Assembly: GCF_028368995.1 (NCBI RefSeq)
Contig: NZ_JAQNDL010000003.1
Coordinates: 512,001 to 576,000 of the forward strand
Origin: Nannocystis bainbridge
GTDB lineage: Bacteria > Myxococcota_A > Polyangia > Nannocystales > Nannocystaceae
Direction of reading: 5' to 3'
Length of the DNA: 64,000 nucleotides
Shown here: positions 1 through 64,000 of the stretch, in pieces
Layout: every line of letters starts with the position of its first letter
Numbering within the stretch: position 1 is the stretch's first letter
Notes under the pieces: model-generated
Database searches by the model: none
What the model was told of the DNA's origin: nothing
The model's input: only the letters and a program-made list of their open reading frames with translations
Made by a program: the position numbers and the translations under genes

Positions 1-434
1 AGGACGTCACCCTTTGTGTCGCGAGGGTGAGCCCCACCGACCGGAATTTTCGCCAGTTCCCGGTCGAACCACTCCGGAAGTTCCGACTCGATGGTCCCCC
101 GAGGGTCGAACATGTCTGGCGGCAATTTGTCCCCGAGGATCCATATATAGCCGCTCTTCACTTCTCCGACGATTTGGTGGTGGAACTCTCGAGCGTCCTT
201 CAGACCGCCTATGCGCTGGGCAAAGATGTCCACCTCTCGGGTCGTACCGCCATTGGCGCCATCCCGATCCAGGTAGTAGAAAGCCCAGCTCTCGAAGCCC
301 TCATTCGCGAAGATCTTGCGGGCCCTCAGTTCAGAGCCGAATCCGCCCTCGCTCAGCTCATTAAGAATTTGTAGGCGCTCTCCGTCGGCCATGTCCGCCC
401 ACCGGGCGGGTTTGGGCCTTTTGGGTTTGTTCAT
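1..434 (-). CDS. PD-(D/E)XK nuclease-like protein, 5' part (runs off the left edge; not in the ORF track)
   Basis: Manual translation from ATG 434 is open to base 1: MNKPKRPK...GFGSELRARKIF...YYLDRD...REVDIFAQ...IVGEVKSGYIW, giving an E...D...ExK motif pattern. GC is lower than flanks. Confidence 0.7.
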   Translation of the reverse strand, partial: MNKPKRPKPARWADMADGERLQILNELSEGGFGSELRARKIFANEGFESWAFYYLDRDGANGGTTREVDIFAQRIGGLKDAREFHHQIVGEVKSGYIWILGDKLPPDMFDPRGTIESELPEWFDRELAKIPVGGAHPRDTKGDV

Positions 435-548
435 GGCGGGAGGACACCACGAGAAGTTCTCGCCAGCGACCGGCGCATCGGCGCCTCCGCGTGAGGTACA
501 TCATTCCTTTCACCCGAGGTGGGCTCGGGCGAAAGTTGCTTCCCCAGC

Positions 549-743
549 CTATCTCACCAGGGCGCCCCGGGGCCCCGTGAAGCGTTCCCGGGGAAGGGCC
601 TGGCAGGCGAGCACCGCGACTCGCTCCGACGCGCTCGTCGGCCGGCGCCACCACGTTTCGCCCGGTCGCCACACCTGCCAGCCGTGAACGTCGTCGCCGG
701 CGCCCCATTGGGCCGCCGCGCCGCGGTAGCGGACGCGCATCAC
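549..743 (-). CDS. Small Trp-rich hypothetical protein
   Basis: 64-aa ORF whose start overlaps the stop of 740..1717. Confidence 0.45.
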   Translation of the reverse strand: MMRVRYRGAAAQWGAGDDVHGWQVWRPGETWWRRPTSASERVAVLACQALPRERFTGPRGALVR

Positions 744-1717
744 GGCGGCATCGGCGGCATGTCCTCGCCGCGGTCGAGGCGCTCGGCCAGCGCGGTCAGC
801 TCACAGTCGCCGTCGAGGATCTGGAGCGCGAGCGTCGCCCCTTGCGCCACGCCGCTCGCCGGGTAGTTGGCGCACAGGCGATGAATCGCCGCGAGCCGGT
901 CGCGGTACTGCCCGCCGTGGATCAGCATGGCTTTCGCGGCGTCCTCGGGGGTGATCGGCTGGCCGAAGACCTTGGAGAGCTTGGCCGTGACCCCCGCGGA
1001 GAGGCCGAACCCGATCACGCGTCCGATCGGGGAGTCGAGCGCCTCGCCAATGAACGCGCGAGCTTCCTTGATGGTCGAGCCCCAAGAGTCCGCAACGAGC
1101 AACTGGTCGAGCGCCTGGCGGGTCTGCACAATCGCCTGGGCTCCACCGGCGAGGCTGTCGAGCGTCTGGCGGCGATAGTCCGTCGCCCGGGCATCAAGCT
1201 CCCACGCCGCCGTAAGCTGGGCCGATGCGTGGTCTTGACATTTCTTGACGATCCCGATCGTCCGGTCGACGCATACTTCCTCGACCTTCGAGAGCTTGTC
1301 CCATTCGCTATTGCGGCGAGCGCGGAGTGAGCGCAGTTCCTCGCGGGCCTCGGCGATCTGCGCGTCGAGGCGCCCGAGCTCGGCGCGGGCGCTGGCCACG
1401 TCGGGCGCCCCGGCCTCGCCGACAATCTCGACCGCGCTCGCGCTGCCGTCGTCGTCGTCGTCGCCGGCCTGCCCCTCGCAGTACCGGTCGCCGACGTACA
1501 GACGCGGCCGCCCGGCGCGGTGCCGCCGGTTGTGCGAGCGCAGGGTCTTTTCCAGGCGCAGCGCGTCGTCGGGCGTCGTTTCCCAGGTGAGCATGCGCCG
1601 GCCGACGATCGGGCTTCCCGCCTGCGCCGCCTCCCTGCGCCCGGGCTGCGGGATCGTGACGGTGATCCAGACCCGCTCTTCGGCCTCGGCGTCGATCGGC
1701 TCGTCGTGGTCGCTCAC
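740..1717 (-). CDS. Hypothetical protein with central coiled coil and hydrophobic C-terminal segment
   Basis: Long ORF with high GC3 and heptads (ARAELGRLDAQIAEAREELRSLR). GTG 1717 lies 7 nt after the element-specific GCCATA motif. Confidence 0.75.
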   Translation of the reverse strand: MSDHDEPIDAEAEERVWITVTIPQPGRREAAQAGSPIVGRRMLTWETTPDDALRLEKTLRSHNRRHRAGRPRLYVGDRYCEGQAGDDDDDGSASAVEIVGEAGAPDVASARAELGRLDAQIAEAREELRSLRARRNSEWDKLSKVEEVCVDRTIGIVKKCQDHASAQLTAAWELDARATDYRRQTLDSLAGGAQAIVQTRQALDQLLVADSWGSTIKEARAFIGEALDSPIGRVIGFGLSAGVTAKLSKVFGQPITPEDAAKAMLIHGGQYRDRLAAIHRLCANYPASGVAQGATLALQILDGDCELTALAERLDRGEDMPPMPP

Positions 1718-1809
1718 CGGCAACTATGGCCGCCGGCAACGTTGCTGCGCCGGCGCCCCGCCGCCCAACGGGCGGGGCGCCGCCGTCTGCGAGCGTAGGA
1801 CGCTCTTCG

Positions 1810-1821
1810 TTAACTAGTTAA
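1810..1821. promoter_or_regulatory. Perfect AT-rich palindrome TTAACTAGTTAA, candidate operator
   Basis: 12-bp perfect palindrome in a GC-rich divergent intergenic region between 1717(-) and 2124(+). Confidence 0.4.
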
Positions 1822-2123
1822 TTCCGTAAAGCAGATCGCGCGCGCGCGGTCAGACCGCCGCGGCCGTGGACGCGAGCTTCCGGCGCCGGTGACGTCGCAA
1901 CACTCCAGGAACGCGGGCCACGCCGCGATCTGATGTCGCAGGTTCGTGGACGCGCGCTCTGGGCAGGGGTCGCAGTGCGGGCCGAGCCGCAGTCAACCCC
2001 CACGCGGGGCCCGGGAGCGGACCGCCGGTCGCGACACCTCACGGCCCACGGCCACCGGTGCGATCTCCCTGCGCAAGCCGGAACCCTTGCGGTAGCGGCG
2101 ACGCGTCCGGTACCGTCCGCGCG

Positions 2124-2384
2124 GTGTCCTTCCCCCTTACAACCGAGGATTTGGCGAAATTGGCCAATCTCAGCATACCCACCATTCGGGAATGGCGGAC
2201 GCTCGGGCTATTCGTCGGGGTCAAGACGACGAAGAAGGGCGGAAGCGGTGGGGTGCGGATCTTGTGGGCGGCCTCGGCTGCGGACAGGGTGGCGGAGATC
2301 GTGAAGCTCAAGGGCGAGGGCTGGGGTAACGACGCCCTGCGCGAGAAATTCGAGGCAGAGGCGAAAGCGCAGCAGAACGGCTAG
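2124..2384 (+). CDS. MerR/excisionase-like HTH protein
   Basis: LTTEDLAKLANLSIPTIREWRTLGL fits a MerR-type HTH; a wing-like GGSGGVRILW follows. Confidence 0.7.
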   Translation: MSFPLTTEDLAKLANLSIPTIREWRTLGLFVGVKTTKKGGSGGVRILWAASAADRVAEIVKLKGEGWGNDALREKFEAEAKAQQNG

Positions 2385-2633
2385 TTACCCCGCGTTCGGC
2401 GGCAGCCGGCGCTCGACCTCACACCGAGGCCAGCCGGACGCAACAGCCGCAGGACGCGCTCGCCCATGTGGCGCTCGTCCGACAGGACGGCGAGCTCGAC
2501 GCTCGAGTCGGCCTCGCCGCGCGTCGATCGTCAGCGGCCGAGGCGCCACACGCGCACGCCGCGCGCCAATTCGCGCAAGGGTGCATGCCCTCCGCTTGGC
2601 ACCTCGTAGAGGCTCAGTTATCCTGTGCAAACG

Positions 2634-2837
2634 ATGCCGAAGCCGCCGGACAGATTGCTGACAAGAGTCAAAGAGGTCATTGGGGACCACCAACCGATCG
2701 GTATGTTGGAAATCCTCCGCGCGATCACCCCTACTCCAGAACAGGAGACCCGAGCTGCGATCGAGCACTTGGTCCAGCGTGGTGAAATCGGGTTCGACGT
2801 TCAAATGAAATTGCGGGCAGATTCAGCCAGCCGGTAG
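2634..2837 (+). CDS. Small winged-helix-like protein directly upstream of the dGTPase
   Basis: 67-aa ORF (ETRAAIEHLVQRGEIGFD) ending 8 nt before the dGTPase ATG, with the same lower-GC composition. Confidence 0.55.
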   Translation: MPKPPDRLLTRVKEVIGDHQPIGMLEILRAITPTPEQETRAAIEHLVQRGEIGFDVQMKLRADSASR

Positions 2838-2845
2838 GATTGCCA

Positions 2846-4093
2846 ATGCGCAATGGTCGATTCTCCAACGCGGCCGGCCAGGACCAACGGAAGGACTTCG
2901 CCCGCGATCGGGACCGCATCCTTTACTGCAGTGCCTTTCGTCGTCTCGCGGGGGTCACTCAAGTGGCCAGCGCGTCCGAAGGTGTCCTGTTTCACAATAG
3001 GATGATCCATAGCCTCAAGGTGGGACAAATTGCGCGTCGGCTTGTTGAGCAGGCGCTGGAGCAGAATAAAGCGCTAGATATCGATCCAGAGGTCGCCGAA
3101 GCCGCTGGGCTGGCTCACGACCTTGGCCATCCACCCTTTGGCCATATCGGAGAGGAGACCCTTAGCGAGCTACTAAAGGAACTCGGAGATCCTGAGGGCT
3201 ATGAAGGTAATCCTCAGTCCTTCCGAATTCTTGTGCGACTAGCCATCCGTTTCGACGATACGCCCGGCCTGGACCTCACGAGGGCTACCCTGGCCGCCGT
3301 CATGAAATACCCGTGGCTACACAAGAAGGATGATCCGAAGAAAGGGCGCAAATGGGCAGCGTACCACTCGGACGAACCAATGTTCAAGTTCGCGCGTGAA
3401 GGGCACGAGGCAGATCGCCCCACGCTTGAGGCCCAGATTATGGATTGGGCAGATGATATTGCCTACTCCGTGCATGATCTCGAGGATTTTCACCGAGCAG
3501 GGATGATTCACTGGTCGCAGATTCAAGAGAAGCTAGAGCTTGAAGCAATCATCAGCGGGGCTCGCGCCAAGTGGCCCGATGCTCCAACAGACGCGGTCAA
3601 ACGACTTGAGGACGCAGCCCAACGGCTCTTCGCCATACTTCCAAGCCAAATGCGGGAGCCATTCGTAGGTAATGCAGATCAAAGACGAAAGCTCCGTTGG
3701 TGGACATCGACGTTGATTGGTCGGTACGTGCAACAAACCAGTGTAGAGGAAAAGCGGGTCACTAAACCTCCGGAATTCGAGGACGAGGTTCGCTTCCTCA
3801 AGCAAATTACATGGCGCTACGTGATCGAGAACACAGCCCTCGCTGGCCAGCAATTCGGCCAGCGAAAGATACTCAGCGAATTATTCCATGATCTCCACGA
3901 GATAGCCCGGTCGCCCAAACTGCGTAATGCCTTTCCTCATCGTAGCCGACATCTTCTCTCAGAGGAGGGAATTCAATACCCTCGTGCTGTGGCCGATGCG
4001 CTAGCGAGCATGACTGAAGCCGAGGTCGTGGCGTTGCATATGCGCTTGCGCGGAATCGATGGCGGTACGGTGCTGAACCCTATCGTTCGTTGA
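2846..4093 (+). CDS. dgt: dNTP triphosphohydrolase (dGTPase, HD superfamily)
   Basis: Motifs RDRDRILYCSAFRRLAGVTQV, HNRMIHSLKV, LAHDLGHPPFGH, YEGNPQ and DWADDIAYSVHDLED. Confidence 0.93.
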   Translation: MRNGRFSNAAGQDQRKDFARDRDRILYCSAFRRLAGVTQVASASEGVLFHNRMIHSLKVGQIARRLVEQALEQNKALDIDPEVAEAAGLAHDLGHPPFGHIGEETLSELLKELGDPEGYEGNPQSFRILVRLAIRFDDTPGLDLTRATLAAVMKYPWLHKKDDPKKGRKWAAYHSDEPMFKFAREGHEADRPTLEAQIMDWADDIAYSVHDLEDFHRAGMIHWSQIQEKLELEAIISGARAKWPDAPTDAVKRLEDAAQRLFAILPSQMREPFVGNADQRRKLRWWTSTLIGRYVQQTSVEEKRVTKPPEFEDEVRFLKQITWRYVIENTALAGQQFGQRKILSELFHDLHEIARSPKLRNAFPHRSRHLLSEEGIQYPRAVADALASMTEAEVVALHMRLRGIDGGTVLNPIVR

Positions 4094-4152
4094 GAGCGCC
4101 TGCGAGAGTTTGCCGCGCCTAAGCGCGACGACCGCGCCGCGGCCTGCCCGCG

Positions 4153-4857
4153 CTACACAAGCCGCGGCTCGCGGCGATGGCCGCGAAGCGCGGCCCGGAC
4201 GAGAGCGTCGTCGGGAGGCAGCGCCACCCGCAGATCCAGGATCAGCGAACCGGCCTCGCCCTTGGCCGAGCGGATGCCGCGGCCGCGCAGGCGCAGCGGC
4301 CGAAGGGGGGCGTGAGGCTGGCCCGGCAGCCGGACCGCCACGTCGCCCCACGGGGTCGGCGTCGTGATCTCCGCCTCCGTGATCACGTCATACAAGCTCA
4401 CCTCCAGCTCCCCGCGCAAGTCGAGCCCGTCCCGGCGCCACGGACTGTAATCGACCTCCACGACGATCGCCGGCGCCCGCCCGCCTCCCCGGTCGAGCTC
4501 GACCGGCAACACGTCGCCCACGTTGACCCCGGGCGGCACGCGGACGACCCCGCCGAACCCGCCATAGTCCACCAGCATCGAACCGCCGCGCCACGCCGCC
4601 GGGCCCGACAGGCGCAGATTTACGATCCGCGTCGCCCGCGAGGGAGGCGGCGGAGCGGGGGCCGGCGGCTCCGGTTGCTCGAAGAGCGCAAGGGCCTGTG
4701 ACAGGCGGCGGGCTTCCTCGGCCGCCGCGGCGTCATGCGGCCGCCGGTCCGGGTGAACCGCGGCGATCCGTCGCCGGAAGGCTCGGCGCCCCTCCTCGGG
4801 GGAGGCGTCGACGGGGATCCCCAGAATCCCCGCGGCCCATGCACGATCATTCGTCAT
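4153..4857 (-). CDS. DnaJ-type co-chaperone (J domain plus DnaJ C-terminal domain)
   Basis: AVHPDRR J-domain motif; C-terminal RDGLDLRGELEVSLYD and LRLRGRGI...GSLIL. Confidence 0.85.
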   Translation of the reverse strand: MTNDRAWAAGILGIPVDASPEEGRRAFRRRIAAVHPDRRPHDAAAAEEARRLSQALALFEQPEPPAPAPPPPSRATRIVNLRLSGPAAWRGGSMLVDYGGFGGVVRVPPGVNVGDVLPVELDRGGGRAPAIVVEVDYSPWRRDGLDLRGELEVSLYDVITEAEITTPTPWGDVAVRLPGQPHAPLRPLRLRGRGIRSAKGEAGSLILDLRVALPPDDALVRAALRGHRREPRLV

Positions 4858-5119
4858 AGGCCCCCCGAAACAGTGCGAGCAATCGGAGCCCCCGCGACCG
4901 CGCCCGATCCAGCACCGCCGACAGATCGACGCCGCGCGCGCTGGCCAGTAGCAGGGCGAGATACACCTCGCGGACGAGGCCCCGCGCCTCGCGCCGCCCC
5001 GCTTCGAGCCTGCTCACCGTGCAGCGGTCGAGCCCGAGCAGGTCGGCGAGCTCGCGTTGCGACAACGGACCCCCGCGCCCGAGCCGAGCGCGAGCCCGGC
5101 GAATGTCATTAGGCTGCAT
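4847..5119 (-). CDS. XRE/Cro-like HTH regulator
   Basis: IRRARARLG..LSQRELADLLGLDRCTVSRLEAG; overlaps the DnaJ start. Confidence 0.85.
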   Translation of the reverse strand: MQPNDIRRARARLGRGGPLSQRELADLLGLDRCTVSRLEAGRREARGLVREVYLALLLASARGVDLSAVLDRARSRGLRLLALFRGAYDE

Positions 5120-5199
5120 CCGCGGCGATATGGCGCCGCAGGGTGCGACTGTGCCGCCCGCACGGCCGTCCGCGCGGCGCGCTCGCCAGATCCGGCGAA

Positions 5200-5625
5200 A
5201 TGGCTGCCGCAGCAGGAACCAAGTCCGAGCAGATCGAGAAGTGGCGCGATAAGTACCACGACGCGCGCAAGGCGGCGGAAGAGACCATCGCCGAATACAA
5301 GAAGAAGGCGGCGCGCTTCTGGAAAGAGGACATGCCGACCGTCGCCAAGTACGGCGGTGCGGGCGCGCTGCTCGGCTTGTGGGCCGGCTCCTACCTTTAC
5401 GACAAGATGGCCGAATGGTTCGGCGCTGATTCGTATCTGGCCCTCTACGGGACCGCCGCGCTCGGCGTGGTCGTCGTGGCCTTCGCGCCGAAGATCGTCC
5501 GCGGTGCGGTGAGGAAGACCGAACAGCAGGGTCCTGCGATTGCCGCCCTTTCGGGCTTTGGCGTCGGTCTGGCGGGCATTGGGGCCTGGCGGGCTTGGCA
5601 GGACTACAGCGCGACGAACGCCTGA
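5200..5625 (+). CDS. Small membrane protein (~3 TM), first gene of the putative structural operon
   Basis: Charged N-terminal helix followed by three hydrophobic Gly/Ala-rich segments. Confidence 0.75.
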   Translation: MAAAAGTKSEQIEKWRDKYHDARKAAEETIAEYKKKAARFWKEDMPTVAKYGGAGALLGLWAGSYLYDKMAEWFGADSYLALYGTAALGVVVVAFAPKIVRGAVRKTEQQGPAIAALSGFGVGLAGIGAWRAWQDYSATNA

Positions 5626-5653
5626 TTTTCGCTGGTGATTGGAGATAACATCA

Positions 5654-6634
5654 ATGTCGGCACCGATTGACATTCCGGCAATTGCGGCGCAACTCCAGGC
5701 GCAGGGTTACAACGACGCCGCGCGGATTCTCCTCGCCGGCGGCGAGGGTGCGCGGGCAATCTGCGCCCTTCTCGGGAACGGCGCGTCGCCCACGCCGTCG
5801 CTTTCCAACGCACTCGCGGCGGGCGGCAACACGGCGAGCATGCAGCAGCAGCAGCCGGCCGCGCCCGCTGGGGGCTGCGGCTGCGGCCCCCGCGGTGGCG
5901 GTGGCGGCTGCGGTGGCGGTGCGTGCGGCCTCAAGGGGCCCTGCGTCACCACGGATTCCTACGTGTGCGCGACGCCGCCGGCGACGCAGCCGTCGACGGC
6001 TCCTGTGCCCGGCGCTCCGTCCGCGGTCCCCGTCGTCGTCCCGCCGTCGGTGGGAAGCTGGAATTGCGAGACCGTGCGGCCGGATCTGGCGCCTTGCGAG
6101 GTCGGCCGCATCCGCCGCGAGGACAAGCTCATCACCGTCAGCGAGGCCACGCTCGCCGGTCCGCTCGCCGCCGGCGACACGATCGGAACGATCATCGCGG
6201 AGGTCGGCATTTCGCACAATCTCTGCGTCGACTCCCTGGCGGTGGAGATCGAGACCAACGGCGTTCGCGTCCCGGTCACGATCGGCCAGGTCATGCTACA
6301 GGGCGAGCGCATCGCCCAGGACCCCCAGGGGCCCTACGTGCATGTCTGGGAGTGGTCCGAGCCGGAGCGTCCGGACTACGTCGGGATCACCGACTCGCGC
6401 TGCGCCTGCAAGGAGCTTTGCGTGTGCGTGCCCGCCGAGGGCCGCGCGCGGCTCACGTTCGATCTGCCGAGCGCCGTCGCGGGCGGCTCTACGCTCGTCG
6501 TGACCGTCTGGGGCCGCCGTACGTGCTGGCTCACCTCCTGCGGTCCCTGCCCGCCGTGCCAGATCTGCGGCCAGGCGACGATCACGCCGGCCGAGGACGC
6601 GCTGGCGCCGAACACCCTCTACGCGGTCGCGTAA
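5654..6634 (+). CDS. Cys-rich protein with beta-rich C-terminal domain; candidate single jelly-roll major capsid protein
   Basis: GGAG RBS at 5641. Alternating beta-strand pattern (LCVDSLAVEIE, VTIGQVMLQG, VPAEGRARLTFDL, LVVTVWG). The capsid function is inference. Confidence 0.55.
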   Translation: MSAPIDIPAIAAQLQAQGYNDAARILLAGGEGARAICALLGNGASPTPSLSNALAAGGNTASMQQQQPAAPAGGCGCGPRGGGGGCGGGACGLKGPCVTTDSYVCATPPATQPSTAPVPGAPSAVPVVVPPSVGSWNCETVRPDLAPCEVGRIRREDKLITVSEATLAGPLAAGDTIGTIIAEVGISHNLCVDSLAVEIETNGVRVPVTIGQVMLQGERIAQDPQGPYVHVWEWSEPERPDYVGITDSRCACKELCVCVPAEGRARLTFDLPSAVAGGSTLVVTVWGRRTCWLTSCGPCPPCQICGQATITPAEDALAPNTLYAVA

Positions 6635-6638
6635 TCCA

Positions 6639-6658
6639 CGGGCCCGCCGCCGGGCCCG
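6639..6658 (+). terminator. GC hairpin after the candidate capsid gene
   Basis: CGGGCCCG-ccgc-CGGGCCCG can form an 8-bp stem; no U-tract follows. Confidence 0.3.
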
Positions 6659-6673
6659 CGTGAGGTAATAGCA

Positions 6674-7342
6674 ATGACTCCGATTGTGATTGGCGGCCTC
6701 TTGCTGTTCCTCTTGTTCGGGGGTCAGAAAAAGGCGGGCAATACCGTGAAGCCGGACCCCGGCTTCGCGCCGCGGCCCGAGCTCGAAACGCTCGCCTGTG
6801 CCGACGTGCTGGCCACGCGGCCGGAGGTTCATGCCGGGCTCGCACGCGGGCTGATCCCCTGGCGCGATTGGCTCGTCGCCGTCGCGTTCAACCGGGTTTA
6901 TGGCGTGTGGCCCGATCCGGGGAACGCGGCGCACGATGCTCGCGCGAAGCTCCTGGGGACCTGCGTAGATGCCGGCCTCGACGACGCGCCGCCGCCGCCC
7001 AACTCGGATCCGGAGCTTCCGGAAATCAGCCCGGCGCCGACGCCGGGATCGTTCTACGCGATCAAGGGCGGCGACGTGCTCTTCGCTATCTCGTCGGCCG
7101 CGTACGGGACGAAGTCGGGCACGCCGGCCAACTATCAGGCCGCGAAGAAGATCAACGACGACCCCTATAACGCCCGCTTCAAGCGGCCGATCGCGGAGGT
7201 CGCCCCGAACGAAAAAGGGCTGTGGTCGGCGCGGATCACCTTCAAGCCCGTTTTCGGGTCGTTCTTGCAGCAGTACGCCGACGCGGCGGACGGCAGCCAG
7301 GGCGACGGCGGCAACTTCGCAATCCTCAAGATCCCGGAGTAA
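6674..7342 (+). CDS. Membrane-anchored protein with LysM-like domain
   Basis: N-terminal anchor IVIGGLLLFLLFG; LysM-like FYAIKGGDVLFAISSAAYG; GAGG RBS. Confidence 0.7.
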   Translation: MTPIVIGGLLLFLLFGGQKKAGNTVKPDPGFAPRPELETLACADVLATRPEVHAGLARGLIPWRDWLVAVAFNRVYGVWPDPGNAAHDARAKLLGTCVDAGLDDAPPPPNSDPELPEISPAPTPGSFYAIKGGDVLFAISSAAYGTKSGTPANYQAAKKINDDPYNARFKRPIAEVAPNEKGLWSARITFKPVFGSFLQQYADAADGSQGDGGNFAILKIPE

Positions 7343-7347
7343 CGGCC

Positions 7348-8004
7348 GTGGCGCTGCTTCCAGTCGACAAGGCCGCATATGCCGTCGTGCGCACGATGAT
7401 CGCCGCGGGCGCTGCGGCGTGGGACGCGTGGGCGAAGAGCGGCGAAGCGAAGTGGCCGGACTCGAAGCCACACACGCGCGAGCTCGCGGACACGATCTTT
7501 CGCTACGTCCCGCGCATGGCGGTGCAAATCCCCGCGGGCGAAGACAACTGCCCGACCGAGCAGGACCGAGCCACCGGCACCTGCACGGCGATGCGCTACG
7601 ACCGCGTTTTCTCGCCGCAGAACCGCCACCGGCTGATCGCGGCGCTCGACGCCCGTAGCAGCGTCGAGGTGCGCGCGGCATTCGCCGCGGTGCCCACGGA
7701 CGGCGGCGATCTCGAGTGGTGGGCCACGGCGCTCGCCGCCGGAGCCTTGATCGCGATCGGCGGCCTCCCGTTCGCCGGCGCCGTCGTGGTCAAGGTCGCG
7801 GGGTTCTTGCTGGCCGCATGGGCGGCCTATGGGTTTGTGACGCCCAAGACGCCGAACGGGCAGTCGCTCGCGCAGAAATACGCAGCCCTCGTCGGTGACG
7901 GCCTCGAAGCCATCCTCGCCGGGGCGAACTCGGTCCTGCAAGTCGCACTCGTCGCCGCAGGCGGATATTTCCTCTACCAGCTCTTCTTTTCGGGGTCGCG
8001 GTGA
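7348..8004 (+). CDS. Membrane protein with C-terminal VAAGGYFLYQLFF anchor
   Basis: Hydrophobic segments in the C-terminal half; GTGA overlap with the next gene. Confidence 0.7.
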   Translation: MALLPVDKAAYAVVRTMIAAGAAAWDAWAKSGEAKWPDSKPHTRELADTIFRYVPRMAVQIPAGEDNCPTEQDRATGTCTAMRYDRVFSPQNRHRLIAALDARSSVEVRAAFAAVPTDGGDLEWWATALAAGALIAIGGLPFAGAVVVKVAGFLLAAWAAYGFVTPKTPNGQSLAQKYAALVGDGLEAILAGANSVLQVALVAAGGYFLYQLFFSGSR

Positions 8005-8816
8005 GCCTCATCCTGTGGGGGCTCGGCCTGGCCGTGGTCGCGACCATGGCCACGCCGCCGGCGAAGGCGGCCTCCGTCCCGCAGGCGCCCGCCGGGCCGC
8101 CGCTCGCGCCGCCGTCCGGCTGGGACGACGCGCTGCCGCTTCCCACCGCGGCCGACGTCCAGGGTTTCGACCTCCTGACCAACTGGGGCGCGACTCCCGA
8201 ATCGTTGCGGCCGTTGTTCGCGCTCGTGGAAATCAAGTCGCGGATCGCCGGCGCCGCGCGCTTCCTCGCGCTCGCCGCCCGCCGCGAGAGCGCGTTCGTT
8301 CTCACCGCGCACAACAAGAGCTCCGGCGAGCGCACGGCGAGCGCGAACGCCTACAGCAACAACAAGGCCAAGCGGCCCCCGCTCGTGTACGGCGCAGCGG
8401 CGGCGGCGTGGGGGTCGGGCGGCCTCTTCGGCCTCCTGGGGCCTTATTTCCTGTGGACGGGGATCCAGGAATTGGGCGGTGCGGCGCCCCTCCTGGGCTC
8501 GCCGCCGGAGATCATGTTCCTCCCGCGGGTCGCGGCCTTCGCCGGCGCCGTGTACATGCAGCGGATCCTGGCGAATTACCGCGTCGACGACGTGGCCGAC
8601 ATCAAGGTCGGCTGGGCGTCCCCCTCGCTGCTCGGCAACGGCCGGGGCGGCGCCACGTACAAAAAGGTTCGCGCCCGGTTCCTCGAGGACTCCGCGAAGC
8701 TGGGGATCAAGCTGAATGCGCCGCCGACGCTCCCCCCGAAATTGAGCGCCGCAGCGTGGCCAGGTGTCGCTGCCGTCTTCGAGGGCGTCGTCGGCACACC
8801 GCCGCGGCTCGCATGA
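8001..8816 (+). CDS. Membrane-anchored lytic transglycosylase/lysozyme-like protein
   Basis: N-terminal TM; SLT-like motif order ARRESAF...SGGLFGL...GAVYMQRILANY. Confidence 0.55.
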   Translation: MSLILWGLGLAVVATMATPPAKAASVPQAPAGPPLAPPSGWDDALPLPTAADVQGFDLLTNWGATPESLRPLFALVEIKSRIAGAARFLALAARRESAFVLTAHNKSSGERTASANAYSNNKAKRPPLVYGAAAAAWGSGGLFGLLGPYFLWTGIQELGGAAPLLGSPPEIMFLPRVAAFAGAVYMQRILANYRVDDVADIKVGWASPSLLGNGRGGATYKKVRARFLEDSAKLGIKLNAPPTLPPKLSAAAWPGVAAVFEGVVGTPPRLA

Positions 8817-8840
8817 GGCGCGCGCGCGCCATATCCGGCC

Positions 8841-11429
8841 GTGCCGCCCGCGAAGCTGAAGGGATACCCGAAGGTCTACAGCGTCGGCCGCTGGCGCGGC
8901 GCCGCCGCGGTACGCCGCGAGCACGGCGGCCAGGGAACGCTTACCGAGTTCTCGATCCAGCTCGCCCCCGACAGCGAGCCGCGGAAATTCGTGGGGCGGG
9001 GGCCGACGCCTGGCCACCGGCGGACGGATGCGATCCGCCAGGCACGCGAGGCCGCCGGCTTGCCCGCCCTGCCGCTGCGGCCTCGCAAGCCCCGCCAGCC
9101 GGGGCCGAGCGTCGCGGCGGCGTTGCAGGCCCCGGAGCGAGCGGAGACGCGGCGCCGGCTGGTCAACCGCGTGCGGGAGGTCGACGCCGACCACGCCCTC
9201 GCACTGGACCTCGAGGGCGCGGCCTGGCACCTGCTGGCGGACGCTGGCGACCTCGTCCTCGTCGGCGACGACGGGGAGCAGGTCGAGCGCTACCCCGGCC
9301 CGGAGAGCGCCGCCGACGAATTGCTGCGGCGCTTCGGCCCGGCGGTCGTCGACGCCGCCCGCGTGCGTCGTTTCTTCAACGCGCACGAGAAGGCCTATCC
9401 CCGCGGGTGGATCAAGCGAGCCGCGGAAGACCGCGCGCGCCAGCGCGACCGCGACCGCGACCGCGACGACCTCTTGCGGCGCATCGTCGACGCGCTCGCG
9501 GCCGGGCCGAAAAACGAGAGCGTGCTCGGGTGGACCTTGAAAGCGGACACCCGGGACGTGATGGACGCGATCCGGCTCGGCCTGGGTCGGAGCGTGCTGC
9601 GCTACGCGCCTACGTTCAGCGCGGGGGGCGGCGACCAATTCGAGCGCAACGATCAACCGTGGGGCCCCGGGCCCCGCGGCCACTACCCCTCCGGGCCGCA
9701 GCCGCCGCCGCGCTCGGCGCCCGAGGTTCAAGGCTCGGACGCACCGGCGGAAGCCCGCGCGGCGCGGAAGAAGTCGGCGAAGCGAAAGAAGCCGTCCAAG
9801 CGGAAGAAACCGGCGAAGCGAAAGAAGCCGGCCACGCGGAAGCCGAAGCCCCGGCCTCGCTGCGCGGGCTCGGTGCGGGCGGTGGTCGAGCGGGCCGAGA
9901 AGCTGAAAGCCCGCTATGACAACCTGGTCGCCGAACGGGCGGCCCGTCTAACAACGCGCCAGGCAAACCAGCGCGATGGGCTGATCGCGCGGCAGGCCGA
10001 GCGCGAGAAGCACCTGGCGGCCCTGGTGACGGGTCCGAAGAGCCCAGGGGCCCGGCGCCTGGCCGAGGCCGAAAAACGCCATGGGAGCCGCCTGCGCGCG
10101 CTGGAGGCCAAGCACAAAGCGGCCCTGGCCGCGCTGCCGCGCGCGGTCGAGTGCGAGATCCTCGGCGGAGCGCGGGCGCGGCGGGCCGTCGTTCGCGGCT
10201 GCGCCGACCTGTGCGGCCTCAACGTGGCCGGCGGCGTCGGCGGCGACGCCACGACGATCGCATTGCCGTCCGCGCGCGGGACTCCGCGTGTGTTGCCCGC
10301 GCGCTTCGTGCTCGTAGACGCCGAGACGCTGCGCCCGAGTCACGACCCGATCAGCTTTGAGCCGCGCGCCGACTACCCCGACGAGACGCAAGAACGGCGG
10401 TACGAGGATGACCCGGCCGAAAAATACAAGGTCGACATGATCGGCCAGAACATGATCCCCGGGTTGGTGCAGAACACCAACTCCGGCGCCGTGGACGGGA
10501 CGCCGATCATCACGATCGACAAGATCGTCTTGAGCGGCAACGGGCGGGCCATGGGCGTGATCCGGCACTACCGCCGCGGGCGCACGGTGCTTTCCGACTT
10601 CCTGCGCATACAGATTCAGATCTTCGGCATCGACCCCCGCGCGCTCGCCCGCGTGAAAAACCCTGTGGTCGTGCGCGTGATCGACGTGCCCGCCGCGGAC
10701 CGGGCGAGGCTCGTCCGCGACTTCAATACGGGCCTCACGCAGCAAATGTCGGCCGCGGACGAAGCCGCCGCGCTCGCCCGCCAGCTCCCCCCGGACCTAC
10801 CGGCGATGCTGCGCGCCGGCGGGGCCGACGAGGGGCTCGGACCCTACCTCGCGAGCAAGGCGAGCGCGCCCCTCGTGGGCGCCTTGGAGCGGTCGGGCTT
10901 CATCAACCGCGCAAACCGGGCGCGCCTGATCAGCGACGACGGCCTGCTCACCCAAGAGGCGCGTGACGACGTGGCGCGGATGCTCGTCGCCGCTGTGTTG
11001 CCGCTCGACCTCGCGGAGCGAAGCCCCGAGCTCGCCCGCGCTGCCGAGCGGTCGGCCGCGGCCTGGCTCGTCGCCGCGGGCGCTGGCTCGGCCTGGGATG
11101 TCCGCCCGACGCTGGCCGCCGCCGGCCGAGACTATCTGTCCCTTCGGGCATCCGGCGCGTGTCTCTCGCGTTGGCGGGAGCAAGGGAGCATGGAGCCGCG
11201 GCAGGCAACGGGCCCCATGGCAAGCACCATGCTCGAGATCCTCGACCTCGCCGCGTCACGCCCCGTCGTCTTCTCGAAGATCGCGGCCGCCTACGCCAAG
11301 GCGAGCCGCGCGGGCGGTCTCTTCGGACAGGCGGATCCCGGCGAAGCACTGCGCCAGGCCGCGGCCGACAACCACGTCGACCCGGCGAGCGCCAACAGTC
11401 GGCGTCGCTGCGCACGCAAGGCGGCCTGA
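8841..11429 (+). CDS. Large polyvalent-type protein with DdrB-like ParB domain and Lys-rich repeats
   Basis: LVDAETLRPSHD, YPDETQERRY and DGTPII...VLSGNGRAM fit DdrB-like ParB domains; KRKKP repeats near 9770-9850. Confidence 0.7.
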   Translation: MPPAKLKGYPKVYSVGRWRGAAAVRREHGGQGTLTEFSIQLAPDSEPRKFVGRGPTPGHRRTDAIRQAREAAGLPALPLRPRKPRQPGPSVAAALQAPERAETRRRLVNRVREVDADHALALDLEGAAWHLLADAGDLVLVGDDGEQVERYPGPESAADELLRRFGPAVVDAARVRRFFNAHEKAYPRGWIKRAAEDRARQRDRDRDRDDLLRRIVDALAAGPKNESVLGWTLKADTRDVMDAIRLGLGRSVLRYAPTFSAGGGDQFERNDQPWGPGPRGHYPSGPQPPPRSAPEVQGSDAPAEARAARKKSAKRKKPSKRKKPAKRKKPATRKPKPRPRCAGSVRAVVERAEKLKARYDNLVAERAARLTTRQANQRDGLIARQAEREKHLAALVTGPKSPGARRLAEAEKRHGSRLRALEAKHKAALAALPRAVECEILGGARARRAVVRGCADLCGLNVAGGVGGDATTIALPSARGTPRVLPARFVLVDAETLRPSHDPISFEPRADYPDETQERRYEDDPAEKYKVDMIGQNMIPGLVQNTNSGAVDGTPIITIDKIVLSGNGRAMGVIRHYRRGRTVLSDFLRIQIQIFGIDPRALARVKNPVVVRVIDVPAADRARLVRDFNTGLTQQMSAADEAAALARQLPPDLPAMLRAGGADEGLGPYLASKASAPLVGALERSGFINRANRARLISDDGLLTQEARDDVARMLVAAVLPLDLAERSPELARAAERSAAAWLVAAGAGSAWDVRPTLAAAGRDYLSLRASGACLSRWREQGSMEPRQATGPMASTMLEILDLAASRPVVFSKIAAAYAKASRAGGLFGQADPGEALRQAAADNHVDPASANSRRRCARKAA

Positions 11430-11663
11430 GTGCCCGAGGTCGCCGTCGCCGTCGCGCTCCTGGTCGCGCTCGTCTTCTTCCTCGGCGGCGTCGCGGCCCT
11501 CGTCGCCGTGCTCCGCGTGTTGCCGCGGCGCGTGGTGGCGCCGTTGTGCGCGGCGATCGACCGCGCGGGCGAGCGGCTCGACTCGCTGGAGCGGCGCCAC
11601 GGCGAGCGCCTCGACGCGCTGGAGCGAGACGCGCGCGCGTGTGCTGGCCGCACGCCGCCGTAA
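11430..11663 (+). CDS. Small TM plus coiled-coil protein (holin-like)
   Basis: A ~28-aa hydrophobic N-terminus, then a GERLDSLERR/GERLDALERD repeat; abuts the previous stop. Confidence 0.6.
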   Translation: MPEVAVAVALLVALVFFLGGVAALVAVLRVLPRRVVAPLCAAIDRAGERLDSLERRHGERLDALERDARACAGRTPP

Positions 11664-11686
11664 GGGTCCCGCGCGCCAGATCGGCC

Positions 11687-12172
11687 ATGCTTCGCGGACC
11701 GTTTAACGTGTATGTCGACGAGGCCGGCAATCAGAGCCTCAAGCCGGCCGTGTCGGGCGGCGGCGGTCCGCCGCGGTCGCTGCTCCAGTCGCTGGAGAGC
11801 AACATCCGGATCGTGATCGCCCGCTCGGCGATCGAGTACGTGTCCGGCTACTTCGCCGACCTCACCGCAGCCGGCAACGACGACGACATTTACATCCCCG
11901 CACCGATCACCGGGGCCCTCACGTCGATCCGGATCGTCGCCGGGTTCCAACCGTCCGCGAACATGCCGATCCAGGCGGCGATCGGCGGGACGAACGTCAC
12001 CGACGGCCTCGTCACCATCCTCTCGACCGATGGCGCGGGCACCGTCCGCAGCGCCAGCCCGACCGGCCAGAATGCGGTCACGGCAGGCACCACCGCAATC
12101 CGGCTGCGTCACAACGCGACGAACACAGTCGCCGGTCACGCCTGGGTCGTTCTCGGCTTCTCGCACGGGTGA
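11687..12172 (+). CDS. Beta-rich virion-like protein, paralog A
   Basis: Starts MLRGPFNVYVDEAGNQSLKP and ends GHAWVVLGF; similar to 12177..12641. Confidence 0.7.
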   Translation: MLRGPFNVYVDEAGNQSLKPAVSGGGGPPRSLLQSLESNIRIVIARSAIEYVSGYFADLTAAGNDDDIYIPAPITGALTSIRIVAGFQPSANMPIQAAIGGTNVTDGLVTILSTDGAGTVRSASPTGQNAVTAGTTAIRLRHNATNTVAGHAWVVLGFSHG

Positions 12173-12176
12173 CGCC

Positions 12177-12641
12177 ATGTCGGGGCATTTTCAGGTCTTC
12201 ATCGACGAGGGCGGAGCTTCGGTCCTCAAGCCCGCGGCGGCCGGCGGCGGCGGCGGTCCTTCGGCGGCGACGATGCGCGCGCTGAACGCCAGCGTAGCGA
12301 CCGCCGTTGCGCGGTCGGTCGAGTGGGTCGGCGGGTTCCTGCCGAATCTCACCCTTGGCTTTTCGACGGCGCGCATCTTGCCTCCGCGGAATTCGACCAT
12401 CGTCGCGTGCAACATGGCGATCGACTTCAACCCGACCGGGTCCATCCGGCTCTCGTTCCGGGTCGGGCTGACGATCTTCGGACAGGTGGTCTTTACGGCG
12501 TCGGACACGGCTGGCACCGTCAAGCCGGTCGATCTGGCGCCCGGCACCACGATCGCCGGGCTCCAGAGCATCGAAGTTATCGACAGCGGAATCGCCAACA
12601 CCAGCGCCGGACACGGACACGTGTTTTTCGGGTTCGCGTAG
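12177..12641 (+). CDS. Beta-rich virion-like protein, paralog B
   Basis: Starts MSGHFQVFIDEGGASVLKP and ends GHGHVFFGF. Confidence 0.7.
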   Translation: MSGHFQVFIDEGGASVLKPAAAGGGGGPSAATMRALNASVATAVARSVEWVGGFLPNLTLGFSTARILPPRNSTIVACNMAIDFNPTGSIRLSFRVGLTIFGQVVFTASDTAGTVKPVDLAPGTTIAGLQSIEVIDSGIANTSAGHGHVFFGFA

Positions 12642-12683
12642 GTGCCCGCGGCACAAGCGGGGGGACAGCGGCCATATGCGCCG

Positions 12684-13061
12684 ATGCTCCCCCGCCGCCT
12701 CGCGTTGTTGCTCCCCAACGCGCTCACCCTGATCGGTCTCGTCCTCGGCCTCGCCGGCGCGCTCGCTCTCCAAAGGGGGGAGGTCGCGGGCGCCGCCAGC
12801 CTCTTGGTTGGTGGCCAGGTCGCGGACGTGCTCGACGGGGTGGCCGCGCGTCGGTTCAACGCGAGCACGGCGGCGGGGGCGCTCTTTGACTGGCACGCCG
12901 ACTGCGCCGTCGCGGCTGCCGTCGCGTTCGCAGCCGGCGTCGCGTGGGCGATCCCGGTGTTCGTGCTCGTGCAGGCTTGGGCGCGCGTGCATGACGAGCG
13001 CGTGAGCGGCCGAACCGCCGCCATGCTCGGCGTCGTGGGGCTGGCGCTGGGGGCGTGGTGA
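12684..13061 (+). CDS. CDP-alcohol phosphatidyltransferase family protein
   Basis: PNALT plus the signature DVLDGVAARRFNASTAAGALFDWHAD (DxxDGxxAR...GxxxDxxxD). Confidence 0.85.
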   Translation: MLPRRLALLLPNALTLIGLVLGLAGALALQRGEVAGAASLLVGGQVADVLDGVAARRFNASTAAGALFDWHADCAVAAAVAFAAGVAWAIPVFVLVQAWARVHDERVSGRTAAMLGVVGLALGAW

Positions 13062-13156
13062 TGGAGCGGCCCGGCCCTTGGGAAGCGGTAGCGGAGGGTG
13101 CGATCTTCGCGTTCGCTATCTTCATCCTCCTCGGCTACGTGCTCGCCGGCGCATGA
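13061..13156 (+). CDS. 31-aa single-TM microprotein (not in the ORF track)
   Basis: MERPGPWEAVAEGAIFAFAIFILLGYVLAGA; TGATG overlap upstream and ATGA overlap downstream. Confidence 0.55.
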   Translation: MERPGPWEAVAEGAIFAFAIFILLGYVLAGA

Positions 13157-13674
13157 CGACCCTCGACGCGCACCCCCGGCCCGCGCCGCCCTGGCTGGCC
13201 GCGATCGCAATGGCCGTCGCGGCGTATGTCGGCGCGGACCGCTGCGTCATGGCGCAGGCGGAGCCGGCGCCCGTTGACACGCGCGAGTCGAGCACCGACA
13301 ACCGGGACGCCATGAGCTTCCCCCTCGCCGCCGCCCTGGTGTCGCTGCTCCTGCCGTTCGCCCTCCTCTCCGCATGCCGCGAGCCCGAGCCGGTCGAGCT
13401 GCCGAAGGACGGCGAATCCTGCAAGGTGGTCGACGACGGCGACGCGCCGTGCGCCGAGGGCCTGACGTGCAACACCGGCGACGGCTACCTCGGCAAGGAC
13501 GGCCACTGCGCGACCGCCTGCGAGGGCGACGGCGAGTGCGAGGACGGGCAATTCTGCAACGACGAGGGCGCTTGCACGTGGACATGCAAGGCCGAGGTCG
13601 ACTCCTGCCCGGTGGCGTCCGTCGAGCTCTTCTGCACGGCTGACGAGGGCGGCTTCTGCGTCGGCGCGGTCTGA
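13153..13674 (+). CDS. Cys-rich lipoprotein (alternative start ATG 13312)
   Basis: Lipobox LLSAC and many Cys. TTGACA-17-GACAAC at 13274-13302 precedes the internal ATG 13312. Confidence 0.65.
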   Translation: MTTLDAHPRPAPPWLAAIAMAVAAYVGADRCVMAQAEPAPVDTRESSTDNRDAMSFPLAAALVSLLLPFALLSACREPEPVELPKDGESCKVVDDGDAPCAEGLTCNTGDGYLGKDGHCATACEGDGECEDGQFCNDEGACTWTCKAEVDSCPVASVELFCTADEGGFCVGAV

Positions 13675-13757
13675 GCGTCGGCACGGTGTGAGCGACGCGG
13701 CGTCCGCGGCGTCGCGTCCGAGCGACGCAGCGAACGCCGGCCGTGCCATATCCGGCC

Positions 13758-15239
13758 GTGAGCGTCCTCGACCTCGTCCGCGAAGAGACGGGCCTCGACC
13801 TGTCCAACGCAAAATTGACGGTCGACAAGCTCGCGCCGGCGTTCGCCGAGCGGATCGACGTGGTCCTGCACGACCTGGATCGCGCGCTCGAGATCAGCCG
13901 GAAGATCATGGACGCGTATCGGATGCTCCTGGTCGCGCCCTCCCCGGTGGCCGCGATTGGCGTGGCGTACAACGCGATCAAGAGCGCCTGGGGTTACTTG
14001 CAGGGCGAGGCCAACAAGAAGGCCGCCGAGAACCTCGAACGCCGCGCCGCCACGCGCGCCGCCTTCGTCGCCAGGTACTACACCCGCGGCGCCTGGTCGC
14101 AGGTGTGCATGAGCTCGAAAGCACCGACGCCCAAGGCGCTCGACTTGACCAAGGGGACGAAGAAGGCCGGGGCCCACCTGAGCCAGTACGACCCCTATTA
14201 CGTGTGGCACGCGAGCCGCGTCGCGCAGTCCCAGATCCTCATGCCCACGTGGTCGGGGCCGCCATACGACGAGCCGGTCGTGCAGCCCGACCTGTGGGAA
14301 AAGGGTTTTTCTTGGCCGGAGCCGACGTTGCTCGGGGGGTTTCGCGGCCTCGCCTGCGGCGAGCCGCCGGGTGTGAAGCAGCCGAACGAGCCTTGCGCAC
14401 TTGAGGTCTGGTGGGACAAGCCGGCGCCCGTGGGCCCGATCCCTGGGGCCTACGTTGAGAAGTATTGGGGCAACGCGCCGAACAAGGGCTCGCCGGACGC
14501 GGCCAACGTGCTCGACGCTTCGGTCCTGGTGAGGGGCTACGCGCCGCCGCCGGGGTACACGTATCTTTTTTCGTGGGGCACGTACCCCTGGAGCGGCTGG
14601 CAAGGCCCTCCGGGTGGCTCGTCCGGGTCTCCGATCTTCGACAAGTCCGCGGACATGGCGGCTCTCGCCGCGGCGATTCACAGCCTCACGCCGCTTCACG
14701 CACAAATCCCGTGGGACGATGTCGCCCGGGCCTATCGCCACTTCGTGCAGGTCAGCGGGTGGCGCAAACTGAAGCCGCTTCCGGACAAGCAAGTCGACGC
14801 CGGCGTCTACCTGGACGCGGAGCGCCTGCCGACCTCGACCTCGGCGCTGCCGCTCCCGATCCCTGAGACGGGATATCCGTGGGAGGTCATCCGAGAGATC
14901 GAGCTCTTGTTCCGTAGCTTCTTCCGGATCCGGCGAGCGGCCATCTACCAGTGGGCGTTCACCTCTGACCAGTTTAAGGCCGCCTGCAAGACTTCGCGCG
15001 ATCCTCTCCTGCGCACGCTGGCCAACGGCGCCGAGCCCCCCGAACACGGCCCCTGGAAAGCGTGGGACCCCCTCGGCGAGGGGTGGGACGGCGGCATGAC
15101 CGAGCCCGCGCCGCAGGCGGGCAAGCCCCCCGGGCCGGGGGTGTGGGGCAGCCCGAAGAACCTGACCGCAGGCCCGGGTCCCGGCGAGGTCGTCGCCGTC
15201 GCCGCCGGCGGTTATCTGCTCTACCGGCTGTTCCTTTGA
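13758..15239 (+). CDS. Pro/Trp-rich hypothetical protein with C-terminal VAAGGYLLYRLFL anchor
   Basis: Long high-GC3 ORF; GTG 13758 follows GCCATATCCGGCC. Confidence 0.75.
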   Translation: MSVLDLVREETGLDLSNAKLTVDKLAPAFAERIDVVLHDLDRALEISRKIMDAYRMLLVAPSPVAAIGVAYNAIKSAWGYLQGEANKKAAENLERRAATRAAFVARYYTRGAWSQVCMSSKAPTPKALDLTKGTKKAGAHLSQYDPYYVWHASRVAQSQILMPTWSGPPYDEPVVQPDLWEKGFSWPEPTLLGGFRGLACGEPPGVKQPNEPCALEVWWDKPAPVGPIPGAYVEKYWGNAPNKGSPDAANVLDASVLVRGYAPPPGYTYLFSWGTYPWSGWQGPPGGSSGSPIFDKSADMAALAAAIHSLTPLHAQIPWDDVARAYRHFVQVSGWRKLKPLPDKQVDAGVYLDAERLPTSTSALPLPIPETGYPWEVIREIELLFRSFFRIRRAAIYQWAFTSDQFKAACKTSRDPLLRTLANGAEPPEHGPWKAWDPLGEGWDGGMTEPAPQAGKPPGPGVWGSPKNLTAGPGPGEVVAVAAGGYLLYRLFL

Positions 15240-15241
15240 CC

Positions 15242-15652
15242 ATGCGCGCCGCCTCCGCTCTCGTCCTCTTGCTCGCCTGCGGCCCGACGCCGCCGGCGAC
15301 CTCGGCCACCAGCTCGGGCACGACCTCGGGCACGACCTCGACCAGCTCGGGCACGACCTCGACCAGCTCGGGCACGACCTCGACCAGCTCGGGCACGACC
15401 TCGGCGACGTCGATGGACGCGCCCACGACCGGCTGCGGCGAGCCGACCGCGGGCTTTTGTGAAGAGCACCCTTGGGGCCGGCCGACGTGCGGCAAGCCCG
15501 TCAGCGCGGCCGCCTGCGTAGAGCTTTGGGACGCGCTGACCGGCTGTGTGGACGCGTGCGCTTACATCGCATGTGCCGACGCGCTTATCGCCGCGCCGTG
15601 CGGCGAGCGCCCCTCGATCTGCGACCCGCTGATCGCGTGCCCTCCTGAGTGA
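15242..15652 (+). CDS. Ser/Thr-repeat, Cys-rich lipoprotein
   Basis: Lipobox LLLAC; TSSGTTS repeats; Cys-rich C-terminus. Confidence 0.7.
   Translation: MRAASALVLLLACGPTPPATSATSSGTTSGTTSTSSGTTSTSSGTTSTSSGTTSATSMDAPTTGCGEPTAGFCEEHPWGRPTCGKPVSAAACVELWDALTGCVDACAYIACADALIAAPCGERPSICDPLIACPPE
15308..15403 (+). repeat. 21-bp coding tandem repeat ACCAGCTCGGGCACGACCTCG (4 copies plus a 12-bp partial)
   Basis: Copies at 15308, 15341, 15362 and 15383. Confidence 0.9.
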
Positions 15653-15705
15653 ACGCATGGCCGAGCCGCAGCCGCAGCCGACCAGCCTGACTCCGCCGCA
15701 GCGAC

Positions 15706-16025
15706 CTCCCGAGCCCGTCGCGCAGCGTCAGGAGTTCCCGTTCCTCCATCGTCTTGACGCGCGTCGACGCCAGGAACGCGGCGCTGGCGGCCTGTTCGCG
15801 CGGCGGGAGTGCGGCCAGCGTGCCGCTCAGCCGCGGCAAGGGCGACTCGCCGAGGCGTCGAGGGTCAGCGCGGCGGCGGCCGAGCGGAGCCGTGGGCCAC
15901 GCTGAGCGGGTGTGTGGACGCCTGCAGCTACATCGCTTAGTGGCCTCCAATCTGGACCCATTGTTCGCGTTCCTACCGGACTGAACGCTTGGCGGGACCC
16001 GCTGATCGCGTGCGAACGCTTGGCG
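15706..16025. pseudogene. Mosaic of degenerate gene copies
   Basis: 15706-15829 is a diverged direct copy of 22124-22262. 15864-16013 is a decayed copy of the 3' end of 15242..15652; GACCCGCTGATCGCGTGC occurs at both 15623 and 15996. Confidence 0.75.
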
Positions 16026-16300
16026 GACAAGTGCCCAAGCCCGAACGTCGACCCAGGCGAACTCTGACGCAATTCTCGCAGGCGCTCGGACATATGTCCA
16101 TGTGACTTGGACGATTGCCCGGTTCATCCGAACACATGTCCGGAACTCGGAGCGCATCCGAGCGAACCTAACATCCGTAGAGTGCGCATCTGCAGACAAG
16201 TCTTCGAAATCACTTCCCTCAACAAACTGGGGAGTCGCCGAAGTGGCGCCCGGAGCGCCGCATGCAGAACGCCATTCTCGTGCACCATTCAGCCAATCCC

Positions 16301-17641
16301 ATGTATCCCTCTCGCACCATCTCCACGTTTGCTACCGTGCTCCTCATGCTCGCGGCCTGCAAGCATCCCACGCCCGGTGACCTGCCACCGACGTCCGCCA
16401 CGGAGGGCGACACGAATCCCACGGCCCCTCCGATGTCCTCCTCCGACCCGACGCTGCCCACCACCTCGCTGCCCACCACGGGGGGCGGAGACGACCCTGT
16501 ATGGGAGGGCTGTCTGGGCACCGCCGACGGCGTGAATTCCGCCTTCGTGCACCAGTGCGCGGGCACCGGGACCGCAATCGTCCGGTTCGACGTCGAAGTC
16601 TCGGGAAACCCAGTCGTGATCCCCCCCTTCCCGCCGCGGCCGGTCACCTTCGGGCCCGGGGTGGAGGGCGAAAGCTACGAAGAGCCCAAGGTGATGGCGT
16701 GCTGCGCTCCGGCGTTCGATGATGAGGAAGACATGGTGCTCCAGCCACACTACATGGCCTGTTACCGTGACCTCGCGGAACAAGCGTGCAGGTCCCTCTG
16801 GTCGCAAATCCTCGCCCTCAAAGACAATCCGGACGTCCCTAACGTCGCGAATCCGCAACTCCAGAACCTGGCGGACTGGGTCGCGGAACATCAGCTGGAG
16901 TGCTTCACGGAGCTCTGGAAGAATTCCGGCGCCATCGACCATGAGCCGCAGAACGCCACCGACTTCTTCACTCTGAACCGTACCTGGGTGCTGGGCGAGG
17001 GTGCCGATACGCTCAATATCAAAAACGTCGAGTTCGAAATCCAGGATGCCGAGGTCAGCGACATCTTTATTCCGGCAAATGCCGCCACATGGGGCCTCTG
17101 CCGCAGCGCCAGCGACAACAACGACTTCCACTTCCTCGAGGTCGACCCGTCGGACGGGTACGTCTTCACGCTCTTCGAAGGAGATGCCGAACTGCTCGGG
17201 CCAGGCACTCCCGCCTACGAGGGCTCCGCCGAATTCTCCGCGAACTCGTTTATCTCCACTCATGATTCGGAGGTCGGAGTGTGGATCGATGCGCTGCAGC
17301 TCGACACGGCAGAACCTGCAGTGATTACGAACGGCACGACTTCCACGACAGTGGACCGCGCCCGCGTCGCCTTGCTGCATGCAGTGCACGCGACCCCGGT
17401 TGGCACCTTCCTGTTCGAGATCGATCCCGGTGGCGCCCAGTTCTTTGTCTCCGGGTTCGCGGATGGGGAAGCCAGCGTCGAAACGGTCTACAACGCGTCG
17501 ACGATCGAGATTGATCGCGCGCCTCCGATGCTCGTGGATCCGGAATACGTGTGGACGGTTTCCCCGTTCGACCTCGTGTATGAGGACGCCAACGAGGATG
17601 AGTGGACCCTCGCGATCGGGACGCTTATCTTCAGCCCCTGA
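16301..17641 (+). CDS. Acidic lipoprotein, cargo
   Basis: Lipobox LAAC; Thr/Pro linker; beta-rich C-terminus; lower GC than flanks. Confidence 0.75.
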   Translation: MYPSRTISTFATVLLMLAACKHPTPGDLPPTSATEGDTNPTAPPMSSSDPTLPTTSLPTTGGGDDPVWEGCLGTADGVNSAFVHQCAGTGTAIVRFDVEVSGNPVVIPPFPPRPVTFGPGVEGESYEEPKVMACCAPAFDDEEDMVLQPHYMACYRDLAEQACRSLWSQILALKDNPDVPNVANPQLQNLADWVAEHQLECFTELWKNSGAIDHEPQNATDFFTLNRTWVLGEGADTLNIKNVEFEIQDAEVSDIFIPANAATWGLCRSASDNNDFHFLEVDPSDGYVFTLFEGDAELLGPGTPAYEGSAEFSANSFISTHDSEVGVWIDALQLDTAEPAVITNGTTSTTVDRARVALLHAVHATPVGTFLFEIDPGGAQFFVSGFADGEASVETVYNASTIEIDRAPPMLVDPEYVWTVSPFDLVYEDANEDEWTLAIGTLIFSP

Positions 17642-17661
17642 GCCCACGGAGTCGCCTCACA

Positions 17662-18804
17662 ATGCTCCCCGCCAGCCCACCACGCTCGTGCATCTTACTC
17701 TTGGCCGGTCTCCTCGTGGTGGGCGGCGGATGCCGTGACCGGGAGCGTCCGCCGATCGTCTGGGCCGGGGAGCACGTCCAAGTCGGCACCGACCTGGACC
17801 TCGACGCCTGGTGTCCGGGAACGTTGACGCTGCTGGACAGTCACACAGCTCTGCTGAAAGAGATGTTCGACGCCCCGGCGGACCATGTCGTGACATACTA
17901 TCTGTACCCTTCTCCCATCAGCGATCGTATCTGCCCAAAGCCCAGTACGGCTTGCTACCTCCCGGATGAGGGCGCAGCGGTCACGACCGATCTCTTCAAT
18001 CTCCACGAGATCGTGCATGCTGTCCAGTGGGCCCACGGCGGCATGCCTCATGTTTTTGACGAGGGTGCCGCGACCTATTGGGGGGGAAGAGGGCATGGCG
18101 CAGGCGCAGAGGACGCTCGTGGCCTCCAATTCCGCTCTTTGATAGATAACGCGTGGTCTGAGGGCCTCGGAAGTAGGGGATACTGGCTCGCCGCGAAATT
18201 CACGTCTTACCTGATCCACGCCAACGGCTTGGAGTCGTACGTCGCGCTCTTGAAGGCGACCTCATGGGACCAGTCTCGCGCGAATTTCGAGAAGACGTTC
18301 GATCAAGCCATGGGGATGACGCTGGACGACGCGATAAGCGACTACGAGGCGGAGTTGGAGTGGTGGTACTGCGATGCACCCGCCACGCAGTACTGGTTTC
18401 ATGGGTGCGCGCAACCAGGCGACGTGCTTCCAACCGGCGAGACGACACACTTCGATCTGGACATTTCCTGTGCCGATCCCGAAGTCGTTGGACCATCGTC
18501 GCACGCATCTCCCGATGGTACCCTGAGGATCTGGCGAGACATCACCCTCGAACTCACGAGCACGGACCAGTTCATCACATTTGACGCCCCCCAGGACGGT
18601 GAACCCAGCACCGTGCTGGTGGAGCTCAAGCCCTGCACTACGGATTGTTCCCTGGCGCTAACCGAAACGGTGCGCTTGAACCCGGGTCCGGACGGTACCG
18701 AGTTCAGCCCTTCCGTGCTGCCTGGCCGCTACGTCCTGCGCGTGAGCCGCGCTGCCGAGGACCCGGGCCCTGTCCAAATTCGCTGGCTTCAAGCCGGGTC
18801 ATGA
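17662..18804 (+). CDS. Lipoprotein with gluzincin-like Zn-metallopeptidase motif
   Basis: GGGC lipobox; HEIVH followed by FDEGAATY. Confidence 0.7.
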   Translation: MLPASPPRSCILLLAGLLVVGGGCRDRERPPIVWAGEHVQVGTDLDLDAWCPGTLTLLDSHTALLKEMFDAPADHVVTYYLYPSPISDRICPKPSTACYLPDEGAAVTTDLFNLHEIVHAVQWAHGGMPHVFDEGAATYWGGRGHGAGAEDARGLQFRSLIDNAWSEGLGSRGYWLAAKFTSYLIHANGLESYVALLKATSWDQSRANFEKTFDQAMGMTLDDAISDYEAELEWWYCDAPATQYWFHGCAQPGDVLPTGETTHFDLDISCADPEVVGPSSHASPDGTLRIWRDITLELTSTDQFITFDAPQDGEPSTVLVELKPCTTDCSLALTETVRLNPGPDGTEFSPSVLPGRYVLRVSRAAEDPGPVQIRWLQAGS

Positions 18805-18892
18805 TCGAGCTGTTCACCCATCCGTCGCTTCCGCCAGCATCGCGCCGGTGCTGACCGGCTTCGCGTACGAGATCCGACCGAGCAAACGGAGC

Positions 18893-19231
18893 CTACTCCT
18901 CTGGGGTAAAGGCGTCGACGTGGGCCATCCGTAACAGCGCCTCCACGGCGAGTTCGACCAGTTCGGTATGCAGCACGGCGGGCAGTGCGAGCTGTTCACG
19001 CCGCCGACGCTTCAAGCGGCGATGCAGGCGCGGCCACTCCACGAGCAACGCGCGCTCCCCCGCGGCGGCGGCCTCGGCGAAGGTGGCGGCGTCGAGCTCG
19101 ACAGCCGGCCCGCCGCGGCCGGACACGTTGAAGCGCCCGGCCCGCGTCAGCTCGATCGAGACGTGGGCCGCGTCGGTACCGAGGATCCACACCCCCGGCC
19201 TGACCTCGTCCCACGAGGGCTTTTTCTTCAC
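18893..19231 (-). CDS. Hypothetical protein, last gene of the early operon
   Basis: Its GTG overlaps the reconstructed stop (19228-19230) of the IS-interrupted upstream gene. Confidence 0.6.
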   Translation of the reverse strand: MKKKPSWDEVRPGVWILGTDAAHVSIELTRAGRFNVSGRGGPAVELDAATFAEAAAAGERALLVEWPRLHRRLKRRRREQLALPAVLHTELVELAVEALLRMAHVDAFTPEE

Positions 19232-19326
19232 CGCTTCGCGCTCCGGCGCTCGCGGCGTAAGCGTCCGGCGAGCTACGTCGTGACGAGGAGCCAGCCGAGG
19301 ACCTACAAGAGGGCCTCGGAGGCTGA

Positions 19327-19533
19327 ATGTCGAAAGAGAGTGATGAAGATCGTGATGACCGTGGCGCGGTCGTGCTGCAGCCCGAGCCGCCGGCGCGAGG
19401 GACGTTCGCGCTGCTGATCCCGAGCGACATGTCGTGGCAGGCGAGCTCGTTCGGCGGTGCGCTGCGGCTGGACTTCCGACCGATGCGGCCGAGAGACCGG
19501 GCGGCCCGAGCGCGGGCGAAGGTCAAGCCATGA
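19327..19533 (+). CDS. Extra small ORF inside IS66, upstream of tnpA
   Basis: GGAGG RBS; ATGA coupling to tnpA. Confidence 0.45.
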   Translation: MSKESDEDRDDRGAVVLQPEPPARGTFALLIPSDMSWQASSFGGALRLDFRPMRPRDRAARARAKVKP

Positions 19534-19862
19534 GCACGGCGACGGAGGCGACGTGGCGCAAGCGGGTCGACGGCTGGATCGCCAGCGGTCAGACCTGCAA
19601 GGAGTACGCGGCGCGCATCCGGGTCAATCCACACACGCTGGGATGGTGGAAATGGCGCCTGCATGCGGCGCGGGCCGATGCATGCGACCAGGGCGCGGGC
19701 GAGGCCGGCTTCGTCGAGGTGACGCAGGAGGTCGGTGCCTTGCTGACGACCGAGCCCGGCGTGCTCGAGCTCGAGGTCGGGTGCGTGGTGCTCCGGATCC
19801 GTGGCCATGTCGAGGCCGACATGCTCGGGCGCGTGCTCGATGTGCTGGAGGGGCGACGATGA
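19530..19862 (+). CDS. tnpA: IS66 accessory protein TnpA
   Basis: WRKRVDGWIASGQTCKEYA...TLGWWKWRL...FVEV. Confidence 0.85.
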   Translation: MSTATEATWRKRVDGWIASGQTCKEYAARIRVNPHTLGWWKWRLHAARADACDQGAGEAGFVEVTQEVGALLTTEPGVLELEVGCVVLRIRGHVEADMLGRVLDVLEGRR

Positions 19863-20200
19863 TCCCGGCGTCGGTGCGGATCTTCGTATGCACCGAGCCG
19901 CAGGACATGCGGCGCGGGTTCGATGCGCTCGCGCTCACCGTGCGGCAGGTGATCGGCGAGGACCCGCGCGGCGGGGCGGTCTTCGTGTTCGCCAGTCGCA
20001 GGTCCGATCGCGTGAAGGTGCTGTGGTGGGACCGTAACGGCTACTGCCTGATGTACAAGCGGCTGCATCGAGCGCTGTTCCGCGTACCGGCGACGGACGA
20101 GCCGTCGCAGCGCTCGGTGGTCGTCGACACGAAGGACTTCGCGGAGCTGCTGCGGGGCGTCGAGCGAGCCCCACGCCGCGAGGGTCGAAATCGCTCTTGA
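19859..20200 (+). CDS. tnpB: IS66 accessory protein TnpB
   Basis: DMRRGFDAL...VFVF...VKVLWWDRNGYCLMYKRL. Confidence 0.92.
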   Translation: MIPASVRIFVCTEPQDMRRGFDALALTVRQVIGEDPRGGAVFVFASRRSDRVKVLWWDRNGYCLMYKRLHRALFRVPATDEPSQRSVVVDTKDFAELLRGVERAPRREGRNRS

Positions 20201-20230
20201 CGTGAATGCTCAAAAGCGTACGTAGGAGGC

Positions 20231-21901
20231 GTGACCGAGGTCGAGCTCGTCCGCCATGAACTCGAGAGCCGCATGCGCGAGCATGCGGACACGATCGACA
20301 AGCTGACCGCCGAGCGCGAGCGGTACAAGACGCTGTACATGGAGCTGCTCGAGCGCTGCAAGCTGCTCGAGAAGGGCATCGTGGTCGGCAAGAAGGCCGA
20401 GCGCTTCACCGCCGGCGACGATCCGCAGCTCGCCCTGCAGATCCTCGAGATGATGCTCGCCGGCCGCGACGTCGTCGTGGAGCAGGTCGAGGAAGAGCTC
20501 GAGCTCGACGACGCCGAGGATGAAGACGCCCACGACAACGAGGTCGATCGTCCTGCGTCTACCCGGCGACGCTCTCGCGGCCGTCGGCCCCTTCCCGAGA
20601 ATCTCCCGCGGGTCGAGATCGAGGTCCTGCCGCCCGAGGTCGTGCGCGAGGGCCTCGACGCGTTCCAGCGGATCGGCCAGGTCGTCAGCGAGGTCGTCGA
20701 ACGTCGACCGGCCTCGCTCGTCGTCGCGCGGATCGTCCGGCCGAAGTTTGTCCGCAAGGGTGAGGCGCCGGGCACGGTCGAGGACCAGGCGATCGAGGCA
20801 CCGGCGGTGCAGATTGCCGAGCGGCTGGAGCTGCCGATCGAGCGCGGCCTCGCCGGCCCCGGGCTGCTCGCCGACACGATCGTCCATCGCTGGCAAGACC
20901 ACCTGCCCGCGAACCGCCTCGAGGCGCTCTACGCCCGCGACGGGCTGCAGCTCGCGCGCTCGACGATCTGCGGCTGGCACGAGCAACTCGCGGATCTCGT
21001 CGAGCCGCTCGTTGAGGCGATGTTTGCCGACGCCTTCACGCAGCCCTATCTCTGCACTGACGCGACCGGCGTCCTCGTGCAGGCAAAGGAGCAGTGCCAG
21101 CGCGCCCACTTCTGGGTGCTCGTGGCGCCGGAGCGCCACGTCCTCTTCCGCTTCTCGCCGGCCCACGACAGCGAGGCCGTCGATCGGCTGCTGAAGGGCT
21201 ACACGGGCTATCTCGTCGCCGACGCCCACGCGGTCTACGATCATTTGTACGCGAGCGGCGATGTCGTCGAGGTCGGCTGCTGGGCCCACTGCAGGAGGTA
21301 CTTCTTCAAGTGCCTCGGTTCGGAGCCAGAGCTGGCCCGGCACGCGCTGTCGCTGATCAAGGCGCTCTTCAAGATCGAGCGCGCGCTGGCGACGGCGCCC
21401 CGCAAGAAGCGAGAGTCGGTCCGCCAGGCGAAGTCGAGACCGATCGTCGACGCCTTCTTCCTCTGGTGCGACCAGCAGGCCGCGCTCGCCCTCGATGGTA
21501 CGCCGCTCGCCAAAGCCCTCGGCTACGCCCGCAATCAGCGGATCGCCCTGCAGCGCTTCCTTGGCGACGGCCGGCTGCCCCTCGAGAACAACATCTCCGA
21601 GCGCAACCTCCGGCGCGAGGTCATCGGCCGCAAGAACTGGCTGTTCCTCGGCAGCGAGGAGGGCGCCCGCGCCAACACACTCTTCGTGTCGCTCCTGGCG
21701 AGCTGCCAGCTCCACCGGATCGAGCCCTGGGCATACCTCCGCGACCTGCTGTGCCTGCTCCCGTCGTGGCCCCGGCGCCGCGTCCTCGAGCTCGCACCGG
21801 CCTTCTGGCAGGAGACTCTGAAACAGGAGGACACTCAGCAGCGGCTCGCCACCAACGTCTTCCGCGGCGTGTCCCTCGGGAAGCATACGAGCGAGGTGTA
21901 G
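20231..21901 (+). CDS. tnpC: IS66 DDE transposase TnpC
   Basis: GRRPLPENLPR, HLPANR, CWAHCRRYF, NNISERNLR, GRKNWLF. Confidence 0.95.
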   Translation: MTEVELVRHELESRMREHADTIDKLTAERERYKTLYMELLERCKLLEKGIVVGKKAERFTAGDDPQLALQILEMMLAGRDVVVEQVEEELELDDAEDEDAHDNEVDRPASTRRRSRGRRPLPENLPRVEIEVLPPEVVREGLDAFQRIGQVVSEVVERRPASLVVARIVRPKFVRKGEAPGTVEDQAIEAPAVQIAERLELPIERGLAGPGLLADTIVHRWQDHLPANRLEALYARDGLQLARSTICGWHEQLADLVEPLVEAMFADAFTQPYLCTDATGVLVQAKEQCQRAHFWVLVAPERHVLFRFSPAHDSEAVDRLLKGYTGYLVADAHAVYDHLYASGDVVEVGCWAHCRRYFFKCLGSEPELARHALSLIKALFKIERALATAPRKKRESVRQAKSRPIVDAFFLWCDQQAALALDGTPLAKALGYARNQRIALQRFLGDGRLPLENNISERNLRREVIGRKNWLFLGSEEGARANTLFVSLLASCQLHRIEPWAYLRDLLCLLPSWPRRRVLELAPAFWQETLKQEDTQQRLATNVFRGVSLGKHTSEV

Positions 21902-21945
21902 CCGAACGGCGGGTCAGCCGGCAACGTAGCTCGCCGGACGCATAC

Positions 21946-22473
21946 CTCGCGGCGGCCAGGCGCCGCGGCGGGCGTGTGGGGCGGCTCGTCGCGCGGCGGT
22001 GCCTCGAGACGGCGATCGGTCTCGACCTGCCCGTCGCGCAGCCCGTCAGCGTCGGCCATCGCGCGCGACAGCGCCGCCGACGTGAGCGCCCCGATCGCAT
22101 GCGCCCGGCTCCACCGCGGCGGACTCCCGAGCCCGTCCCGGAGCGCCAGGAGTTCGCGTTCCTCCATCGTCTCGACGCGCGTCGACGCCAAGAACGCCGC
22201 CACGGCAGCAGCCCGCAGCGGGGTCTGTTCGCGCGGCGGGAGGGCGGCCAGCGTGCCGCTCAACTCCGCGGCGAGGCCGGCGGACAGCCGCTCGACGACC
22301 TCGGCGCCTTTGAGCGGCGACGGCTCGCCGAGAGCGTCGGCGTAGGCGCGCTGGTTCTGCGCCTGCGCGCGCACTTCGGCGAGGGCTGCTTCGAGGCCGC
22401 TGGCCTGCTCTTCGAGGTCGATCGCGATCTGCAACGCCGCGGCGTGCTCAGGGTTCGTTTGTGCGGTGGTCAT
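21946..22473 (-). CDS. Hypothetical protein with its 3' end interrupted by IS66
   Basis: ATG 22473 overlaps the DnaB stop. Removing the IS and one TSD copy restores ...GRRE-RRSAKR-stop at 19228. Confidence 0.7.
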
Positions 22474-23828
22474 GCTGCTCTCCGTTCCAAGGGTGCAAAG
22501 CGGGTCTGTTGGGCAATCCATGCAAGCTTGATCAGGTCCTCGGGGCCGTGGCGATTCTTCGCGACGCGCAACTCGGCGAGCCCGGCTGCGGCGGCCCGCT
22601 TGTCGGCGGTCGCATCGACGGTCAGCGTCAGCTCGGGCCGGTGCAGCAGCCCGACGAAATCCGCCTCCGCCTCGATGTCTCCGCCCTCGCGCAGATCTTC
22701 GAGCGTGGGCCGCTGATCGGCCCGTCCCGCCGCCATGCGGTTGACCTGCGCCAACGCGAGGACAGGCGCTTCCGCGGCCTTCGCAAGATCCTTGAGGGCC
22801 CGCGCGATGTCCCCGATCTCCGTGTATCGCTGCTCGCGCCGGTCGCTGCGCGCCTTTTGCAGGTAGTCGATCACGATCAACGGTGGGACTTGTTGGTCGA
22901 CGGCGGTCGCGCGGAAGGCCATGGCCCGGCTGCGGATCTCGGCGACATCGCGGGTGCGATCGTCGATCCAGAACGGCGCGAGCCCCAGCCGACACCAGCC
23001 GTCCGCGAGGGCCTGCCGCGCGTGTTCGGGCGGCGTCTGGGACCGCACCGCGGCGAGGTCGCAGCGGCTCTCGCGGGCAAGGGCGCGCTCGATCAATTGC
23101 GTAGCCGTCATTTCGAGCGAGAAGAAGAGAACGGGCCGCAACGGCCGCTCGCCGGCGACGACCTGGCGCGAGCGCGGGACGGCGAGGTCGCACGCGATTC
23201 CGATCGCTAGCGCCGTCTTGCCTACGCGCGGCCTGGCCCCGAGGACATATAGATTCCCGGGCTCCATCCCGCCGCCGAGCACCTTGTCGAGCTCGGGGAA
23301 GCCGAACGGGACCCGCGGCGGGGGCCCAGCGGCCCAGCGCTCGCCGAGGTGTTGCAGCACGTCGCGGGCGCAGGTCGGGCCCTCGGCAGCGACGGCCGGC
23401 GCATCGCGCCCGATCTCGGCGAGCAGTTCTTCGACGGCCGCCGGCTCCGCCTCCGGGTCCCGCGCCGCCTCGGCCACGCGGAGCGCGGCTTCGCGGACCC
23501 GCCTGATGCGCGCGCGCCTGCGGATCTCTGCGGCATAGCGCCGCAAGATCGGCGCCGCGCGGGTGGCCTCCTCGCCGAGCCGGGCAAGTGAGCGCCCCGC
23601 GAGCTTGTGCTCGCCGCGGCCCCGGATCTCGTCCTCGACGGAAAGCACGTCGATCGGGACGCCCCGCGCCGCAAGCTCCAGCACGGCCCCCCAGATCTCC
23701 CGGTGGCCCTGGCCGTCCTCGAAGTCGTCCACGCGCAGCCATGCGACTTGCGCGAGCAGGCCGGAGAACACCAGCACCGACGCCAACACTACGCGCTCCG
23801 CCTCTTGCGCCGGGCGACTTGCGTTCAT
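22470..23828 (-). CDS. dnaB: Replicative DNA helicase DnaB-like
   Basis: GARPRVGKT, FFSLEM, VIDYLQ, LAQVNR, DLREGGDIEAEAD, VAKNRHG. Confidence 0.95.
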   Translation of the reverse strand: MNASRPAQEAERVVLASVLVFSGLLAQVAWLRVDDFEDGQGHREIWGAVLELAARGVPIDVLSVEDEIRGRGEHKLAGRSLARLGEEATRAAPILRRYAAEIRRRARIRRVREAALRVAEAARDPEAEPAAVEELLAEIGRDAPAVAAEGPTCARDVLQHLGERWAAGPPPRVPFGFPELDKVLGGGMEPGNLYVLGARPRVGKTALAIGIACDLAVPRSRQVVAGERPLRPVLFFSLEMTATQLIERALARESRCDLAAVRSQTPPEHARQALADGWCRLGLAPFWIDDRTRDVAEIRSRAMAFRATAVDQQVPPLIVIDYLQKARSDRREQRYTEIGDIARALKDLAKAAEAPVLALAQVNRMAAGRADQRPTLEDLREGGDIEAEADFVGLLHRPELTLTVDATADKRAAAAGLAELRVAKNRHGPEDLIKLAWIAQQTRFAPLERRAA

Positions 23829-23849
23829 CCGTTCACCATGTGTCTAAAT

Positions 23850-23887
23850 GGTCCTGTTCTATAGGTCATGTCTGTTCGGACATGGCC
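23850..23887. repeat. 14-bp phased CATG array
   Basis: Cores at 23853 (CCTG), 23867 and 23881. Confidence 0.75.
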
Positions 23888-24403
23888 TTAGCGCGACTCG
23901 GTGCGGCGCCGGATCCGTTCGCACGCGCGCCGCCAACGCGAGCGGACCTGCTGCGGGCGCAGCCCCGGGTCGCTATCGTGCAGACGCGCCAGGATCACTT
24001 GCCGCTGCGCGTCCGTGACCAGGTCCAGGCAAGCCCGCAGCCTGCGCCCCGCGTCCTTGGCGTCGGGCTCGTCCCGCGCGACCAACCCGGCCACGCCGTC
24101 CCCGATGAAGACGATCCGCCCGGCCTGCCGTTGGAGTTTCCTGCACACCGTTTGAATCCCCCAGCGCAGGTGGGTCGCGAATCGCACGCTGCGGCCGAGG
24201 TCGAACGAGCGGACCCGGTCGACCAGCACGGCGCCGACCTCGGCCTCGACCTCGTCCGCGTCGACGCGCGCGGCGGCGGCCAGGGTGCGAGCCAGGGCCC
24301 TCGCATACGGCAGAAATGCCCGCATGATCGCGGCCTCGTCGCGGGCCTCGAACATGCGGCGCTCGTCCTCGGCGTCGACGAACTGGGCGCTACAGCGGCT
24401 CAC
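23888..24403 (-). CDS. Element-encoded sigma-70-family factor
   Basis: Region 2-like SFDLGRSVRFATHLRWGIQ; reduced region 4-like LDLVTDAQRQVI; GTGA coupling. Confidence 0.75.
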   Translation of the reverse strand: MSRCSAQFVDAEDERRMFEARDEAAIMRAFLPYARALARTLAAAARVDADEVEAEVGAVLVDRVRSFDLGRSVRFATHLRWGIQTVCRKLQRQAGRIVFIGDGVAGLVARDEPDAKDAGRRLRACLDLVTDAQRQVILARLHDSDPGLRPQQVRSRWRRACERIRRRTESR

Positions 24404-24612
24404 GGGCGCCTCTCCCTGGCGAGCGCGACGACCTCGGGCGGAAGGCCGCCCCGATCGGCAGCACGAAGGAGCGGCGCGAGCTTGGCGGCGCGTTCGCGGT
24501 CGAGCCGCTCGGCCTGGTCGCGGCACTCGGCGGCGACGGCGAGGTAGGCGCGCGCCGCTCCCCGAAGCCTGCCCGTTTCGACCTGTCTCCCAGGACATGC
24601 CACGCGAGTCAC
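24400..24612 (-). CDS. Small helical hypothetical protein
   Basis: Coupled by GTGA overlaps on both sides. Confidence 0.5.
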   Translation of the reverse strand: MTRVACPGRQVETGRLRGAARAYLAVAAECRDQAERLDRERAAKLAPLLRAADRGGLPPEVVALARERRP

Positions 24613-24616
24613 GGAG
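24565..24616. repeat. 14-bp phased CATG array
   Basis: Cores at 24568 (CCTG), 24582 (CCTG), 24596 (CATG) and 24610 (CACG). Confidence 0.75.
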
Positions 24617-25181
24617 TACCCCCGATCCAGCGCGGCGCAGGCAGCGGCGACGGGCGAGGCCGCGGCCGCGGCCGGGTGGGCCTCGGCGGCATCGACAGCG
24701 GCAGGCCAGGGGCGGCCCCGGCGAGCATCGGGACCCAGCGGGCCTTGTGCTCCCGTGCGCGCGAAATCTGAGCGTGCCCCGCAAGGGTGAGGCGCCAGCC
24801 GCGGCGCGTGTGCCAGTCGATCCGCGGGGCGTCGGCGAGAGCGGCCCGGACCAGCTCGACCCCGTAGCGCTCGACGATGCGGGCGGCGCGGACGCGCTCG
24901 ACCGGCCGCACAGGTGCGAGGGCGCCGGCGGCCCCGCGCACAGGATCGGCAGGCGCGAGCGTCCAGCCGGTCCGCAAGTGGCCCTCGACGCGCCGGCGCT
25001 CGCGGTGGATCGCGCCGGCCTCTTCGAGACGGCGCAGGTGGCGATACACCGTCGCGCGGTGAAGGCCGGACAGCGCGGCGAGCCGATCGGCGCTCGGGCA
25101 GGCCCACCCGCCCGCGAGCTCGCGCCGCAGCACGTCCAACAAGGGCCTCGCCTGCTCATTCAGACAGCTATTTTCCGCCAT
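24609..25181 (-). CDS. Winged-HTH protein (replication-initiator-like)
   Basis: CPSADRLAALSGLHRATVYRHLRRLEEAGAI; lies upstream of the sigma and DnaB genes. Confidence 0.7.
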   Translation of the reverse strand: MAENSCLNEQARPLLDVLRRELAGGWACPSADRLAALSGLHRATVYRHLRRLEEAGAIHRERRRVEGHLRTGWTLAPADPVRGAAGALAPVRPVERVRAARIVERYGVELVRAALADAPRIDWHTRRGWRLTLAGHAQISRAREHKARWVPMLAGAAPGLPLSMPPRPTRPRPRPRPSPLPAPRWIGGTP

Positions 25182-25182
25182 G

Positions 25183-26070
25183 TTAGCGACCCTCCCGGCG
25201 CTGCTCAGCCTCCCAGCGCGCGAGCCTGGCGACTTCGTGGCGAAGCACGTCAATCCGTCCCCGCATGTCGTCGGCCAAGTTCTCCCGCATGGTCTTGATC
25301 GCCGCCGCCTCCTCGGAGAGGCGGACCGCTTCCGCAGCGAGGCGAGCCGCGTCCTCCCGCACCCGAGTCTCAAGGCCCGCGCTCGCGGCCATCTCCTCGC
25401 GGAAGCGGTCCTCCAAGCCGCTGATCAGGGCTTCGAGCTCGCGCACGCGCGGATTCACCGTGGGCCCGAAGGCGGCGTCGCGGTAAAAGGCCACCGTCCC
25501 CACGTCGAGACGGGTCTTGCCGGCGATCGCCTCGTCGCTCCATCCCTCCGTATAGAGCCCCGTCTCGACCTGGAAGTGAGCGTCCAGAAGATCGTACATG
25601 TCCCGCAGGGCGCGTGCGGCCTCGGGCGAGGGGCGGCCTCCTGCGTCGAGCGCCGGCGAGGGCTCCGGCTGCGACGTTGCGGACACCGGCGGCGTTACCG
25701 GCCGCGGGGCGGACGGCGGCGTCGTGGGCGGCCGCGCGATGCTGTGTGCGGGGTGCTGAATGACCTTCGCGTCGTCGCCGTGCTTACCTGTCGCTTCCTC
25801 GCTGTGTTTACGCATGTTCTTTGATTCCTGGCACTTTGGACAGGTTGCTTTCTCGCCGTCGCGCACGACAGCCCACCCGAGCCGCGTCCATCGCTGCGTG
25901 ACGGCGATCGGGTTGATCTGCGGCTTGAAGGTTGCGAAGTCGCGGCGCTCGCAGGCTCCGCACACGATCCACATGCCCGTGCGCCCGTGTTCATCGCGAC
26001 CAAAGACGAGGGCGTGCTTTCCCTCGAATTGGGACGGCCGGGTCTTGCTCTCGCTGCAGCGGATCAGCAC
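25183..26070 (-). CDS. Zn-ribbon plus coiled-coil protein
   Basis: CGAC...CPKC pair; C-terminal heptads. Confidence 0.7.
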   Translation of the reverse strand: MLIRCSESKTRPSQFEGKHALVFGRDEHGRTGMWIVCGACERRDFATFKPQINPIAVTQRWTRLGWAVVRDGEKATCPKCQESKNMRKHSEEATGKHGDDAKVIQHPAHSIARPPTTPPSAPRPVTPPVSATSQPEPSPALDAGGRPSPEAARALRDMYDLLDAHFQVETGLYTEGWSDEAIAGKTRLDVGTVAFYRDAAFGPTVNPRVRELEALISGLEDRFREEMAASAGLETRVREDAARLAAEAVRLSEEAAAIKTMRENLADDMRGRIDVLRHEVARLARWEAEQRREGR

Positions 26071-27221
26071 GCGGCCGCCTCCGCGTCGATCTCAAGCTCG
26101 CGCTGCTCCCAGGGCGAGCGGGCGCCGGCGGCCCGCGCCAACATCTCGGCGAGCAAGTGTGCGCCCTCGCGGCAGGTCGCGTCGTACCGCGGAAGCGCAA
26201 CCAGCCGGCGCTGCCACGCGGGCGAGCTGACCTCCACTTCCCACGGGGGCCCCTTGATCCGAAGCGTCGCGCCGGCCCATGTCGCGGTGTACGTGTCCCA
26301 AAGGACACCATGCGGATCGTCGTGGGCGAGGTCGGGTGCCCAACCCGCGCCCGGCCGCGAGCCTGGCCAAGCCACACCCGCCGCAAACAGTTGCCGCCAT
26401 GCGGCGCCGAGGTGATGAAGCCGGTCCGCCGCGTGCTCGGGTCCGATGTTCCCGGCCTCGACCCACCGGCGACAGGCTTCTGCGGCCAACTCCCCGGGCA
26501 GCCGCCGCCGGCCGCGAGCATCGAGCGCGGCCGACACGAGCGTCGCGGCGGTGCGCGCGTTGTCGGCCAGGTCGACTTGTCCCTTGCGCGCGCGAGGCCA
26601 TGGCACGGCGCGCGCCGTGGCCGCTTCGGCCGCGCGGACGAGGTCGTCGACGGCCGGGGCAACCCCCGCGGCCCGCGCCAGCATCCCGAGCGCGTCGCCG
26701 ACGATCACCACGTGACGAGCCCGGAGACGCGACAGAGCGTCTCGGGCGCTGTCGTCGTTGAGCGCCAGCGTCTCAAACGTGCCGAGCAGAGAGTCGAGCC
26801 CAGGGAGGCGGACGAGCCGGGCGAGCTGCTCGCCCGCCGCGCTCTCAAAGGCCCGCGGTCCCCAGGTGCCCGCGGCGGCAGTCAACGGGCCGACAAGCAG
26901 CGGGCGCACGCCGTCGGGGATCGGGAGGGCCACCGGGCGCCCGTCGAGCTCCGCCCACGCCAGGCCGGCCAGCGAGGCCGCAGCGCCAGGGGCACGGAGC
27001 GACGCGCGCGACTTGTCGAGTTCGAGCGCGGCCGCGAGGGCCGGACCGAGGTCGAGCCGCCGATACTCCGCGCCGGCCGCCGGCCACTGGCCAAGCGGGC
27101 CCGCCACCACGCGCCCCTCGTCGAGCCCGACGATCCACCAGCCGCGGACCGTGACAGGACGCCGGCCGCGAGCAGGCATCAACGCGACGGCGGTCTGTAA
27201 CGCTTGATCAACTTCACCCAT
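26064..27221 (-). CDS. Hypothetical protein
   Basis: 385-aa ORF overlapping the next gene in the operon. Confidence 0.65.
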   Translation of the reverse strand: MGEVDQALQTAVALMPARGRRPVTVRGWWIVGLDEGRVVAGPLGQWPAAGAEYRRLDLGPALAAALELDKSRASLRAPGAAASLAGLAWAELDGRPVALPIPDGVRPLLVGPLTAAAGTWGPRAFESAAGEQLARLVRLPGLDSLLGTFETLALNDDSARDALSRLRARHVVIVGDALGMLARAAGVAPAVDDLVRAAEAATARAVPWPRARKGQVDLADNARTAATLVSAALDARGRRRLPGELAAEACRRWVEAGNIGPEHAADRLHHLGAAWRQLFAAGVAWPGSRPGAGWAPDLAHDDPHGVLWDTYTATWAGATLRIKGPPWEVEVSSPAWQRRLVALPRYDATCREGAHLLAEMLARAAGARSPWEQRELEIDAEAAAC

Positions 27222-27230
27222 TGCTGAACC

Positions 27231-27488
27231 TCATGCGCGAGCGGCGAGCCCGAGGCGGGCCGCCCTCTCGCACAGCCAAAGGGCCGTCGTGCTCGCGGCC
27301 TCTACGCGCACGGGCCTCCGCCGCCGGGGCCGACGGCCGGCGACCTTCGCCACCTGCTCCCGCACGATCAGATCGAACGACAGGCGGGCCACAAACATCG
27401 CGCCATAGAGCGCACTCGGGCCGCCGCACGCGGCGGCCTCTGCGGGTGTGTAGTTCATAGACATGTCTCTCGGGTCGGGCTCTCTCAC
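27231..27488 (-). CDS. Small hypothetical protein
   Basis: GTGA-coupled to 27485..27700. Confidence 0.45.
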   Translation of the reverse strand: MREPDPRDMSMNYTPAEAAACGGPSALYGAMFVARLSFDLIVREQVAKVAGRRPRRRRPVRVEAASTTALWLCERAARLGLAARA

Positions 27489-27700
27489 GGGAGCAAGTCC
27501 GCCTCGTAGATGAACACCAGCAATGAACGGACGCGGTAGCGAAGGACCTCGCCGCTTGGCGCGTAGACAAACGCCGTGAGGGACGCCGAGGCACCGACGC
27601 GATCGGCGGCCTCCTCGGCGGCCTCCTCGGGCGATGCGGCGTCGATCTCGATCTCCTCCGCGTGGCCCGAGATCCGGACATGGTACTTGGGACAGGTCAC
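27485..27700 (-). CDS. Small hypothetical phage-like protein
   Basis: EIEIDAASPEEAAEEA; coupled to the integrase stop. Confidence 0.6.
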   Translation of the reverse strand: MTCPKYHVRISGHAEEIEIDAASPEEAAEEAADRVGASASLTAFVYAPSGEVLRYRVRSLLVFIYEADLLP

Positions 27701-29418
27701 ATCGCCCCCCCGGTCGCGTGAGCGAGGCGGCCCGAAAGCGCGTTCGACCCAGGACGCTCCGCCCCTTCGCCGTAGATCTCGCGGGTCATCTTGGGGTCAT
27801 GGCCAAGCGCCCACGCGATGTCATCGATCGGCGCGCCCTCCTCCATGCTCAGGTGGACGAAGCTGTGGCGGAGGTCGTGCGGATGCGGCCACGGCTTCGG
27901 CAGGCCGGCCAGGATTACAGCCTCCCGCATCACACGCCACACGGCGGTCTTGAGGCTTTCGGGATCATGGGTCCCGAAGAGCGGGCCGCGGACGCGGGGG
28001 CCCCACGTCCCTTGCTTCCCGAACATCAGCTCGATCTGCTTCGCGGCGACCCGAGCGGCATCGTCGTCAACGGCGATCTTCCGCTCCTTGCCCGACTTCG
28101 TGCGGACCAACTTGATCTTGTTCCCGCGGATGTCGCCGGCGTCGACGCGCGCCATCTCGTCGATGCGCGTCCCGGAGAGAAGCAGCATGCGAAAGAGCGT
28201 GTGCGGTGCCGTGTGATGCGCGAGGTCCTGGCCTTCGAGCCGACGCCGACTCCCGTCCTCGACGCGCGCGTCGTACAGGTCCGCCGCGACGGCCCGCAGG
28301 TCTCGCATTTCCTCAGACGTGATCGGCCGCGGAGGCTTGCGGCGATGCTTGGCCCGGACCCCGTAGTCCGGATCGCACTGGATCACGCCGCGGGCGCGCG
28401 CGAAGCGAAGCAGGTTCCGCAAGCGAGCTAGACAAGCCTTCGCAGCCGAGCTCCCCGCGTTCTTGCAAAGCCCCTTGTACCAGGCATCGATGATCTCGGC
28501 GGTGAGGTCGACGGCGCGGAACTCGGCGAGCGCCGGCCGCTCCGTCCCGGTGTGCTCGGGCTTCTGCGCGCGCTCCCGGAGCTTGGTGCGCAGGTACCGA
28601 TACGCGCGCACCGACTTCGGCCGCAGGTGGCCGAGCGCCTCTTGCTCGATCTTGTCGGCGAGCCAGTGATCGGCGACGAGCTGCACCGTCGCCTCCGGAG
28701 TGAGGGGAGCGAGCGCCGCGCTGTCGATCGTCTCTTCGGGCTTGCGCTTCCGCTTGGAAGTCCGCGGGACGACTTCGTGCGTCGGCTGGCCGGTCGTCTC
28801 GCCGACCCTGCGCAGGTGGGCGAGCAGGCGGCCCAAGCACTTGACGAGCTTGCGGGCGACAGGCTCGTGGTAGGACTTGCAGAGTTCGGCGAACCAGGCG
28901 CGCACGACCGGCGGATGCAACGCGGTGGTCGGCAACGCAGCGAGCGACCCGAGACGGCGCAAGAGCATCGCGGCGTCCGTGTGCCCGCGAAACCCGAGGT
29001 CGCCGTCCCGCTCCCTGGCCTTCAGGTGTTCGAGCCAATCCCGCGCGGCGGCCTCGACCGAACCAGCCGGCGGCCCCGCAGGGTCGAGGCCAGGGAACGC
29101 GACCTCATGGGCACGCGCGTGATTCAGGATCGAGGTCAGCGAGCGCCGCGCGGTCGCGGCAACGCTCGGGGTGTAAGCGTGCGCAACCGTCGACACCCAT
29201 TGCTCGATCGTCTCGGGGGTGAGCTTGCTTGCCCGTACGTCACGCAAGCCGCCGACCTGGGATCGGCTCGCTCGGCTCGACCGACCTCCGCGGCAAGTCG
29301 AGGGCGGTCGCGCTCGCGCTCGCTTGCTCGCCGACGCGACGCTCGGAGCGCTCGGCGGAAGGTGCTGGGGATGTCGGAAGCTCGCTACAACCCCGGCATC
29401 CACAAGCTGCGCCGCCAC
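27697..29418 (-). CDS. int: Tyrosine recombinase/integrase with tandem core-binding-like domains (true start uncertain)
   Basis: Catalytic R (SGTRIDE), K (RTKSG), HDLRH, LGH and Y (TREIY). Confidence 0.9.
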   Translation of the reverse strand: MAAQLVDAGVVASFRHPQHLPPSAPSVASASKRARARPPSTCRGGRSSRASRSQVGGLRDVRASKLTPETIEQWVSTVAHAYTPSVAATARRSLTSILNHARAHEVAFPGLDPAGPPAGSVEAAARDWLEHLKARERDGDLGFRGHTDAAMLLRRLGSLAALPTTALHPPVVRAWFAELCKSYHEPVARKLVKCLGRLLAHLRRVGETTGQPTHEVVPRTSKRKRKPEETIDSAALAPLTPEATVQLVADHWLADKIEQEALGHLRPKSVRAYRYLRTKLRERAQKPEHTGTERPALAEFRAVDLTAEIIDAWYKGLCKNAGSSAAKACLARLRNLLRFARARGVIQCDPDYGVRAKHRRKPPRPITSEEMRDLRAVAADLYDARVEDGSRRRLEGQDLAHHTAPHTLFRMLLLSGTRIDEMARVDAGDIRGNKIKLVRTKSGKERKIAVDDDAARVAAKQIELMFGKQGTWGPRVRGPLFGTHDPESLKTAVWRVMREAVILAGLPKPWPHPHDLRHSFVHLSMEEGAPIDDIAWALGHDPKMTREIYGEGAERPGSNALSGRLAHATGGAM

Positions 29419-29457
29419 GCCAGCGGCCCGAGCGCCGCGGCGAAGAACGTCGCCTGA
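29383..29457 (+). pseudogene. Probable 3' end of the host gene targeted by integration (...RYNPGIHKLRRHASGPSAAAKNVA*)
   Basis: 24 consecutive codons ending in G/C, then TGA, then a 14-bp array as seen after other host stop codons. Confidence 0.5.
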
Positions 29458-29463
29458 TCGAAC

Positions 29464-29529
29464 AGACCTGCTGTAAAGGACATGCTCTCGAAGTCATGTC
29501 CCTTCACACATGCTCCGAGGGCCACGCGA
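29464..29529. repeat. 14-bp phased CATG array
   Basis: Cores at 29467 (CCTG), 29481, 29495, 29509 and 29523 (CACG). Confidence 0.88.
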
Positions 29530-29675
29530 TTCGCCGGGCTCGGGCCCGGCGATCGCGAGCACCAGCGGCGGCCACCCAGCGGCCACCCAGGCCGGCGAGC
29601 TCGCGCTGCGACGACAAACCCCGGCGCCGGGAGCCCATCGGAAATAAACGCATGGGGCCGAAGTGTTGTCGTGCC

Positions 29676-30656
29676 ATGCGTTCGGGCTGGCTCGCGCTGG
29701 CGCTCGCGGGCTGCGCGGCGCGCTCGACCTCGACGGTCCCATCGGCGACCGAGCCCGAGCGCGTGAGCGCGGCGGTCCCGGCGGGCGCTGCCGTCTTCGT
29801 CGACCCACCGCCTCCGCCGTGTCCCGCCTCCGGGTGGCTCACGGCCGAGGTGTTGATTGGGCCGTGGAGCATCCGCTACGGATCTGCCCGGGGCACGCAC
29901 ACGCTGATGCAGCACGCGAAGCGCGACGATTACCTGGCCGATGGGACAGTTCACGGCGTGCGCCTGGTCCGTCCCGTGTCCTACCGCGATCGCTGGCAGG
30001 TGAGCGGCGGCAGCATGCTCGCGCTGCCGGACCAGGAACAGCGCAGCGAGCTCACGGGCTCCTGGCACGTCGACGAGACCGGCCTGCTCGAGCTGCGCTG
30101 GATCGGGCCGCAGCGGACCGAGATGACACGAGGGCGGGTGTGGGTCGACATCGAGGCCGGACCCCAACCCCACGCGCGGCTGCACCGACACCCGCTGACG
30201 CGCGGCGCCGACGAGGTGTGGCGCAGCGAGGTCTTTACCGAGGTCACGGAGGCCGGCGTGACCCGCGGCTTCACCAGCCGGATCGAGCTGCGCTTCGAGC
30301 CGCCGTTGCAGTCGAGCCCGTCGTCGTGCGGGGTGGAGATCCGCCGTGAGCTCGCGGTCTGGGGCGGCGGCCCGCCTGCCACGTGGAAAGACCGCGCGCG
30401 CGGCCTGTGCACTGTCGAGGGCCGCCAGGTTCGCATCGAGCCGGACGAGCGCCGACCCGGACGCTGGCCGGAACACGACGCTCGGCTACAGGGCGCCTAC
30501 GCGCCGCTCGAGTTCGGCAGCTACGCGTGGATCGCCGCCGATATCCTCGTCGGCGGCCACGACTGGGAACCACACTCCCGCGGCCGCCCCGTGGAGCCGC
30601 CGATCCTTTGGCACGACGCCGCAGGCCGCGGCTGGTGCACGCCGGGACGTCCATAA
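29676..30656 (+). CDS. Lipoprotein, hypothetical
   Basis: MRSGWLALALAGC lipobox. Confidence 0.7.
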   Translation: MRSGWLALALAGCAARSTSTVPSATEPERVSAAVPAGAAVFVDPPPPPCPASGWLTAEVLIGPWSIRYGSARGTHTLMQHAKRDDYLADGTVHGVRLVRPVSYRDRWQVSGGSMLALPDQEQRSELTGSWHVDETGLLELRWIGPQRTEMTRGRVWVDIEAGPQPHARLHRHPLTRGADEVWRSEVFTEVTEAGVTRGFTSRIELRFEPPLQSSPSSCGVEIRRELAVWGGGPPATWKDRARGLCTVEGRQVRIEPDERRPGRWPEHDARLQGAYAPLEFGSYAWIAADILVGGHDWEPHSRGRPVEPPILWHDAAGRGWCTPGRP

Positions 30657-30691
30657 GATGTCCTTGAAGACATGTCCCTAGGCACATGTCC
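30654..30691. repeat. 14-bp phased CATG array
   Basis: Cores at 30657 (GATG), 30671 and 30685. Confidence 0.8.
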
Positions 30692-30719
30692 TGGGGTCGG
30701 GCGTTCGCCGCCCCTGGCC

Positions 30720-31205
30720 TCAGCGCCGGCGCCGGCGCAGCAGCCCGACGAGCCCGAGCAGCCCGAGGGCCGCGCCCGGCGACGCGTCGCTGCGGCAGCC
30801 GCAGCCCTCCTCCTTCTTCGGCGACGTCCCGTCGCTGGTCCCGCCGTCGCTGGTCGCACCGCCGGTGGTGCTCGAGCTCCCGGCCGTCTCGCCCGTCACT
30901 CCGGCCGTCGCGCCCGTCGTCCCGCCCGTCTCGCCCGTCGACCCCGTGGTCCCCGTCGTCCCCGTGCCCGTGGCGGTGGTCGTCGCCGTCCCCATCGGAT
31001 CGCAGTAGCCGCATTTCTTGCCGGGCTCCCCGGGGCAGTCCTTCTCGACGCAGTACCCGTCGCCCAGGTCCGAATAACAGGACGACCCCAGCTCCTGGTC
31101 CAGGCAGGCCATGTAAGGATCGGGGTCGGGCGCGACGTCGGCGCGGGCCGTGGTGCCGACGAGGAGCAGCGGGGACGCGAACAGGAGCACGAGAGCAGAG
31201 CGCAT
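30720..31205 (-). CDS. MYXO-CTERM surface protein
   Basis: Signal peptide, Thr/Gly linker and C-terminal GCGC...LLGLVGLLRRRRR. Confidence 0.85.
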   Translation of the reverse strand: MRSALVLLFASPLLLVGTTARADVAPDPDPYMACLDQELGSSCYSDLGDGYCVEKDCPGEPGKKCGYCDPMGTATTTATGTGTTGTTGSTGETGGTTGATAGVTGETAGSSSTTGGATSDGGTSDGTSPKKEEGCGCRSDASPGAALGLLGLVGLLRRRRR

Positions 31206-31363
31206 GGCCGGCAAGATAGCGGATCGGCGCTCGTCTCGGAATCACCGCCGCTCATGGGACGCCGCCGATCGATGTCGAGCGCCCCGCTCGGATTGGGGTC
31301 CGCCGCCGACGCGGGATCGCGCACCCATGGCCCCTCGGTCGCCAGGGCCTCATCTCGTGCGCA

Positions 31364-31429
31364 TCGCATGTCCTTGAGGACATGCCTAAAACATCATGTT
31401 CATACGAACATGCCCCTCGGGGCATGTCG
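31364..31429. repeat. 14-bp phased CATG array
   Basis: CATG at 31367, 31381, 31395, 31409 and 31423. Confidence 0.93.
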
Positions 31430-31435
31430 AAAATT

Positions 31436-32221
31436 TCACCGCACGAGCTGGCCCACGAACCTCGCCGTCGCCGCCAGCGTCTCCTCGGGCCGCTCGCGGT
31501 ACGGGCTGTGTCCGCACCCCGCAAGCAGCAGCGTCTCGACCGGCCCGGCCACCCCGCCGGCGATCGCCTGCACCTGCGCGATCGTCCCGTACGCGTCGTC
31601 TTCGCCCTGGATCACCAGCGTCGGCGCCGTCACCTGCGGCAGGTAGCCCTCGAGGTTCCAGCGCCGGAACGCCGGGTCGAGCCACGCCTCGCACCAGCCG
31701 CGGAACGCCGCCTCCACGTTTTCGCCATGGTGCCGCTGCAGGCGCGCCCGCAGCTCGCCCGCCTCGTACTCGCGCTTCGCCGCCGCGATGCTGCGCACCG
31801 ACACCTCCTCGCAGAACACGTGCGGCGCCATCAGCACCAGCCCGGCCACCCGTTCGCGCCCGGCCGTCGCCGCGTGGACCAGCGCGATCGACCCGCCGTC
31901 GCTGTGCCCGACCAGGATCGCCGAGCGCACCCCCGCCGCGTCGAGCACCGCGCCGACCACCGCCTCGCCCTCGCGCTGCATGTAGTCGAGCGGCCGCGGC
32001 AGCGCGATCGTCTGCGAGCGGCCGTAGCCGGCGCGGCTGTACACCAGCGCCCCGCAGCCGGTCGCCGCGACCAGCCGCTCGGGGAAATCGCGCCACAGGC
32101 TCACGCAGCCGAGCCCCTCGTGCAGCAGCACCAGCGTCGGCGCCTCGGCCGGCCCGGGCCCGACCCACCGGTACTCGAGCCGCTGCCCTGCCGCCGTCAG
32201 ATAGCCTGTCTCTTGCGACAT
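31436..32221 (-). CDS. Alpha/beta hydrolase
   Basis: LLHEGLG, GHSDGG, IQGEDDAYG, GHSP. Confidence 0.92.
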   Translation of the reverse strand: MSQETGYLTAAGQRLEYRWVGPGPAEAPTLVLLHEGLGCVSLWRDFPERLVAATGCGALVYSRAGYGRSQTIALPRPLDYMQREGEAVVGAVLDAAGVRSAILVGHSDGGSIALVHAATAGRERVAGLVLMAPHVFCEEVSVRSIAAAKREYEAGELRARLQRHHGENVEAAFRGWCEAWLDPAFRRWNLEGYLPQVTAPTLVIQGEDDAYGTIAQVQAIAGGVAGPVETLLLAGCGHSPYRERPEETLAATARFVGQLVR

Positions 32222-32253
32222 GCCTGATTCAACATGTCCTTCCAGACATACCC
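32202..32253. repeat. 14-bp phased CATG array overlapping the hydrolase start codon
   Basis: Cores at 32205 (CCTG), 32219, 32233 and 32247 (CATA). Confidence 0.8.
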
Positions 32254-32289
32254 ATCACACCGAACTCGGCAGTCTCTCGCGCCATGTCT

Positions 32290-33225
32290 TCAGAGCAGCT
32301 GCCCGTGGTGCGGCTGGGCCGGCTCGGGCAGCTCGGTTTCGCCGAGGCGCTGGCGCAGGTCGAGCTCGATCGTGCGGCACAGCGCCGACAGCGGCAGGTC
32401 GTTGGGATCGCTGCCGAACGGATCTTGGATCTCCTCGCCGAGCGCGTCGAGCCCGTAGAACGCGTACGACATCATCACCACCACCACCGGTGTCATCAGC
32501 CCCAGCGGCAGCAGCACCCCGAACGGCAGCGCGTAGCAGTAGGCGCCGATGATGTGGCGCAGCAGCACCTGATAGGCGAACGGGATCGGCGTATTGGCGA
32601 TCCGCTCGCACCCGCCCTGCACGTCGGTCAGCGCCGTCAGCGTCTGGTGCAGCAGGCTCAGGTGCATCGGATGGATGAGCTCGGCGCGATAGGCCTCGTC
32701 GAGCTGCTCCGCCATCCGCTGGACCAGCGCATTGGGTCGGTTGCGCTCGGTCTTTATCTGCTCGAGCTCGCTGGCCGACATGAACGGCGCGAGGTCGGTC
32801 ACCATCGTCTCCTCGCCGCGCAGCCGCATCCGCAGCGCGTGCGGGAACGCCATCACCAGGTAGATCAGGCGCCGGCGCCGCTCCAGCACCGCCGCGCCGT
32901 CCCCCGCGCCGACCAGCGTCTGCACCTGGCGCGCCAGCGTCCTGCAGGTATTGACCAGTTGGCCCCACAGCCGCCGGCCCTCCCAGTAGCGGTCGTAGGC
33001 CGTGTTGATGCGGAAGCCGAGGAAGATGCTGAGGACGAAGCCGATCAGCGTAAACGGCAGCGGCGTCACGTCGCGGCCGTCGAGCCAGCCGTAGCGCATG
33101 TGGCCCAGCGTCATCACCAGGGCGAACGTCCCGTTGAACGTCAGGCGCCGCCAGATCCGCGACAGCGTCGTCCCGCGGGCCGCGAACATGAAATACAGCC
33201 AGGACCCCCTGGTCGTGACGATCAT
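32290..33225 (-). CDS. Bestrophin-family ion channel
   Basis: [40 protein letters not shown]. Confidence 0.92.
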
Positions 33226-33306
33226 CCGCGGCGAAGGTAGCCGTTCGGCGCCCGAAAGATCCACGCCGCGTGACGCGCGGCCGCGCCCTCGCTACCCTCC
33301 GCGGGC

Positions 33307-35286
33307 ATGCCGGCTCACGACCGCCCCGTCGCCCGCGAAGACCTCGCCGCCGCCCTCGACATCCTCGGCAAGCGGCACCTCGTGCTCTCGATCCACGACG
33401 TCTCGTTTCCCGGGCGCGACGACGAAGATCTCGGGCGCGGCTCGCCGTACAGCGGCGGCGGTCGGGCCTTCCTCGGCTTCGTGCGCCAGCTCGGGTTCAC
33501 CGGCGTGCAGCTCGGCCCGCAGGGACAGACCTCGCGCTACAACCCCTCGCCGTACGACGGCGCCCTGTTCGCCCGCGACATCCTCTCGATCGCCCTGCGC
33601 CCGCTCGCCGACGACCCCGCCTACGGCAACGTCCTCCCGCGCGGCGACCTCGACGACCTCCTGCGCGGACGGCCGGCGCGGCCTCGCCAGGGGATCACCG
33701 AACAGGCCGACTACGCCGCCGTGTGGCCGCGCCAGCTGGCCGCGCTCGCCAGCGCCTGGCACGGCTTCAGCCGTCGCCGCGCCGCCGGCGATCCGTCGGT
33801 CGCCGACCTCGCCGCCGCCTTCGACGGGTTCGTCGGCGAGCACGCCGGCTGGCTCGCGCCGGCCGGGCTGTACGAGGTCCTGTCGACCGCCTACCGGACC
33901 GGAGGGACATGGTCCGGAGCACATGGTCTTCGGGTCAGCTTCGACGGATCGCACTGGAGGAGCTGGCCGCGAGACCAGGAACTTTGGGTCAGCAAGAGCG
34001 CGCACGCGACGGCGCGGCGGGCCGGCCTGTCGCGGACCTACGCGCGCGAGCTCGAGTTCCTCGCCTTCTGCCAGCTGCTCGCAGCCCGCCAGCACGCCGC
34101 CCTGCGCGCCGAGCTGGCCGCGCGGCCGGGCCTGCCGGCCCTGCGGCTGTTCGGCGATCTCCAGGTGGGGATCTCCGTCGCCGACACCTGGGCGCTGCAC
34201 GACCTGTTCTTGCCCGGCTATGCGATGGGCGCGCCGCCGAGCCGCACCAACCCCGACGGCCAGCCGTGGGGCTACCCGGTGCTCGACCCGCGGCTCTACC
34301 ACGGGTCTGGCGGCCTCGGCCCGGCGCTGCGGCTGGTGGCCGCGCGCACCGACGCGATGCTGCGCGACTACGACGGCCTGCGCGTCGACCACCCGCACGG
34401 CCTGGTGTGCCCGTGGGTCTACCGCACCGACGAGCTCGACGCCTACCGCGCCGTCCAGGGCGGCGCGCGCCTGTTCGAATCGCCATGTCTCTCGGACCAT
34501 CCGCGCCTCGCCCCGTACGCGATCGCGCGCGAAGACCAGCTCGACCAGGCCCTGCCGCGCCACGCCGACCGGTGGGTCCGCGCGCTCGACGACGACCAGG
34601 TCACCCGCTACGGCGCCCAGCTCGACGTCGTCCTCGGCGCCGCGCAGGCGCACGGCCGCGCGCTCGAGGACGTGTTGTGCGAAGTCCTCAGCACCCAGCC
34701 CTACCCGCTGCAGCGGGTGCTCGAGGGCCACGGCCTGGGCCGCTTCCGGGTCACGCAAAAGGCCAACCTGACCGACCCGAACGACGTTTATCGCAGCGAG
34801 AACGCCCGCCCCGAGGACTGGGTGATGCTCGGCAACCACGACACCCCGCCGATCTGGCGCCTCGCGGCCTCATGGCACGGGACCCCGCTCGCAGCCGCGC
34901 AGGCCGAGTACTTGTGCGGACGTCTGGGGTCGCGCAGCGACGACGACCCATTGCGCGCGCGCATGCTCGCCGACCCCGCCGCCCTCGTGCACGCCAAGTT
35001 CGCCGACCTGCTGGTGTGCCCCGCGCGCCAAGTGGCCGTGTTCATGAGCGACTTGTTCGGCGCCCACGACATCTACAACGCCCCCGGCGTGGTCGATCCG
35101 GACAACTGGACCCTGCGCCTGCGACCCGGCTGCGAGGCCGCGTACTGGCCGGCAGCGGCCCGCGGAGCGGCGCTCGACCTCGGGTGGGCCCTGGCGATCG
35201 CGCTGCGGTCGCGCGGCCCCGCTTGCGCGTCCGAGCACGCCGAACTGATCGCCAGGCTCGAGCGCGGCCTCGGGCGGCCGTGCTAG
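33307..35286 (+). CDS. malQ: 4-alpha-glucanotransferase (GH77)
   Basis: SPY, FGDLQVG, GAPP...[25 protein letters not shown] lies 8 nt upstream of the ATG (leaderless-type). Confidence 0.85.
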
Positions 35287-35463
35287 CCTGCAAGCGGCTC
35301 CCCCGCCATGAAGCTCCCCGTGCAGGTGCAAGCGCCGCCTGAGCAGCCGCGCACCGAAGTCGGCCTGCCGCGCGCGGCCGGCGAACGTATCCGCGAGACC
35401 ATGGCGGTGGCGATCCAATTCGCCAACACGGCGATCCTGCCGGACCTCGCGCTGTCGCCGACG

Positions 35464-38400
35464 ATGAGCACGCCGCCCGAAGAAGGCGGCATGGAGCGAA
35501 CCGGTCCGCAGCCGCCGCCGGCGACTGCATTGACGGGCCAGGTCGGCCCGTACCGGATCTTGCGGCCGCTCGGGGCCGGCGGCATGGGGGCCGTGTACGA
35601 GGCGACCGATACGCGCACGGGCCAGCGCGTGGCCGTCAAGTCGCTGCTGCGCATGGGCCCGTCGGAGCTTCACCGCTTCAAGTACGAGTTCCGCAGCATG
35701 GCCGAGGTCGGTCACCCGAACCTCGTCACGCTCTACGAGCTGCACTCGCAGAGCGACCTGTGGCTCATCACCATGGAGTACGTCGGCGGCGTCGACCTGT
35801 GCACGGCGCTCCGCGCCCTCGTGCGCGCGCCCGACAGCGACCGCCGGCTGCGCGCGCTGATCCGCCAGCTCGTCCTCGGCGTCACCGCGCTGCATGAGCA
35901 GGGCCTGCTGCACCGCGACCTCAAGCCCTCGAACGTGCTCGTCACCTCGGGCGGCCGCGTCGTCATCCTCGACTTCGGCCTGGTCGCCGCGATCACTCGC
36001 ACCAACAGCAACGAGACCCCGGCGGGCACTCCTCTTTACATGTCGCCCGAGCAGTGCGCCGGCCAGCTCGCGACCCCCGCGAGCGACTGGTACGCCGTCG
36101 GCGTGATGCTCTACGAGGCGCTGACCGGCAAGCTGCCGTTCACCGGCGGCTACGCCCAGATCTTCCTCGCCAAGCAGTGCGAGGAGCCGGCCCCGCCGCG
36201 CGGCCCCGGCCTGCCCGACGACCTCGCGGCGCTGATCTCCGAGCTGCTGCGCCGCGACCCCGAGAAGCGCGCCTCCGGGGCCAAGCTGCTGGCGTGGTGC
36301 GGCGGCGCGGCGCTGTCGCCGGCGCCGGCGATGGCCAGCAGCTCGATCCTGTTCGGTCGCAAGGCCGAGCTCGACGCGCTCGACGAGGGCCTCGCCGCCG
36401 CCGCCCGCGGCCGCACCGCCTGCGTCTACCTGCGCGGTCAACCCGGCGTCGGCAAGACCGGCCTCGTCCACGGCTTCCTCGGCGCCCTCCAGCCACGCGG
36501 CGACGTCGTCGCCCTCACCGCTCGCTGCTACCAGCACGAGACCGTCCCCTTCAAGGCCTTCGACAGCCTCGTCGACGCCCTCGCCGATCACCTCGGCGCG
36601 CTCGAGCCGTTCGAACTCACCCCGCTGCTCGGCACCCACACCGGCGAGCTCGCGCGCGTGTTCCCGGTGCTGCAGCGCGTGTCCGCCGTGCGCGAGCTGG
36701 CCCAGAGCGCCCGCGCCGGCGTGTCCGACCAGGAGTCGCGGCGCAAGGCCTTCGCCGCGCTCAAGCGCCTGCTCGCCGCCCTGGCCGCGCGCCGCCGGCT
36801 GGTCCTGTTCCTCGACGATTTCCACTGGAGCGACGCCGACAGCGTGCGCCTGCTGTCCGAGCTGCTGGCCCCGCCCGAAGCCCCGGCGCTGCTGCTGGTC
36901 GTCGCCTATCACACCGAGTGGCCCGGCTCGCCGCTGGTCCGCCACGAGTTCGAGCGCCTGCAGCTACGCGTCCTGCCCGAGCTCCACGTCGCCCGCCTCG
37001 ACGTCGGCCGCCTCGACGAGCGCGACGCCCACGCCGCCGCGCGCGCCCTGCTGGTCGCCGCCGGCCTGCCGCCCGAGCCGTGGGCCGCCGCGATCGCCGA
37101 CGAGGCCCGCGGCGACTCCTACGTGCTCGAGGCCCTCGTCCACGAGCTCACCCACGCCGACCTCGCCACCCTCACGCCCGAGTCCCTGTCCTTCGAGACA
37201 TGTCTCCAGACGCGGGTCGACAACCTCTTCCCCGGCGACCGCGCCGCGCTCGAGCTGGTGGCCGCCGCCGGCGCCCCGCTGCCGACCGGCCTGCTCGCGC
37301 GCTCGCTCGGCGACCCTTCCGACATCCACGCCCGCCTGGCCCGCCTGCACGCCACCCGCCTGGTCCAGCTCGGCCGCCGCAACCACGCGCCCAGCGTCGA
37401 GCCGCTGCATGACCGCGGCCGCGCTCTGGTCGTGCGCGCCTTCTCGCCCGACCGCGCCCGCCAGCTGCACCGCCTGCTCGCCGACACCGCGCTGCAGCTC
37501 GGCCGCCCCGACGCCGAGTTCATGGCCCGTCACCTGTTCGCCGCCGGCGACCGCGAGCGCGCGGCCACCTACGCCGAGCGGGCCGGCAAGGCCGCCGCCG
37601 ACGCCCTCGCCTTCGCCCGCGCCGCCGAGCTGCATGAGCTGGCCCTGCGCTGCACCCCCGAGTCGTGGCCGCGCATGGTCGCCTGCGCCCGCGCCAAGGT
37701 CGACGCCGGCCTCGGCCTCGAGGCCGCGCCGATCTTCCTCCGCGCCGCCGAAAAGGCCCCGCCGGGCCAGCGCGCCGAGCTGCGCGTCCGCGCCTGCGAG
37801 CAGTACTTCGCGGTCGGCGAGACGGCCCGCGGCGAGGCTGTCCTCAAGGACCTGCTCGAAGGGACAGGCTTCTCCGACCCCGGCAGCGGCGAGGTCCTGG
37901 CCGCCGCCTTCCAGACCGAGGTCGCCGCGCTGCTCGGCGGCGCCGAGCCGGACATGTCTTACGGGACAGGTTCCGAACCGGCCGCGCAGTCCGACGCGCT
38001 GTGGGCCGCCGCCAAGGGCCTGTTCATCCACAGCCCGGTGCGCTCGGCCTACTTCGCCGCCCGCAGCGCCGCGATCGCCCGCGCCGTCGGCGACGAGGCC
38101 CGCCACGTCCGCGGCATGGTCATCGTCCGCGCGCTGTGGGCCGCCGCCGGCGACTCCGCTGCCTTGACCCGCCTGCGCGGCATCATCGACGACTACCTGC
38201 GCCGCCGCGACGATCCCTACATCGTCGGCCTCTCGGTCCTGTTCGACGGCATCTCCGCCGTCAGCCGCGGCCGCTGGGCCGACGCCATGCGCGACCTCGA
38301 GTTCGGCATCACCCACCTGCGCCAGCGCTGCACCAACATCGCCTGGGAGTGCAACTTCGGCGCCGTCATGCTCATGAGCTTGCTCGAGTCGCGCGGCGAG

Positions 38401-39138
38401 CTGCGGGCCATCGCCCTGCGCAGCGCCGTCATGAGCGAGCAGGCCCAGCAGACCGGCGACTCGATGGTCGAGTTCGTCGCCGCCTACTACAGCGCCCTCG
38501 TCCTGCTCGCCGCCGACGCCCCCTCCGACGCGCGCGAGGTCGTCGCCCGCGCCGTCCGCCTCGGCAACGTCGCCGCCGGTTCGGCCGCCGGCCTGCGCGC
38601 CTCGATGATTGAGGCCCTCTGCGCCCAGTACGCCGGCGAGATCGCCATCGCCTGGACCGAGGTCGAGCGCGTCACCGCCCTGCTCGCTGCCGGCGGCGCC
38701 GCCTTCACCAAGAACCAGCGCGCCAACTTCATCAGTCTCCACGGACAGGTCGCATTGGCCATGGCCGAACGGTCAGGTACCGGCGACGCCCGCGAGCCCT
38801 ACCTGGCCGCCGCCGCCGCCGACGCCGACGCCCTCAAGCAGATCGGCAACGCCGGCGCGCTCGCCTCCGCCGCCCTCCTCGACGCCGCCGCCCTGGCCCT
38901 CCGCGCCGCCGCCGCCCCCACCGTCGTCGAGGCCCTGCACGCCGCCGCCGAGGCCTTCGACGCCGCCGACATGCCGCTCGCCGCCGCCGCCGCCCGCCTC
39001 CGCCTCGGCACCTGGATCGGCGGATCCGAAGGCGAGCAGATGATCGCCCGCAGCGAAGCCTTCATGCGCCTGCAAGCGATCGCCTGCCCGGCCCGGTGGG
39101 TCATCACCAACACCCCCGGCCTGTCCCCGCCGCTGTGA
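35464..39138 (+). CDS. Ser/Thr protein kinase with AAA ATPase and helical repeat region
   Basis: [18 protein letters not shown], and Walker A GQPGVGKT; start uncertain (35308-35491). Confidence 0.92.
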
Positions 39139-39216
39139 CATCGGCAAGGACATGTCCCGAAGGACATGTCACCGTTCGCTTGGCAACCTCGCGCGCCGGC
39201 GATATCGTTGAACGCG

Positions 39217-40752
39217 ATGTCTCCCGCCGAAGCCACGCCGTCGTCGGCGCTGCCCGCCCGCCCCGAGGCGCAGAGTCTTCGCGTCGATGCGCTCGTCCAC
39301 GACATCCTGTCCGGCCGGGTCCGCATCCCGGAAGTTCCCTCGAGTTGGGAGCCGAGCGACGTCCTCGCCCTGCTCGACAGCATGGATCGCGGCTACCCGA
39401 TCGGCATCCTGCTCCTGTGGCAGCGGCCCGCGCCGCCCAAACGGCTCGTCTACGGCAGCGTCACGCTCGACGTCCCTGCCTGCGCCGACGCCTTGTGGGT
39501 CGTCGACGGCCAACAGCGCCTCCTCGCGCTGCTGCGGGTCTTCGCGGGCGCCGGTCGTCCCACGGAGTCGTACGCGGTGTCCTACGACCTCGAACGAGCC
39601 ACATTCGAGCGGACGCACGGCGACTTCGACCCGCACGCCCTCCCGCTCACCGAGGTCCTCGATCCCGCGCGCCTGAACGCCTGGCTGAGCGCGCGCTCGG
39701 TGAGCAGCCGCCACCGACAGGCCGCGCTTCACCTCGGCGAGCGGCTGCGCGAATACACGATCCCGGCATACGTGCTCGGCACCCCTGACGAGACCGTCGT
39801 GTATGACCTCTACCGCCGCGTCAATGCTCCACACCGACGCCTCGCCCACGAAGCCGTGTTCGCAGCGCTCCATCGACGCGGCACCTCGGGGCCCCAGACA
39901 CTCCGAGAGGTCGCCGAAGGTCTGGCGGACCTCGACTTCGGCCCACTCGAAGAACATGTCTTGAAGGGCATGTTCTTCGAGCCATCTCATTCATTGAATG
40001 CGATCGAAGGCGTCATCCGTGCGACCGTCCAGTTCTTGCGGGAAGACGCCGGAATCCCTCACGTCTCGCTCGTCCCGGTCCCGTCGTCCCTCTCCGTCCT
40101 GTCCCGCGTCCTCGCTCGCTTCCCCGCCGCCCATCCGCGCACCCGCGAGCTCCTGTCGCGCTGGCTCTGGCGCGACGCGCTCGCGGGCGCCCGTCACGGT
40201 GACCCCTCGCGGCAGCCAGAACTGAGGGCCATCGAGACCGAAGACGAATACTCGGCCGTCGGGAGCCTGTTGCGCTGCGCCGCGCCTCACCCGGCCGCGG
40301 ACATCTTCCAGGATGGCGTCTTCGACCCCGGCTCGCCGGCTTCGCGGGTTCACCTGCTCGCGCTCCTCGACCTGGGCCCCCGTCACCTCGCCGATGGCAC
40401 GCCCGTCACTCCGGCTCGACCGGCCGACGCCTGCGCCTACCAGCCGCTGATTCGTCCCATCGTCCCCAATCTGCCCGAGGGCGCTCACGAGCTCGACAAC
40501 CTCATATTGCATCCCTCAGGGCTGGACGGGCTCGTCTCCCTCATCATCGCCTGCGAGTCGAGGGAGTTGCTGGCGACCCATGCCATTCCGCTGCCCGCCC
40601 GGGACGCGCTGCAGGCAGGGCACCTCGCGCAGTTCCTCCAGCTCCGCCACGCCGACATCCACACGCAGCTCCGTCGCTTCATCGACCGGCGAGCCCAGTG
40701 GCACGAGGCCGACACTCCGCCCGTCGAGGCGCTCCGGCTCGGAGGCGACTGA
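39217..40752 (+). CDS. DUF262 (ParB/GmrS-like) domain protein
   Basis: LLDSMDRGYPIGILLLW and VVDGQQRL. Confidence 0.85.
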   Translation: MSPAEATPSSALPARPEAQSLRVDALVHDILSGRVRIPEVPSSWEPSDVLALLDSMDRGYPIGILLLWQRPAPPKRLVYGSVTLDVPACADALWVVDGQQRLLALLRVFAGAGRPTESYAVSYDLERATFERTHGDFDPHALPLTEVLDPARLNAWLSARSVSSRHRQAALHLGERLREYTIPAYVLGTPDETVVYDLYRRVNAPHRRLAHEAVFAALHRRGTSGPQTLREVAEGLADLDFGPLEEHVLKGMFFEPSHSLNAIEGVIRATVQFLREDAGIPHVSLVPVPSSLSVLSRVLARFPAAHPRTRELLSRWLWRDALAGARHGDPSRQPELRAIETEDEYSAVGSLLRCAAPHPAADIFQDGVFDPGSPASRVHLLALLDLGPRHLADGTPVTPARPADACAYQPLIRPIVPNLPEGAHELDNLILHPSGLDGLVSLIIACESRELLATHAIPLPARDALQAGHLAQFLQLRHADIHTQLRRFIDRRAQWHEADTPPVEALRLGGD

Positions 40753-40754
40753 TC

Positions 40755-41987
40755 ATGCGTCTGGCCATCCTGCTCGGTGACATCGACGTCGCCCGCCTCG
40801 TGCGACGCGATGACGGCACCGTCGAGCTCACGTTCCTCGCGGACTACCGCGTGTCGTACCCGCGGCCGGTGCTCGGCCTCCACTACCTCGACAAACTGAC
40901 GCGTCCCCTCCCCTTCACGTCCGGCCTCCCGTCGTTCTTCACCAATCTCTTGCCCGAAGCCGACGGTCCGCTCCGACGCCTCATCGTCCACGCCGCCGGG
41001 ATCCGCGAACATCAGGAGCTCCGCCTCCTCGCCCATCTCGGCGAAGATCTGCCCGGCGCCGTCATTGTCCGCCCGCTCGACAGCTTCGAGGATCACGAGG
41101 CACCGAGCCCCGAGCTCGGCACCACGCCGCCACCGGCCACTGGCAACAAGCTGCGGTTCTCGCTCGCCGGCGTCCAGCTCAAGTATTCGATGGTCCGCCA
41201 CGGCAAGGGGCTCACCTTGCCGGCCAGCGGCCGAGGCGGCGACTGGATCGTCAAGCTGCCCGACGCCGAGTACGAGCGCGTGCCCGAGAACGAGTACGCG
41301 GTCATGAGCTGGGCGCGCGAGAGCGGCATCGAAGTCCCCGAGTTCGACCTCGTCCCTCACGCCGACCTCGTCGGCCTGCCGGACCGCCGCATCGTCCGGG
41401 ACGAGCTCTGCTTCGCCATCCGCCGCTTCGACCGTCTCCCCGGCGACCGCGTCCACATCGAAGATTTCGCCCAGGTCAACGGCGTCCATCCTTTCCGCAA
41501 GTACGACGACGAGCGTCCCGTCGCGGCGCGCCTCAACTTCGAGACGCTGGCCAACCAGATCCTCACCTTTTGCGGTGAAGCCGACCTGCGCCAATTCATC
41601 CTTCGCCTCGTCTTCACCGTCCTGTCCGGCAACGCCGACGCCCACCTCAAGAACTGGTCGCTCATCTATCCTGATGGCCGCACCCCACGTCTGAGCCCCG
41701 CCTACGACCAGGTGGCGACCATCGCCTACATCCCCTCGGATGAACTCGCCCTACCGTTCGCAAACTCTCTATCCTTCGAGACGGCCACTGTCGACGCCTT
41801 CCGCCGCCTCGCCCGCAAGCTCCGCCGCGACCCCGACGAGATGGAGCGATGGGTCACCGAGGACGTGGAGCGCATCATGGACGCCTGGACCACCCACGCT
41901 GCCGGCCTCCCGCTCCCCCTGGAAGCCCGCTTCGCCCTCGACCAGCACCACAAGCGTCTGCGCGCCACAGGAACCTTGCTCAAGTAA
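40755..41987 (+). CDS. hipA: HipA-family kinase toxin
   Basis: FFTNLLPE, SLAGVQLK, ENEY, RRFDR, GNADAHLKNWS, LSPAYD. Confidence 0.93.
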   Translation: MRLAILLGDIDVARLVRRDDGTVELTFLADYRVSYPRPVLGLHYLDKLTRPLPFTSGLPSFFTNLLPEADGPLRRLIVHAAGIREHQELRLLAHLGEDLPGAVIVRPLDSFEDHEAPSPELGTTPPPATGNKLRFSLAGVQLKYSMVRHGKGLTLPASGRGGDWIVKLPDAEYERVPENEYAVMSWARESGIEVPEFDLVPHADLVGLPDRRIVRDELCFAIRRFDRLPGDRVHIEDFAQVNGVHPFRKYDDERPVAARLNFETLANQILTFCGEADLRQFILRLVFTVLSGNADAHLKNWSLIYPDGRTPRLSPAYDQVATIAYIPSDELALPFANSLSFETATVDAFRRLARKLRRDPDEMERWVTEDVERIMDAWTTHAAGLPLPLEARFALDQHHKRLRATGTLLK

Positions 41988-42035
41988 GTTGCCCCGAGGG
42001 ACATGCCCGCTCGGACATGCCCCTCGCGCCAGCCC

Positions 42036-42785
42036 TCACAGCACGAACGGGATCACCGCTTTGCGGCTCGCCGGGTACTCGGGGAACTTCTGCTTGTACC
42101 ACTTGTGGTGCGCCACCGCCCGCGGCACCAGGTTGGCCGCCGTGAACACCGCGAACGACAGCCCGGCGACCGACCAGGTGGCGATCGCCCAGCCCGTCCA
42201 CTCGAGCAGCTCGCCGAAGTAGTTCGGGCACGAGATCAGCTCGTAGAGCCCGCCGCGGGGAATTTTGTAGCCCTTCTCGCCCGGCTTGCGCAGGCTGGCC
42301 AGGACCGCGTCGGCGCGGCGGTTGATGCGGTAGCCGAGCACGAACAGCCCGACCCCGATCCACAGCCGCGGGTCCAGCAGCCACGACAGCTCGTAGCGGC
42401 CGAACTCGCCGATCCAGCGCGCGTTCACGTAGGCGTTGACGAGGTTGAACACGAACCCCATCGCCACCACCGTGACCGGCGTGTGGCCGCCCGGGCGGAT
42501 CTTCAGCGGGAAGATGAACGCCCGCTGGATGTAGTGCGACTGCCACAGCACCAGCAGCAGCAGCGGCACCAGGCTCCACGCACCGGCGAAGAACACCGCC
42601 AGAAACCACAGCACCGACGGCGACTCCATCACCATCCACGCCAGCCGCGTGTCCATCTGCGGCCCCCACCCCTCGCGCGCGTGGCGACCGTACGGCGCGA
42701 CGATGAACAGCAGCGCCGGCACCGTCAGCGCGGCGACGAGGAACACTCCCTGGACCAGCAGCGTGTGAAACTCGAGCTCCGACAT
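42036..42785 (-). CDS. 3-oxo-5-alpha-steroid 4-dehydrogenase (steroid 5-alpha-reductase) family
   Basis: APYGRH, AWMVMESP, YKIPRGGLYELISCPNYFGE, HHKWY. Confidence 0.9.
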   Translation of the reverse strand: MSELEFHTLLVQGVFLVAALTVPALLFIVAPYGRHAREGWGPQMDTRLAWMVMESPSVLWFLAVFFAGAWSLVPLLLLVLWQSHYIQRAFIFPLKIRPGGHTPVTVVAMGFVFNLVNAYVNARWIGEFGRYELSWLLDPRLWIGVGLFVLGYRINRRADAVLASLRKPGEKGYKIPRGGLYELISCPNYFGELLEWTGWAIATWSVAGLSFAVFTAANLVPRAVAHHKWYKQKFPEYPASRKAVIPFVL

Positions 42786-43103
42786 CCCCGCGAGTAGACC
42801 ACACCGCCCCGGCCCCCGTCGCCCCCGCCGCGTGCGCTATTCGACGCCCGCCGGCCCCCGTCCGCGATCACCCGCTCACGCCGGGGAATCCCCCGCGCCT
42901 GTCCTTCACAACATGCTCCGAAGGCCAGCCTATGTCAGCGTCACGGCCAGCGCGGCGGCTGGCGAGCGGACCCTGGGCGCCCGGCCTCCCATGCTCCGAG
43001 GGGGAGTCTCGATCCTCGCCACGACGGACGCGACCGGCTCACGGGCGCACGCTCTCGAACTCCCCAACCTGGTCTCTGCCGCTCGGCTCACCCGGCGCTG
43101 CGG

Positions 43104-44153
43104 TCACTGCAGCGCCCGCCGCAGCGCCCCGGCGATCTCGCTCAACGCCGGCCGCGCGTTCGAGAGCCCGCCCGACGCGCTGACGTGCCCGTGGAACATC
43201 CCGCGGTGGCACGCGAACGCGACGGGCACCCCGGCCGCCTCGAGCTTGCCCGCGAACGCCTCGCCCTCGTCGCGCAGCGGATCGAACCCGGCGGTGAACA
43301 CCGCGGCCGGCGGCGCCCCGGCCACGTCCGCGAACCATGGCGACGCCCGCGGGTCGCGCCCGTCCTCGGCGCCGCGCAGGTAGTGGCCCATGAACCACTC
43401 CATCGTCTCCTTCTCGAGGAAGAACCCCTTGCCGAGGCTCTCGATCGACGGGAACGACATCGTCAGGTCGACCGCCGGATAGATGAGCAGCTGAAACACC
43501 GGCCGCACCGCGTCGCCGCGGGTCTCGAGCCCGACCACCGCCGACAGGTTGCCGCCCGCGCTGTCGCCCGCCACCGCGATCCGCTTCGGATCGATCCCGA
43601 GCGCGCCGGCGCTGGCGACCACATGACGGAACGCCGCCACCGCGTCGTCGGCCGCCGCCGGGAACCGATGCTCGGGCGCCAGGCGGTAGTCGACGGCGAT
43701 GACGACGCAGCGGGCCTCGTCGGCGAGGATCCGGCACACGGGATCATGCGAGTCGAGGCCGCCGACGACGAACCCGCCGCCGTGAAAATACACCGTCGCC
43801 GGCGCCAGCGCGGCCAGCCCCCGCGGCCGGTAGATCCGCACCGCGAGCTCACCACCTGGCCCCTGGAACCTGTCCTCAGAGACAGTCTCCAGGGTCGGCG
43901 CCAGCGGGGCCAGCATCGCCGTGTTGATGTCCATCTCCCGCCGGGCCCGCGCGACCGAGAGCTCGTGGAAATGCGGCCGCCGCATCCGCCGCTGCATCGC
44001 CAGCATGTGCTGCACCTGCGGGTCGAGCGTGTGCCCGTCGCGCTCGACCGGCCCGCCGCCCGCCAGCCTCCGCTGCAACGAGTCCGGCAGCGACAGCAGC
44101 AGCCGCGCAGCGAACGCCTGGAACCTGTGAGACACGGACAGCGGCTTCCCCAT
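43104..44153 (-). CDS. HSL-family esterase/lipase
   Basis: HGGG, GDSAGG, FDPLRDEG. Confidence 0.93.
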   Translation of the reverse strand: MGKPLSVSHRFQAFAARLLLSLPDSLQRRLAGGGPVERDGHTLDPQVQHMLAMQRRMRRPHFHELSVARARREMDINTAMLAPLAPTLETVSEDRFQGPGGELAVRIYRPRGLAALAPATVYFHGGGFVVGGLDSHDPVCRILADEARCVVIAVDYRLAPEHRFPAAADDAVAAFRHVVASAGALGIDPKRIAVAGDSAGGNLSAVVGLETRGDAVRPVFQLLIYPAVDLTMSFPSIESLGKGFFLEKETMEWFMGHYLRGAEDGRDPRASPWFADVAGAPPAAVFTAGFDPLRDEGEAFAGKLEAAGVPVAFACHRGMFHGHVSASGGLSNARPALSEIAGALRRALQ

Positions 44154-44259
44154 CGCCGCGACGATACCCGATCGCCCGCCCCCGCGCATCACCGCCGCCA
44201 TGTCCCGTTCGACATGTCCTTCAGGACACCCGACCCCGCGGCGTCGCGTCCCCGGGCGG

Positions 44260-44448
44260 TTACGGCGAACCAGCGTTCTCGGGCGCGCTGGCCAGCAGCT
44301 CCTCGAGCACCTGCATGGCCCCGCCGATCCGCAGCAGCGTGTCGCGCACCTCCATCTGCTTGCCCTCGAGCTCGCGCAGCAGCTTCTGCCCGCCGTCGAA
44401 TTCGCGCCGGAGTTCGGCGAGCCGCGCCTCGATCATGCTCCGCTCCAT
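44260..44448 (-). CDS. Small coiled-coil protein
   Basis: ARLAELRREFDGGQKLLRELE...LLRIGGAMQVLEELL. Confidence 0.7.
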   Translation of the reverse strand: MERSMIEARLAELRREFDGGQKLLRELEGKQMEVRDTLLRIGGAMQVLEELLASAPENAGSP

Positions 44449-44660
44449 CCCCACCCTATAACACGCGGACCACGACGCCGACGCCGGTTTCATCCGCGAC
44501 GCACGCGGCCGGCTCGCGCGGCCCAGCGCCGCCGCCTCCGCGGCCGCGCCACCCCCTCGCAACACGGGAACGCGCTCGGGTCCGCCCCGTCGCCACCGCA
44601 CCCCGGCAGCTCCGGCTCAGCTGCGCACCTGGCGAGAGCAGGCACCGCCGCGATCACGGA

Positions 44661-44712
44661 GTGCATGTCCCCGAGAACATGCCTCTTAGAGCATGCCCCA
44701 AACGACATGTCC
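44661..44712. repeat. 14-bp phased CATG array
   Basis: CATG at 44664, 44678, 44692 and 44706. Confidence 0.92.
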
Positions 44713-44732
44713 TGAAGTTTCTCCTAAAAAAC

Positions 44733-47045
<2,313 letters not shown>

Positions 47046-47334
47046 CGCGTGGTCTCTCCGGAGCGTCCGCTCCGCGTGGGTGAGGTCAGCGGCTGGCGCG
47101 GAAGGCCCGCAGCTGGACCCCGAAGGAGCTATGCACTTGCGTCCCGGGCACCCACAGCGCCAGCATCGCGGGGGAAATCACCCTCGCACGATACGCCGCG
47201 CCCGCCGCCCCGGCAACCCGGGCACAGCGCCCGCGCGGCCCGGCCGGCGATCGCCGCCGCGGCGCCCGCGGACGTCGTGCGCGGCGGGATCTCCGCAACT
47301 CGCCGGCCGCGTCCGGCCGGAGCCCCCCGACTCC

Positions 47335-47414
47335 GGGCATGTCGCTTCGAACATGCCCCCGAGGACATGCCCGAAGCGACATGCCCCTGCGGACATGCCC
47401 CGCGAGACAGCCTC
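47335..47414. repeat. 14-bp phased CATG array (longest)
   Basis: CATG at 47338, 47352, 47366, 47380 and 47394; CAGC at 47408. Confidence 0.95.
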
Positions 47415-47419
47415 GCGCC

Positions 47420-47851
47420 TCAGAACTTCCCGGACACGAACGCCATCGGCCGCATCACCTTCCCGGCGCCGCGCATCGCCGAGGTGAAGAACGACAGCAC
47501 CGCCGTCTGCACCCCGACCCGCACCTCGGTCCCGCGCACCCGGTACTGCAGCTTCGGCTGGACCAGCCCGACCCCCGCGCCCATCGCCGGCGCCGACAGC
47601 AGCGCCGCCGAAAAGCTGTCGAGGCGCCGGTGCTTCGGCGTCAGCTCGAGCGCCCACATCGGCTGCAGCTGGTACTCGAAGCCGCGAAACGGCCGCGACA
47701 GATCGATCATCGGCGACCAGGTCAGGAAGTGCTCCTGCTTGAGCACGAACACCCCTGCGAGATCCCACTCGCGCGGCGGCGCGGTCATCGGCGGCGAGAG
47801 CACCGCCGGCGCCTGCATGAGCCATCCTGCCAGCGACGCGATCGTGATCAC
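47420..47851 (-). CDS. Hypothetical protein, beta-strand-rich, ending in Phe
   Basis: 3' portion of the long track ORF; plausible GTG start at 47851. Confidence 0.55.
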
Positions 47852-47977
47852 GCTCCCACCATACGCCGCGCCCTGCGCCCCGACAACTCGCGCCGCTCGC
47901 TCGCTCGCCGACCGGGTCCAGGGGTCGGGGAGACACTGTTCGCGGCGGGATCTCCGCGCTCGTGCTATCGTCCGCGC

Positions 47978-50020
47978 GTGACCGTCAACCCGCTCCTGCG
48001 CGTGCAGTTCCGCGTCCCCTTCGACCAGATCCGGCCCGAGCACGTCGAGCCCGCGATCGCCGAGCTCCTCACCGACGCCCGCGCCGAACTCCAGGCCATC
48101 GCCGCCGCCCCCGGGCCGCGCACCTTCGACAACACGCTCGGCGCGCTCGAGACCGCGACCGAGCGGCTCGAGTTCGCGATGACGCTGGTCGGCCACCTCG
48201 AGAGCGTCGCCACCACGCCCGAGCTGCGCGCCGCCCACAACGCGGTCCAGGGCCCGATCGCCGAGTTCTTCGCCCAGATCCCGCTCGACGCCGGGCTGTG
48301 GCAGGCGCTGCAGGAGTTCAGCCGCACGCCCGAGGCCGCCGCGCTGACCGGCGCGCGCAAGCGGCTGCTGGAGCGCACCCTCGACGATTTCCGCCGCCAG
48401 GGCGCCGAGCTCGACCCCGCCGGCAAGGCCCGCCTCGCCGAGCTCAGCGCCGAGCTGGCCCAGATCACCACGCAATACTCCGAGCACGTGCTCGACGGCA
48501 CCAACGCCTACGAGCTGTGGATCACCGACCCGGCTGACCTCGCAGGCCTGCCGCAGTCGGCGATCGACGCCGCGCGGGCCGGCGCCGAGGCCAAGGGCCG
48601 CCCGAGCGCGTGGCGGTTCACCCTGCAGCAGCCGAGCTTCGCCCCGTTCGTGACCTACGCCGACAGCCCCAAGCTGCGCGAGGAGATCTGGCGCGCCGCC
48701 AACATCTGCGCCAGCGACGGCCCGCACGACAACCGCGAGCTGCTGCGCCGGATCTTGCTGCTGCGCCGCGAGCAGGCCGCGCTGCTCGGGTTCCGCGACT
48801 TCGCCGACTTCGTGCTCAAGCCGCGCATGGCCAAAGACGGCGCCAGCGCCCGCGCCTTCGTCGACCGCCTGGCCGCCCGCACCGAGGCCGCCTTCGCCGC
48901 CGAAGCGCGTGACCTCCACGCCTTCCGCCAGCAGCTCGAAGGGCCGGCCGCCCCCGCGCCTGCGGCCTGGGACCTCGCCTATTACGCCGAGAAGCAGCGG
49001 CGCGCCCTCTACGACTTCGACGACGAGGCGCTGCGCCCCTACTTCCCGGTCGAGTCGGTGCTGAAGGGCCTGTTCGAGCTCGTCGGCGACCTCTACGGCG
49101 TGCGCGTCGAGCCGGTCGACGACTTCGCCACCTGGCACCCCGACGTGCGCACCTACGCCGTGCGCGACGGCGACGCCCTGCTCGGGGTGTTCTACGCCGA
49201 CCTGTTCCCGCGCGAGCAGAAGCGCAGCGGCGCGTGGATGAACGCGCTGGTGACCGGCCGCCCTGACGGCCGCGGCGGCTTCGGCCCGCACCTCGGCCTC
49301 ATCTGCGGCAACCTCACCCCGCCGATCGGCGACCGCCCGGCGCTGCTCACCCACGACGAGGTCGAGACGATCTTCCACGAGTTCGGCCACCTGCTGCACC
49401 ACCTGCTCACGCGCGTCGAGCTGCGCAGCCAGGCCGGCACCAACGTCGCCTGGGACTTCGTCGAGCTGCCGTCGCAGATCATGGAGAACTGGTGCTGGGA
49501 GCGAGCCGCGCTCGACCGCTTCGCCCGCCACGTCGACACCGGCGCGCCAGTGCCCGACGAGCTGGTGAGCCGCATGCTGAGCGCCCGCAACTTCCGCGCC
49601 GCCTCGGCGATGATGCGCCAGCTCAGCTTCGCCACCGTCGACCTCGAGCTGCACCGCGGCTCGCTGCCGGCCACGCCGGCGGAGATCCTCGCGCGCGCCC
49701 GCGAGATCATGAATCGCTTCAGCTCCGCCCCGCTGCCCGGCGACTACGCGATGGTGTGCCGCTTCGGCCACCTGTTCTCGAGCCCGGTCGCCTACGCCGC
49801 CGGCTACTACTCGTACAAGTGGGCCGAGGTGCTCGACGCCGACGCCTTCACCCGCTTCCAGGGCCAGGGCCTGTTCGACCGCGAAGTCGGCCTCGCCTTC
49901 CGCCGCGCGATCCTCGAGCGCGGCGACAGCGACGACCCGGCCGCCCTGTTCCGCGCCTTCATGGGCCGCGACCCCGACCCCGAGGCCCTGCTGCGCCGCG
50001 CCGGCCTGGCCGCCGCCTGA
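47978..50020 (+). CDS. prlC: Oligopeptidase A (M3 family)
   Basis: [50 protein letters not shown]. Confidence 0.93.
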
Positions 50021-50026
50021 CCTTTC

Positions 50027-50078
50027 GGACCTGCCCCATGCGACCTGTCCTCCAAAACATGTCCATTGGCGCAGGTCC
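50027..50078. repeat. 14-bp phased array
   Basis: Cores at 50030 (CCTG), 50044 (CCTG), 50058 (CATG) and 50072 (CAGG). Confidence 0.85.
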
Positions 50079-50200
50079 GAGCGCTGCCTCGCCTGTCCCG
50101 ACGCCCACGCCGCCCGGGACCTATCCCGCCAACCTGTCCCTCGGGACATCTCGCTCCCCCTCTATCCACACCCCCCTCGCCGCCTGACCGCGGAGACCCT

Positions 50201-50965
50201 ATGCGACCCGTACTCATCGGACTGTCCTGCGGGACATCCTATCCCGACCCCGGCCGCGCGCTGTTCCTCGGCAAGTCGCTCGACTACGGCGAGCAGCGGC
50301 TGTCGGCCGCGCTGGCCCGCGCCGGCGCCTTGCCGTTCCTCCTGCCTGTCCTTCCGGACACCTCGATGCTGGTCGCGCTGGTCGAGCGGGTCGACGCGCT
50401 GGTCCTGAGCGGCGGCAGCGACGTCGCCCCCGGCGTCTACGGCGAGGCCCCGCTGCGCCCCGAGTGGGCCGGCGACCCGGCCCGCGACGCCTACGAGCAG
50501 GCGCTGCTCGGCGCCGCGCTGGCCCAGGGCAAGCCGGTGCTCGGGGTCTGCCGCGGCATCCAGCTGCTCAACGCCGCCCTCGGCGGCAGCCTCTACCAGG
50601 ACATCGGCTTCCAGGTCCCGGGCGCGCTGGTCCACCGCGACCCCGCCCGCTACGACGACAACGAGCACCCGGTGCGACTGCTCGCGGAGTCATGGCTGGC
50701 CGCGCTCTACGGCGCGCCCGAGCTGCTCGTCAACTCCGTCCACCACCAGGCCATCAAGGCCCTCGCGCCCGGCCTGCGCGCCTGCGCGTGGGCGCCCGAC
50801 GGCATCATCGAGGCCGCCGCCGACGAGCGCCGTGACATCTACGGCGTGCAGTGGCACCCCGAGTGGCTCGACCGCGAGAGCCCGCACTTCGCCCGCCGCT
50901 GCGCCGGCGACCCGATCTTCAGCGCCTTTGTCGCCCGCGTCCGCGTCCGCGCCGGCGTCGCGTGA
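50201..50965 (+). CDS. Gamma-glutamyl-GABA hydrolase family (peptidase C26)
   Basis: LSGGSDV, GVCRGIQ, NSVHHQ, GVQWHPE. Confidence 0.9.
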   Translation: MRPVLIGLSCGTSYPDPGRALFLGKSLDYGEQRLSAALARAGALPFLLPVLPDTSMLVALVERVDALVLSGGSDVAPGVYGEAPLRPEWAGDPARDAYEQALLGAALAQGKPVLGVCRGIQLLNAALGGSLYQDIGFQVPGALVHRDPARYDDNEHPVRLLAESWLAALYGAPELLVNSVHHQAIKALAPGLRACAWAPDGIIEAAADERRDIYGVQWHPEWLDRESPHFARRCAGDPIFSAFVARVRVRAGVA

Positions 50966-51159
50966 GCGCGGCTCTCACGACCGCGCGCCCTCGCATCACC
51001 AGCGCCGCAGCCGCTCGTGACGCGCAGTCGCGACGCCGCGCCGGCGCGGCGTGCATCGGCGCTCACTCGCGCCTTGCGGGCCTGTCACGACGATCTCGCC
51101 GCGATGTCCGATCGGCGTCGCCTGGATCTCCCGATCGGTTTCCGATAGCCTGCGCGATC

Positions 51160-52374
51160 ATGCTCGCTCGCCCTGCGGCCCTGCTCTCGACCTTCGTCCT
51201 CCTCCTCGGCTGCGGCGGCGACGATCGCCCTGGCGGCGACACCGAGACCACCGGCCTCACCTCGGGCGACCCGGGCAGCGACGCCGCGACCGCCGCACCG
51301 ACCACCACCGACGCGACCTCCGGGACAGGAACTTCAGGACAGGACCCTACGGGCATGTCCTCCGAGACAGACGACGTCACCACCGCCGATCCGCCGGTGA
51401 CCACCACTGAAGATCCGCCCGACACCACCGGCGGCCCGGGCCCCGCCCCTGGCGCCCTGTGCGAGCCGGTCCCGAAGTGTGACGCCGCCCCGCCGACCAT
51501 CCCTGGCCAGGGCGAGCCGGAGGGTGAGTACTCGCGCGGGCGCGACATGTTCTACGTCGAGGGCGAGGAGCAGTGGGTGATCGCCAAGTTCACCAAGTGG
51601 GGCTTCCCCGCCGACAAGGACATCGAGGGCAGCGCCGTCCACCTGTTCCTCGACCGCGGCTGCGCCGGCGAGTGGGAGGACCTCGGCGTCGCCATCACCA
51701 CCGTCGAGGGCGAGCACGCGCCGGTCCAGGGCGTCGACGACTCCGGCGGCCGCGTCTATTACAAGATCTCCCAGTCCGACCAGCTTGAGCCGGGCCGTCA
51801 CCGCGTGCACGGCGTCGTCGAGGAGTTCTGGGACACCGTCGACATCACCATCGACGTCGTCCCGGCCGGCGCCCCGATCTTCGTCAGCGACGTCGACGGC
51901 ACCCTCACCACCAGCGAGAGCGAGGAGGCCTGGGACTTCTTGCTCGGCGACATCCCCGAGGCCAACCCGTTCGCCGCCGAGGCGCTGAGCCTGCTCGCGT
52001 CGAAGGGTTATCGCCCCATGTACTTGACCGCCCGGCCCGAGTGGCTCGACCGGCGCACGCGCGAGTTCGTGGCCCTGCGCGGCTTCCCCGCCGGGATCAT
52101 TCACACCACGCTCACGTACACCGGCGGCATGGGCGACACCGCCGCCGCCTACAAGACCGGAGAATTTCAGCTACTCAAAGACAAGGGCCTCGTCCCGACC
52201 TGGCTGTTCGGCAACAAGGACAGCGACGCCGAGGCCTTCGAGTCGACCATGATCCCGACCGACCAGCGCGTGCTGTTCCAGTTCACCGACGCCGTCCACG
52301 GCGCCCGGCGGATCGAGAGCTACCAGGAGCTCCTCGCCGAATTCGAAGCCCTGCCCGACCTGTGCGGCCGATGA
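51160..52374 (+). CDS. Lipoprotein with LNS2/PITP-type HAD phosphatase domain
   Basis: LLGC lipobox; SDVDGTLT; YLTARP; FGNKDSD. Confidence 0.8.
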   Translation: MLARPAALLSTFVLLLGCGGDDRPGGDTETTGLTSGDPGSDAATAAPTTTDATSGTGTSGQDPTGMSSETDDVTTADPPVTTTEDPPDTTGGPGPAPGALCEPVPKCDAAPPTIPGQGEPEGEYSRGRDMFYVEGEEQWVIAKFTKWGFPADKDIEGSAVHLFLDRGCAGEWEDLGVAITTVEGEHAPVQGVDDSGGRVYYKISQSDQLEPGRHRVHGVVEEFWDTVDITIDVVPAGAPIFVSDVDGTLTTSESEEAWDFLLGDIPEANPFAAEALSLLASKGYRPMYLTARPEWLDRRTREFVALRGFPAGIIHTTLTYTGGMGDTAAAYKTGEFQLLKDKGLVPTWLFGNKDSDAEAFESTMIPTDQRVLFQFTDAVHGARRIESYQELLAEFEALPDLCGR

Positions 52375-52880
52375 AGACCGGCACCTTGCTCGCCCTCGGG
52401 GCCGTCACCCTCGGCCTGTTCGGCTACACCCTGTGCCAGCTCGGCGGCCGCCCGCCCGAGCGGCCCGCCGAGGTCGCCCGCGCCGCCGCCGCCAAGAAGA
52501 CCCGGGAGGCCGTCCAGTTCCGCGACCTCCGCGACGAGCAGGACGCCCGCGCCGCGCTCGCCGTGTCGCTGCGCAGCCGGCTCGAGCGCGCCCTCGAGGC
52601 CCCCGAGGAGCTGCCGCCGCTGCCGACCCCCAACGACCGACTCGAGGCCGAGACCGCCTTCGAGGTCGTCATGGGTCAGATCGAGGGCCTCGCCGACAAG
52701 GGCGGCCCCCACCCCAAGGGCAAGCGCAAGCGGCTCTACCGGGCCGCCAACGACGCCTTCGCCGCCCTCTCCAATCACCTCGACGGCCACGACCCGCGCG
52801 ACCGCCTCGCCCTCGAGGACGCCCACGTCCGCCTCAAGGTCATGCTGCGCGAGATCGACGCCGGCCCGCCGGGCTCCTGA
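52371..52880 (+). CDS. Membrane-anchored hypothetical protein
   Basis: ATGA coupling; N-terminal TM. Confidence 0.7.
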   Translation: MKTGTLLALGAVTLGLFGYTLCQLGGRPPERPAEVARAAAAKKTREAVQFRDLRDEQDARAALAVSLRSRLERALEAPEELPPLPTPNDRLEAETAFEVVMGQIEGLADKGGPHPKGKRKRLYRAANDAFAALSNHLDGHDPRDRLALEDAHVRLKVMLREIDAGPPGS

Positions 52881-52886
52881 CCCGAA

Positions 52887-52952
52887 GCGCATGTCCCCGG
52901 CGCCATGTTCTCCAGGACATGTTTTTAAGAACATGCCCCCGGAGACATGTTC
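52887..52952. repeat. 14-bp phased CATG array
   Basis: CATG at 52890, 52904, 52918, 52932 and 52946. Confidence 0.93.
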
Positions 52953-52973
52953 ATCCACGGTTCCGCAATTATC

Positions 52974-53006
52974 GAGACCGCCGGGCCTCGCGGCCGCGGC
53001 GGTCTC
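52974..53006 (-). terminator. 10-bp stem hairpin downstream of the micro-ORF
   Basis: GAGACCGCCG (52974-52983) pairs with CGGCGGTCTC (52997-53006). Confidence 0.5.
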
Positions 53007-53024
53007 GCGCGGGCCCTCGCCCGC

Positions 53025-53072
53025 CTAGCGGTCGAGGAACAGCCCCGCCTGGATCTTCGTCTTCTTCTTCAT
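53025..53072 (-). CDS. 15-aa micropeptide MKKKTKIQAGLFLDR
   Basis: GGAGGTG SD 8 nt upstream, TAGCGT -10-like element and a downstream hairpin. Confidence 0.5.
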   Translation of the reverse strand: MKKKTKIQAGLFLDR

Positions 53073-53178
53073 CGCCGCGGCACCTCCCGGCTTCACGCTA
53101 CCACGGCCCTCCAGCCGGCCTCGCGCCGCGGTTTCGCGCCCCGCTCACCGGCCCCGCGCGTGCTATCGTGAGCGCCTC

Positions 53179-55548
53179 GTGCAGCTCCGCGCCCGCGTCG
53201 CGCTCCTCTTCGCTGCCGTCCTCGCCTGTCACGACGACGCGGCCGAGGCCGACCCGCACGCCGTCGACTACGGCGACGCCTGCCGCGAGTCCGACTGCGC
53301 CCCCGAGATCCCGATGACCGGCCAGGTCTCGCCCGCCTTCGTCGAGCTCGACATCGCCATGCGCCAGTTCGTCAAGGCCCGCTGCGTCGGCGCCGGCGTG
53401 CTCAGCGTGTCGCTCCGCGGCCGTCGCGTCTACAAGCGCGGCTTCGGGCGCATGGCGGGCCCGGCCGCCGCCGACATGCCCGGGTGCAACGACGGCCCCA
53501 TGGCCGACGTCGATCGCTTCCAGCCCGAGGCCACGTTCGTCCAGCCCGACACCCCGCTGCGCCTCGGCAGCGTCTCCAAGTTCCTGACCGCCGCCATGGC
53601 CCGCCGGCTGATCGGCGCCCGCATCGAGCAACATGGCCTTCAGGACATGTACCCGACGCCGTCCCACGCGCGCATCGCCGACCCCGCCCTCGGTCTGCTC
53701 CCGCCCGACCTGCTCGCCGCCTTCGCCGGCGCCCGCTGCGGCCCCGTCACCGTCGACGACGTCGCCGCCGGCTGCACCCGCAGCTGCGGCGACGCCGGCC
53801 CCGACGTGCGCTGGCGCGACGTCACCGTCGGCGACCTGCTCGCCCACACCAGCGGCCTGCCCGGCAAGGCCGCCAACTGGGGCGCCCACGTCGTCCCCAA
53901 CTTCGGCGCCCTGCGCGGCTTCACCGGCGAGGCCGACTGGGCCGCCGAGGACGCCGCCCTGCGCGCTCGCTACCCCGAGTTCGCCGGCGACATCGAAGCC
54001 ACGCGGACCTGGCTGCAGCAGACCCTCCCGGCCCGCCACGTCTATTTCGTCAGCCGCTACGATCGCCGCGACACCGACCCGCAGCGCGAGTGGCTCGGCG
54101 TCTTCCTCACCCGCTGCCTCGTGCGCGACCCCGCGGGCGCCAGCGACGACGGCGCGTTCAAGGGCCCCTACTCCAACACCAACTACGCCGTCCTCGACAG
54201 CGTCGTCGCCCATCTGTCCGCCAGCGGCCGCTACGCCGCCGAGGCCGGCCACCCCGAGCAGCACGCCGACTCGGCCCTGCGCGAGTTCCTCGCCGACCTC
54301 GAGCTGGGGGGCGGCGTCGCCAGCGTCGAGGCCATCTTCCGCACCCCCGCGGCCCAGGGCTCACCTGCCCTTTCGGACATCCCCGAGCTGCGCGCCTGGG
54401 ACGGCCGCACCTACCGCCCGCTCGACTGGGAGGACAAGCGGCCCTACTGCGTGTGGCAGGGCGATCGCTGCGACTTCTCGCCCTGGCTCGCGCGCAAGTC
54501 GACCCGCCCGCGCTGGGACTTCGCCGGCCTGCCCGCGCCCCTGGGCGTCCCGCTCGCCGGCCAGGCGCTCACCGCCGGCACCGGCGCGCTGTCGGCCGAG
54601 GCGCCCGCGCTGCTGCGGATCGTCCACCGCTACGCCCTCGGCGACGACGACATCCTGCAAGGTCGTCCGCGCGAGAGCTGCGGCGAGGCCTGCAATTTCG
54701 TCATGGACAAGGCCGGCTCGCTCGGCGGCGGTCGGGCCTACGCCATCAGCCTGCCCGGCGGGACCCGGGAAGTCACCCTGCCCGGCCTCGCGCCCGACGG
54801 CCGCCTCTCCGACCTCGGCCCGCGCCTGCGCCTCGCCATCACCGAGCCCGCCGACGTCGACGTCGTCGTCATGGTCGGCCAGAGTGACGACGGCCGTGAC
54901 GCCGGCAGCGTGGTCTACAGCGACCTCGACGAGATGATCCGCTTCGGCCTCTCGCGCGTCGACTGGGCCGCCGTCGAGGCCGAGCTGGCGGCTCAGGCCA
55001 TCCGCGTGGTCGGCCTCGCGATCGACGATCGCGGCGACGCCAACTACTGGTGCGCCGACGATCGGCTCACCGTGCGCCGCGGCGACCCGGCCGGCGTGTC
55101 GAACGGCGAGCTGCTCAGCCGCGACCCTTACCGCCTGCCCGCCACCCGGATCGGCGTCGACGTCGTCGCCGTCGCCCGCGCCCTCGATCGCCCCGGCGAC
55201 CAGGTCGTCGCCTGGTATGACGACGGCCACGTCGGTCGCGGCGATCCCCACGACCTCCGCGGCGCCGCGCGGCCCGAGCCCTACCGCCCCGCCCCCGGCC
55301 GGACCTATCGCGACCTCGCCGCCGTCGTCGTCACCCCGGCCGGCGAGGCGATCGCCCTCTATCACGACGGCGCCGCCAGCTTCGGCACCCTCACCGACCT
55401 CGCCGCCCACGGTCTCGGGCGCTTCGAGGGCCGCGACCCCGTCAGCGTCGACGCGCTCGCCCTCGCCCCTGACGGCCGCCTGTTCGTCCTGCACCGCGAC
55501 GGCAGCGTCGACATCACCGACCTCGCCGCCTTCGCGCGCGACGAGTGA
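53179..55548 (+). CDS. Serine hydrolase (beta-lactamase family) lipoprotein
   Basis: VLAC lipobox; SVSK, LLAHTSGL, YSN. Confidence 0.8.
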   Translation: MQLRARVALLFAAVLACHDDAAEADPHAVDYGDACRESDCAPEIPMTGQVSPAFVELDIAMRQFVKARCVGAGVLSVSLRGRRVYKRGFGRMAGPAAADMPGCNDGPMADVDRFQPEATFVQPDTPLRLGSVSKFLTAAMARRLIGARIEQHGLQDMYPTPSHARIADPALGLLPPDLLAAFAGARCGPVTVDDVAAGCTRSCGDAGPDVRWRDVTVGDLLAHTSGLPGKAANWGAHVVPNFGALRGFTGEADWAAEDAALRARYPEFAGDIEATRTWLQQTLPARHVYFVSRYDRRDTDPQREWLGVFLTRCLVRDPAGASDDGAFKGPYSNTNYAVLDSVVAHLSASGRYAAEAGHPEQHADSALREFLADLELGGGVASVEAIFRTPAAQGSPALSDIPELRAWDGRTYRPLDWEDKRPYCVWQGDRCDFSPWLARKSTRPRWDFAGLPAPLGVPLAGQALTAGTGALSAEAPALLRIVHRYALGDDDILQGRPRESCGEACNFVMDKAGSLGGGRAYAISLPGGTREVTLPGLAPDGRLSDLGPRLRLAITEPADVDVVVMVGQSDDGRDAGSVVYSDLDEMIRFGLSRVDWAAVEAELAAQAIRVVGLAIDDRGDANYWCADDRLTVRRGDPAGVSNGELLSRDPYRLPATRIGVDVVAVARALDRPGDQVVAWYDDGHVGRGDPHDLRGAARPEPYRPAPGRTYRDLAAVVVTPAGEAIALYHDGAASFGTLTDLAAHGLGRFEGRDPVSVDALALAPDGRLFVLHRDGSVDITDLAAFARDE

Positions 55549-55931
55549 GCCGCGACCGCGATCACAGGCGACGGCTCAGTGGCGACCTCCTGTCGGCCCG
55601 CGCACGCCCGCGCGCCGCTCCGCCTCGCATCACCCGGCCCACGCCTTCGACTCCGTCCCTTACGAGCCCGCGTTCGCTGTTTCCGGCCGCGCCCGCGGCA
55701 AAATCACCGCCCTCGCAATTTTTCCTCCCGCCGCGGCGACTCCACGCCAGGACGGTGACGCTCATCATGCCCAGCCCTGCGAACAGTCCTTCGACCGCCT
55801 CACCCCATGACATGGTTGCCGTGGCGACCCTCGCACCTGGCGGCGCCGCGACCCCTCGACCTGTCCCGGGGGGCGCCCTATGCTCGGAGAGCCGGCCCGC
55901 CGCCGGGTGTTTGCATAGGGATGACGCCACC

Positions 55932-57548
55932 ATGACTCGCCGCACGCTCGCCGCCGTGTTCTCCTCCCGTCCCGAGCTGCGCCCTGCTCGCGCCCTGCTC
56001 TCCCCGACCTGGCTGGGCGCCCTCGCCGTCCTCGGCGTCAACGACCACCTGCTCAAGGGCGCCGGCATCCTGCCCGGCGGTCTCACCGGCAAGCTCAGCG
56101 ACTTCGCCGGCATGATCGTCGCCCCCGCCCTGCTCGCCGCCCTGCTCGGCGTCCGCAGCCGCCGCGGCCTGCTCCACTGTCACATCGCCGTCGGCCTGGT
56201 GTTCGCCCTCATCAACCTCTCGCCCGCCTGCGCCGACGCGTGGAGCTGGCTGATGGGCCTCGTCGGCTTCCCCTGGACCATCACCGTCGACCCGACCGAC
56301 CTGGTCGCCCTCCCGGCCCTCGCGCTCGGCTGGCGCGTCCTCGTCCCGGCCATGCGGCCCGCCGCTCGACCTGTCTCTTCGGTCAGCCTCTCTCGCTGGC
56401 CCTCGCGCCCCGAGTTCGGCGCCGCCGCGCTCGGCTCGCTGCTGTGCGTCGCCACCAGCGACACCGGCGACGACGAAGGCGGCTGGGACACCGAGGGCGA
56501 CCTGCTCTACCAGGACTTCCAGGGCGACGTGTACCTGCACAACAGTGACATCGACCGCGAGCTCGTCGTCCGCGTCCGCGACCTCCGCGAGGGCGTCGAG
56601 ATCGACTGCTTCAACGCCCAGGGCAAGCCCGGCGTGCTGTTCTCCGACGCCCTCTTCGGCGAGGGCCAGACCTGGTCGATCCCCCCCGGCGCCAACGTCC
56701 CCGTCCGCGGCGACCTCGACCGCGTCTCCCGCGACTGCTACGCCGTCCTCGTCACCAGCAACACCATCGAGCCGACCGTCCTGTTCTGGAACAGCGGTGA
56801 CATCGGGCTCGACTGGATCCCCGGCCAGCACGCCGACAGCGGCGAGTACCTCGCCGGCGCCGTCATCCTCACCGCCGACGAGGACGGCCGGGCCACGATC
56901 ACCGACTCGCGGCAGCCGATCGTCTTCCCCCAGCGCGACCCCGCCGACGACGCCTACATCCCCGGCGACGACGCCGGCCGCGTCGCGTGGAGCAAGCCTC
57001 CGATCGGCGTCCACCGGATCGCCGACCTCGCGCTCGGCAGCGACGGCTGCGCCGCCTTCGACCTCGACGCTGGCCTGCCCCGCTTCTACTTCTGCAGCCC
57101 GCTGACCGAGCTCCCGTTCGCGGCCGGCCAGTACCTCTCGGTCGTCGACCAGGGCGACCGCCTCCTGCTCGAGCGCGCCCCCGATCCCGGCGACCCGACC
57201 CCGTTCGGCGCGGTCGAGGTCGTCGCCTCGCGCGGCAACCACCTCGTGACCATCAGCGGCGCCACTCTGGCCGCCAAGCCGGAGTTCGACGTCGAGCTCG
57301 GCCCCGAGCTCACCTGCGGCACCGTCGCCCAGCCGCAGACCTTCAGCGCCTCGTTCGGCGGCCAGATCGTCCAGTTCCGCCCCGGCGAGACCGTCGAGCT
57401 CGACGACGGCGCCAGCCACCTCGTCCTCCACGGCGTCCACGCCGAGCGGCGCATCATCCTCGCCCCCGACTGCGCCGAGGGCCCCGACGCGCTCGGCGAC
57501 GACCTCGAGCTCGTCTACGTGCGGACCGCCTCGCAACAGCAGCCCTGA
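55932..57548 (+). CDS. Membrane protein with acidic extracellular domain
   Basis: NDHLLK...TGKLSDFAG...DPTDL TM module followed by an acidic beta-rich region. Confidence 0.75.
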   Translation: MTRRTLAAVFSSRPELRPARALLSPTWLGALAVLGVNDHLLKGAGILPGGLTGKLSDFAGMIVAPALLAALLGVRSRRGLLHCHIAVGLVFALINLSPACADAWSWLMGLVGFPWTITVDPTDLVALPALALGWRVLVPAMRPAARPVSSVSLSRWPSRPEFGAAALGSLLCVATSDTGDDEGGWDTEGDLLYQDFQGDVYLHNSDIDRELVVRVRDLREGVEIDCFNAQGKPGVLFSDALFGEGQTWSIPPGANVPVRGDLDRVSRDCYAVLVTSNTIEPTVLFWNSGDIGLDWIPGQHADSGEYLAGAVILTADEDGRATITDSRQPIVFPQRDPADDAYIPGDDAGRVAWSKPPIGVHRIADLALGSDGCAAFDLDAGLPRFYFCSPLTELPFAAGQYLSVVDQGDRLLLERAPDPGDPTPFGAVEVVASRGNHLVTISGATLAAKPEFDVELGPELTCGTVAQPQTFSASFGGQIVQFRPGETVELDDGASHLVLHGVHAERRIILAPDCAEGPDALGDDLELVYVRTASQQQP

Positions 57549-57592
57549 CCTTTTCTACCTGCCCTTAAGTACAGGAACAAAAAGCCATGCCA
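57541..57592. repeat. 14-bp phased array spanning a stop codon and the next start codon
   Basis: Cores at 57544 (CCTG), 57558 (CCTG), 57572 (CAGG) and 57586 (CATG, containing ATG 57587). Confidence 0.75.
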
Positions 57593-59131
57593 CGCATCGA
57601 CCTCCGCCTCGGCCTGTCTCTCCTGCTCCTCGCTCCCGCCTGCGGCGACGACGGCGGCGCCAAGGACGCCAGCGCCTCCGGCGGCGAGGACGGCGGCAGC
57701 CTCGGCGCCGGCCAGGGCGGCGCCCAGGACTTCGGCCAGTTCAAGCAGATCCTCGAGCAGGGCGGGATCCCCGGCCCCGAGACCCTCGACGACGTCGGCT
57801 TCTTCAACGAGCACAAGATCGACCTGCCCAAGCCGACCTGCACCGGCGACGTCTGTCTCCACGGCCTCTACGGCGAGATGGGCAACATGATCTCCGGCTC
57901 GAACTGCATCACCGTGCTGATCGGCCTCAACACCGCCATCGACGTCGCCAAGCTCGAGCGCCCGCCGCTCAACCTCGCCCTCGTCATCGACAGCAGCGGC
58001 TCCATGGAGGGCGAGCCGATGCAGTACGTCCGCGAGGGCCTGCTGCGCATGATCGACGCCCTCGACCCCAGCGACCGCATCACCCTCGTCGACTTCGACA
58101 GCGACGCCGAGGTCAAGGTCGAGTACATCACCGGCAGCGACCCCGCGCTGTACCAGGCCATCAACCAGCTCGAGGCCGACGGCGGCACCAACATCTACGA
58201 CGGCCTGCGCACCGGCTTCGAGCTCATGGCCGCCCACGCCGATCCTGGCCGGCAGAACCGCGTCGTCTTCCTGTCCGACGGCATGGCCACCGAGGGCATC
58301 ACCAACGACGCCAAGATCCTCGCCATGGCCCAGGGCTACAGCGAGCAGGGCTACGGCCTCACCACCATCGGCGTCGGCCGCGACTTCGACGTGTCGCTCA
58401 TGCGCACCCTGTCCGAGCAGGGCAGCGGCGCCTTTTACTTCCTCGAGGACCCCGCCGCCGTGCAGGAGGTCTTCGTCGAGGAGGTCACCGCCTTCCTCGT
58501 CCCGCTCGCCGAAGACGTCACGATCACCGCCGACATCGTCGACAACTACATCCTCCGGGCCGTACGCGGCACCAAGCTGTCGACCCTCGAGGGCAACCAC
58601 GGCACCATCGAGATCCCCAACCTCCAGCTCGCCCACCGCGAGACCGTCGACGACAACGACGACGGCCGGCGCGGCGGCGGCGGGGCGATCCTGCTCGAGC
58701 TGCTGCCGCGCAACAGCCAGCCGCGGGTCGCCGACGTCGGCGAGCTCAAGCTGCGTTACCGCGACCCGGTCAACAAGCAGTACATCGAGGAGGTCGCCGC
58801 CATCAAGACGACCGTCGACCCCGACAAGATCGACCTCGAGCAGGGCGTGTTCGACAACCCCAGCAGCGAGAAGGGGTTCGTCATGCTCAACATCTACGTC
58901 GGCTTCGACATGGCGGCCACCCGCGCCGCCCAGGGCGACCTCGCCGGCGCGCTCAACATCCTCGAGAACCTCGACGGCGCCGTCGACGGCTGGCTCGTCG
59001 ACCATCCCGACTTCGACATCGAGGATGACCTCAAGTACATCCGCATGTTCGCCGACAACCTCGTCGCCGCCGGCGCCAACGCCGATCCCGACGTGCCGAT
59101 GCCCGCGCCCGAGCCGTGGCCGCAGGACTGA
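57587..59131 (+). CDS. VWA-domain lipoprotein
   Basis: MIDAS motif DSSGSM, GGTN, LSDG. Confidence 0.9.
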   Translation: MPRIDLRLGLSLLLLAPACGDDGGAKDASASGGEDGGSLGAGQGGAQDFGQFKQILEQGGIPGPETLDDVGFFNEHKIDLPKPTCTGDVCLHGLYGEMGNMISGSNCITVLIGLNTAIDVAKLERPPLNLALVIDSSGSMEGEPMQYVREGLLRMIDALDPSDRITLVDFDSDAEVKVEYITGSDPALYQAINQLEADGGTNIYDGLRTGFELMAAHADPGRQNRVVFLSDGMATEGITNDAKILAMAQGYSEQGYGLTTIGVGRDFDVSLMRTLSEQGSGAFYFLEDPAAVQEVFVEEVTAFLVPLAEDVTITADIVDNYILRAVRGTKLSTLEGNHGTIEIPNLQLAHRETVDDNDDGRRGGGGAILLELLPRNSQPRVADVGELKLRYRDPVNKQYIEEVAAIKTTVDPDKIDLEQGVFDNPSSEKGFVMLNIYVGFDMAATRAAQGDLAGALNILENLDGAVDGWLVDHPDFDIEDDLKYIRMFADNLVAAGANADPDVPMPAPEPWPQD

Positions 59132-59275
59132 AGCGACCTGTTCTCGCGGAGATGTGCGTTCGCCGCCGCGCGGGGCGAACGCGAGTCCGCGCGGGCGCCG
59201 TCGCGCGCGCTCCCGGGCGCCTGCGCCCGCGGTGGCACCCTGCCCGCGATCCGGCGACACTCTGACCCCGCGCCC

Positions 59276-61213
59276 ATGGTCCCCGTCGATCGCCACCGCC
59301 TGACCAACCTCCCCTTCGGGCGCAAGCTGATGGCCTCGGCCGCCCTGCTCCTGGGCCTCGGCCTGTTCTTCGGCGGCTGGATCGTCAGCGTCCAGCTGAC
59401 CCGGTGGCAGACCTCGACGGTCGCGCTGTTTCAGTGGGGCGAGCGGCTCGAGATCTTGCGCCTGCGCCACGCTCAGGTGTTCTGGGCCCTGTTCCTCGGC
59501 CACTTCGTCTCGCTGGCGCTGGTCACCGGCGTGTCCGCCTTCTTGCTGCGGCAGGTCGCCCTGGCCCGCGGCGCGCGCAAGGCGTTGATCGGCGGCCTCG
59601 TCATCCTCGGCGTGCTCGACATCGCCTGCTGGCTGCTGCTGCCGATGTGGGAGGGCGCCTCGGCGCTGCTCGGCGGCGCCATCATCCTCGAGTCGATCCT
59701 GCTGCTCTACGTCGCCCTGCACCCGCTGCGCGACATGTGGATCTACCGCCGCTGGACCGGCACCGGCGGCCCGCCGGTGCGCGTCGCTATCGTGGGCGGC
59801 GGCTTCGCCGGCCTCTACGCCGCGCTGCACCTCGACCGCCGGCTCGGCTACCACAAGGACCTGCAGGTCAGCGTCATCGATCGTCGCAACTACTTCCTGT
59901 TCCCGCCGCTCCTGCCGAGCGTCGCCGCCGGCTCGATCGAGACCCGCCAGGTCACCTACCCCTTCCGTCGGATCTTCGAGGCCGCCAACGTCACGTTCAA
60001 GAAGGAGAACGTCGACACCATCGACCTCGACACCAGGACCATCCGCGCCCGCGTCGACGTCGACGACAACCCGATCACCGGCGAGCCCGAGACCATCTGG
60101 TGCGAGACCCAGTACGACATCCTCGTCCTCTGCCCCGGCTCCGACACCAACACCTTCAACACGCCGGGGGTCAAGCAGTACGCCTTCTTCATGCGCGAGC
60201 TCGGCGACGCGATCGCCGTCCGCAACCACATCATCGACAACTTCGAGCGGGCCGCGCGTGAGACCGACGTCGAGCGGCGGCGCGAGCAGCTGACCTTCGT
60301 CGTCGTCGGCGCCGGGCCGACCGGCGTCGAGCTGGCGGCCGAGACCCGCGACCTCATCGACCACATCCTCATGAGCCGCTACCCCGAGATCGATCCGGGG
60401 GAGGTCGGCGTGGTGATGATCCAGTCCGGCGACCAGATCTTGCCCGGCTGGCACAAGACGGTGGTCGGCAGCGCCGAGGGTCGGCTGCGCAAGCTGCGGG
60501 TCGACCTCCGCCTGAGCCGCCGCGTCGTCAACGTCACCCCGTTCGCCGTCACCCTCGACGACGGCACCAAGATCGCCACCCGCACCTGTGTCTGGTGCGC
60601 CGGCGTCAAGCCGTCGCCGCTGCTGGCCGCCTGCAAGCTGCCGCTGCACCGCTCCGGCCGCGTCGAGATCGGCGACGACCTGCGGGTCAAGGGCCGCGAC
60701 GACGTGTTCGTGCTCGGCGACGCCGCCTTCCTGCTCCACGAGGGTGTCCCGCTGCCGCCGCTCGGCCAGGTCGCGTTCCAGCAGGGCCAGCACGCCGCCA
60801 CCAACATCGACCTGCTGATCCGCAAGCAGCCGACGAAGCCCTTCAAGTACTTCAACTTCGGCGCCCTCGTCTCGGTCGGCGACAAGTTCGCCGCCGTCGA
60901 CCTGTTCGGCGTGCGGATCTCCGGCTTCATCGCCTGGTGGGTGTGGCGCACGCTCTACCTCGCCAAGTTGGTCGGCTTCGGCAACAAGGTCCGCGTCGTC
61001 CTCGACTGGACCCTCGACCTCATCGTCGAGCGATCGATCTCGCAGATCGCCGCCGACCGGCAGGACTTCTCGGGCAACAAGTTCGCCGACAACGTCCCGC
61101 TCGCCGCTCGCCCGCGCCCGCAGGACGGCGTGCCTGACGGATTGTCAGCGCCGCCGCCCCCGACCGTGCCAACCCAACAAGCCCCGGTGGCCCCGACCGC
61201 GCCGCCGGCCTGA
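59276..61213 (+). CDS. ndh: Type II NADH dehydrogenase family with N-terminal multi-TM extension
   Basis: GGGFAG, FPPLL, GAGPTGVE, WCAGV, VLGD; about four TM helices in the first ~150 aa. Confidence 0.85.
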   Translation: MVPVDRHRLTNLPFGRKLMASAALLLGLGLFFGGWIVSVQLTRWQTSTVALFQWGERLEILRLRHAQVFWALFLGHFVSLALVTGVSAFLLRQVALARGARKALIGGLVILGVLDIACWLLLPMWEGASALLGGAIILESILLLYVALHPLRDMWIYRRWTGTGGPPVRVAIVGGGFAGLYAALHLDRRLGYHKDLQVSVIDRRNYFLFPPLLPSVAAGSIETRQVTYPFRRIFEAANVTFKKENVDTIDLDTRTIRARVDVDDNPITGEPETIWCETQYDILVLCPGSDTNTFNTPGVKQYAFFMRELGDAIAVRNHIIDNFERAARETDVERRREQLTFVVVGAGPTGVELAAETRDLIDHILMSRYPEIDPGEVGVVMIQSGDQILPGWHKTVVGSAEGRLRKLRVDLRLSRRVVNVTPFAVTLDDGTKIATRTCVWCAGVKPSPLLAACKLPLHRSGRVEIGDDLRVKGRDDVFVLGDAAFLLHEGVPLPPLGQVAFQQGQHAATNIDLLIRKQPTKPFKYFNFGALVSVGDKFAAVDLFGVRISGFIAWWVWRTLYLAKLVGFGNKVRVVLDWTLDLIVERSISQIAADRQDFSGNKFADNVPLAARPRPQDGVPDGLSAPPPPTVPTQQAPVAPTAPPA

Positions 61214-61270
61214 ATTGGCCGCCTCCTCGCGCGAACGGCCGCTGGCATCGTCCTTGCTCAGGGACGAGGT

Positions 61271-61588
61271 ATGGTCCTCGCGCGCTCGCTCTTCGCCCTC
61301 ACGCTCCTCTCCGGCTCGCTCGCCCACGCGGCCGCCCCCGCCTCCCCGGCCCCGGCTCTGACCCGGCCCGCCGAGGCCGTCGTGGCTGCGCGGATCCCCG
61401 TCACCTACCGCGACGTCTACGCGCTCGCAGGTGTCCTGAAGGACATCTTCGCCGTCCACCCCGAGCGCGGTGACGTGCGCGCCATCCTCTCCGACAGGAA
61501 CGACTCGGTCCTCGTCGTGTTCGCCACCCCGACCGGTCACGCCGAGGTCCGCCGCGTCCTCGCCGGCCTGCTCCCCGGCCCGCCGTGA
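61271..61588 (+). CDS. Secreted stand-alone secretin-N (NolW-like) domain protein
   Basis: Signal peptide; IPVTYRDVYALAGVLKDIF...SDRNDSVLVVFATP...VRRVLAGL. Confidence 0.55.
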   Translation: MVLARSLFALTLLSGSLAHAAAPASPAPALTRPAEAVVAARIPVTYRDVYALAGVLKDIFAVHPERGDVRAILSDRNDSVLVVFATPTGHAEVRRVLAGLLPGPP

Positions 61589-61745
61589 ACCCACGCGCCG
61601 CGCGGCCGCTCGACCGGGCGCGCCTCGCGTCTGCGCGACCTCCTGCGCGCACCGCTCGCGCGACCGATCGCCGCGCGCTGCCGTTCGCCGCCCCATCGAT
61701 CTCTCACCCGCTCCGAAACCGACCCGACCCAAAGGACATGTCCCC

Positions 61746-62480
61746 ATGCGCAGCTTCCTCCGCACCCTCGCCTTCCCGATCGCTTGCGCCCTCACCGGCG
61801 CCGCCGCGGCCCTCTTCGTCGTCACCGTGAACCAGGCCCCCGCGCCCGCCTGCCCAGCGGCGCCCACGATCCATATCCGCCACGAGATGCAGGCGCTGGC
61901 CACGGCGCCCAGCCTCCACGAGCGACGAGCAGCCCGCGTCGCGCCCCCGCGCGTGGCTCCGGTCGCCTTTGTCCACCCCACCGTCGCCGCGCCCGCGCGC
62001 GTCGCCCCGGTCGCCTTTGTCCACCCGACCATCGCCGCGCCCGCGCCCTTCGACGACCCCAGGAGCCGCCTCGAGGTCCCGGCGGGCGCCGTGCGCTGCG
62101 TCGAGACCGGCCGCTGCGTCGTCGACCTCGGCTTCTACCAGACCCTCCGGCGCGACCCGTCGCTGCTGGCCCGCGAGGCGCACATCCTCCCCTCGCTGAA
62201 GGACGGCCACATGCGCGGCCTCAAGCTCTACGCGATCCGCTCCGGCAGCTTGCCGAGCCTGCTCGGGCTCAAGAACGGCGACCTCCTGACCCGCCTCAAC
62301 GGCGTCCCGCTCGACCAGGAGGGCGGCGCCAGCATCGCCGGGGCAGTGGTGGGGCTCATCCGCGACCGCGAGCAGCCGATCATCCGCATGGACATCGAGC
62401 GCAAGGGCCAGCCGATCGCCGTCTCGATCGACGTCGCCTCGCTGAAGGAGGCGCTGCAACCCGCCTCCGCGGGCCACTGA
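61746..62480 (+). CDS. GspC-like PDZ domain protein
   Basis: N-terminal TM; GLKLYAIRSGSLPSLLGLKNGDLLTRLNG; duplicated RVAPVAFVHPT(V/I)AAP linker. Confidence 0.7.
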   Translation: MRSFLRTLAFPIACALTGAAAALFVVTVNQAPAPACPAAPTIHIRHEMQALATAPSLHERRAARVAPPRVAPVAFVHPTVAAPARVAPVAFVHPTIAAPAPFDDPRSRLEVPAGAVRCVETGRCVVDLGFYQTLRRDPSLLAREAHILPSLKDGHMRGLKLYAIRSGSLPSLLGLKNGDLLTRLNGVPLDQEGGASIAGAVVGLIRDREQPIIRMDIERKGQPIAVSIDVASLKEALQPASAGH

Positions 62481-62493
62481 CCCGCGCTCGATA

Positions 62494-62559
62494 GGACATG
62501 CCCCTGAGAGCATGCTCCATGCGACATGTGCATGCGAGCATGTCCCTTGCGACATGTAT
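62494..62559. repeat. 14-bp phased CATG array
   Basis: CATG at 62497, 62511, 62525, 62539 and 62553. Confidence 0.93.
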
Positions 62560-62627
62560 CGATGTACGCCGCGAGGCGAAGGACGACCCGATCCAGGCGC
62601 GACGGATGAGCCGTCGCGCCCTCGCTT

Positions 62628-63878
62628 TCACGCCGCCGAGCCCCGGCGCCGGCGTGCGAGCAGCCCCAGCGCGGCCAGCCACCACGCACCGACCGGCGCC
62701 GACCCGCGGCAGCCGCAGCCCTCGTCCGTGCCCACGCCCGCGGTCCCGCTCATGCCTGCGCTCGCGTCGGGCGCGCCCGTGACCTCGTCCTCGCCCGTTG
62801 ACGAATCCTCCCCCGTCTCCGCGCTGCCCGAGTCGCCCGCGCTCGAAGTCCCCGTCGAGCTCGGGTCCGCGGGCGGCGGCAACGGCAGCGGGTCGGATGG
62901 CAGCGGCGGCGCCGGGTTGACCGCCAGCACCCGGACCTCGAGCTGATCGTCCGGCGGACCGCCGCCGAGCGGCTCGTCGGCGAACCACGTCGTGCCCTCC
63001 TGCACCAGCGAGAGCGTCTGCGACACCTCGCCCGGGGCCGACGCGCACAGGCGGAACTCGAACCGGCCGACCGCCCCGGGCGCTACCTCGCCGGCGGTCG
63101 CCACCCGCGTCGACGACAGCCACGTGTTCGGGTCATGCAACGGCGACGGCTGATCGCGCGGCGTCGGGGCCAGCCGCGTGTCGCCGTCCCAGCTCGCGTC
63201 GCCGGTGTTGCGCAGATCGATCCACGCCTCGATGCACTCGCCGACGATCAGCAGCACCGGCGGCTGCGAGGCCAGCGGGAACGACTGCCCGACGTACTCG
63301 GCCCGGTAGTCCGGCGTCCCGCACGGCCCGCTCGTCGGCGGCCCGCCGCCCCACCACTCCCAGTGCCAGTCCTCGCTCGGCACCGTCGCCTCGAACCCGA
63401 ACTCGTCGCCGTGCGCCTCGAGCCACCCGAGCACCCCGGCCGCCGCGGTGTTGAGGTCGAGCGCGTGCCCGCTCTGGTGATTGCTGTAACCTGGCTTCGC
63501 GGCCAGGTTGCAGTTGTTGCAATTGCAGTTGATGTAACAGTTGTAGAGGTACTGCTGCTCCGCCATCGTGCGGAACCCGCTGACGACCTTGATGCCGACG
63601 CCGTCGGCCGCGGCCGCCTGCTGCATCGCGTAGAAGGCGTTGGCGGTCTCGACCTCGACCGGCTTGCCGTCGACGGTGACGACCGTGATCGCGTACGGAT
63701 CGCCCTGCACGTAACCGACGTCCTCGTGCTCGTCGCAGTCGATCGCGTACGTCGGCATCAGCGAGCCGTCGAAGTAGACCGGGTCGTCGGGCTCCGGCTC
63801 GTGCGGCCCGGCCCACGCCGGACCCGCGAGCACGATCGAACCGAGCGCGACGCCGACCATCCATGGTGCTTCGTGCAT
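62628..63878 (-). CDS. M15B D-Ala-D-Ala carboxypeptidase with MYXO-CTERM anchor
   Basis: SGFRT, PGYSNHQSGHALD, EDWHW; C-terminal GCGC...ARRRR. Confidence 0.9.
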   Translation of the reverse strand: MHEAPWMVGVALGSIVLAGPAWAGPHEPEPDDPVYFDGSLMPTYAIDCDEHEDVGYVQGDPYAITVVTVDGKPVEVETANAFYAMQQAAAADGVGIKVVSGFRTMAEQQYLYNCYINCNCNNCNLAAKPGYSNHQSGHALDLNTAAAGVLGWLEAHGDEFGFEATVPSEDWHWEWWGGGPPTSGPCGTPDYRAEYVGQSFPLASQPPVLLIVGECIEAWIDLRNTGDASWDGDTRLAPTPRDQPSPLHDPNTWLSSTRVATAGEVAPGAVGRFEFRLCASAPGEVSQTLSLVQEGTTWFADEPLGGGPPDDQLEVRVLAVNPAPPLPSDPLPLPPPADPSSTGTSSAGDSGSAETGEDSSTGEDEVTGAPDASAGMSGTAGVGTDEGCGCRGSAPVGAWWLAALGLLARRRRGSAA

Positions 63879-64000
63879 TTCCGCCCCCTCGTACCGCAAT
63901 TAGCCCCGGTCCCGCGGGCGCGCAAGCCTCGCTTCTCGCCCGCGCGAGCCGGGCGTAACCTCGAGGTCCGTGATCGACACACGCGACGTCGTCCATGCGC

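Follow-up and report, generated by a model that had tools for sequence, protein, structure and literature searches.

[quoted passage not shown] TRIT is now considered an RNase III substrate (PMC13714241), and a putative factor reading the double-stranded motif has been inferred by its authors (PMC3152330, PMC13714241). In enterobacteria and pseudomonads, repetitive extragenic palindromes (REPs) sit between unidirectional and convergent ORFs (PMC3733652), and one of them, REP325, acts as both terminator and stabiliser of mRNA (10.64898/2026.03.23.713779). In Neisseria, the uptake sequence is found in ~55% of high-confidence terminators (PMC1852404).

The arrays discussed here, present in a 64,000-nt stretch of DNA from the soil bacterium Nannocystis (the window) and throughout the 11-Mb genome, are best explained as a family of tandem extragenic palindromes, specific to the genus, at transcription-unit 3′ ends. 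They look like an apparently undescribed kind of gene-end signal; our literature search found no published description of such arrays, and the window matched no Rfam family. With TRIT they share conservation of sequence and structure, palindromy and hence a mostly bidirectional character, tight placement at stop codons, restriction to a single genus and the absence of a classical U-tract role (PMC3152330, PMC13714241). However, TRIT as published is a single element of ~45–50 nt in 147 copies (PMC3152330, PMC13714241), whereas the Nannocystis genome carries, at ~2,070 loci, 2 to 20 copies of a 14-bp module, with free linkers, an absolute pitch and an unrelated sequence. The REP/BIME elements are likewise high-copy extragenic palindromes located mainly downstream of genes, in co-directional or convergent settings, often clustered or in tandem, with a G-T pairing bias and species or genus specificity (PMC3733652). 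On the other hand, REPs are described as imperfect hairpins of 20–40 nt, tagged by GTAG or CGTC and associated with a Y1 (RAYT) transposase (PMC3733652), whereas the Nannocystis arm is a tagless 10-bp palindrome at an exact 14-bp spacing, and Y1_Tnp was found in 0/11 genomes of the genus vs. 17/30 genomes of other genera.

The window holds 31 occurrences of CATG-N10-CATG, whereas 100 dinucleotide-preserving shuffles average 0.48 ± 0.70 (0/100 reaching 31), and the N9 and N11 spacings yield one match each (expected 0.53 and 0.54, respectively). CATG pairs also recur at lags of 28, 42 and 56 bp (15, 13 and 5 pairs), and 30 of the 31 pairs at 14 bp lie between 23850 and 64000, the remaining one between 1 and 23849. 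Genome-wide, the 39,940 CATG sites form 3,736 pairs at lag 14 over a background of ~100, followed by 2,073, 1,586, 751 and 383 pairs at lags 28, 42, 56 and 70, which bears out the 14-bp recurrence reported by the initial annotation. No excess was seen genome-wide at lags 13 and 16 (72 and 79 pairs) or at lag 15, where 262 pairs are normal for a multiple of three. The unit consensus, built from chains of at least three units, is GGRCATGYCC followed by four weakly constrained bases that are A/T-enriched at mid-linker. Among the 11,938 GGR....YCC decamers of the genome, 1,771 carry the CATG core (vs. 29 for the reversed control), and the variants CCTG (371) and CAGG (309), also listed in that annotation, are real, the next core counting 237.

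Array density averages ~1 per 5 kb over the genome, so the earlier figure of one array per kb reflects an array-rich window. The five examples singled out at the outset (31367-31423, 44664-44706, 47338-47408, 52890-52946 and 62497-62553) are all present (Table 1). Where ~30 clusters had been counted at the outset, a relaxed scan of the whole window listed 31, but ~22 are credible within 23850-62559; ~8 of the relaxed-scan clusters were discarded as chance or other repeats (15328, 15349, 34959, 36675, 54705, 56621, 58279). The clusters announced at 57544 and 59123 are degenerate two-unit sites, with 6–8 of 10 positions per unit.

Table 1. Arrays and related sites in the window, with their gene context.
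Feature	Coordinates	Strand	Context and remarks
2-unit array	23864..23887	.	GGTCATGTCT gttc GGACATGGCC
3-unit array	29478..29515	.	
2-unit array	30668..30691	.	
5-unit array	31364..31429	.	Ends 7 nt before stop codon of minus-strand hydrolase gene 31436-32221
3-unit array	32216..32253	.	Inside 68-nt gap, minus-strand genes on both sides
2-unit array	39148..39171	.	Begins 10 nt past stop of kinase gene 35308-39138; folds into 9-bp stem with 4-nt loop
2-unit array	39952..39975	.	
2-unit array	41999..42022	.	Occupies 48-nt convergent gap, stop codons at 41987 and 42036; counterpart at same site in 5/5 congeners, linkers differing
2-unit array	42895..42918	.	CCTG core in one unit
2 units + half unit (GGACA)	44196..44224	.	
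4-unit array	44661..44712	.	Ends 21 nt before stop of minus-strand helicase gene 44733-47045
5-unit array	47335..47408	.	Between divergent helicase and M3 peptidase genes; sole 5′-side array of the window; units 1-4 on minus strand, 24-bp stem, -56.9 kcal/mol
4-unit array	50027..50078	.	Begins 6 nt past TGA of peptidase gene; outer units with mutually pairing CCTG and CAGG cores
Array-like sequence	51337..51360	.	Within gene 50962-52374
5-unit array	52887..52952	.	Downstream of gene 50962-52374
Degenerate 2-unit site	57558..57581	.	CTACCTGCCC ttaa GTACAGGAAC; 38-nt co-directional gap
Degenerate 2-unit site	59140..59163	.	Directly past TGA stop codon
5-unit array	62494..62559	.	Convergent gap 62481-62627; begins 14 nt past stop codon

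The arrays mark gene 3′ ends. With genes positioned by our own crude GC3-based caller, which covers 73–77% of each contig and places start codons imprecisely, arrays are found in 60–66% of short convergent intergenic regions, 10–20% of co-directional ones and 2–6% of divergent ones. For regions of 61–200 nt the counts are 285/461, 112/893 and 11/295, respectively; with any core allowed they are 366/555, 224/1,112 and 18/349, vs. 18, 5 and 1 in reversed-sequence controls. Within co-directional gaps, 411 arrays lie closer to the upstream stop and 176 closer to the next start. An array starts within -12 to +120 nt of the stop in 1,371 of 6,348 called genes, with sharp peaks at +6, +11/+12 and -8 nt, which therefore place the TGA within a unit, and arrays frequently adjoin or overlap the stop codon; the peak of TRIT lies near -8 (PMC3152330, PMC13714241). 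Arrays on the 5′ side are few (e.g., 47335-47408; 18/505 short divergent gaps). Among the roles proposed from the sequence at the outset, termination control fits this position. For chromosome organisation and self-marking the analysis yielded no evidence, the one related result being the scarcity of arrays in low-GC stretches described below.

Could the decamer be a DNA uptake signal, enriched by biased uptake and recombination and since recruited to terminator hairpins, as is the case in Neisseria? We consider this highly improbable. The uptake sequences of Neisseria and Pasteurellaceae are also motifs of ~10 bp, in more than 1,000 copies, characteristic of one genus and forming terminator stems where complementary copies lie close together (PMC1852404). 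An uptake drive would match the excess of perfect copies over the reversed control, their confinement to one genus, the pairing of decamers in 3′ hairpins and the scarcity of arrays in probably foreign DNA, and would hold units at consensus as linkers drift. However, uptake sequences as described there are non-palindromic and variably spaced, without in-register arrays (PMC1852404), and the Nannocystis units are strongly depleted in genes. Gene interiors, though 72% of the genome, hold only 447/1,771 perfect units. Uptake sequences are common inside genes; moreover, 1,521/1,771 perfect units are flanked in phase by another unit, and an uptake signal leaves the exact 14-bp pitch unexplained. 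Arrays are scarce in low-GC bins of the genome, as they are in the window's IS66/ParB-like stretch, and these array-poor low-GC stretches are probably acquired DNA; such scarcity is expected of any long-resident element.

Among the genomes searched, arrays are confined to Nannocystis. They occupy the same intergenic sites in five congeners (eight regions inspected), with a linker identity of 39% and a CATG core identity of 83–98%, so that the conserved phase and variable linkers first noted within the window also hold between species. Contrary to the initial annotation, the linkers are nevertheless not entirely free: G/C is avoided at mid-linker, and positions 2-3 share 0.32 bits of mutual information. 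Unit number varies between congeners at a given site, and matches to the strict two-unit pattern range from 0–15 up to 184 per genome, the low-count genomes being fragmented assemblies (40–1,440 contigs). Recent tandem duplication, with linkers that are identical, accounts for some arrays (e.g., eight copies of GGTCATGYCC-ctga), and others show higher-order periods of 28, 42 and 56 bp. Identical linkers are ~2.4-fold enriched at separations of 1–3 units, but adjacent linkers are identical in only 2.6% of cases (1.06% under the null), and for this reason we concur with the initial annotation that this is no slippage microsatellite. Nor is it a CRISPR.

These duplications, periods and linker repeats, together with the unequal unit numbers, the wide range of densities (low-count genomes being fragmented) and the scarcity in low-GC bins and the IS66/ParB-like stretch, would suit a selfish or neutral minisatellite-like repeat, propagated by slippage in 14-, 28- or 42-bp steps with hairpin-templated copying. 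Such a repeat would be functionless, surviving only where harmless, at a distance from promoters and past the ends of genes; convergent gaps would be favoured by mere tolerance as well. We judge this unlikely: a single consensus and register are kept at ~2,000 independent loci in all array-rich species while linkers are randomised, indels are absent, and the genus lacks a REP-type mobilising enzyme in the Y1_Tnp survey given above. Since their linkers are unique, whole arrays are not transposed copies.

Our best reading, which we hold tentatively, is that the arrays are REP/TRIT-like bidirectional 3′-end elements read by a putative sequence-specific factor. Because the unit is self-complementary, each pair of neighbours, in transcripts of either strand, would be able to close a 10-bp stem around a 4-nt loop, and the arrays may act in termination and/or in mRNA 3′-end processing and protection. 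We infer action at the RNA level, together with any effect on termination or stability. Linkers drift, yet consensus and register persist at ~2,000 loci and in different species; such a factor, acting in trans and reading both sequence and spacing, must therefore exist.

Each of the 11 arrays that were folded is more stable than its shuffles (z -2.4 to -7.8); with this folding, the R/Y covariation of the self-complementary units and a REP/TRIT-type distribution, the earlier statement that the arrays do not fit REP hairpins was too strong. In a sample of 60 gaps per class, convergent gaps with arrays have a median fold z of -3.35, with 85% under -2; among gaps without arrays, 32% of convergent but 8% of divergent ones are structured, which suggests that 3′ hairpins are generally needed in this genome. 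Terminators of the classical hairpin-plus-T type show no enrichment (6 vs. 4.8 expected; 3 vs. 3.5 expected). Across 1,003 two-unit arrays, stem positions covary (z 3.0–8.7), extending 3 nt beyond the decamer, and loop positions do not. The 511 near-perfect double units include 217 fully complementary R/Y combinations vs. 131 expected, whereas half-compensated ones are depleted to 0.25–0.8 of expectation. In co-directional gaps, units of the G..T type are commoner on the sense strand than those of the A..C type (328 vs. 252, p = 0.0018), with unskewed linkers. Pairing and covariation between neighbouring units are modest, and hairpin-templated mutation could mimic the latter.

The main rival to this 3′-end element, which was the idea of the initial annotation and which we regard as possible, is a cooperative DNA-binding lattice, in which a dimer would sit on each decamer, or on each TGYCC-N4-GGRCA junction, and polymerise through the 14-bp register. 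At gene ends such a lattice would terminate transcription as a roadblock, act as an insulator or keep supercoils from passing between convergent genes. Such lattices exist: MetJ forms a dimer chain on met boxes, which are 8-bp palindromes in tandem, and arrays of 7-bp heptads are the target of the omega repressor. In both cases short units, palindromic or inverted and repeated in tandem at fixed pitch, carry a chain of touching dimers. To our knowledge, dimer-chain binding is the only known logic requiring exact register. The strict pitch, which is kept despite so little linker identity and leaves lags 13, 15 and 16 without excess, favours a lattice, as do the conserved core with its free linkers and the A/T-rich linker centre in a 71% GC genome; because the pitch is strict while linkers are near-randomised between species, indels are selected against. 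Hairpins could be built with loops of 3 or 5 nt and with spacers of any length between them, and the absolute pitch thus speaks against the hairpin reading.

Several further features argue against hairpins, and some of them also for a lattice. Array size shows no even/odd preference, even unit numbers not being favoured, and strong and weak neighbour pairs do not alternate along the arrays. In a sample of 420/686 arrays, the real unit order gained only 0.53 kcal/mol over permuted units and linkers, and substituting linkers taken from other arrays cost no stability (p = 0.90); the consensus itself therefore supplies almost all of the folding energy, order and linkers adding next to nothing. Core variants of neighbouring units recur in direct rather than complementary order and are uncompensated (20 same-variant pairs, CAGG-CAGG or CCTG-CCTG, vs. 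9 complementary). Linkers and loops are near-perfectly strand-symmetric, even under one-way transcription, loops showing no sense vs. antisense bias (GNRA 79 vs. 70, UNCG 55 vs. 46). In addition, a few arrays do lie on 5′ sides, as given above, and no T-tract was seen downstream of arrays.

On the other hand, complementary covariation of neighbours and the sense-strand G..T bias are unexpected for independent duplex half-sites. Profile searches of the genome for a reader protein returned no candidate: MetJ (PF01340) had no match, nor had Omega_Repress (PF07764) and P53 (PF00870), whose control searches matched nowhere either, making these two weak blanks. MetJ and omega sites are operators, few in number, that lie on plasmids or ahead of the genes they regulate, whereas in Nannocystis the sites run to thousands and mark the 3′ ends of genes. 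We know of no precedent for bacterial protein-roadblock terminators in the thousands.

The decamer consensus reads, letter for letter, as a p53 half-site (RRRCATGYYY), and the foremost literature matches for GGACATGTCC were all p53 studies. We dismissed this link as a coincidence of sequence; the P53 domain gave no hit in the genome in the search just described, whose control also matched nowhere. The array-like sequence within gene 50962-52374 (Table 1) differs in that its linkers are also conserved in congeners; it is therefore under coding constraint and probably lies outside the functional array family.

The arrays of 14-bp pitch constitute a real and abundant family of cis-elements, which lies at the ends of transcription units and is restricted to one genus. 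The CATG pattern reported in the initial annotation proved genuine and very strong: the window holds 31 pairs of CATG exactly 14 bp apart, against a mean of 0.48 (sd 0.70) in 100 dinucleotide-preserving shuffles, none of which reached 31, and pairs one base short or one base over occur once each, at chance level. Further pairs lie at lags of 28, 42 and 56 bp (15, 13 and 5, respectively), and 30 of the 31 pairs at lag 14 fall in 23850-64000. The genome-wide peaks that the same annotation had expected at 14, 28 and 42 bp are also present. In the 11.05 Mb of the window's genome (5 contigs, 71-72% G+C), 39,940 CATG sites form 3,736 pairs at lag 14, 2,073 at 28, 1,586 at 42, 751 at 56 and 383 at 70, over a background of 72 pairs at lag 13, 79 at lag 16 and 262 at lag 15, the last being usual for multiples of three. 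Chaining of CATG cores, with one absent core tolerated, yields 2,074 arrays (about 2,070), among which 1,120 have two cores, 347 three, 276 four, 210 five, 91 six, 24 seven and 6 a larger number; the biggest is 20 units across.

The consensus consists of the palindromic decamer GGRCATGYCC followed by 4 weakly constrained bases, with A/T enrichment in the middle of the linker. Perfect decamers occur 1,771 times in the genome and the reversed, non-complemented decamer 29 times. The variant cores noticed earlier in the window are real as well: when the flanks GGR....YCC are held fixed, CATG (1,771) is followed by CCTG (371) and CAGG (309), the next commonest core reaching 237. Except in this tally and in the any-core survey of intergenic gaps, arrays are defined by CATG cores throughout. 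Units tend genome-wide to R/Y asymmetry (A..C or G..T), and homotypic GGGCATGCCC is much rarer than expected (9 among 196 perfect left-hand units, against about 30). The hexamer GCATGC is not rare, with 3,813 copies in the genome.

Genes were called from third-position G+C (6,348 genes, 73-77% of each contig, with imprecise starts), and Pfam matches on eight long frames are consistent with these calls. The midpoint falls outside called genes for 795 of the 954 arrays with at least three cores and for 545 of the 607 with at least four. Gene interiors account for 72% of the genome and for 447 of the 1,771 perfect decamers; an in-phase unit lies exactly 14 bp away from 1,521 of the 1,771. Overall, arrays occupy 60-66% of short convergent gaps and 2-6% of short divergent ones. 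Among gaps of 61-120 nt, they are found in 143/238 convergent, 49/477 co-directional and 3/168 divergent cases; among gaps of 121-200 nt, in 142/223, 63/416 and 8/127; and, with any core admitted, among gaps of 40-200 nt in 366/555, 224/1,112 and 18/349, against 18, 5 and 1 in the reversed-sequence control. In co-directional gaps (intergenic regions below 20 nt or above 1,500 nt dropped), the array is closer to the upstream stop codon 411 times and closer to the next start 176 times. An array starts from -12 to +120 nt of the stop codon in 1,371 of the 6,348 called genes, and the starts peak sharply at +6 (83), +11 (78), +12 (53), -8 (32) and +20 (36), which implies that a unit often encloses the TGA (unit positions 5-7 or 0-2). 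The biggest arrays take up the entire convergent gap between two stop codons. The list of the 18 array-bearing short divergent gaps, taken alone, gave no obvious lead to the gene of a reader protein.

Arrays and other annotated features of the window, with their setting
Feature	Position	Setting
Array	41999-42022	convergent gap
Array	62494-62559	convergent gap
Array	39148	about 7-21 nt from a stop codon
Array	50027	about 7-21 nt from a stop codon
Array	44661	about 7-21 nt from a stop codon
Array	31364	about 7-21 nt from a stop codon
Array, the single one on a 5' side	47335-47408	between divergent helicase and M3 peptidase genes
IS66-family transposase	20231-21901	
Protein with ddrB-like ParB domain	8841-11429	

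Often, the TGA stop codon belongs to a unit (TGACC... or TGACATG...), and the coding sequence thus runs into the first unit. Inside the gene at 50962-52374, positions 51337-51360 contain an array-like run (GGACAGGACC ctac GGGCATGTCC); it is kept in all five aligned congeners (other Nannocystis genomes), linkers included, unlike the intergenic arrays, and the congeners add an in-phase unit upstream.

The initial annotation had proposed a survey of related myxobacteria, which found the arrays within Nannocystis and, among the genomes searched, nowhere beyond it. With a strict two-unit pattern, the window's genome gives 184 matches and nine of ten other genomes of the genus give 1-127, with no occurrence in 14 other genera of the family or in 16 genomes of the other families of the class; the same pattern read backwards is absent from every genome. 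Across 185,579 species, each represented by one genome, a strict three-unit pattern was found at 13 loci, 12 of them in records titled Nannocystis. The sole match outside the genus, on a Nocardiopsis contig (L016, 7376-7413), consists of GGGCATGTCCGGGC three times with identical linkers and was dismissed as a plain microsatellite. An analogous lattice built on a different word in another genus of the family was likewise rejected, as 200 kb of one such genome (G024) contained no comparable non-triplet periodicity and no non-triplet lag spike (maximum 35, median 22.5); the 41.8 kb obtained from a second genome of this kind (G022) is too short for judging periodicity.

Within the genus, the arrays keep their place and register while their linkers change. 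Five congeners share synteny with the window across 39000-53500, their genes being 85-92% identical, and in the eight regions inspected in the alignment most or all species carry an array at the corresponding site. Orthologous arrays differ in unit number, in linker sequence and even in core type, one congener having five CCTG/CCTT units where other species show CATG units. Over seven intergenic arrays and five species, identity is 39% in the linker (near random), 71% in the whole unit, 83% at third codon positions and 83-98% in the CATG core, the core value being somewhat inflated since the aligner favours CATG on CATG, which leaves the linker figure unaffected. These seven come from about 12 arrays in the region, those at 39148 and 39952 having been dropped for want of aligned orthologous sequence and those at 45368 and 51337 because they lie inside genes. 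Recent tandem duplication accounts for some arrays, which show identical linkers or super-periods of 28, 42 or 56 bp, and adjacent linkers are identical in 2.6% of cases overall against 1.06% under the null. Arrays thus grow by slippage, after which units and register persist while linkers drift. Such growth is what a selfish or neutral minisatellite would display; the lack of pairs one base off despite linker drift, however, suggests that indels are purged by selection, and we consider a minisatellite of this kind quite unlikely.

Arrays are scarce in the 100-kb bins of the genome with lower G+C. Positions 1-23849 of the window, which include segments of 60-63% G+C, contain 90 CATG sites and a single lag-14 pair, and are probably acquired or mobile DNA. 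At 44219-44260, three congeners (loci L028, L029 and L032) have about 3 kb of extra genes missing from the window, and two more have remnants; the extra block holds an in-phase four-unit array, apparently within or between its reading frames.

As far as our searches reach, the family is undescribed. Identity with a catalogued repeat family, which the initial annotation had said would count against its reading, was not found, no Rfam family being present in the window at gathering thresholds. Literature on Nannocystis repeats, intergenic regions and terminators, on the decamer and on myxobacterial extragenic palindromes contained no description of the arrays (supplements lay outside the scope). 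The decamer is identical to the p53 half-site consensus, and the literature found for it concerns p53 only. CRISPR arrays, in which 24-48-bp repeats alternate with unique spacers about as long and which occupy one or a few loci, can be set aside for units of 10 bp with 4-bp spacers at about 2,070 dispersed loci. DNA uptake sequences (DUS/USS) are 9-12 bp long, occur in at least 1,000 copies in one genus, and are spread through genes and intergenic regions without fixed register. The arrays match their size, copy number (1,771 against 29 reversed) and genus specificity (Nannocystis only), but not their gene-wide spread (447/1,771 in interiors) or free register (1,521/1,771 in phase), so that an uptake signal appears highly improbable.

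Tandem palindromic units at an exact pitch also characterize the operator lattices of MetJ and omega. The screen for a reader covered the MetJ (PF01340), Omega_Repress (PF07764) and P53 domain families and gave no match to any of them in the genome; the control for MetJ was positive in E. coli, whereas those for the other two were silent everywhere, and their blanks carry little weight. The arrays share with REP elements the character of high-copy extragenic palindromes lying mainly 3' of genes. REP hairpins bear a GTAG or CGTC tag at their end, whereas the arrays have no conserved tetranucleotide outside the decamer, and their linkers vary. The Y1 transposase of REP-associated systems (PF01797) had no match in the window's genome or in ten congeners (genomes 64-91% complete) and was found in 17 of 30 genomes of other genera, with a search control positive in 6 of 14 named genomes; a REP family driven by such a transposase was therefore rejected for all 11 Nannocystis genomes searched. 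Canonical intrinsic terminators likewise have a G+C-rich hairpin, a feature the arrays share. This identity was discarded because the U-tract is missing (T frequency behind arrays in sense orientation is 0.08-0.34, with no run) and terminator-like sites are not enriched, hairpin-plus-T terminators in 24-64 kb numbering 6 against 4.8 expected, and 3 against 3.5.

Nearer relatives exist in kind. The Tuberculosis Rho-independent terminator motif (TRIT) is restricted to Mycobacterium and narrowly placed at about -8 of the stop codon (PMC3152330), and it is now regarded as a substrate of RNase III (PMC13714241). The arrays have the traits of TRIT, namely conserved sequence and structure, palindromic form, a narrow position at stop codons and confinement to one genus; the likeness is one of kind and not of homology, the sequences being unrelated. 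REP/BIME elements (PMC3733652; 10.64898/2026.03.23.713779) and the uptake-sequence terminators of Neisseria (PMC1852404) are near relatives of the same sort. The arrays belong to none of these three families. No known family combines, as they do, free linkers with a frozen 14-bp register.

Each unit is self-complementary, and adjacent units on either strand can therefore pair into a 10-bp stem closed by a 4-nt loop. The 11 arrays of the window that were folded all did better than their shuffles (z -2.4 to -7.8), with neighbour stems of 9-24 bp; the 24-bp stem lies on the minus strand of 47330-47415 (-56.9 kcal/mol). Across 1,003 two-unit arrays, stem positions covary between units (z 3.0-8.7), which speaks for pairing; three positions beyond the decamer covary too (z 3.6-5.5), and loop positions do not. 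This junction covariation may partly stem from a mixture of array-interior and isolated sites; in one analysis, cis associations equal the pairing ones in strength. The R/Y complementarity of perfect double units is immune to this objection: among 511 near-perfect double units, fully complementary combinations (AC/GT, GT/AC, AT/AT, GC/GC) number 217 against 131 expected, and half-compensated ones are depleted. Co-directional gaps read in the sense direction contain more G..T than A..C units (328 against 252, p=0.0018), and the composition of their linkers is unskewed. In random samples of gaps, significant structure was found in 85% of convergent gaps with arrays, 32% of those without (sample of 60) and 8% of divergent gaps. 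On this evidence, our leading though tentative reading is a bidirectional 3'-end element of REP/TRIT-like kind, which would act via transcripts with a putative sequence-specific reader. A search for sequencing runs that contain window 41001-51000 listed contigs of soil metagenomes, which are unable to reveal transcript ends, and none from RNA.

Other results count against a purely structural role. The pitch is absolute at 14 bp, whereas hairpins could form with loops of other sizes and with spacers of any length between them. Array sizes in the genome have no even/odd preference, and a parity of alternating hairpin and spacer was rejected, neighbour pairs being without strong-weak alternation. 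In a sample of 420 arrays with 3-7 units, the native unit order gains just 0.53 kcal/mol over permuted orders (p=0.0017), and exchanging the linkers for foreign ones makes folding no worse (p=0.90). Long nested hairpins do not hold as a rule, linkers two apart being reverse-complementary in 3.7% of cases against a null of 1.05%, a minority of arrays. Core variants in neighbours have the same orientation in 20 pairs and complementary orientation in 9, and array loops exhibit no sense-strand preference for stable tetraloops. The frozen register with free linkers keeps alive the initial annotation's reading, a lattice of dimers binding cooperatively to duplex DNA, which we hold to be possible, if doubtful. 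Taken together, free linkers, frozen core and frozen pitch imply a reader sensitive to sequence as well as to spacing, a property not known from any REP, TRIT or uptake system. In a more specific form, which we judge unlikely, a dedicated sequence-specific protein would polymerise on the duplex 14-bp lattice at one fifth to two thirds of transcription-unit ends and stop or insulate RNA polymerase in both directions. The mTERF, Reb1 and TTF-I proteins are roadblock terminators of organelles and eukaryotes, and such a reader, if it exists, would be their bacterial counterpart, invented in one myxobacterial genus.

The arrays bear on how high-G+C bacteria without classical hairpin-plus-U terminators end their transcripts. 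One genus carries the same 10-base word, in strict register, behind more than one fifth of its genes, and about two in three of its short convergent gaps contain it. An answer would reveal a new termination or processing factor, or else a DNA-bound lattice of a new type. The arrays could also supply a compact, modular and bidirectional terminator part for myxobacterial engineering. Cultured strains of Nannocystis exist (named records), and the question is thus open to direct experiment.

Other repeats of the window include a perfect 21-bp tandem repeat at 15297-15404, CTCGGGCACGACCTCGACCAG (3.8 copies, 100% matches), just 3' of the gene at 13743-15239 and unrelated to the 14-bp family, though a relaxed array scan caught it. 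A 48-bp tandem repeat (61940-62046, 2.2 copies, 91% matches) lies within the gene at 61470-62480, and an 18/36-bp repeat (9764-9842) within that at 8841-11429. The + strand has a strongly negative GC skew over 30000-64000 (-0.08 to -0.19), yet most genes of 47-62 kb are on the + strand.

Follow-up and report, generated by a model that had tools for sequence, protein, structure and literature searches.

Known repeat systems and the Nannocystis arrays

REP elements and BIMEs of enterobacteria and pseudomonads are short G+C-rich palindromes that fold into hairpins, occur in high copy number and lie past stop codons and between convergent genes, often clustered, with hairpin-type compensation between their arms. 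Dimeric repressors bind cooperatively to tandem operator arrays, for example the met-boxes of MetJ and the iterons of omega/ParR-type ribbon-helix-helix proteins; two to five or more short palindromic or repeated units stand head to tail at fixed spacing, with free positions between them, and function belongs to the array as a whole and not to one unit. Template-switch mutagenesis at quasi-palindromes makes or perfects inverted repeats in place, by simultaneous substitutions without change of length, genes included. Uptake sequences (USS in Pasteurellaceae, DUS in Neisseriaceae) exist in hundreds to thousands of copies; in the part of their literature considered here, many lie in genes by way of codon and residue choice, prefer poorly conserved positions and are absent from the homologues of distant relatives. 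DUS pairs also occupy terminator positions.

The arrays described here share each of these properties of REP elements and uptake sequences and, of the operator arrays, the head-to-tail units at fixed spacing and the free positions between them, with the array as the probable functional entity. The repeat unit joins a 10-bp palindrome (consensus GGACATGTCC) to a free spacer of 4 nt and recurs strictly every 14 bp; arrays hold 2–12 such palindromes, and the Nannocystis genome carries ~2,650 of them, ~620 deep inside called genes. In the window (the whole stretch of 64,000 nucleotides that was analysed), one CATG follows another 31 times at a distance of 14, against 0–3 times at 13, 15, 16 or 17; genome-wide the figures are 3,736 and ~70–90, the latter for neighbouring distances not divisible by 3. 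When units were scored with a 10-bp weight matrix derived from the intergenic arrays, unit pairs scoring at least 8 numbered 3,033 at distance 14, 24 at 13 and 12 at 15 between genes, and 409, 0 and 18, respectively, in coding sequence (CDS). Genome-wide counts depend on our own crude gene caller, based on GC3 and codon likelihood (8,105 genes, 84% coding); the genes of the window were confirmed by Pfam and by orthologue alignments running through the patches. A three-unit pattern, counted on both strands, occurs 1,342–2,344 times in six large genomes of the genus, 1–54 times in five fragmentary congeners and 0–3 times in 30 genomes from other genera (reversed-pattern control, 0–2). The array family is real and specific to the large-genome Nannocystis clade, and our literature search found no published description of it. 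Identity between copies is confined to 10-bp tracts with unrelated spacers. Near-identical 8-unit arrays indicate that slippage expansion occurs, and some in-CDS chains carry 42-bp super-repeats.

Arrays are found mainly in the first few dozen bases past stop codons, above all between convergent genes. Arrays occupy 38% of convergent intergenic regions (n = 1,450), 12% of tandem (n = 4,386) and 8.6% of divergent ones (n = 1,472). In tandem regions, arrays lie a median of 48 nt past the upstream stop and 191 nt before the next start, and the largest arrays span convergent gaps from stop to stop. The window contains the following examples:

47335–47400: intergenic reference array of five units between two gene ends (RNA fold z −7.0)
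29481–29509, 30671/85, 31367–31423, 32219/33, 39151/65: other intergenic or gene-edge arrays (CATG positions)
42002/16, 44199/213, 44664–44706, 52890–52946, 62497–62553: further intergenic or gene-edge arrays (CATG positions)

Fold z-scores of four other multi-unit arrays range from −2.1 to −4.5; all five multi-unit intergenic arrays and four of the six two-unit arrays fall below −2. After an asymmetric intergenic unit, the reverse-complement state comes next 739 times against 444 expected (p = 7e-16), and the same state 460 times against 446. Adjacent units form 3,571 Watson–Crick pairs against 3,356 ± 30 with partners shuffled. Sense-strand mismatches in tandem intergenic arrays are more often G·U-type than A·C-type (982 vs 667), part of this asymmetry being compositional (1,044 vs 756 with shuffled partners). 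Neighbour compensation and the G·U excess point to RNA or single-strand DNA structure as the probable functional state outside genes, and a duplex-binding protein is then unnecessary to explain the intergenic arrays. Past stop codons, adjacent units would form hairpins looped at the spacer, as REPs do at gene 3′ ends, albeit without a REP-type transposase.

There are clear differences from REP elements and BIMEs. Each unit is a perfect-type palindrome of 10 bp in its own right, arranged head to tail in a strict 14-bp register and able to pair with either neighbour, and a search of 11 genomes of the genus found no Y1/RAYT transposase. The GTAG/CGTC tag is lacking here; the available text of PMC3733652, rather than a test on REP genomes, is our source for it as a REP feature. 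Finally, REPs are extragenic by definition, whereas about a quarter of the arrays here are intragenic, most alignable ones having arisen by substitution.

Arrays within genes

An earlier note on this DNA had listed 13 patches inside genes. The sequence is as it described, and nine of the patches contain at least two units of at least 6 bits in the 14-bp register; the other four contain a single convincing unit:

33905–33928: malQ_a, two phased units, GGACATGGTC and GCACATGGTC (scores 11.6, 8.2), in the 4-alpha-glucanotransferase gene (33307–35286, + strand)
37848–37871: kin_b, two degenerate units, GGACCTGCTC and GGACAGGCTT (7.4, 6.2), in the Ser/Thr kinase-AAA gene (35308–39138, + strand)
37950–37973: kin_c, GGACATGTCT and GGACAGGTTC (15.1, 9.6), in the kinase gene
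38743–38766: kin_d, GGACAGGTCG and GGCCATGGCC (7.4, 7.9), in the kinase gene
39952–39975: DUF262, GAACATGTCT and GGGCATGTTC (14.6, 13.6), in a GmrSD-like gene (39208–40752, + strand)
45382–45419: hel_a, three phased units (7.4, 16.3, 7.0), in the Suv3-like helicase gene (44733–47045, − strand); a weak fourth unit at 45368–45377 (4.5)
46719–46742: hel_b, two units (6.9, 15.1), in the conserved DEXQ-box domain of the helicase
51337–51360: LNS2, GGACAGGACC and GGGCATGTCC (6.4, 14.1), in the N-terminal linker of an LNS2-domain protein gene (51160–52374, + strand)
53629–53652: serhyd_a, CAACATGGCC and GGACATGTAC (8.9, 13.2), in a beta-lactamase-fold hydrolase gene (53179–55548, + strand)
34481–34490: malQ_b, single convincing unit of a claimed patch at 34470–98
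37196–37205: kin_a, single convincing unit of a claimed kinase patch at 37185/99
43866–43875: esterase, single convincing unit of a claimed patch at 43855–83
54375–54384: serhyd_b, single convincing unit of a claimed hydrolase patch at 54364/78

The cores adjoining the last four units score at most 4.0 bits, so that malQ_b, kin_a, esterase and serhyd_b are individually indistinguishable from chance. The listed cores are also looser than had been implied: exact CATG pairs 14 apart exist in three of the 13 patches (malQ 33908/33922, DUF262 39955/39969 and hydrolase 53632/53646), the rest being CCTG, CAGG or CATC variants, and the third cores claimed at 33936, 34498, 39983, 43855 and 51368 do not match the unit.

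Could the in-gene pattern then reflect chance, or an over-reading of loose CATG-like words? The four weak patches and the unmatched third cores are what this would predict, and amino-acid and codon content alone yields ~50–60 phased pairs genome-wide. The earlier note had named synonymous-codon-shuffled genes as the comparison that could undo its claim, and the claim survived it. The 15 genes of the window (33.0–57.6 kb) contain 10 phased pairs against 0.58 ± 0.61 in 500 such shuffles, none of which reached 10. Deep CDS genome-wide has 754 against 53.4 ± 8.5 (10 shuffles), a 14-fold excess by matrix, with 3–19 pairs at distances 11, 13, 16 and 17; exact CATG pairs in CDS are in 6-fold excess (374 vs 58.9 ± 5.9; 20 shuffles). 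In deep CDS, 166 recurrences of 5-mers such as TGTCC are seen at a spacing of 14, whereas control distances give 2.5. These counts leave chance a negligible probability and refute it as an account of the whole phenomenon; it holds for the four weak patches only. Isolated unit hits in CDS number 5,258, compared with 5,546 total hits in synonymous shuffles: within CDS, arrays are enriched and single units are not. This separates the family, whose palindromes are enriched in genes only as phased pairs or arrays, from USS and DUS, which are single asymmetric motifs.

As first noticed, patches use A/T-ending codons: GC3 is 0.656, against 0.948 in flanks, as measured on the 412 chains out of 619 whose coding signal is good to either side (207 fail the flank-quality filter), and 0.65 against 0.95 for CATG-seeded chains (243 of 328). 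At columns with residues identical to a paralogue, the array gene has a GC3 of 0.658 inside patches, compared with 0.871 for the paralogue, and both stand at 0.956 outside patches. Nor is this a peptide repeat, just as the note had argued, because each of the three frames is used and the peptides that result differ (G-H-V, D-M-S, G-T-G/C). Exact CATG makes up 78% of units in the D-M-S frame and 67% in the G-H-V frame; units in the Thr-Cys frame are 44% CATG and 43% CAGG. The worst-fitting frame (it would encode Thr-Cys) has been relaxed to CAGG, a coding compromise. In coding regions the reading frame likewise affects which version of an uptake sequence is used, and the frames there are linked to preferred codons (both points from PMC2817400), whereas here rare codons are used against the bias.

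A further suggestion, that the motif has a density requirement, is not borne out by the spacing of arrays. Gaps between arrays are overdispersed (CV 1.5; largest gap 119–159 kb) and CDS arrays show no tendency to fill them, the nearest non-CDS array lying at a median of 2,134 nt against 2,184 nt for random CDS positions (p = 0.55). Weak hints in its favour are that the density of in-CDS chains climbs with gene length, from 2.5 to ~10 per 100 kb, and that the chains are enriched mid-gene. Array-free stretches of 27–119 kb tend to lower G+C (0.68–0.72 vs 0.715 for the genome).

Origin and age of the in-gene copies

The note had proposed examining orthologues for synonymous or conservative changes that create the motif, and synonymous ones, as predicted, were seen in the helicase and in kin_d. 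Eighteen genomes share the helicase peptide RGHVFTDRL. In the five array-rich ones examined it is encoded by GGA CAT GTC TTY ACG GAC AGG TTG (CTG in G001), and in the 13 array-poor ones by GGG/GGC CAC GTG TTC ACC GAC CGC CTG or similar. At hel_b the peptide is conserved across genera, and synonymous differences from the outgroup at seven of eight identical-residue codons create the motif. The kin_d peptide GQVALA is conserved relative to G008, with other codons, including the rare GGA, GCA and TTG, at four of seven identical residues. Where the protein is variable, residues change instead: at kin_b there is no gap relative to G008 and six of nine codons have an altered residue, and hel_a shows no indel against 13 array-poor orthologues, its residue changes falling in a variable loop. 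The kin_c segment is hypervariable, congeners included. The outgroup helicase already has CAGGT seeds 42 bp apart at the later array site.

Three regions contain 26 in-CDS chains. An orthologue from an array-poor lineage spans 11, eight without a gap and three with 1–3 gap columns each; only 1 of 18 aligned outgroup units scores at least 6. Of 51 identical-residue codons in the spanned chains, 29 differ synonymously from the outgroup, and GC3 at these codons is 34/51 in G000 and 46/51 in the outgroup. Most alignable in-gene copies were thus built in place by point substitutions rather than inserted. The substitutions are synonymous in conserved stretches of protein and alter residues in variable loops and linkers.

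An alternative is that the in-gene arrays are inserted or captured DNA, either copies of a mobile or expandable intergenic element that landed in frame or former intergenic arrays swallowed by gene fusion or read-through. The remaining 15 chains have no alignable outgroup counterpart and lie in ORFs without any Pfam family; they include every chain of at least five units (7, 5 and 5) and one of the two 4-unit chains, and insertion, expansion or doubtful gene calls may account for the long in-gene arrays. Paralogue alignments, which span 106 of 243 patches, have a gap fraction of 0.11 opposite patches against 0.048 in controls, and 10% of patches lie mostly opposite a gap (controls, 3.4%). The malQ_a patch falls in a 16-residue segment missing from outgroup G008 (G004 has a CAGG version), and this segment and the LNS2 linker, hypervariable in outgroups, are indel-rich. 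The 42-bp super-repeats, the slippage expansion of the 8-unit arrays, unit numbers of intergenic arrays that vary from 2 to 9 by species and the greater density in long genes also speak for insertion. Against it, the motif is absent from the eight gap-free outgroup alignments, hel_b sits in a conserved domain with its peptide unchanged, ~90% of the paralogue-spanned patches are not mainly gaps, the genus lacks a detectable Y1/RAYT transposase, and array positions are stable, 9–11 of 12 intergenic array sites being shared among species and 0–1 of 26 gained. Insertion therefore seems an unlikely general origin.

The copies are old. All 12 listed patches with congener copies are kept, malQ_a and kin_b in five congeners, the hydrolase patches in one only (for serhyd_a a single syntenic copy was found, in G005); the DUF262 gene lies in a strain-specific island absent from five congeners. 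Each congener retains 33–36 of 46 in-CDS units. In-gene copies occupy identical codon positions in all six species and predate their split. Invariant synonymous third positions across the six species amount to 21/32 in the core against 190/715 outside for A/T, and 61/64 against 9,478/12,822 for G/C; restricted to ancestral sites, 82/87 against 9,668/11,372 (G/C p = 0.0016; A/T p = 0.12). This comparison covers 47 genes and 87 core sites in related species, three of its four regions having been chosen for richness in G000 in-CDS units; the window alone gives no significant difference (p = 0.20). Synonymous positions within cores are more conserved than those elsewhere in these genes, the A/T part alone not being significant.

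Forces acting on the in-gene arrays

The note had inferred selection on a DNA motif. A force at the nucleotide level, DNA or RNA, rather than at the protein is upheld; it may be selection or a biased drive of mutation or conversion.

One possibility is an RNA-level function in genes, through mRNA structure, sites for RNases or RNA-binding proteins, or rare-codon pauses at domain boundaries, extending the hairpin logic of the 3′ arrays. The intergenic arrays do resemble transcribed hairpins in location, folding, compensation and G·U excess over A·C on the sense strand, and in-gene chains are enriched mid-gene and made of rare codons. The DUF262 patch forms a 16-bp stem (z −7.1), and the folds of hel_b (−1.7) and kin_c (−1.4) likewise take the expected form, looped at the spacer. 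Yet DUF262 is the sole strong hairpin among nine folded in-CDS patches, the other eight lying above −2 (malQ_a −0.5, hel_a −0.3). Deep-CDS arrays lack hairpin compensation (43 vs 49 expected, with 54 direct repeats) and the G·U/A·C asymmetry (265 vs 269). Hairpins tolerate loops of 3–8 nt, whereas distances 13 and 15 are at background, and a generic rare-codon pause needs no particular motif. An RNA-level role within genes is improbable on this evidence.

The main alternative to a protein reader is a non-adaptive molecular drive, in which biased mutation or repair writes the family pattern into look-alike sequence, protein selection spares the tolerable cases and the arrays within genes are functionless. 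A first candidate process is intramolecular template switching at quasi-palindromes, a unit templating its neighbour across the 4-nt loop, which would yield the intergenic compensation without selection. As a general mechanism without a specific sequence, it explains on its own neither the particular 10-bp word nor its spread through the genus, and the missing compensation of the in-gene arrays, expected from fresh template switching, is left unexplained. The other candidate is a bias of uptake and recombination, as proposed for DNA uptake sequences, though we know of no competence bias in Nannocystis. Such a drive fits patches that arise as clusters of substitutions without indels, a preference for less conserved residues (identity to paralogues 0.28 in patches, 0.36 in controls), variable linkers and family-less ORFs, the CAGGT seeds that preceded the helicase array, and in-gene arrays with no regular spacing, gap-filling or hairpin compensation and mostly no folding. 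Lower G+C in array-free stretches fits slow accumulation in resident DNA, and the account of uptake sequences in coding regions in the available text of Findlay and Redfield (2009; PMC2817400) offers a parallel. However, the extra conservation of core synonymous sites requires continuing drive or selection, 10-bp identity tracts are short for homologous conversion, and single units are not enriched in CDS, when one motif suffices for uptake sequences. We regard such a drive as doubtful, if less so than insertion or an RNA-level role.

In the reading we prefer, the recognised entity would be a phased pair or array of duplex units, not a single motif and, within genes, not a hairpin. The most likely candidate for a reader, put forward tentatively, is a sequence-specific protein that would bind each palindrome as a dimer and touch its neighbour at the 14-bp spacing, the in-gene arrays serving as weaker sites within one and the same system. 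The MetJ and omega/ParR-type arrays offer the nearest precedent, but these are few per genome and lie at promoters or centromere-like sites; the ~2,650 arrays here, with a hypothetical binder, are rarest in divergent (promoter) regions and occur also in CDS. In conclusion, the in-gene patches are probably in-frame members of a lineage-specific family of phased palindromes that have been built in place, are constrained and may be read as arrays.

A 14-bp register of palindromes beside genes

The Nannocystis family is a genome-wide short repeat with both REP-like and uptake-sequence-like properties, distinguished by the strict 14-bp register of its palindromes and by an unusually clear footprint in coding sequence. 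The unit, as derived from intergenic arrays of the host genome (11.05 Mb, 71.5% G+C), is the 10-bp palindrome GGACATGTCC (GGR-CATG-YCC) followed by four variable bases. Units were scored in bits with a weight matrix built from the same arrays, and two or more units in register make an array. Those of the window include, among others:

41999-42026, intergenic tandem array with a period of 14 bp
47351-47417, intergenic tandem array with a period of 14 bp
62495-62557, intergenic tandem array with a period of 14 bp

In the window, 31 pairs of CATG words stand 14 bp apart, versus 0–3 at neighbouring distances; genome-wide the figures are 3,736 and about 70–90, with echoes at 28, 42, 56 and 70 bp. 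The register is strict: at a matrix score of at least 8 there are 3,033 intergenic pairs with a 14-bp distance, compared with 24 for 13 bp and 12 for 15 bp. The spacers are highly diverse (the most frequent 4-mer accounts for 102 of 2,746), and their complementarity to one another across arrays does not exceed chance (about 1.1 matching positions out of 4, versus 1.08 for random pairs). Self-palindromic spacers, slightly raised in number, are the sole class above random. The three-unit pattern occurs 1,342–2,344 times per genome in six large Nannocystis genomes, 1–54 times in five fragmentary congeners, which are far more divergent (50–67% protein identity for malQ and the helicase), and 0–3 times in 30 genomes of other genera.

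By the matrix, the source genome (G000) holds 2,649 arrays, comprising 1,710 that are intergenic, 316 that lie across a gene end and 623 deep within genes. The bulk of the family is extragenic and 3′ of genes, the exception being those deep in coding sequence. Arrays occupy 38% of convergent and 12% of tandem intergenic regions, and are rarest in divergent regions (8.6%). In tandem regions they start at a median of 48 nt past the upstream stop codon, and in convergent gaps the largest arrays take up the whole space between the two stop codons. Cooperative tandem operator arrays likewise consist of fixed-register units with free spacers, but they have a known cognate DNA-binding protein and occupy promoter or operator positions, and it is in divergent regions that the Nannocystis arrays are scarcest. 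The sites are also stable. Of 38 orthologous intergenic regions compared across six species, 12 have an array in G000; in each congener 9–11 of these 12 carry one too, as against 0–1 of the other 26, whereas MITEs and other insertion-derived repeats vary between relatives. What does vary between species is the number of units per array, from 2 to 9.

A cargo hotspot lies at 39139-42035, in the convergent gap that separates the kinase gene from the gene at 42036-42785. In G000 it contains a 2.85-kb strain-specific island with GmrSD-like (DUF262) and HipA-like kinase genes, in two congeners (G001 and G003) a different insert of about 1.4 kb, and in three others (G005, G007 and G010) only 105–121 bp. 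In all six genomes phased arrays lie on both sides of the variable middle, each beside the stop codon of its gene. Elsewhere in the genome, two 8-unit intergenic arrays of near-identical units (G000:C3:1054304-1054411 and C3:1085840-1085947), one wholly of the CAGG variant (GGACAGGYCC) and the other of GGTCATGYCCCTGA repeated, have the look of single units expanded by slippage not long ago. There are also array-free stretches of 27–119 kb (for example G000:C1:1138247-1257520 and C2:1846396-1933166), most with a G+C content of 0.68–0.70 versus 0.715 for the genome, which may have been acquired recently or be atypical DNA of another sort. Within the window, a 21-bp perfect tandem repeat (15325-15403, 3.8 copies) and a 48-bp tandem repeat (61940-62046, 2.2 copies, 91% matches) are unrelated to the 14-bp family, and G+C falls to 0.60 at 2001-4000 and 0.625 at 16001-18000, versus about 0.72 elsewhere.

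Several observations indicate that the intergenic arrays act as hairpins. RNA folding gave z < −2 for 9 of 11 arrays (5/5 multi-unit and 4/6 two-unit), with neighbouring units usually forming the arms and the spacer a 4-nt loop. Single-column mutual information showed almost no covariation between units, but a more specific test of unit states and a partner shuffle revealed hairpin-type compensation. After an asymmetric unit, the next one is in the reverse-complement state 739 times versus 444 expected and in the same state 460 times versus 446 expected (p = 7e-16), and Watson–Crick pairs between neighbours exceed the partner-shuffled expectation (z = 7.2). In tandem regions the sense strand shows more G·U-type than A·C-type mismatches (982 versus 667), an excess that is in part a compositional effect. 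The arrays are not intrinsic (Rho-independent) terminators: the hairpin is present but lacks a U tract, and there is no enrichment, with 4 terminator-like sites between 29.0 and 48.9 kb, one of them overlapping an array, versus 3.3±1.7 in shuffles. Searching the whole window with Rfam at gathering thresholds gave no matches.

The intergenic arrays are therefore REP-like 3′ hairpin elements, on account of their 3′ position, folding and compensation, yet they lie outside the REP family, as no Y1/RAYT transposase was found. The REP-type transposase domain PF01797 was detected in none of 11 Nannocystis-genus genomes and in 17 of 41 over all genomes searched, by a search that was positive in 6 of 14 known genomes used as a control. 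The hairpin-capable short palindrome of REP/BIME elements is matched by the intergenic arrays but not by the in-gene patches, and REP/BIME elements are extragenic, unlike the listed patches and the 623 of 2,649 arrays found within genes.

Phased units inside coding sequence

The earlier note had listed 13 phased patches inside protein-coding genes of the window. The genes it named are real, with Pfam support as GH77, Pkinase plus AAA_16, GmrSD_N, Abhydrolase_3, a Suv3-type helicase, LNS2 and Beta-lactamase. Nine of the patches stand, with at least two phased units scoring at least 6 bits, while four have one unit only, and the ‘cores’ are looser than the note suggests, two exact CATG cores being present in only three patches.

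Chance is ruled out for the in-gene arrays as a set, by synonymous-codon shuffles and by control distances. Genome-wide counts were made on 8,105 genes from our own gene caller, leaving out the first 90 nt and the last 30 nt of each gene. The earlier note had proposed that its claim should fall if phased pairs were no more frequent than in shuffled genes; there are 754, against 53.4±8.5 in 10 shuffles and 3–19 matrix pairs at control distances. The 15 genes of the window contain 10 phased pairs versus 0.58±0.61 in 500 shuffles, none of which reached 10, and no pairs at distances 13, 16 or 17. Exact-CATG pairs in deep coding sequence number 374 versus 58.9±5.9 (20 shuffles), and 5-mers such as TGTCC recur there 166 times at distance 14, compared with 2.5 at control distances. 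Ranked by in-gene units, this part of the window comes fourth among the 20-kb stretches of the genome.

The enrichment is confined to phased pairs, since isolated units in coding sequence are no more frequent than in shuffles (5,258 versus 5,546 matches). This is a difference from DNA uptake sequences, in which a single oriented motif is over-represented, whereas the Nannocystis unit is palindromic and enriched in phased pairs only.

The arrays are written against codon bias, as the earlier note had maintained. The first listed place in malQ reads GGA GGG ACA TGG TCC GGA GCA CAT GGT CTT, and GC3 is 0.656 in patches versus 0.948 in their flanks, measured on the 412 of 619 chains with a good same-frame coding signal on both sides. 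A peptide repeat can be rejected, again in agreement with that note, because the units occupy three frames and encode different peptides. The frames differ in how far they keep the palindrome: exact CATG survives in 78% of G GAC ATG TCC units and in 67% of GGA CAT GTC units, while units in the GG ACA TGT CC frame have 44% CATG and 43% CAGG, which places glycine instead of cysteine. The densest in-gene arrays of the genome lie in two adjacent ORFs without any Pfam family (G000:C3:1012872-1016830), whose chains have 7, 5 and 4 units, alongside several 2-unit ones, with some 42-bp super-repeats; the first of these ORFs has a weak coding score, and its status as a gene is uncertain.

Origin and constraint of the in-gene arrays

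All 12 of the listed patches that have congener copies are kept there (88–92% DNA identity), the hydrolase patches in one congener only. The orthologues of malQ, the kinase, the helicase and LNS2 in one congener, G007, are all four split into two or three frames; the completeness of that genome is 80%, and the splits seem to come from indel errors in the assembly, not from true pseudogenes.

Comparison with orthologues from array-poor lineages, which is decisive here, revealed synonymous changes and residue changes that create the motif; the earlier note had proposed a test for synonymous or conservative ones. One case lies in a conserved domain of the helicase (46719-46742), where the peptide RGHVFTDRL is unchanged across genera but the codons differ: the array-rich clade has GGA CAT GTC TTY ACG GAC AGG TTG and array-poor lineages GGG CAC GTG TTC ACC GAC CGC CTG, so that 7 of 8 identical-residue codons in the patch differ from the outgroup. 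The second helicase patch, which has no indels relative to 13 outgroups and has its residue changes within a variable loop, formed around pre-existing CAGGT words 42 bp apart. Within the kinase gene, the patch at 38743-38766 has four synonymous differences, including changes to GGA, GCA and TTG, and the second listed patch shows no gap relative to the outgroup but changed residues. The third kinase patch, the LNS2 patch and the first malQ patch are located in hypervariable or indel-bearing segments.

Insertion as a general origin is unsupported for patches that can be aligned. Over three regions, outgroup alignments span 11 of 26 in-gene chains, 8 of them gap-free, and of the 18 outgroup units that could be aligned a single one scores 6 bits or more. 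Among identical-residue codons in these chains 29 of 51 differ, and 34 of 51 end in G or C in G000 versus 46 of 51 in the outgroup. Paralogue alignments, which span 106 of 243 patches, place 10% of patches mostly opposite a gap, versus 3.4% of control windows, and identity to paralogues is 0.28 in patches versus 0.36 in controls. At residues identical to the paralogue, GC3 in patches is 0.658 in the array gene and 0.871 in the paralogue, versus 0.956 in both outside. Alignable in-gene chains thus mostly arose without gaps, in contrast to MITEs and insertion-derived repeats, and the gain of the motif by substitution at weakly constrained positions is a likeness to DNA uptake sequences. Longer arrays may have another history: the 15 unspanned chains include every chain of at least five units and one of the two 4-unit chains, lie mostly in ORFs without a Pfam family, and could possibly reflect insertion, expansion or doubtful gene calls.

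Constraint was assessed in 47 genes from six species, by comparing synonymous third positions with an invariant residue in motif cores and outside them. A/T sites are invariant at 21 of 32 core positions versus 190 of 715 outside, and G/C sites at 61 of 64 versus 9,478 of 12,822. When the test was restricted to sites common to the two most distant species, 82 of 87 core sites were retained in the other four versus 9,668 of 11,372 outside (by base class, p = 0.0016 for G/C and p = 0.12 for A/T). The evidence for constraint on synonymous sites in the cores is moderate, because the window taken alone gave no significant result and three of the four regions had been picked for richness in G000 units. 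Instead of being kept for a putative protein reader (below), the in-gene arrays may, on the main rival view, stem from a non-adaptive drive that works by template switching at quasi-palindromes or by a bias of uptake and recombination. Such a drive would parallel what a study reports for uptake sequences in coding regions (PMC2817400).

The earlier note had also favoured a density requirement. The data lend it no support: the spacing of arrays is overdispersed (CV of the gaps 1.5), and the distance from an in-gene array to other arrays is no greater than that from a random coding position (p = 0.55). In-gene arrays do avoid the large array-free stretches, with their tendency to lower G+C. An association with the 3′ ends of genes was looked for among in-gene arrays and not found; they are enriched mid-gene instead, and their density is higher in long genes. 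The mid-gene excess and the long-gene density are hints of a density requirement, but linker architecture explains both equally well.

A putative reader and its significance

Hairpin formation does not keep the in-gene arrays, because compensation between neighbours (43 versus 49 expected) and G·U/A·C asymmetry (265 versus 269) are absent and folding is mostly absent, with z < −2 in 1 of 9 patches. The exception is the array of the GmrSD-like gene (39942-39985), a near-perfect 16-bp hairpin with z −7.1, unlike the other eight patches folded. It is placed after the only Pfam domain found (GmrSD_N) in an ORF with a GC3 of 0.83, and the gene may be a fusion or a recent carrier of the array. Within genes, we infer, the phased units are recognised as duplexes; the simplest candidate reader would be a protein that binds as a dimer and contacts its neighbour at 14-bp spacing. 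Methylation at CATG was considered as a lead, but the D12-class methyltransferase (PF02086) is uninformative because array-rich and array-poor genomes both carry it (18 of 21 genomes searched).

A more far-reaching proposal, which we regard as tentative and on balance doubtful, is that large-genome Nannocystis possess an undescribed chromosome-wide ‘phased palindrome’ code, in which GGACATGTCC arrays are read by a putative dedicated factor. Units would be locked in the 14-bp register, each dimer rotated by 120° around the helix relative to the one before, and arrays would mark the 3′ ends of genes and especially the meeting points of convergent transcription. The reader would be important enough for more than 600 extra sites to have been built into coding sequence through synonymous and conservative substitutions, and these would be held by purifying selection against a 95% GC3 codon bias. 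A full-text literature search, with most subscription journals outside its scope, found no published description of the repeat.

Here non-coding information overrides one of the strongest bacterial codon biases (GC3 about 0.95) at hundreds of conserved sites, and the conflict between coding and DNA- or RNA-level information can be measured site by site. The family offers a test bed for selection versus drive, a question long debated for uptake sequences: synonymous recoding of in-gene arrays is feasible, and there are sister lineages poor in arrays. A three-unit 14-bp-phased array could serve as bait for the putative reader of this genus-specific 3′-end element. Arrays mark gene ends, which helps annotation, and they flag resident versus recently acquired DNA; as patches of rare codons and hairpins they are relevant to heterologous expression. 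Myxobacteria have giant genomes and are valued for their natural products, and their transcription termination and chromosome organisation are poorly understood. If it exists, the phased-palindrome code would stand apart from REP and uptake sequences: not a variant of either, but a chromatin, roadblock or topology system of a new, sequence-specified kind.
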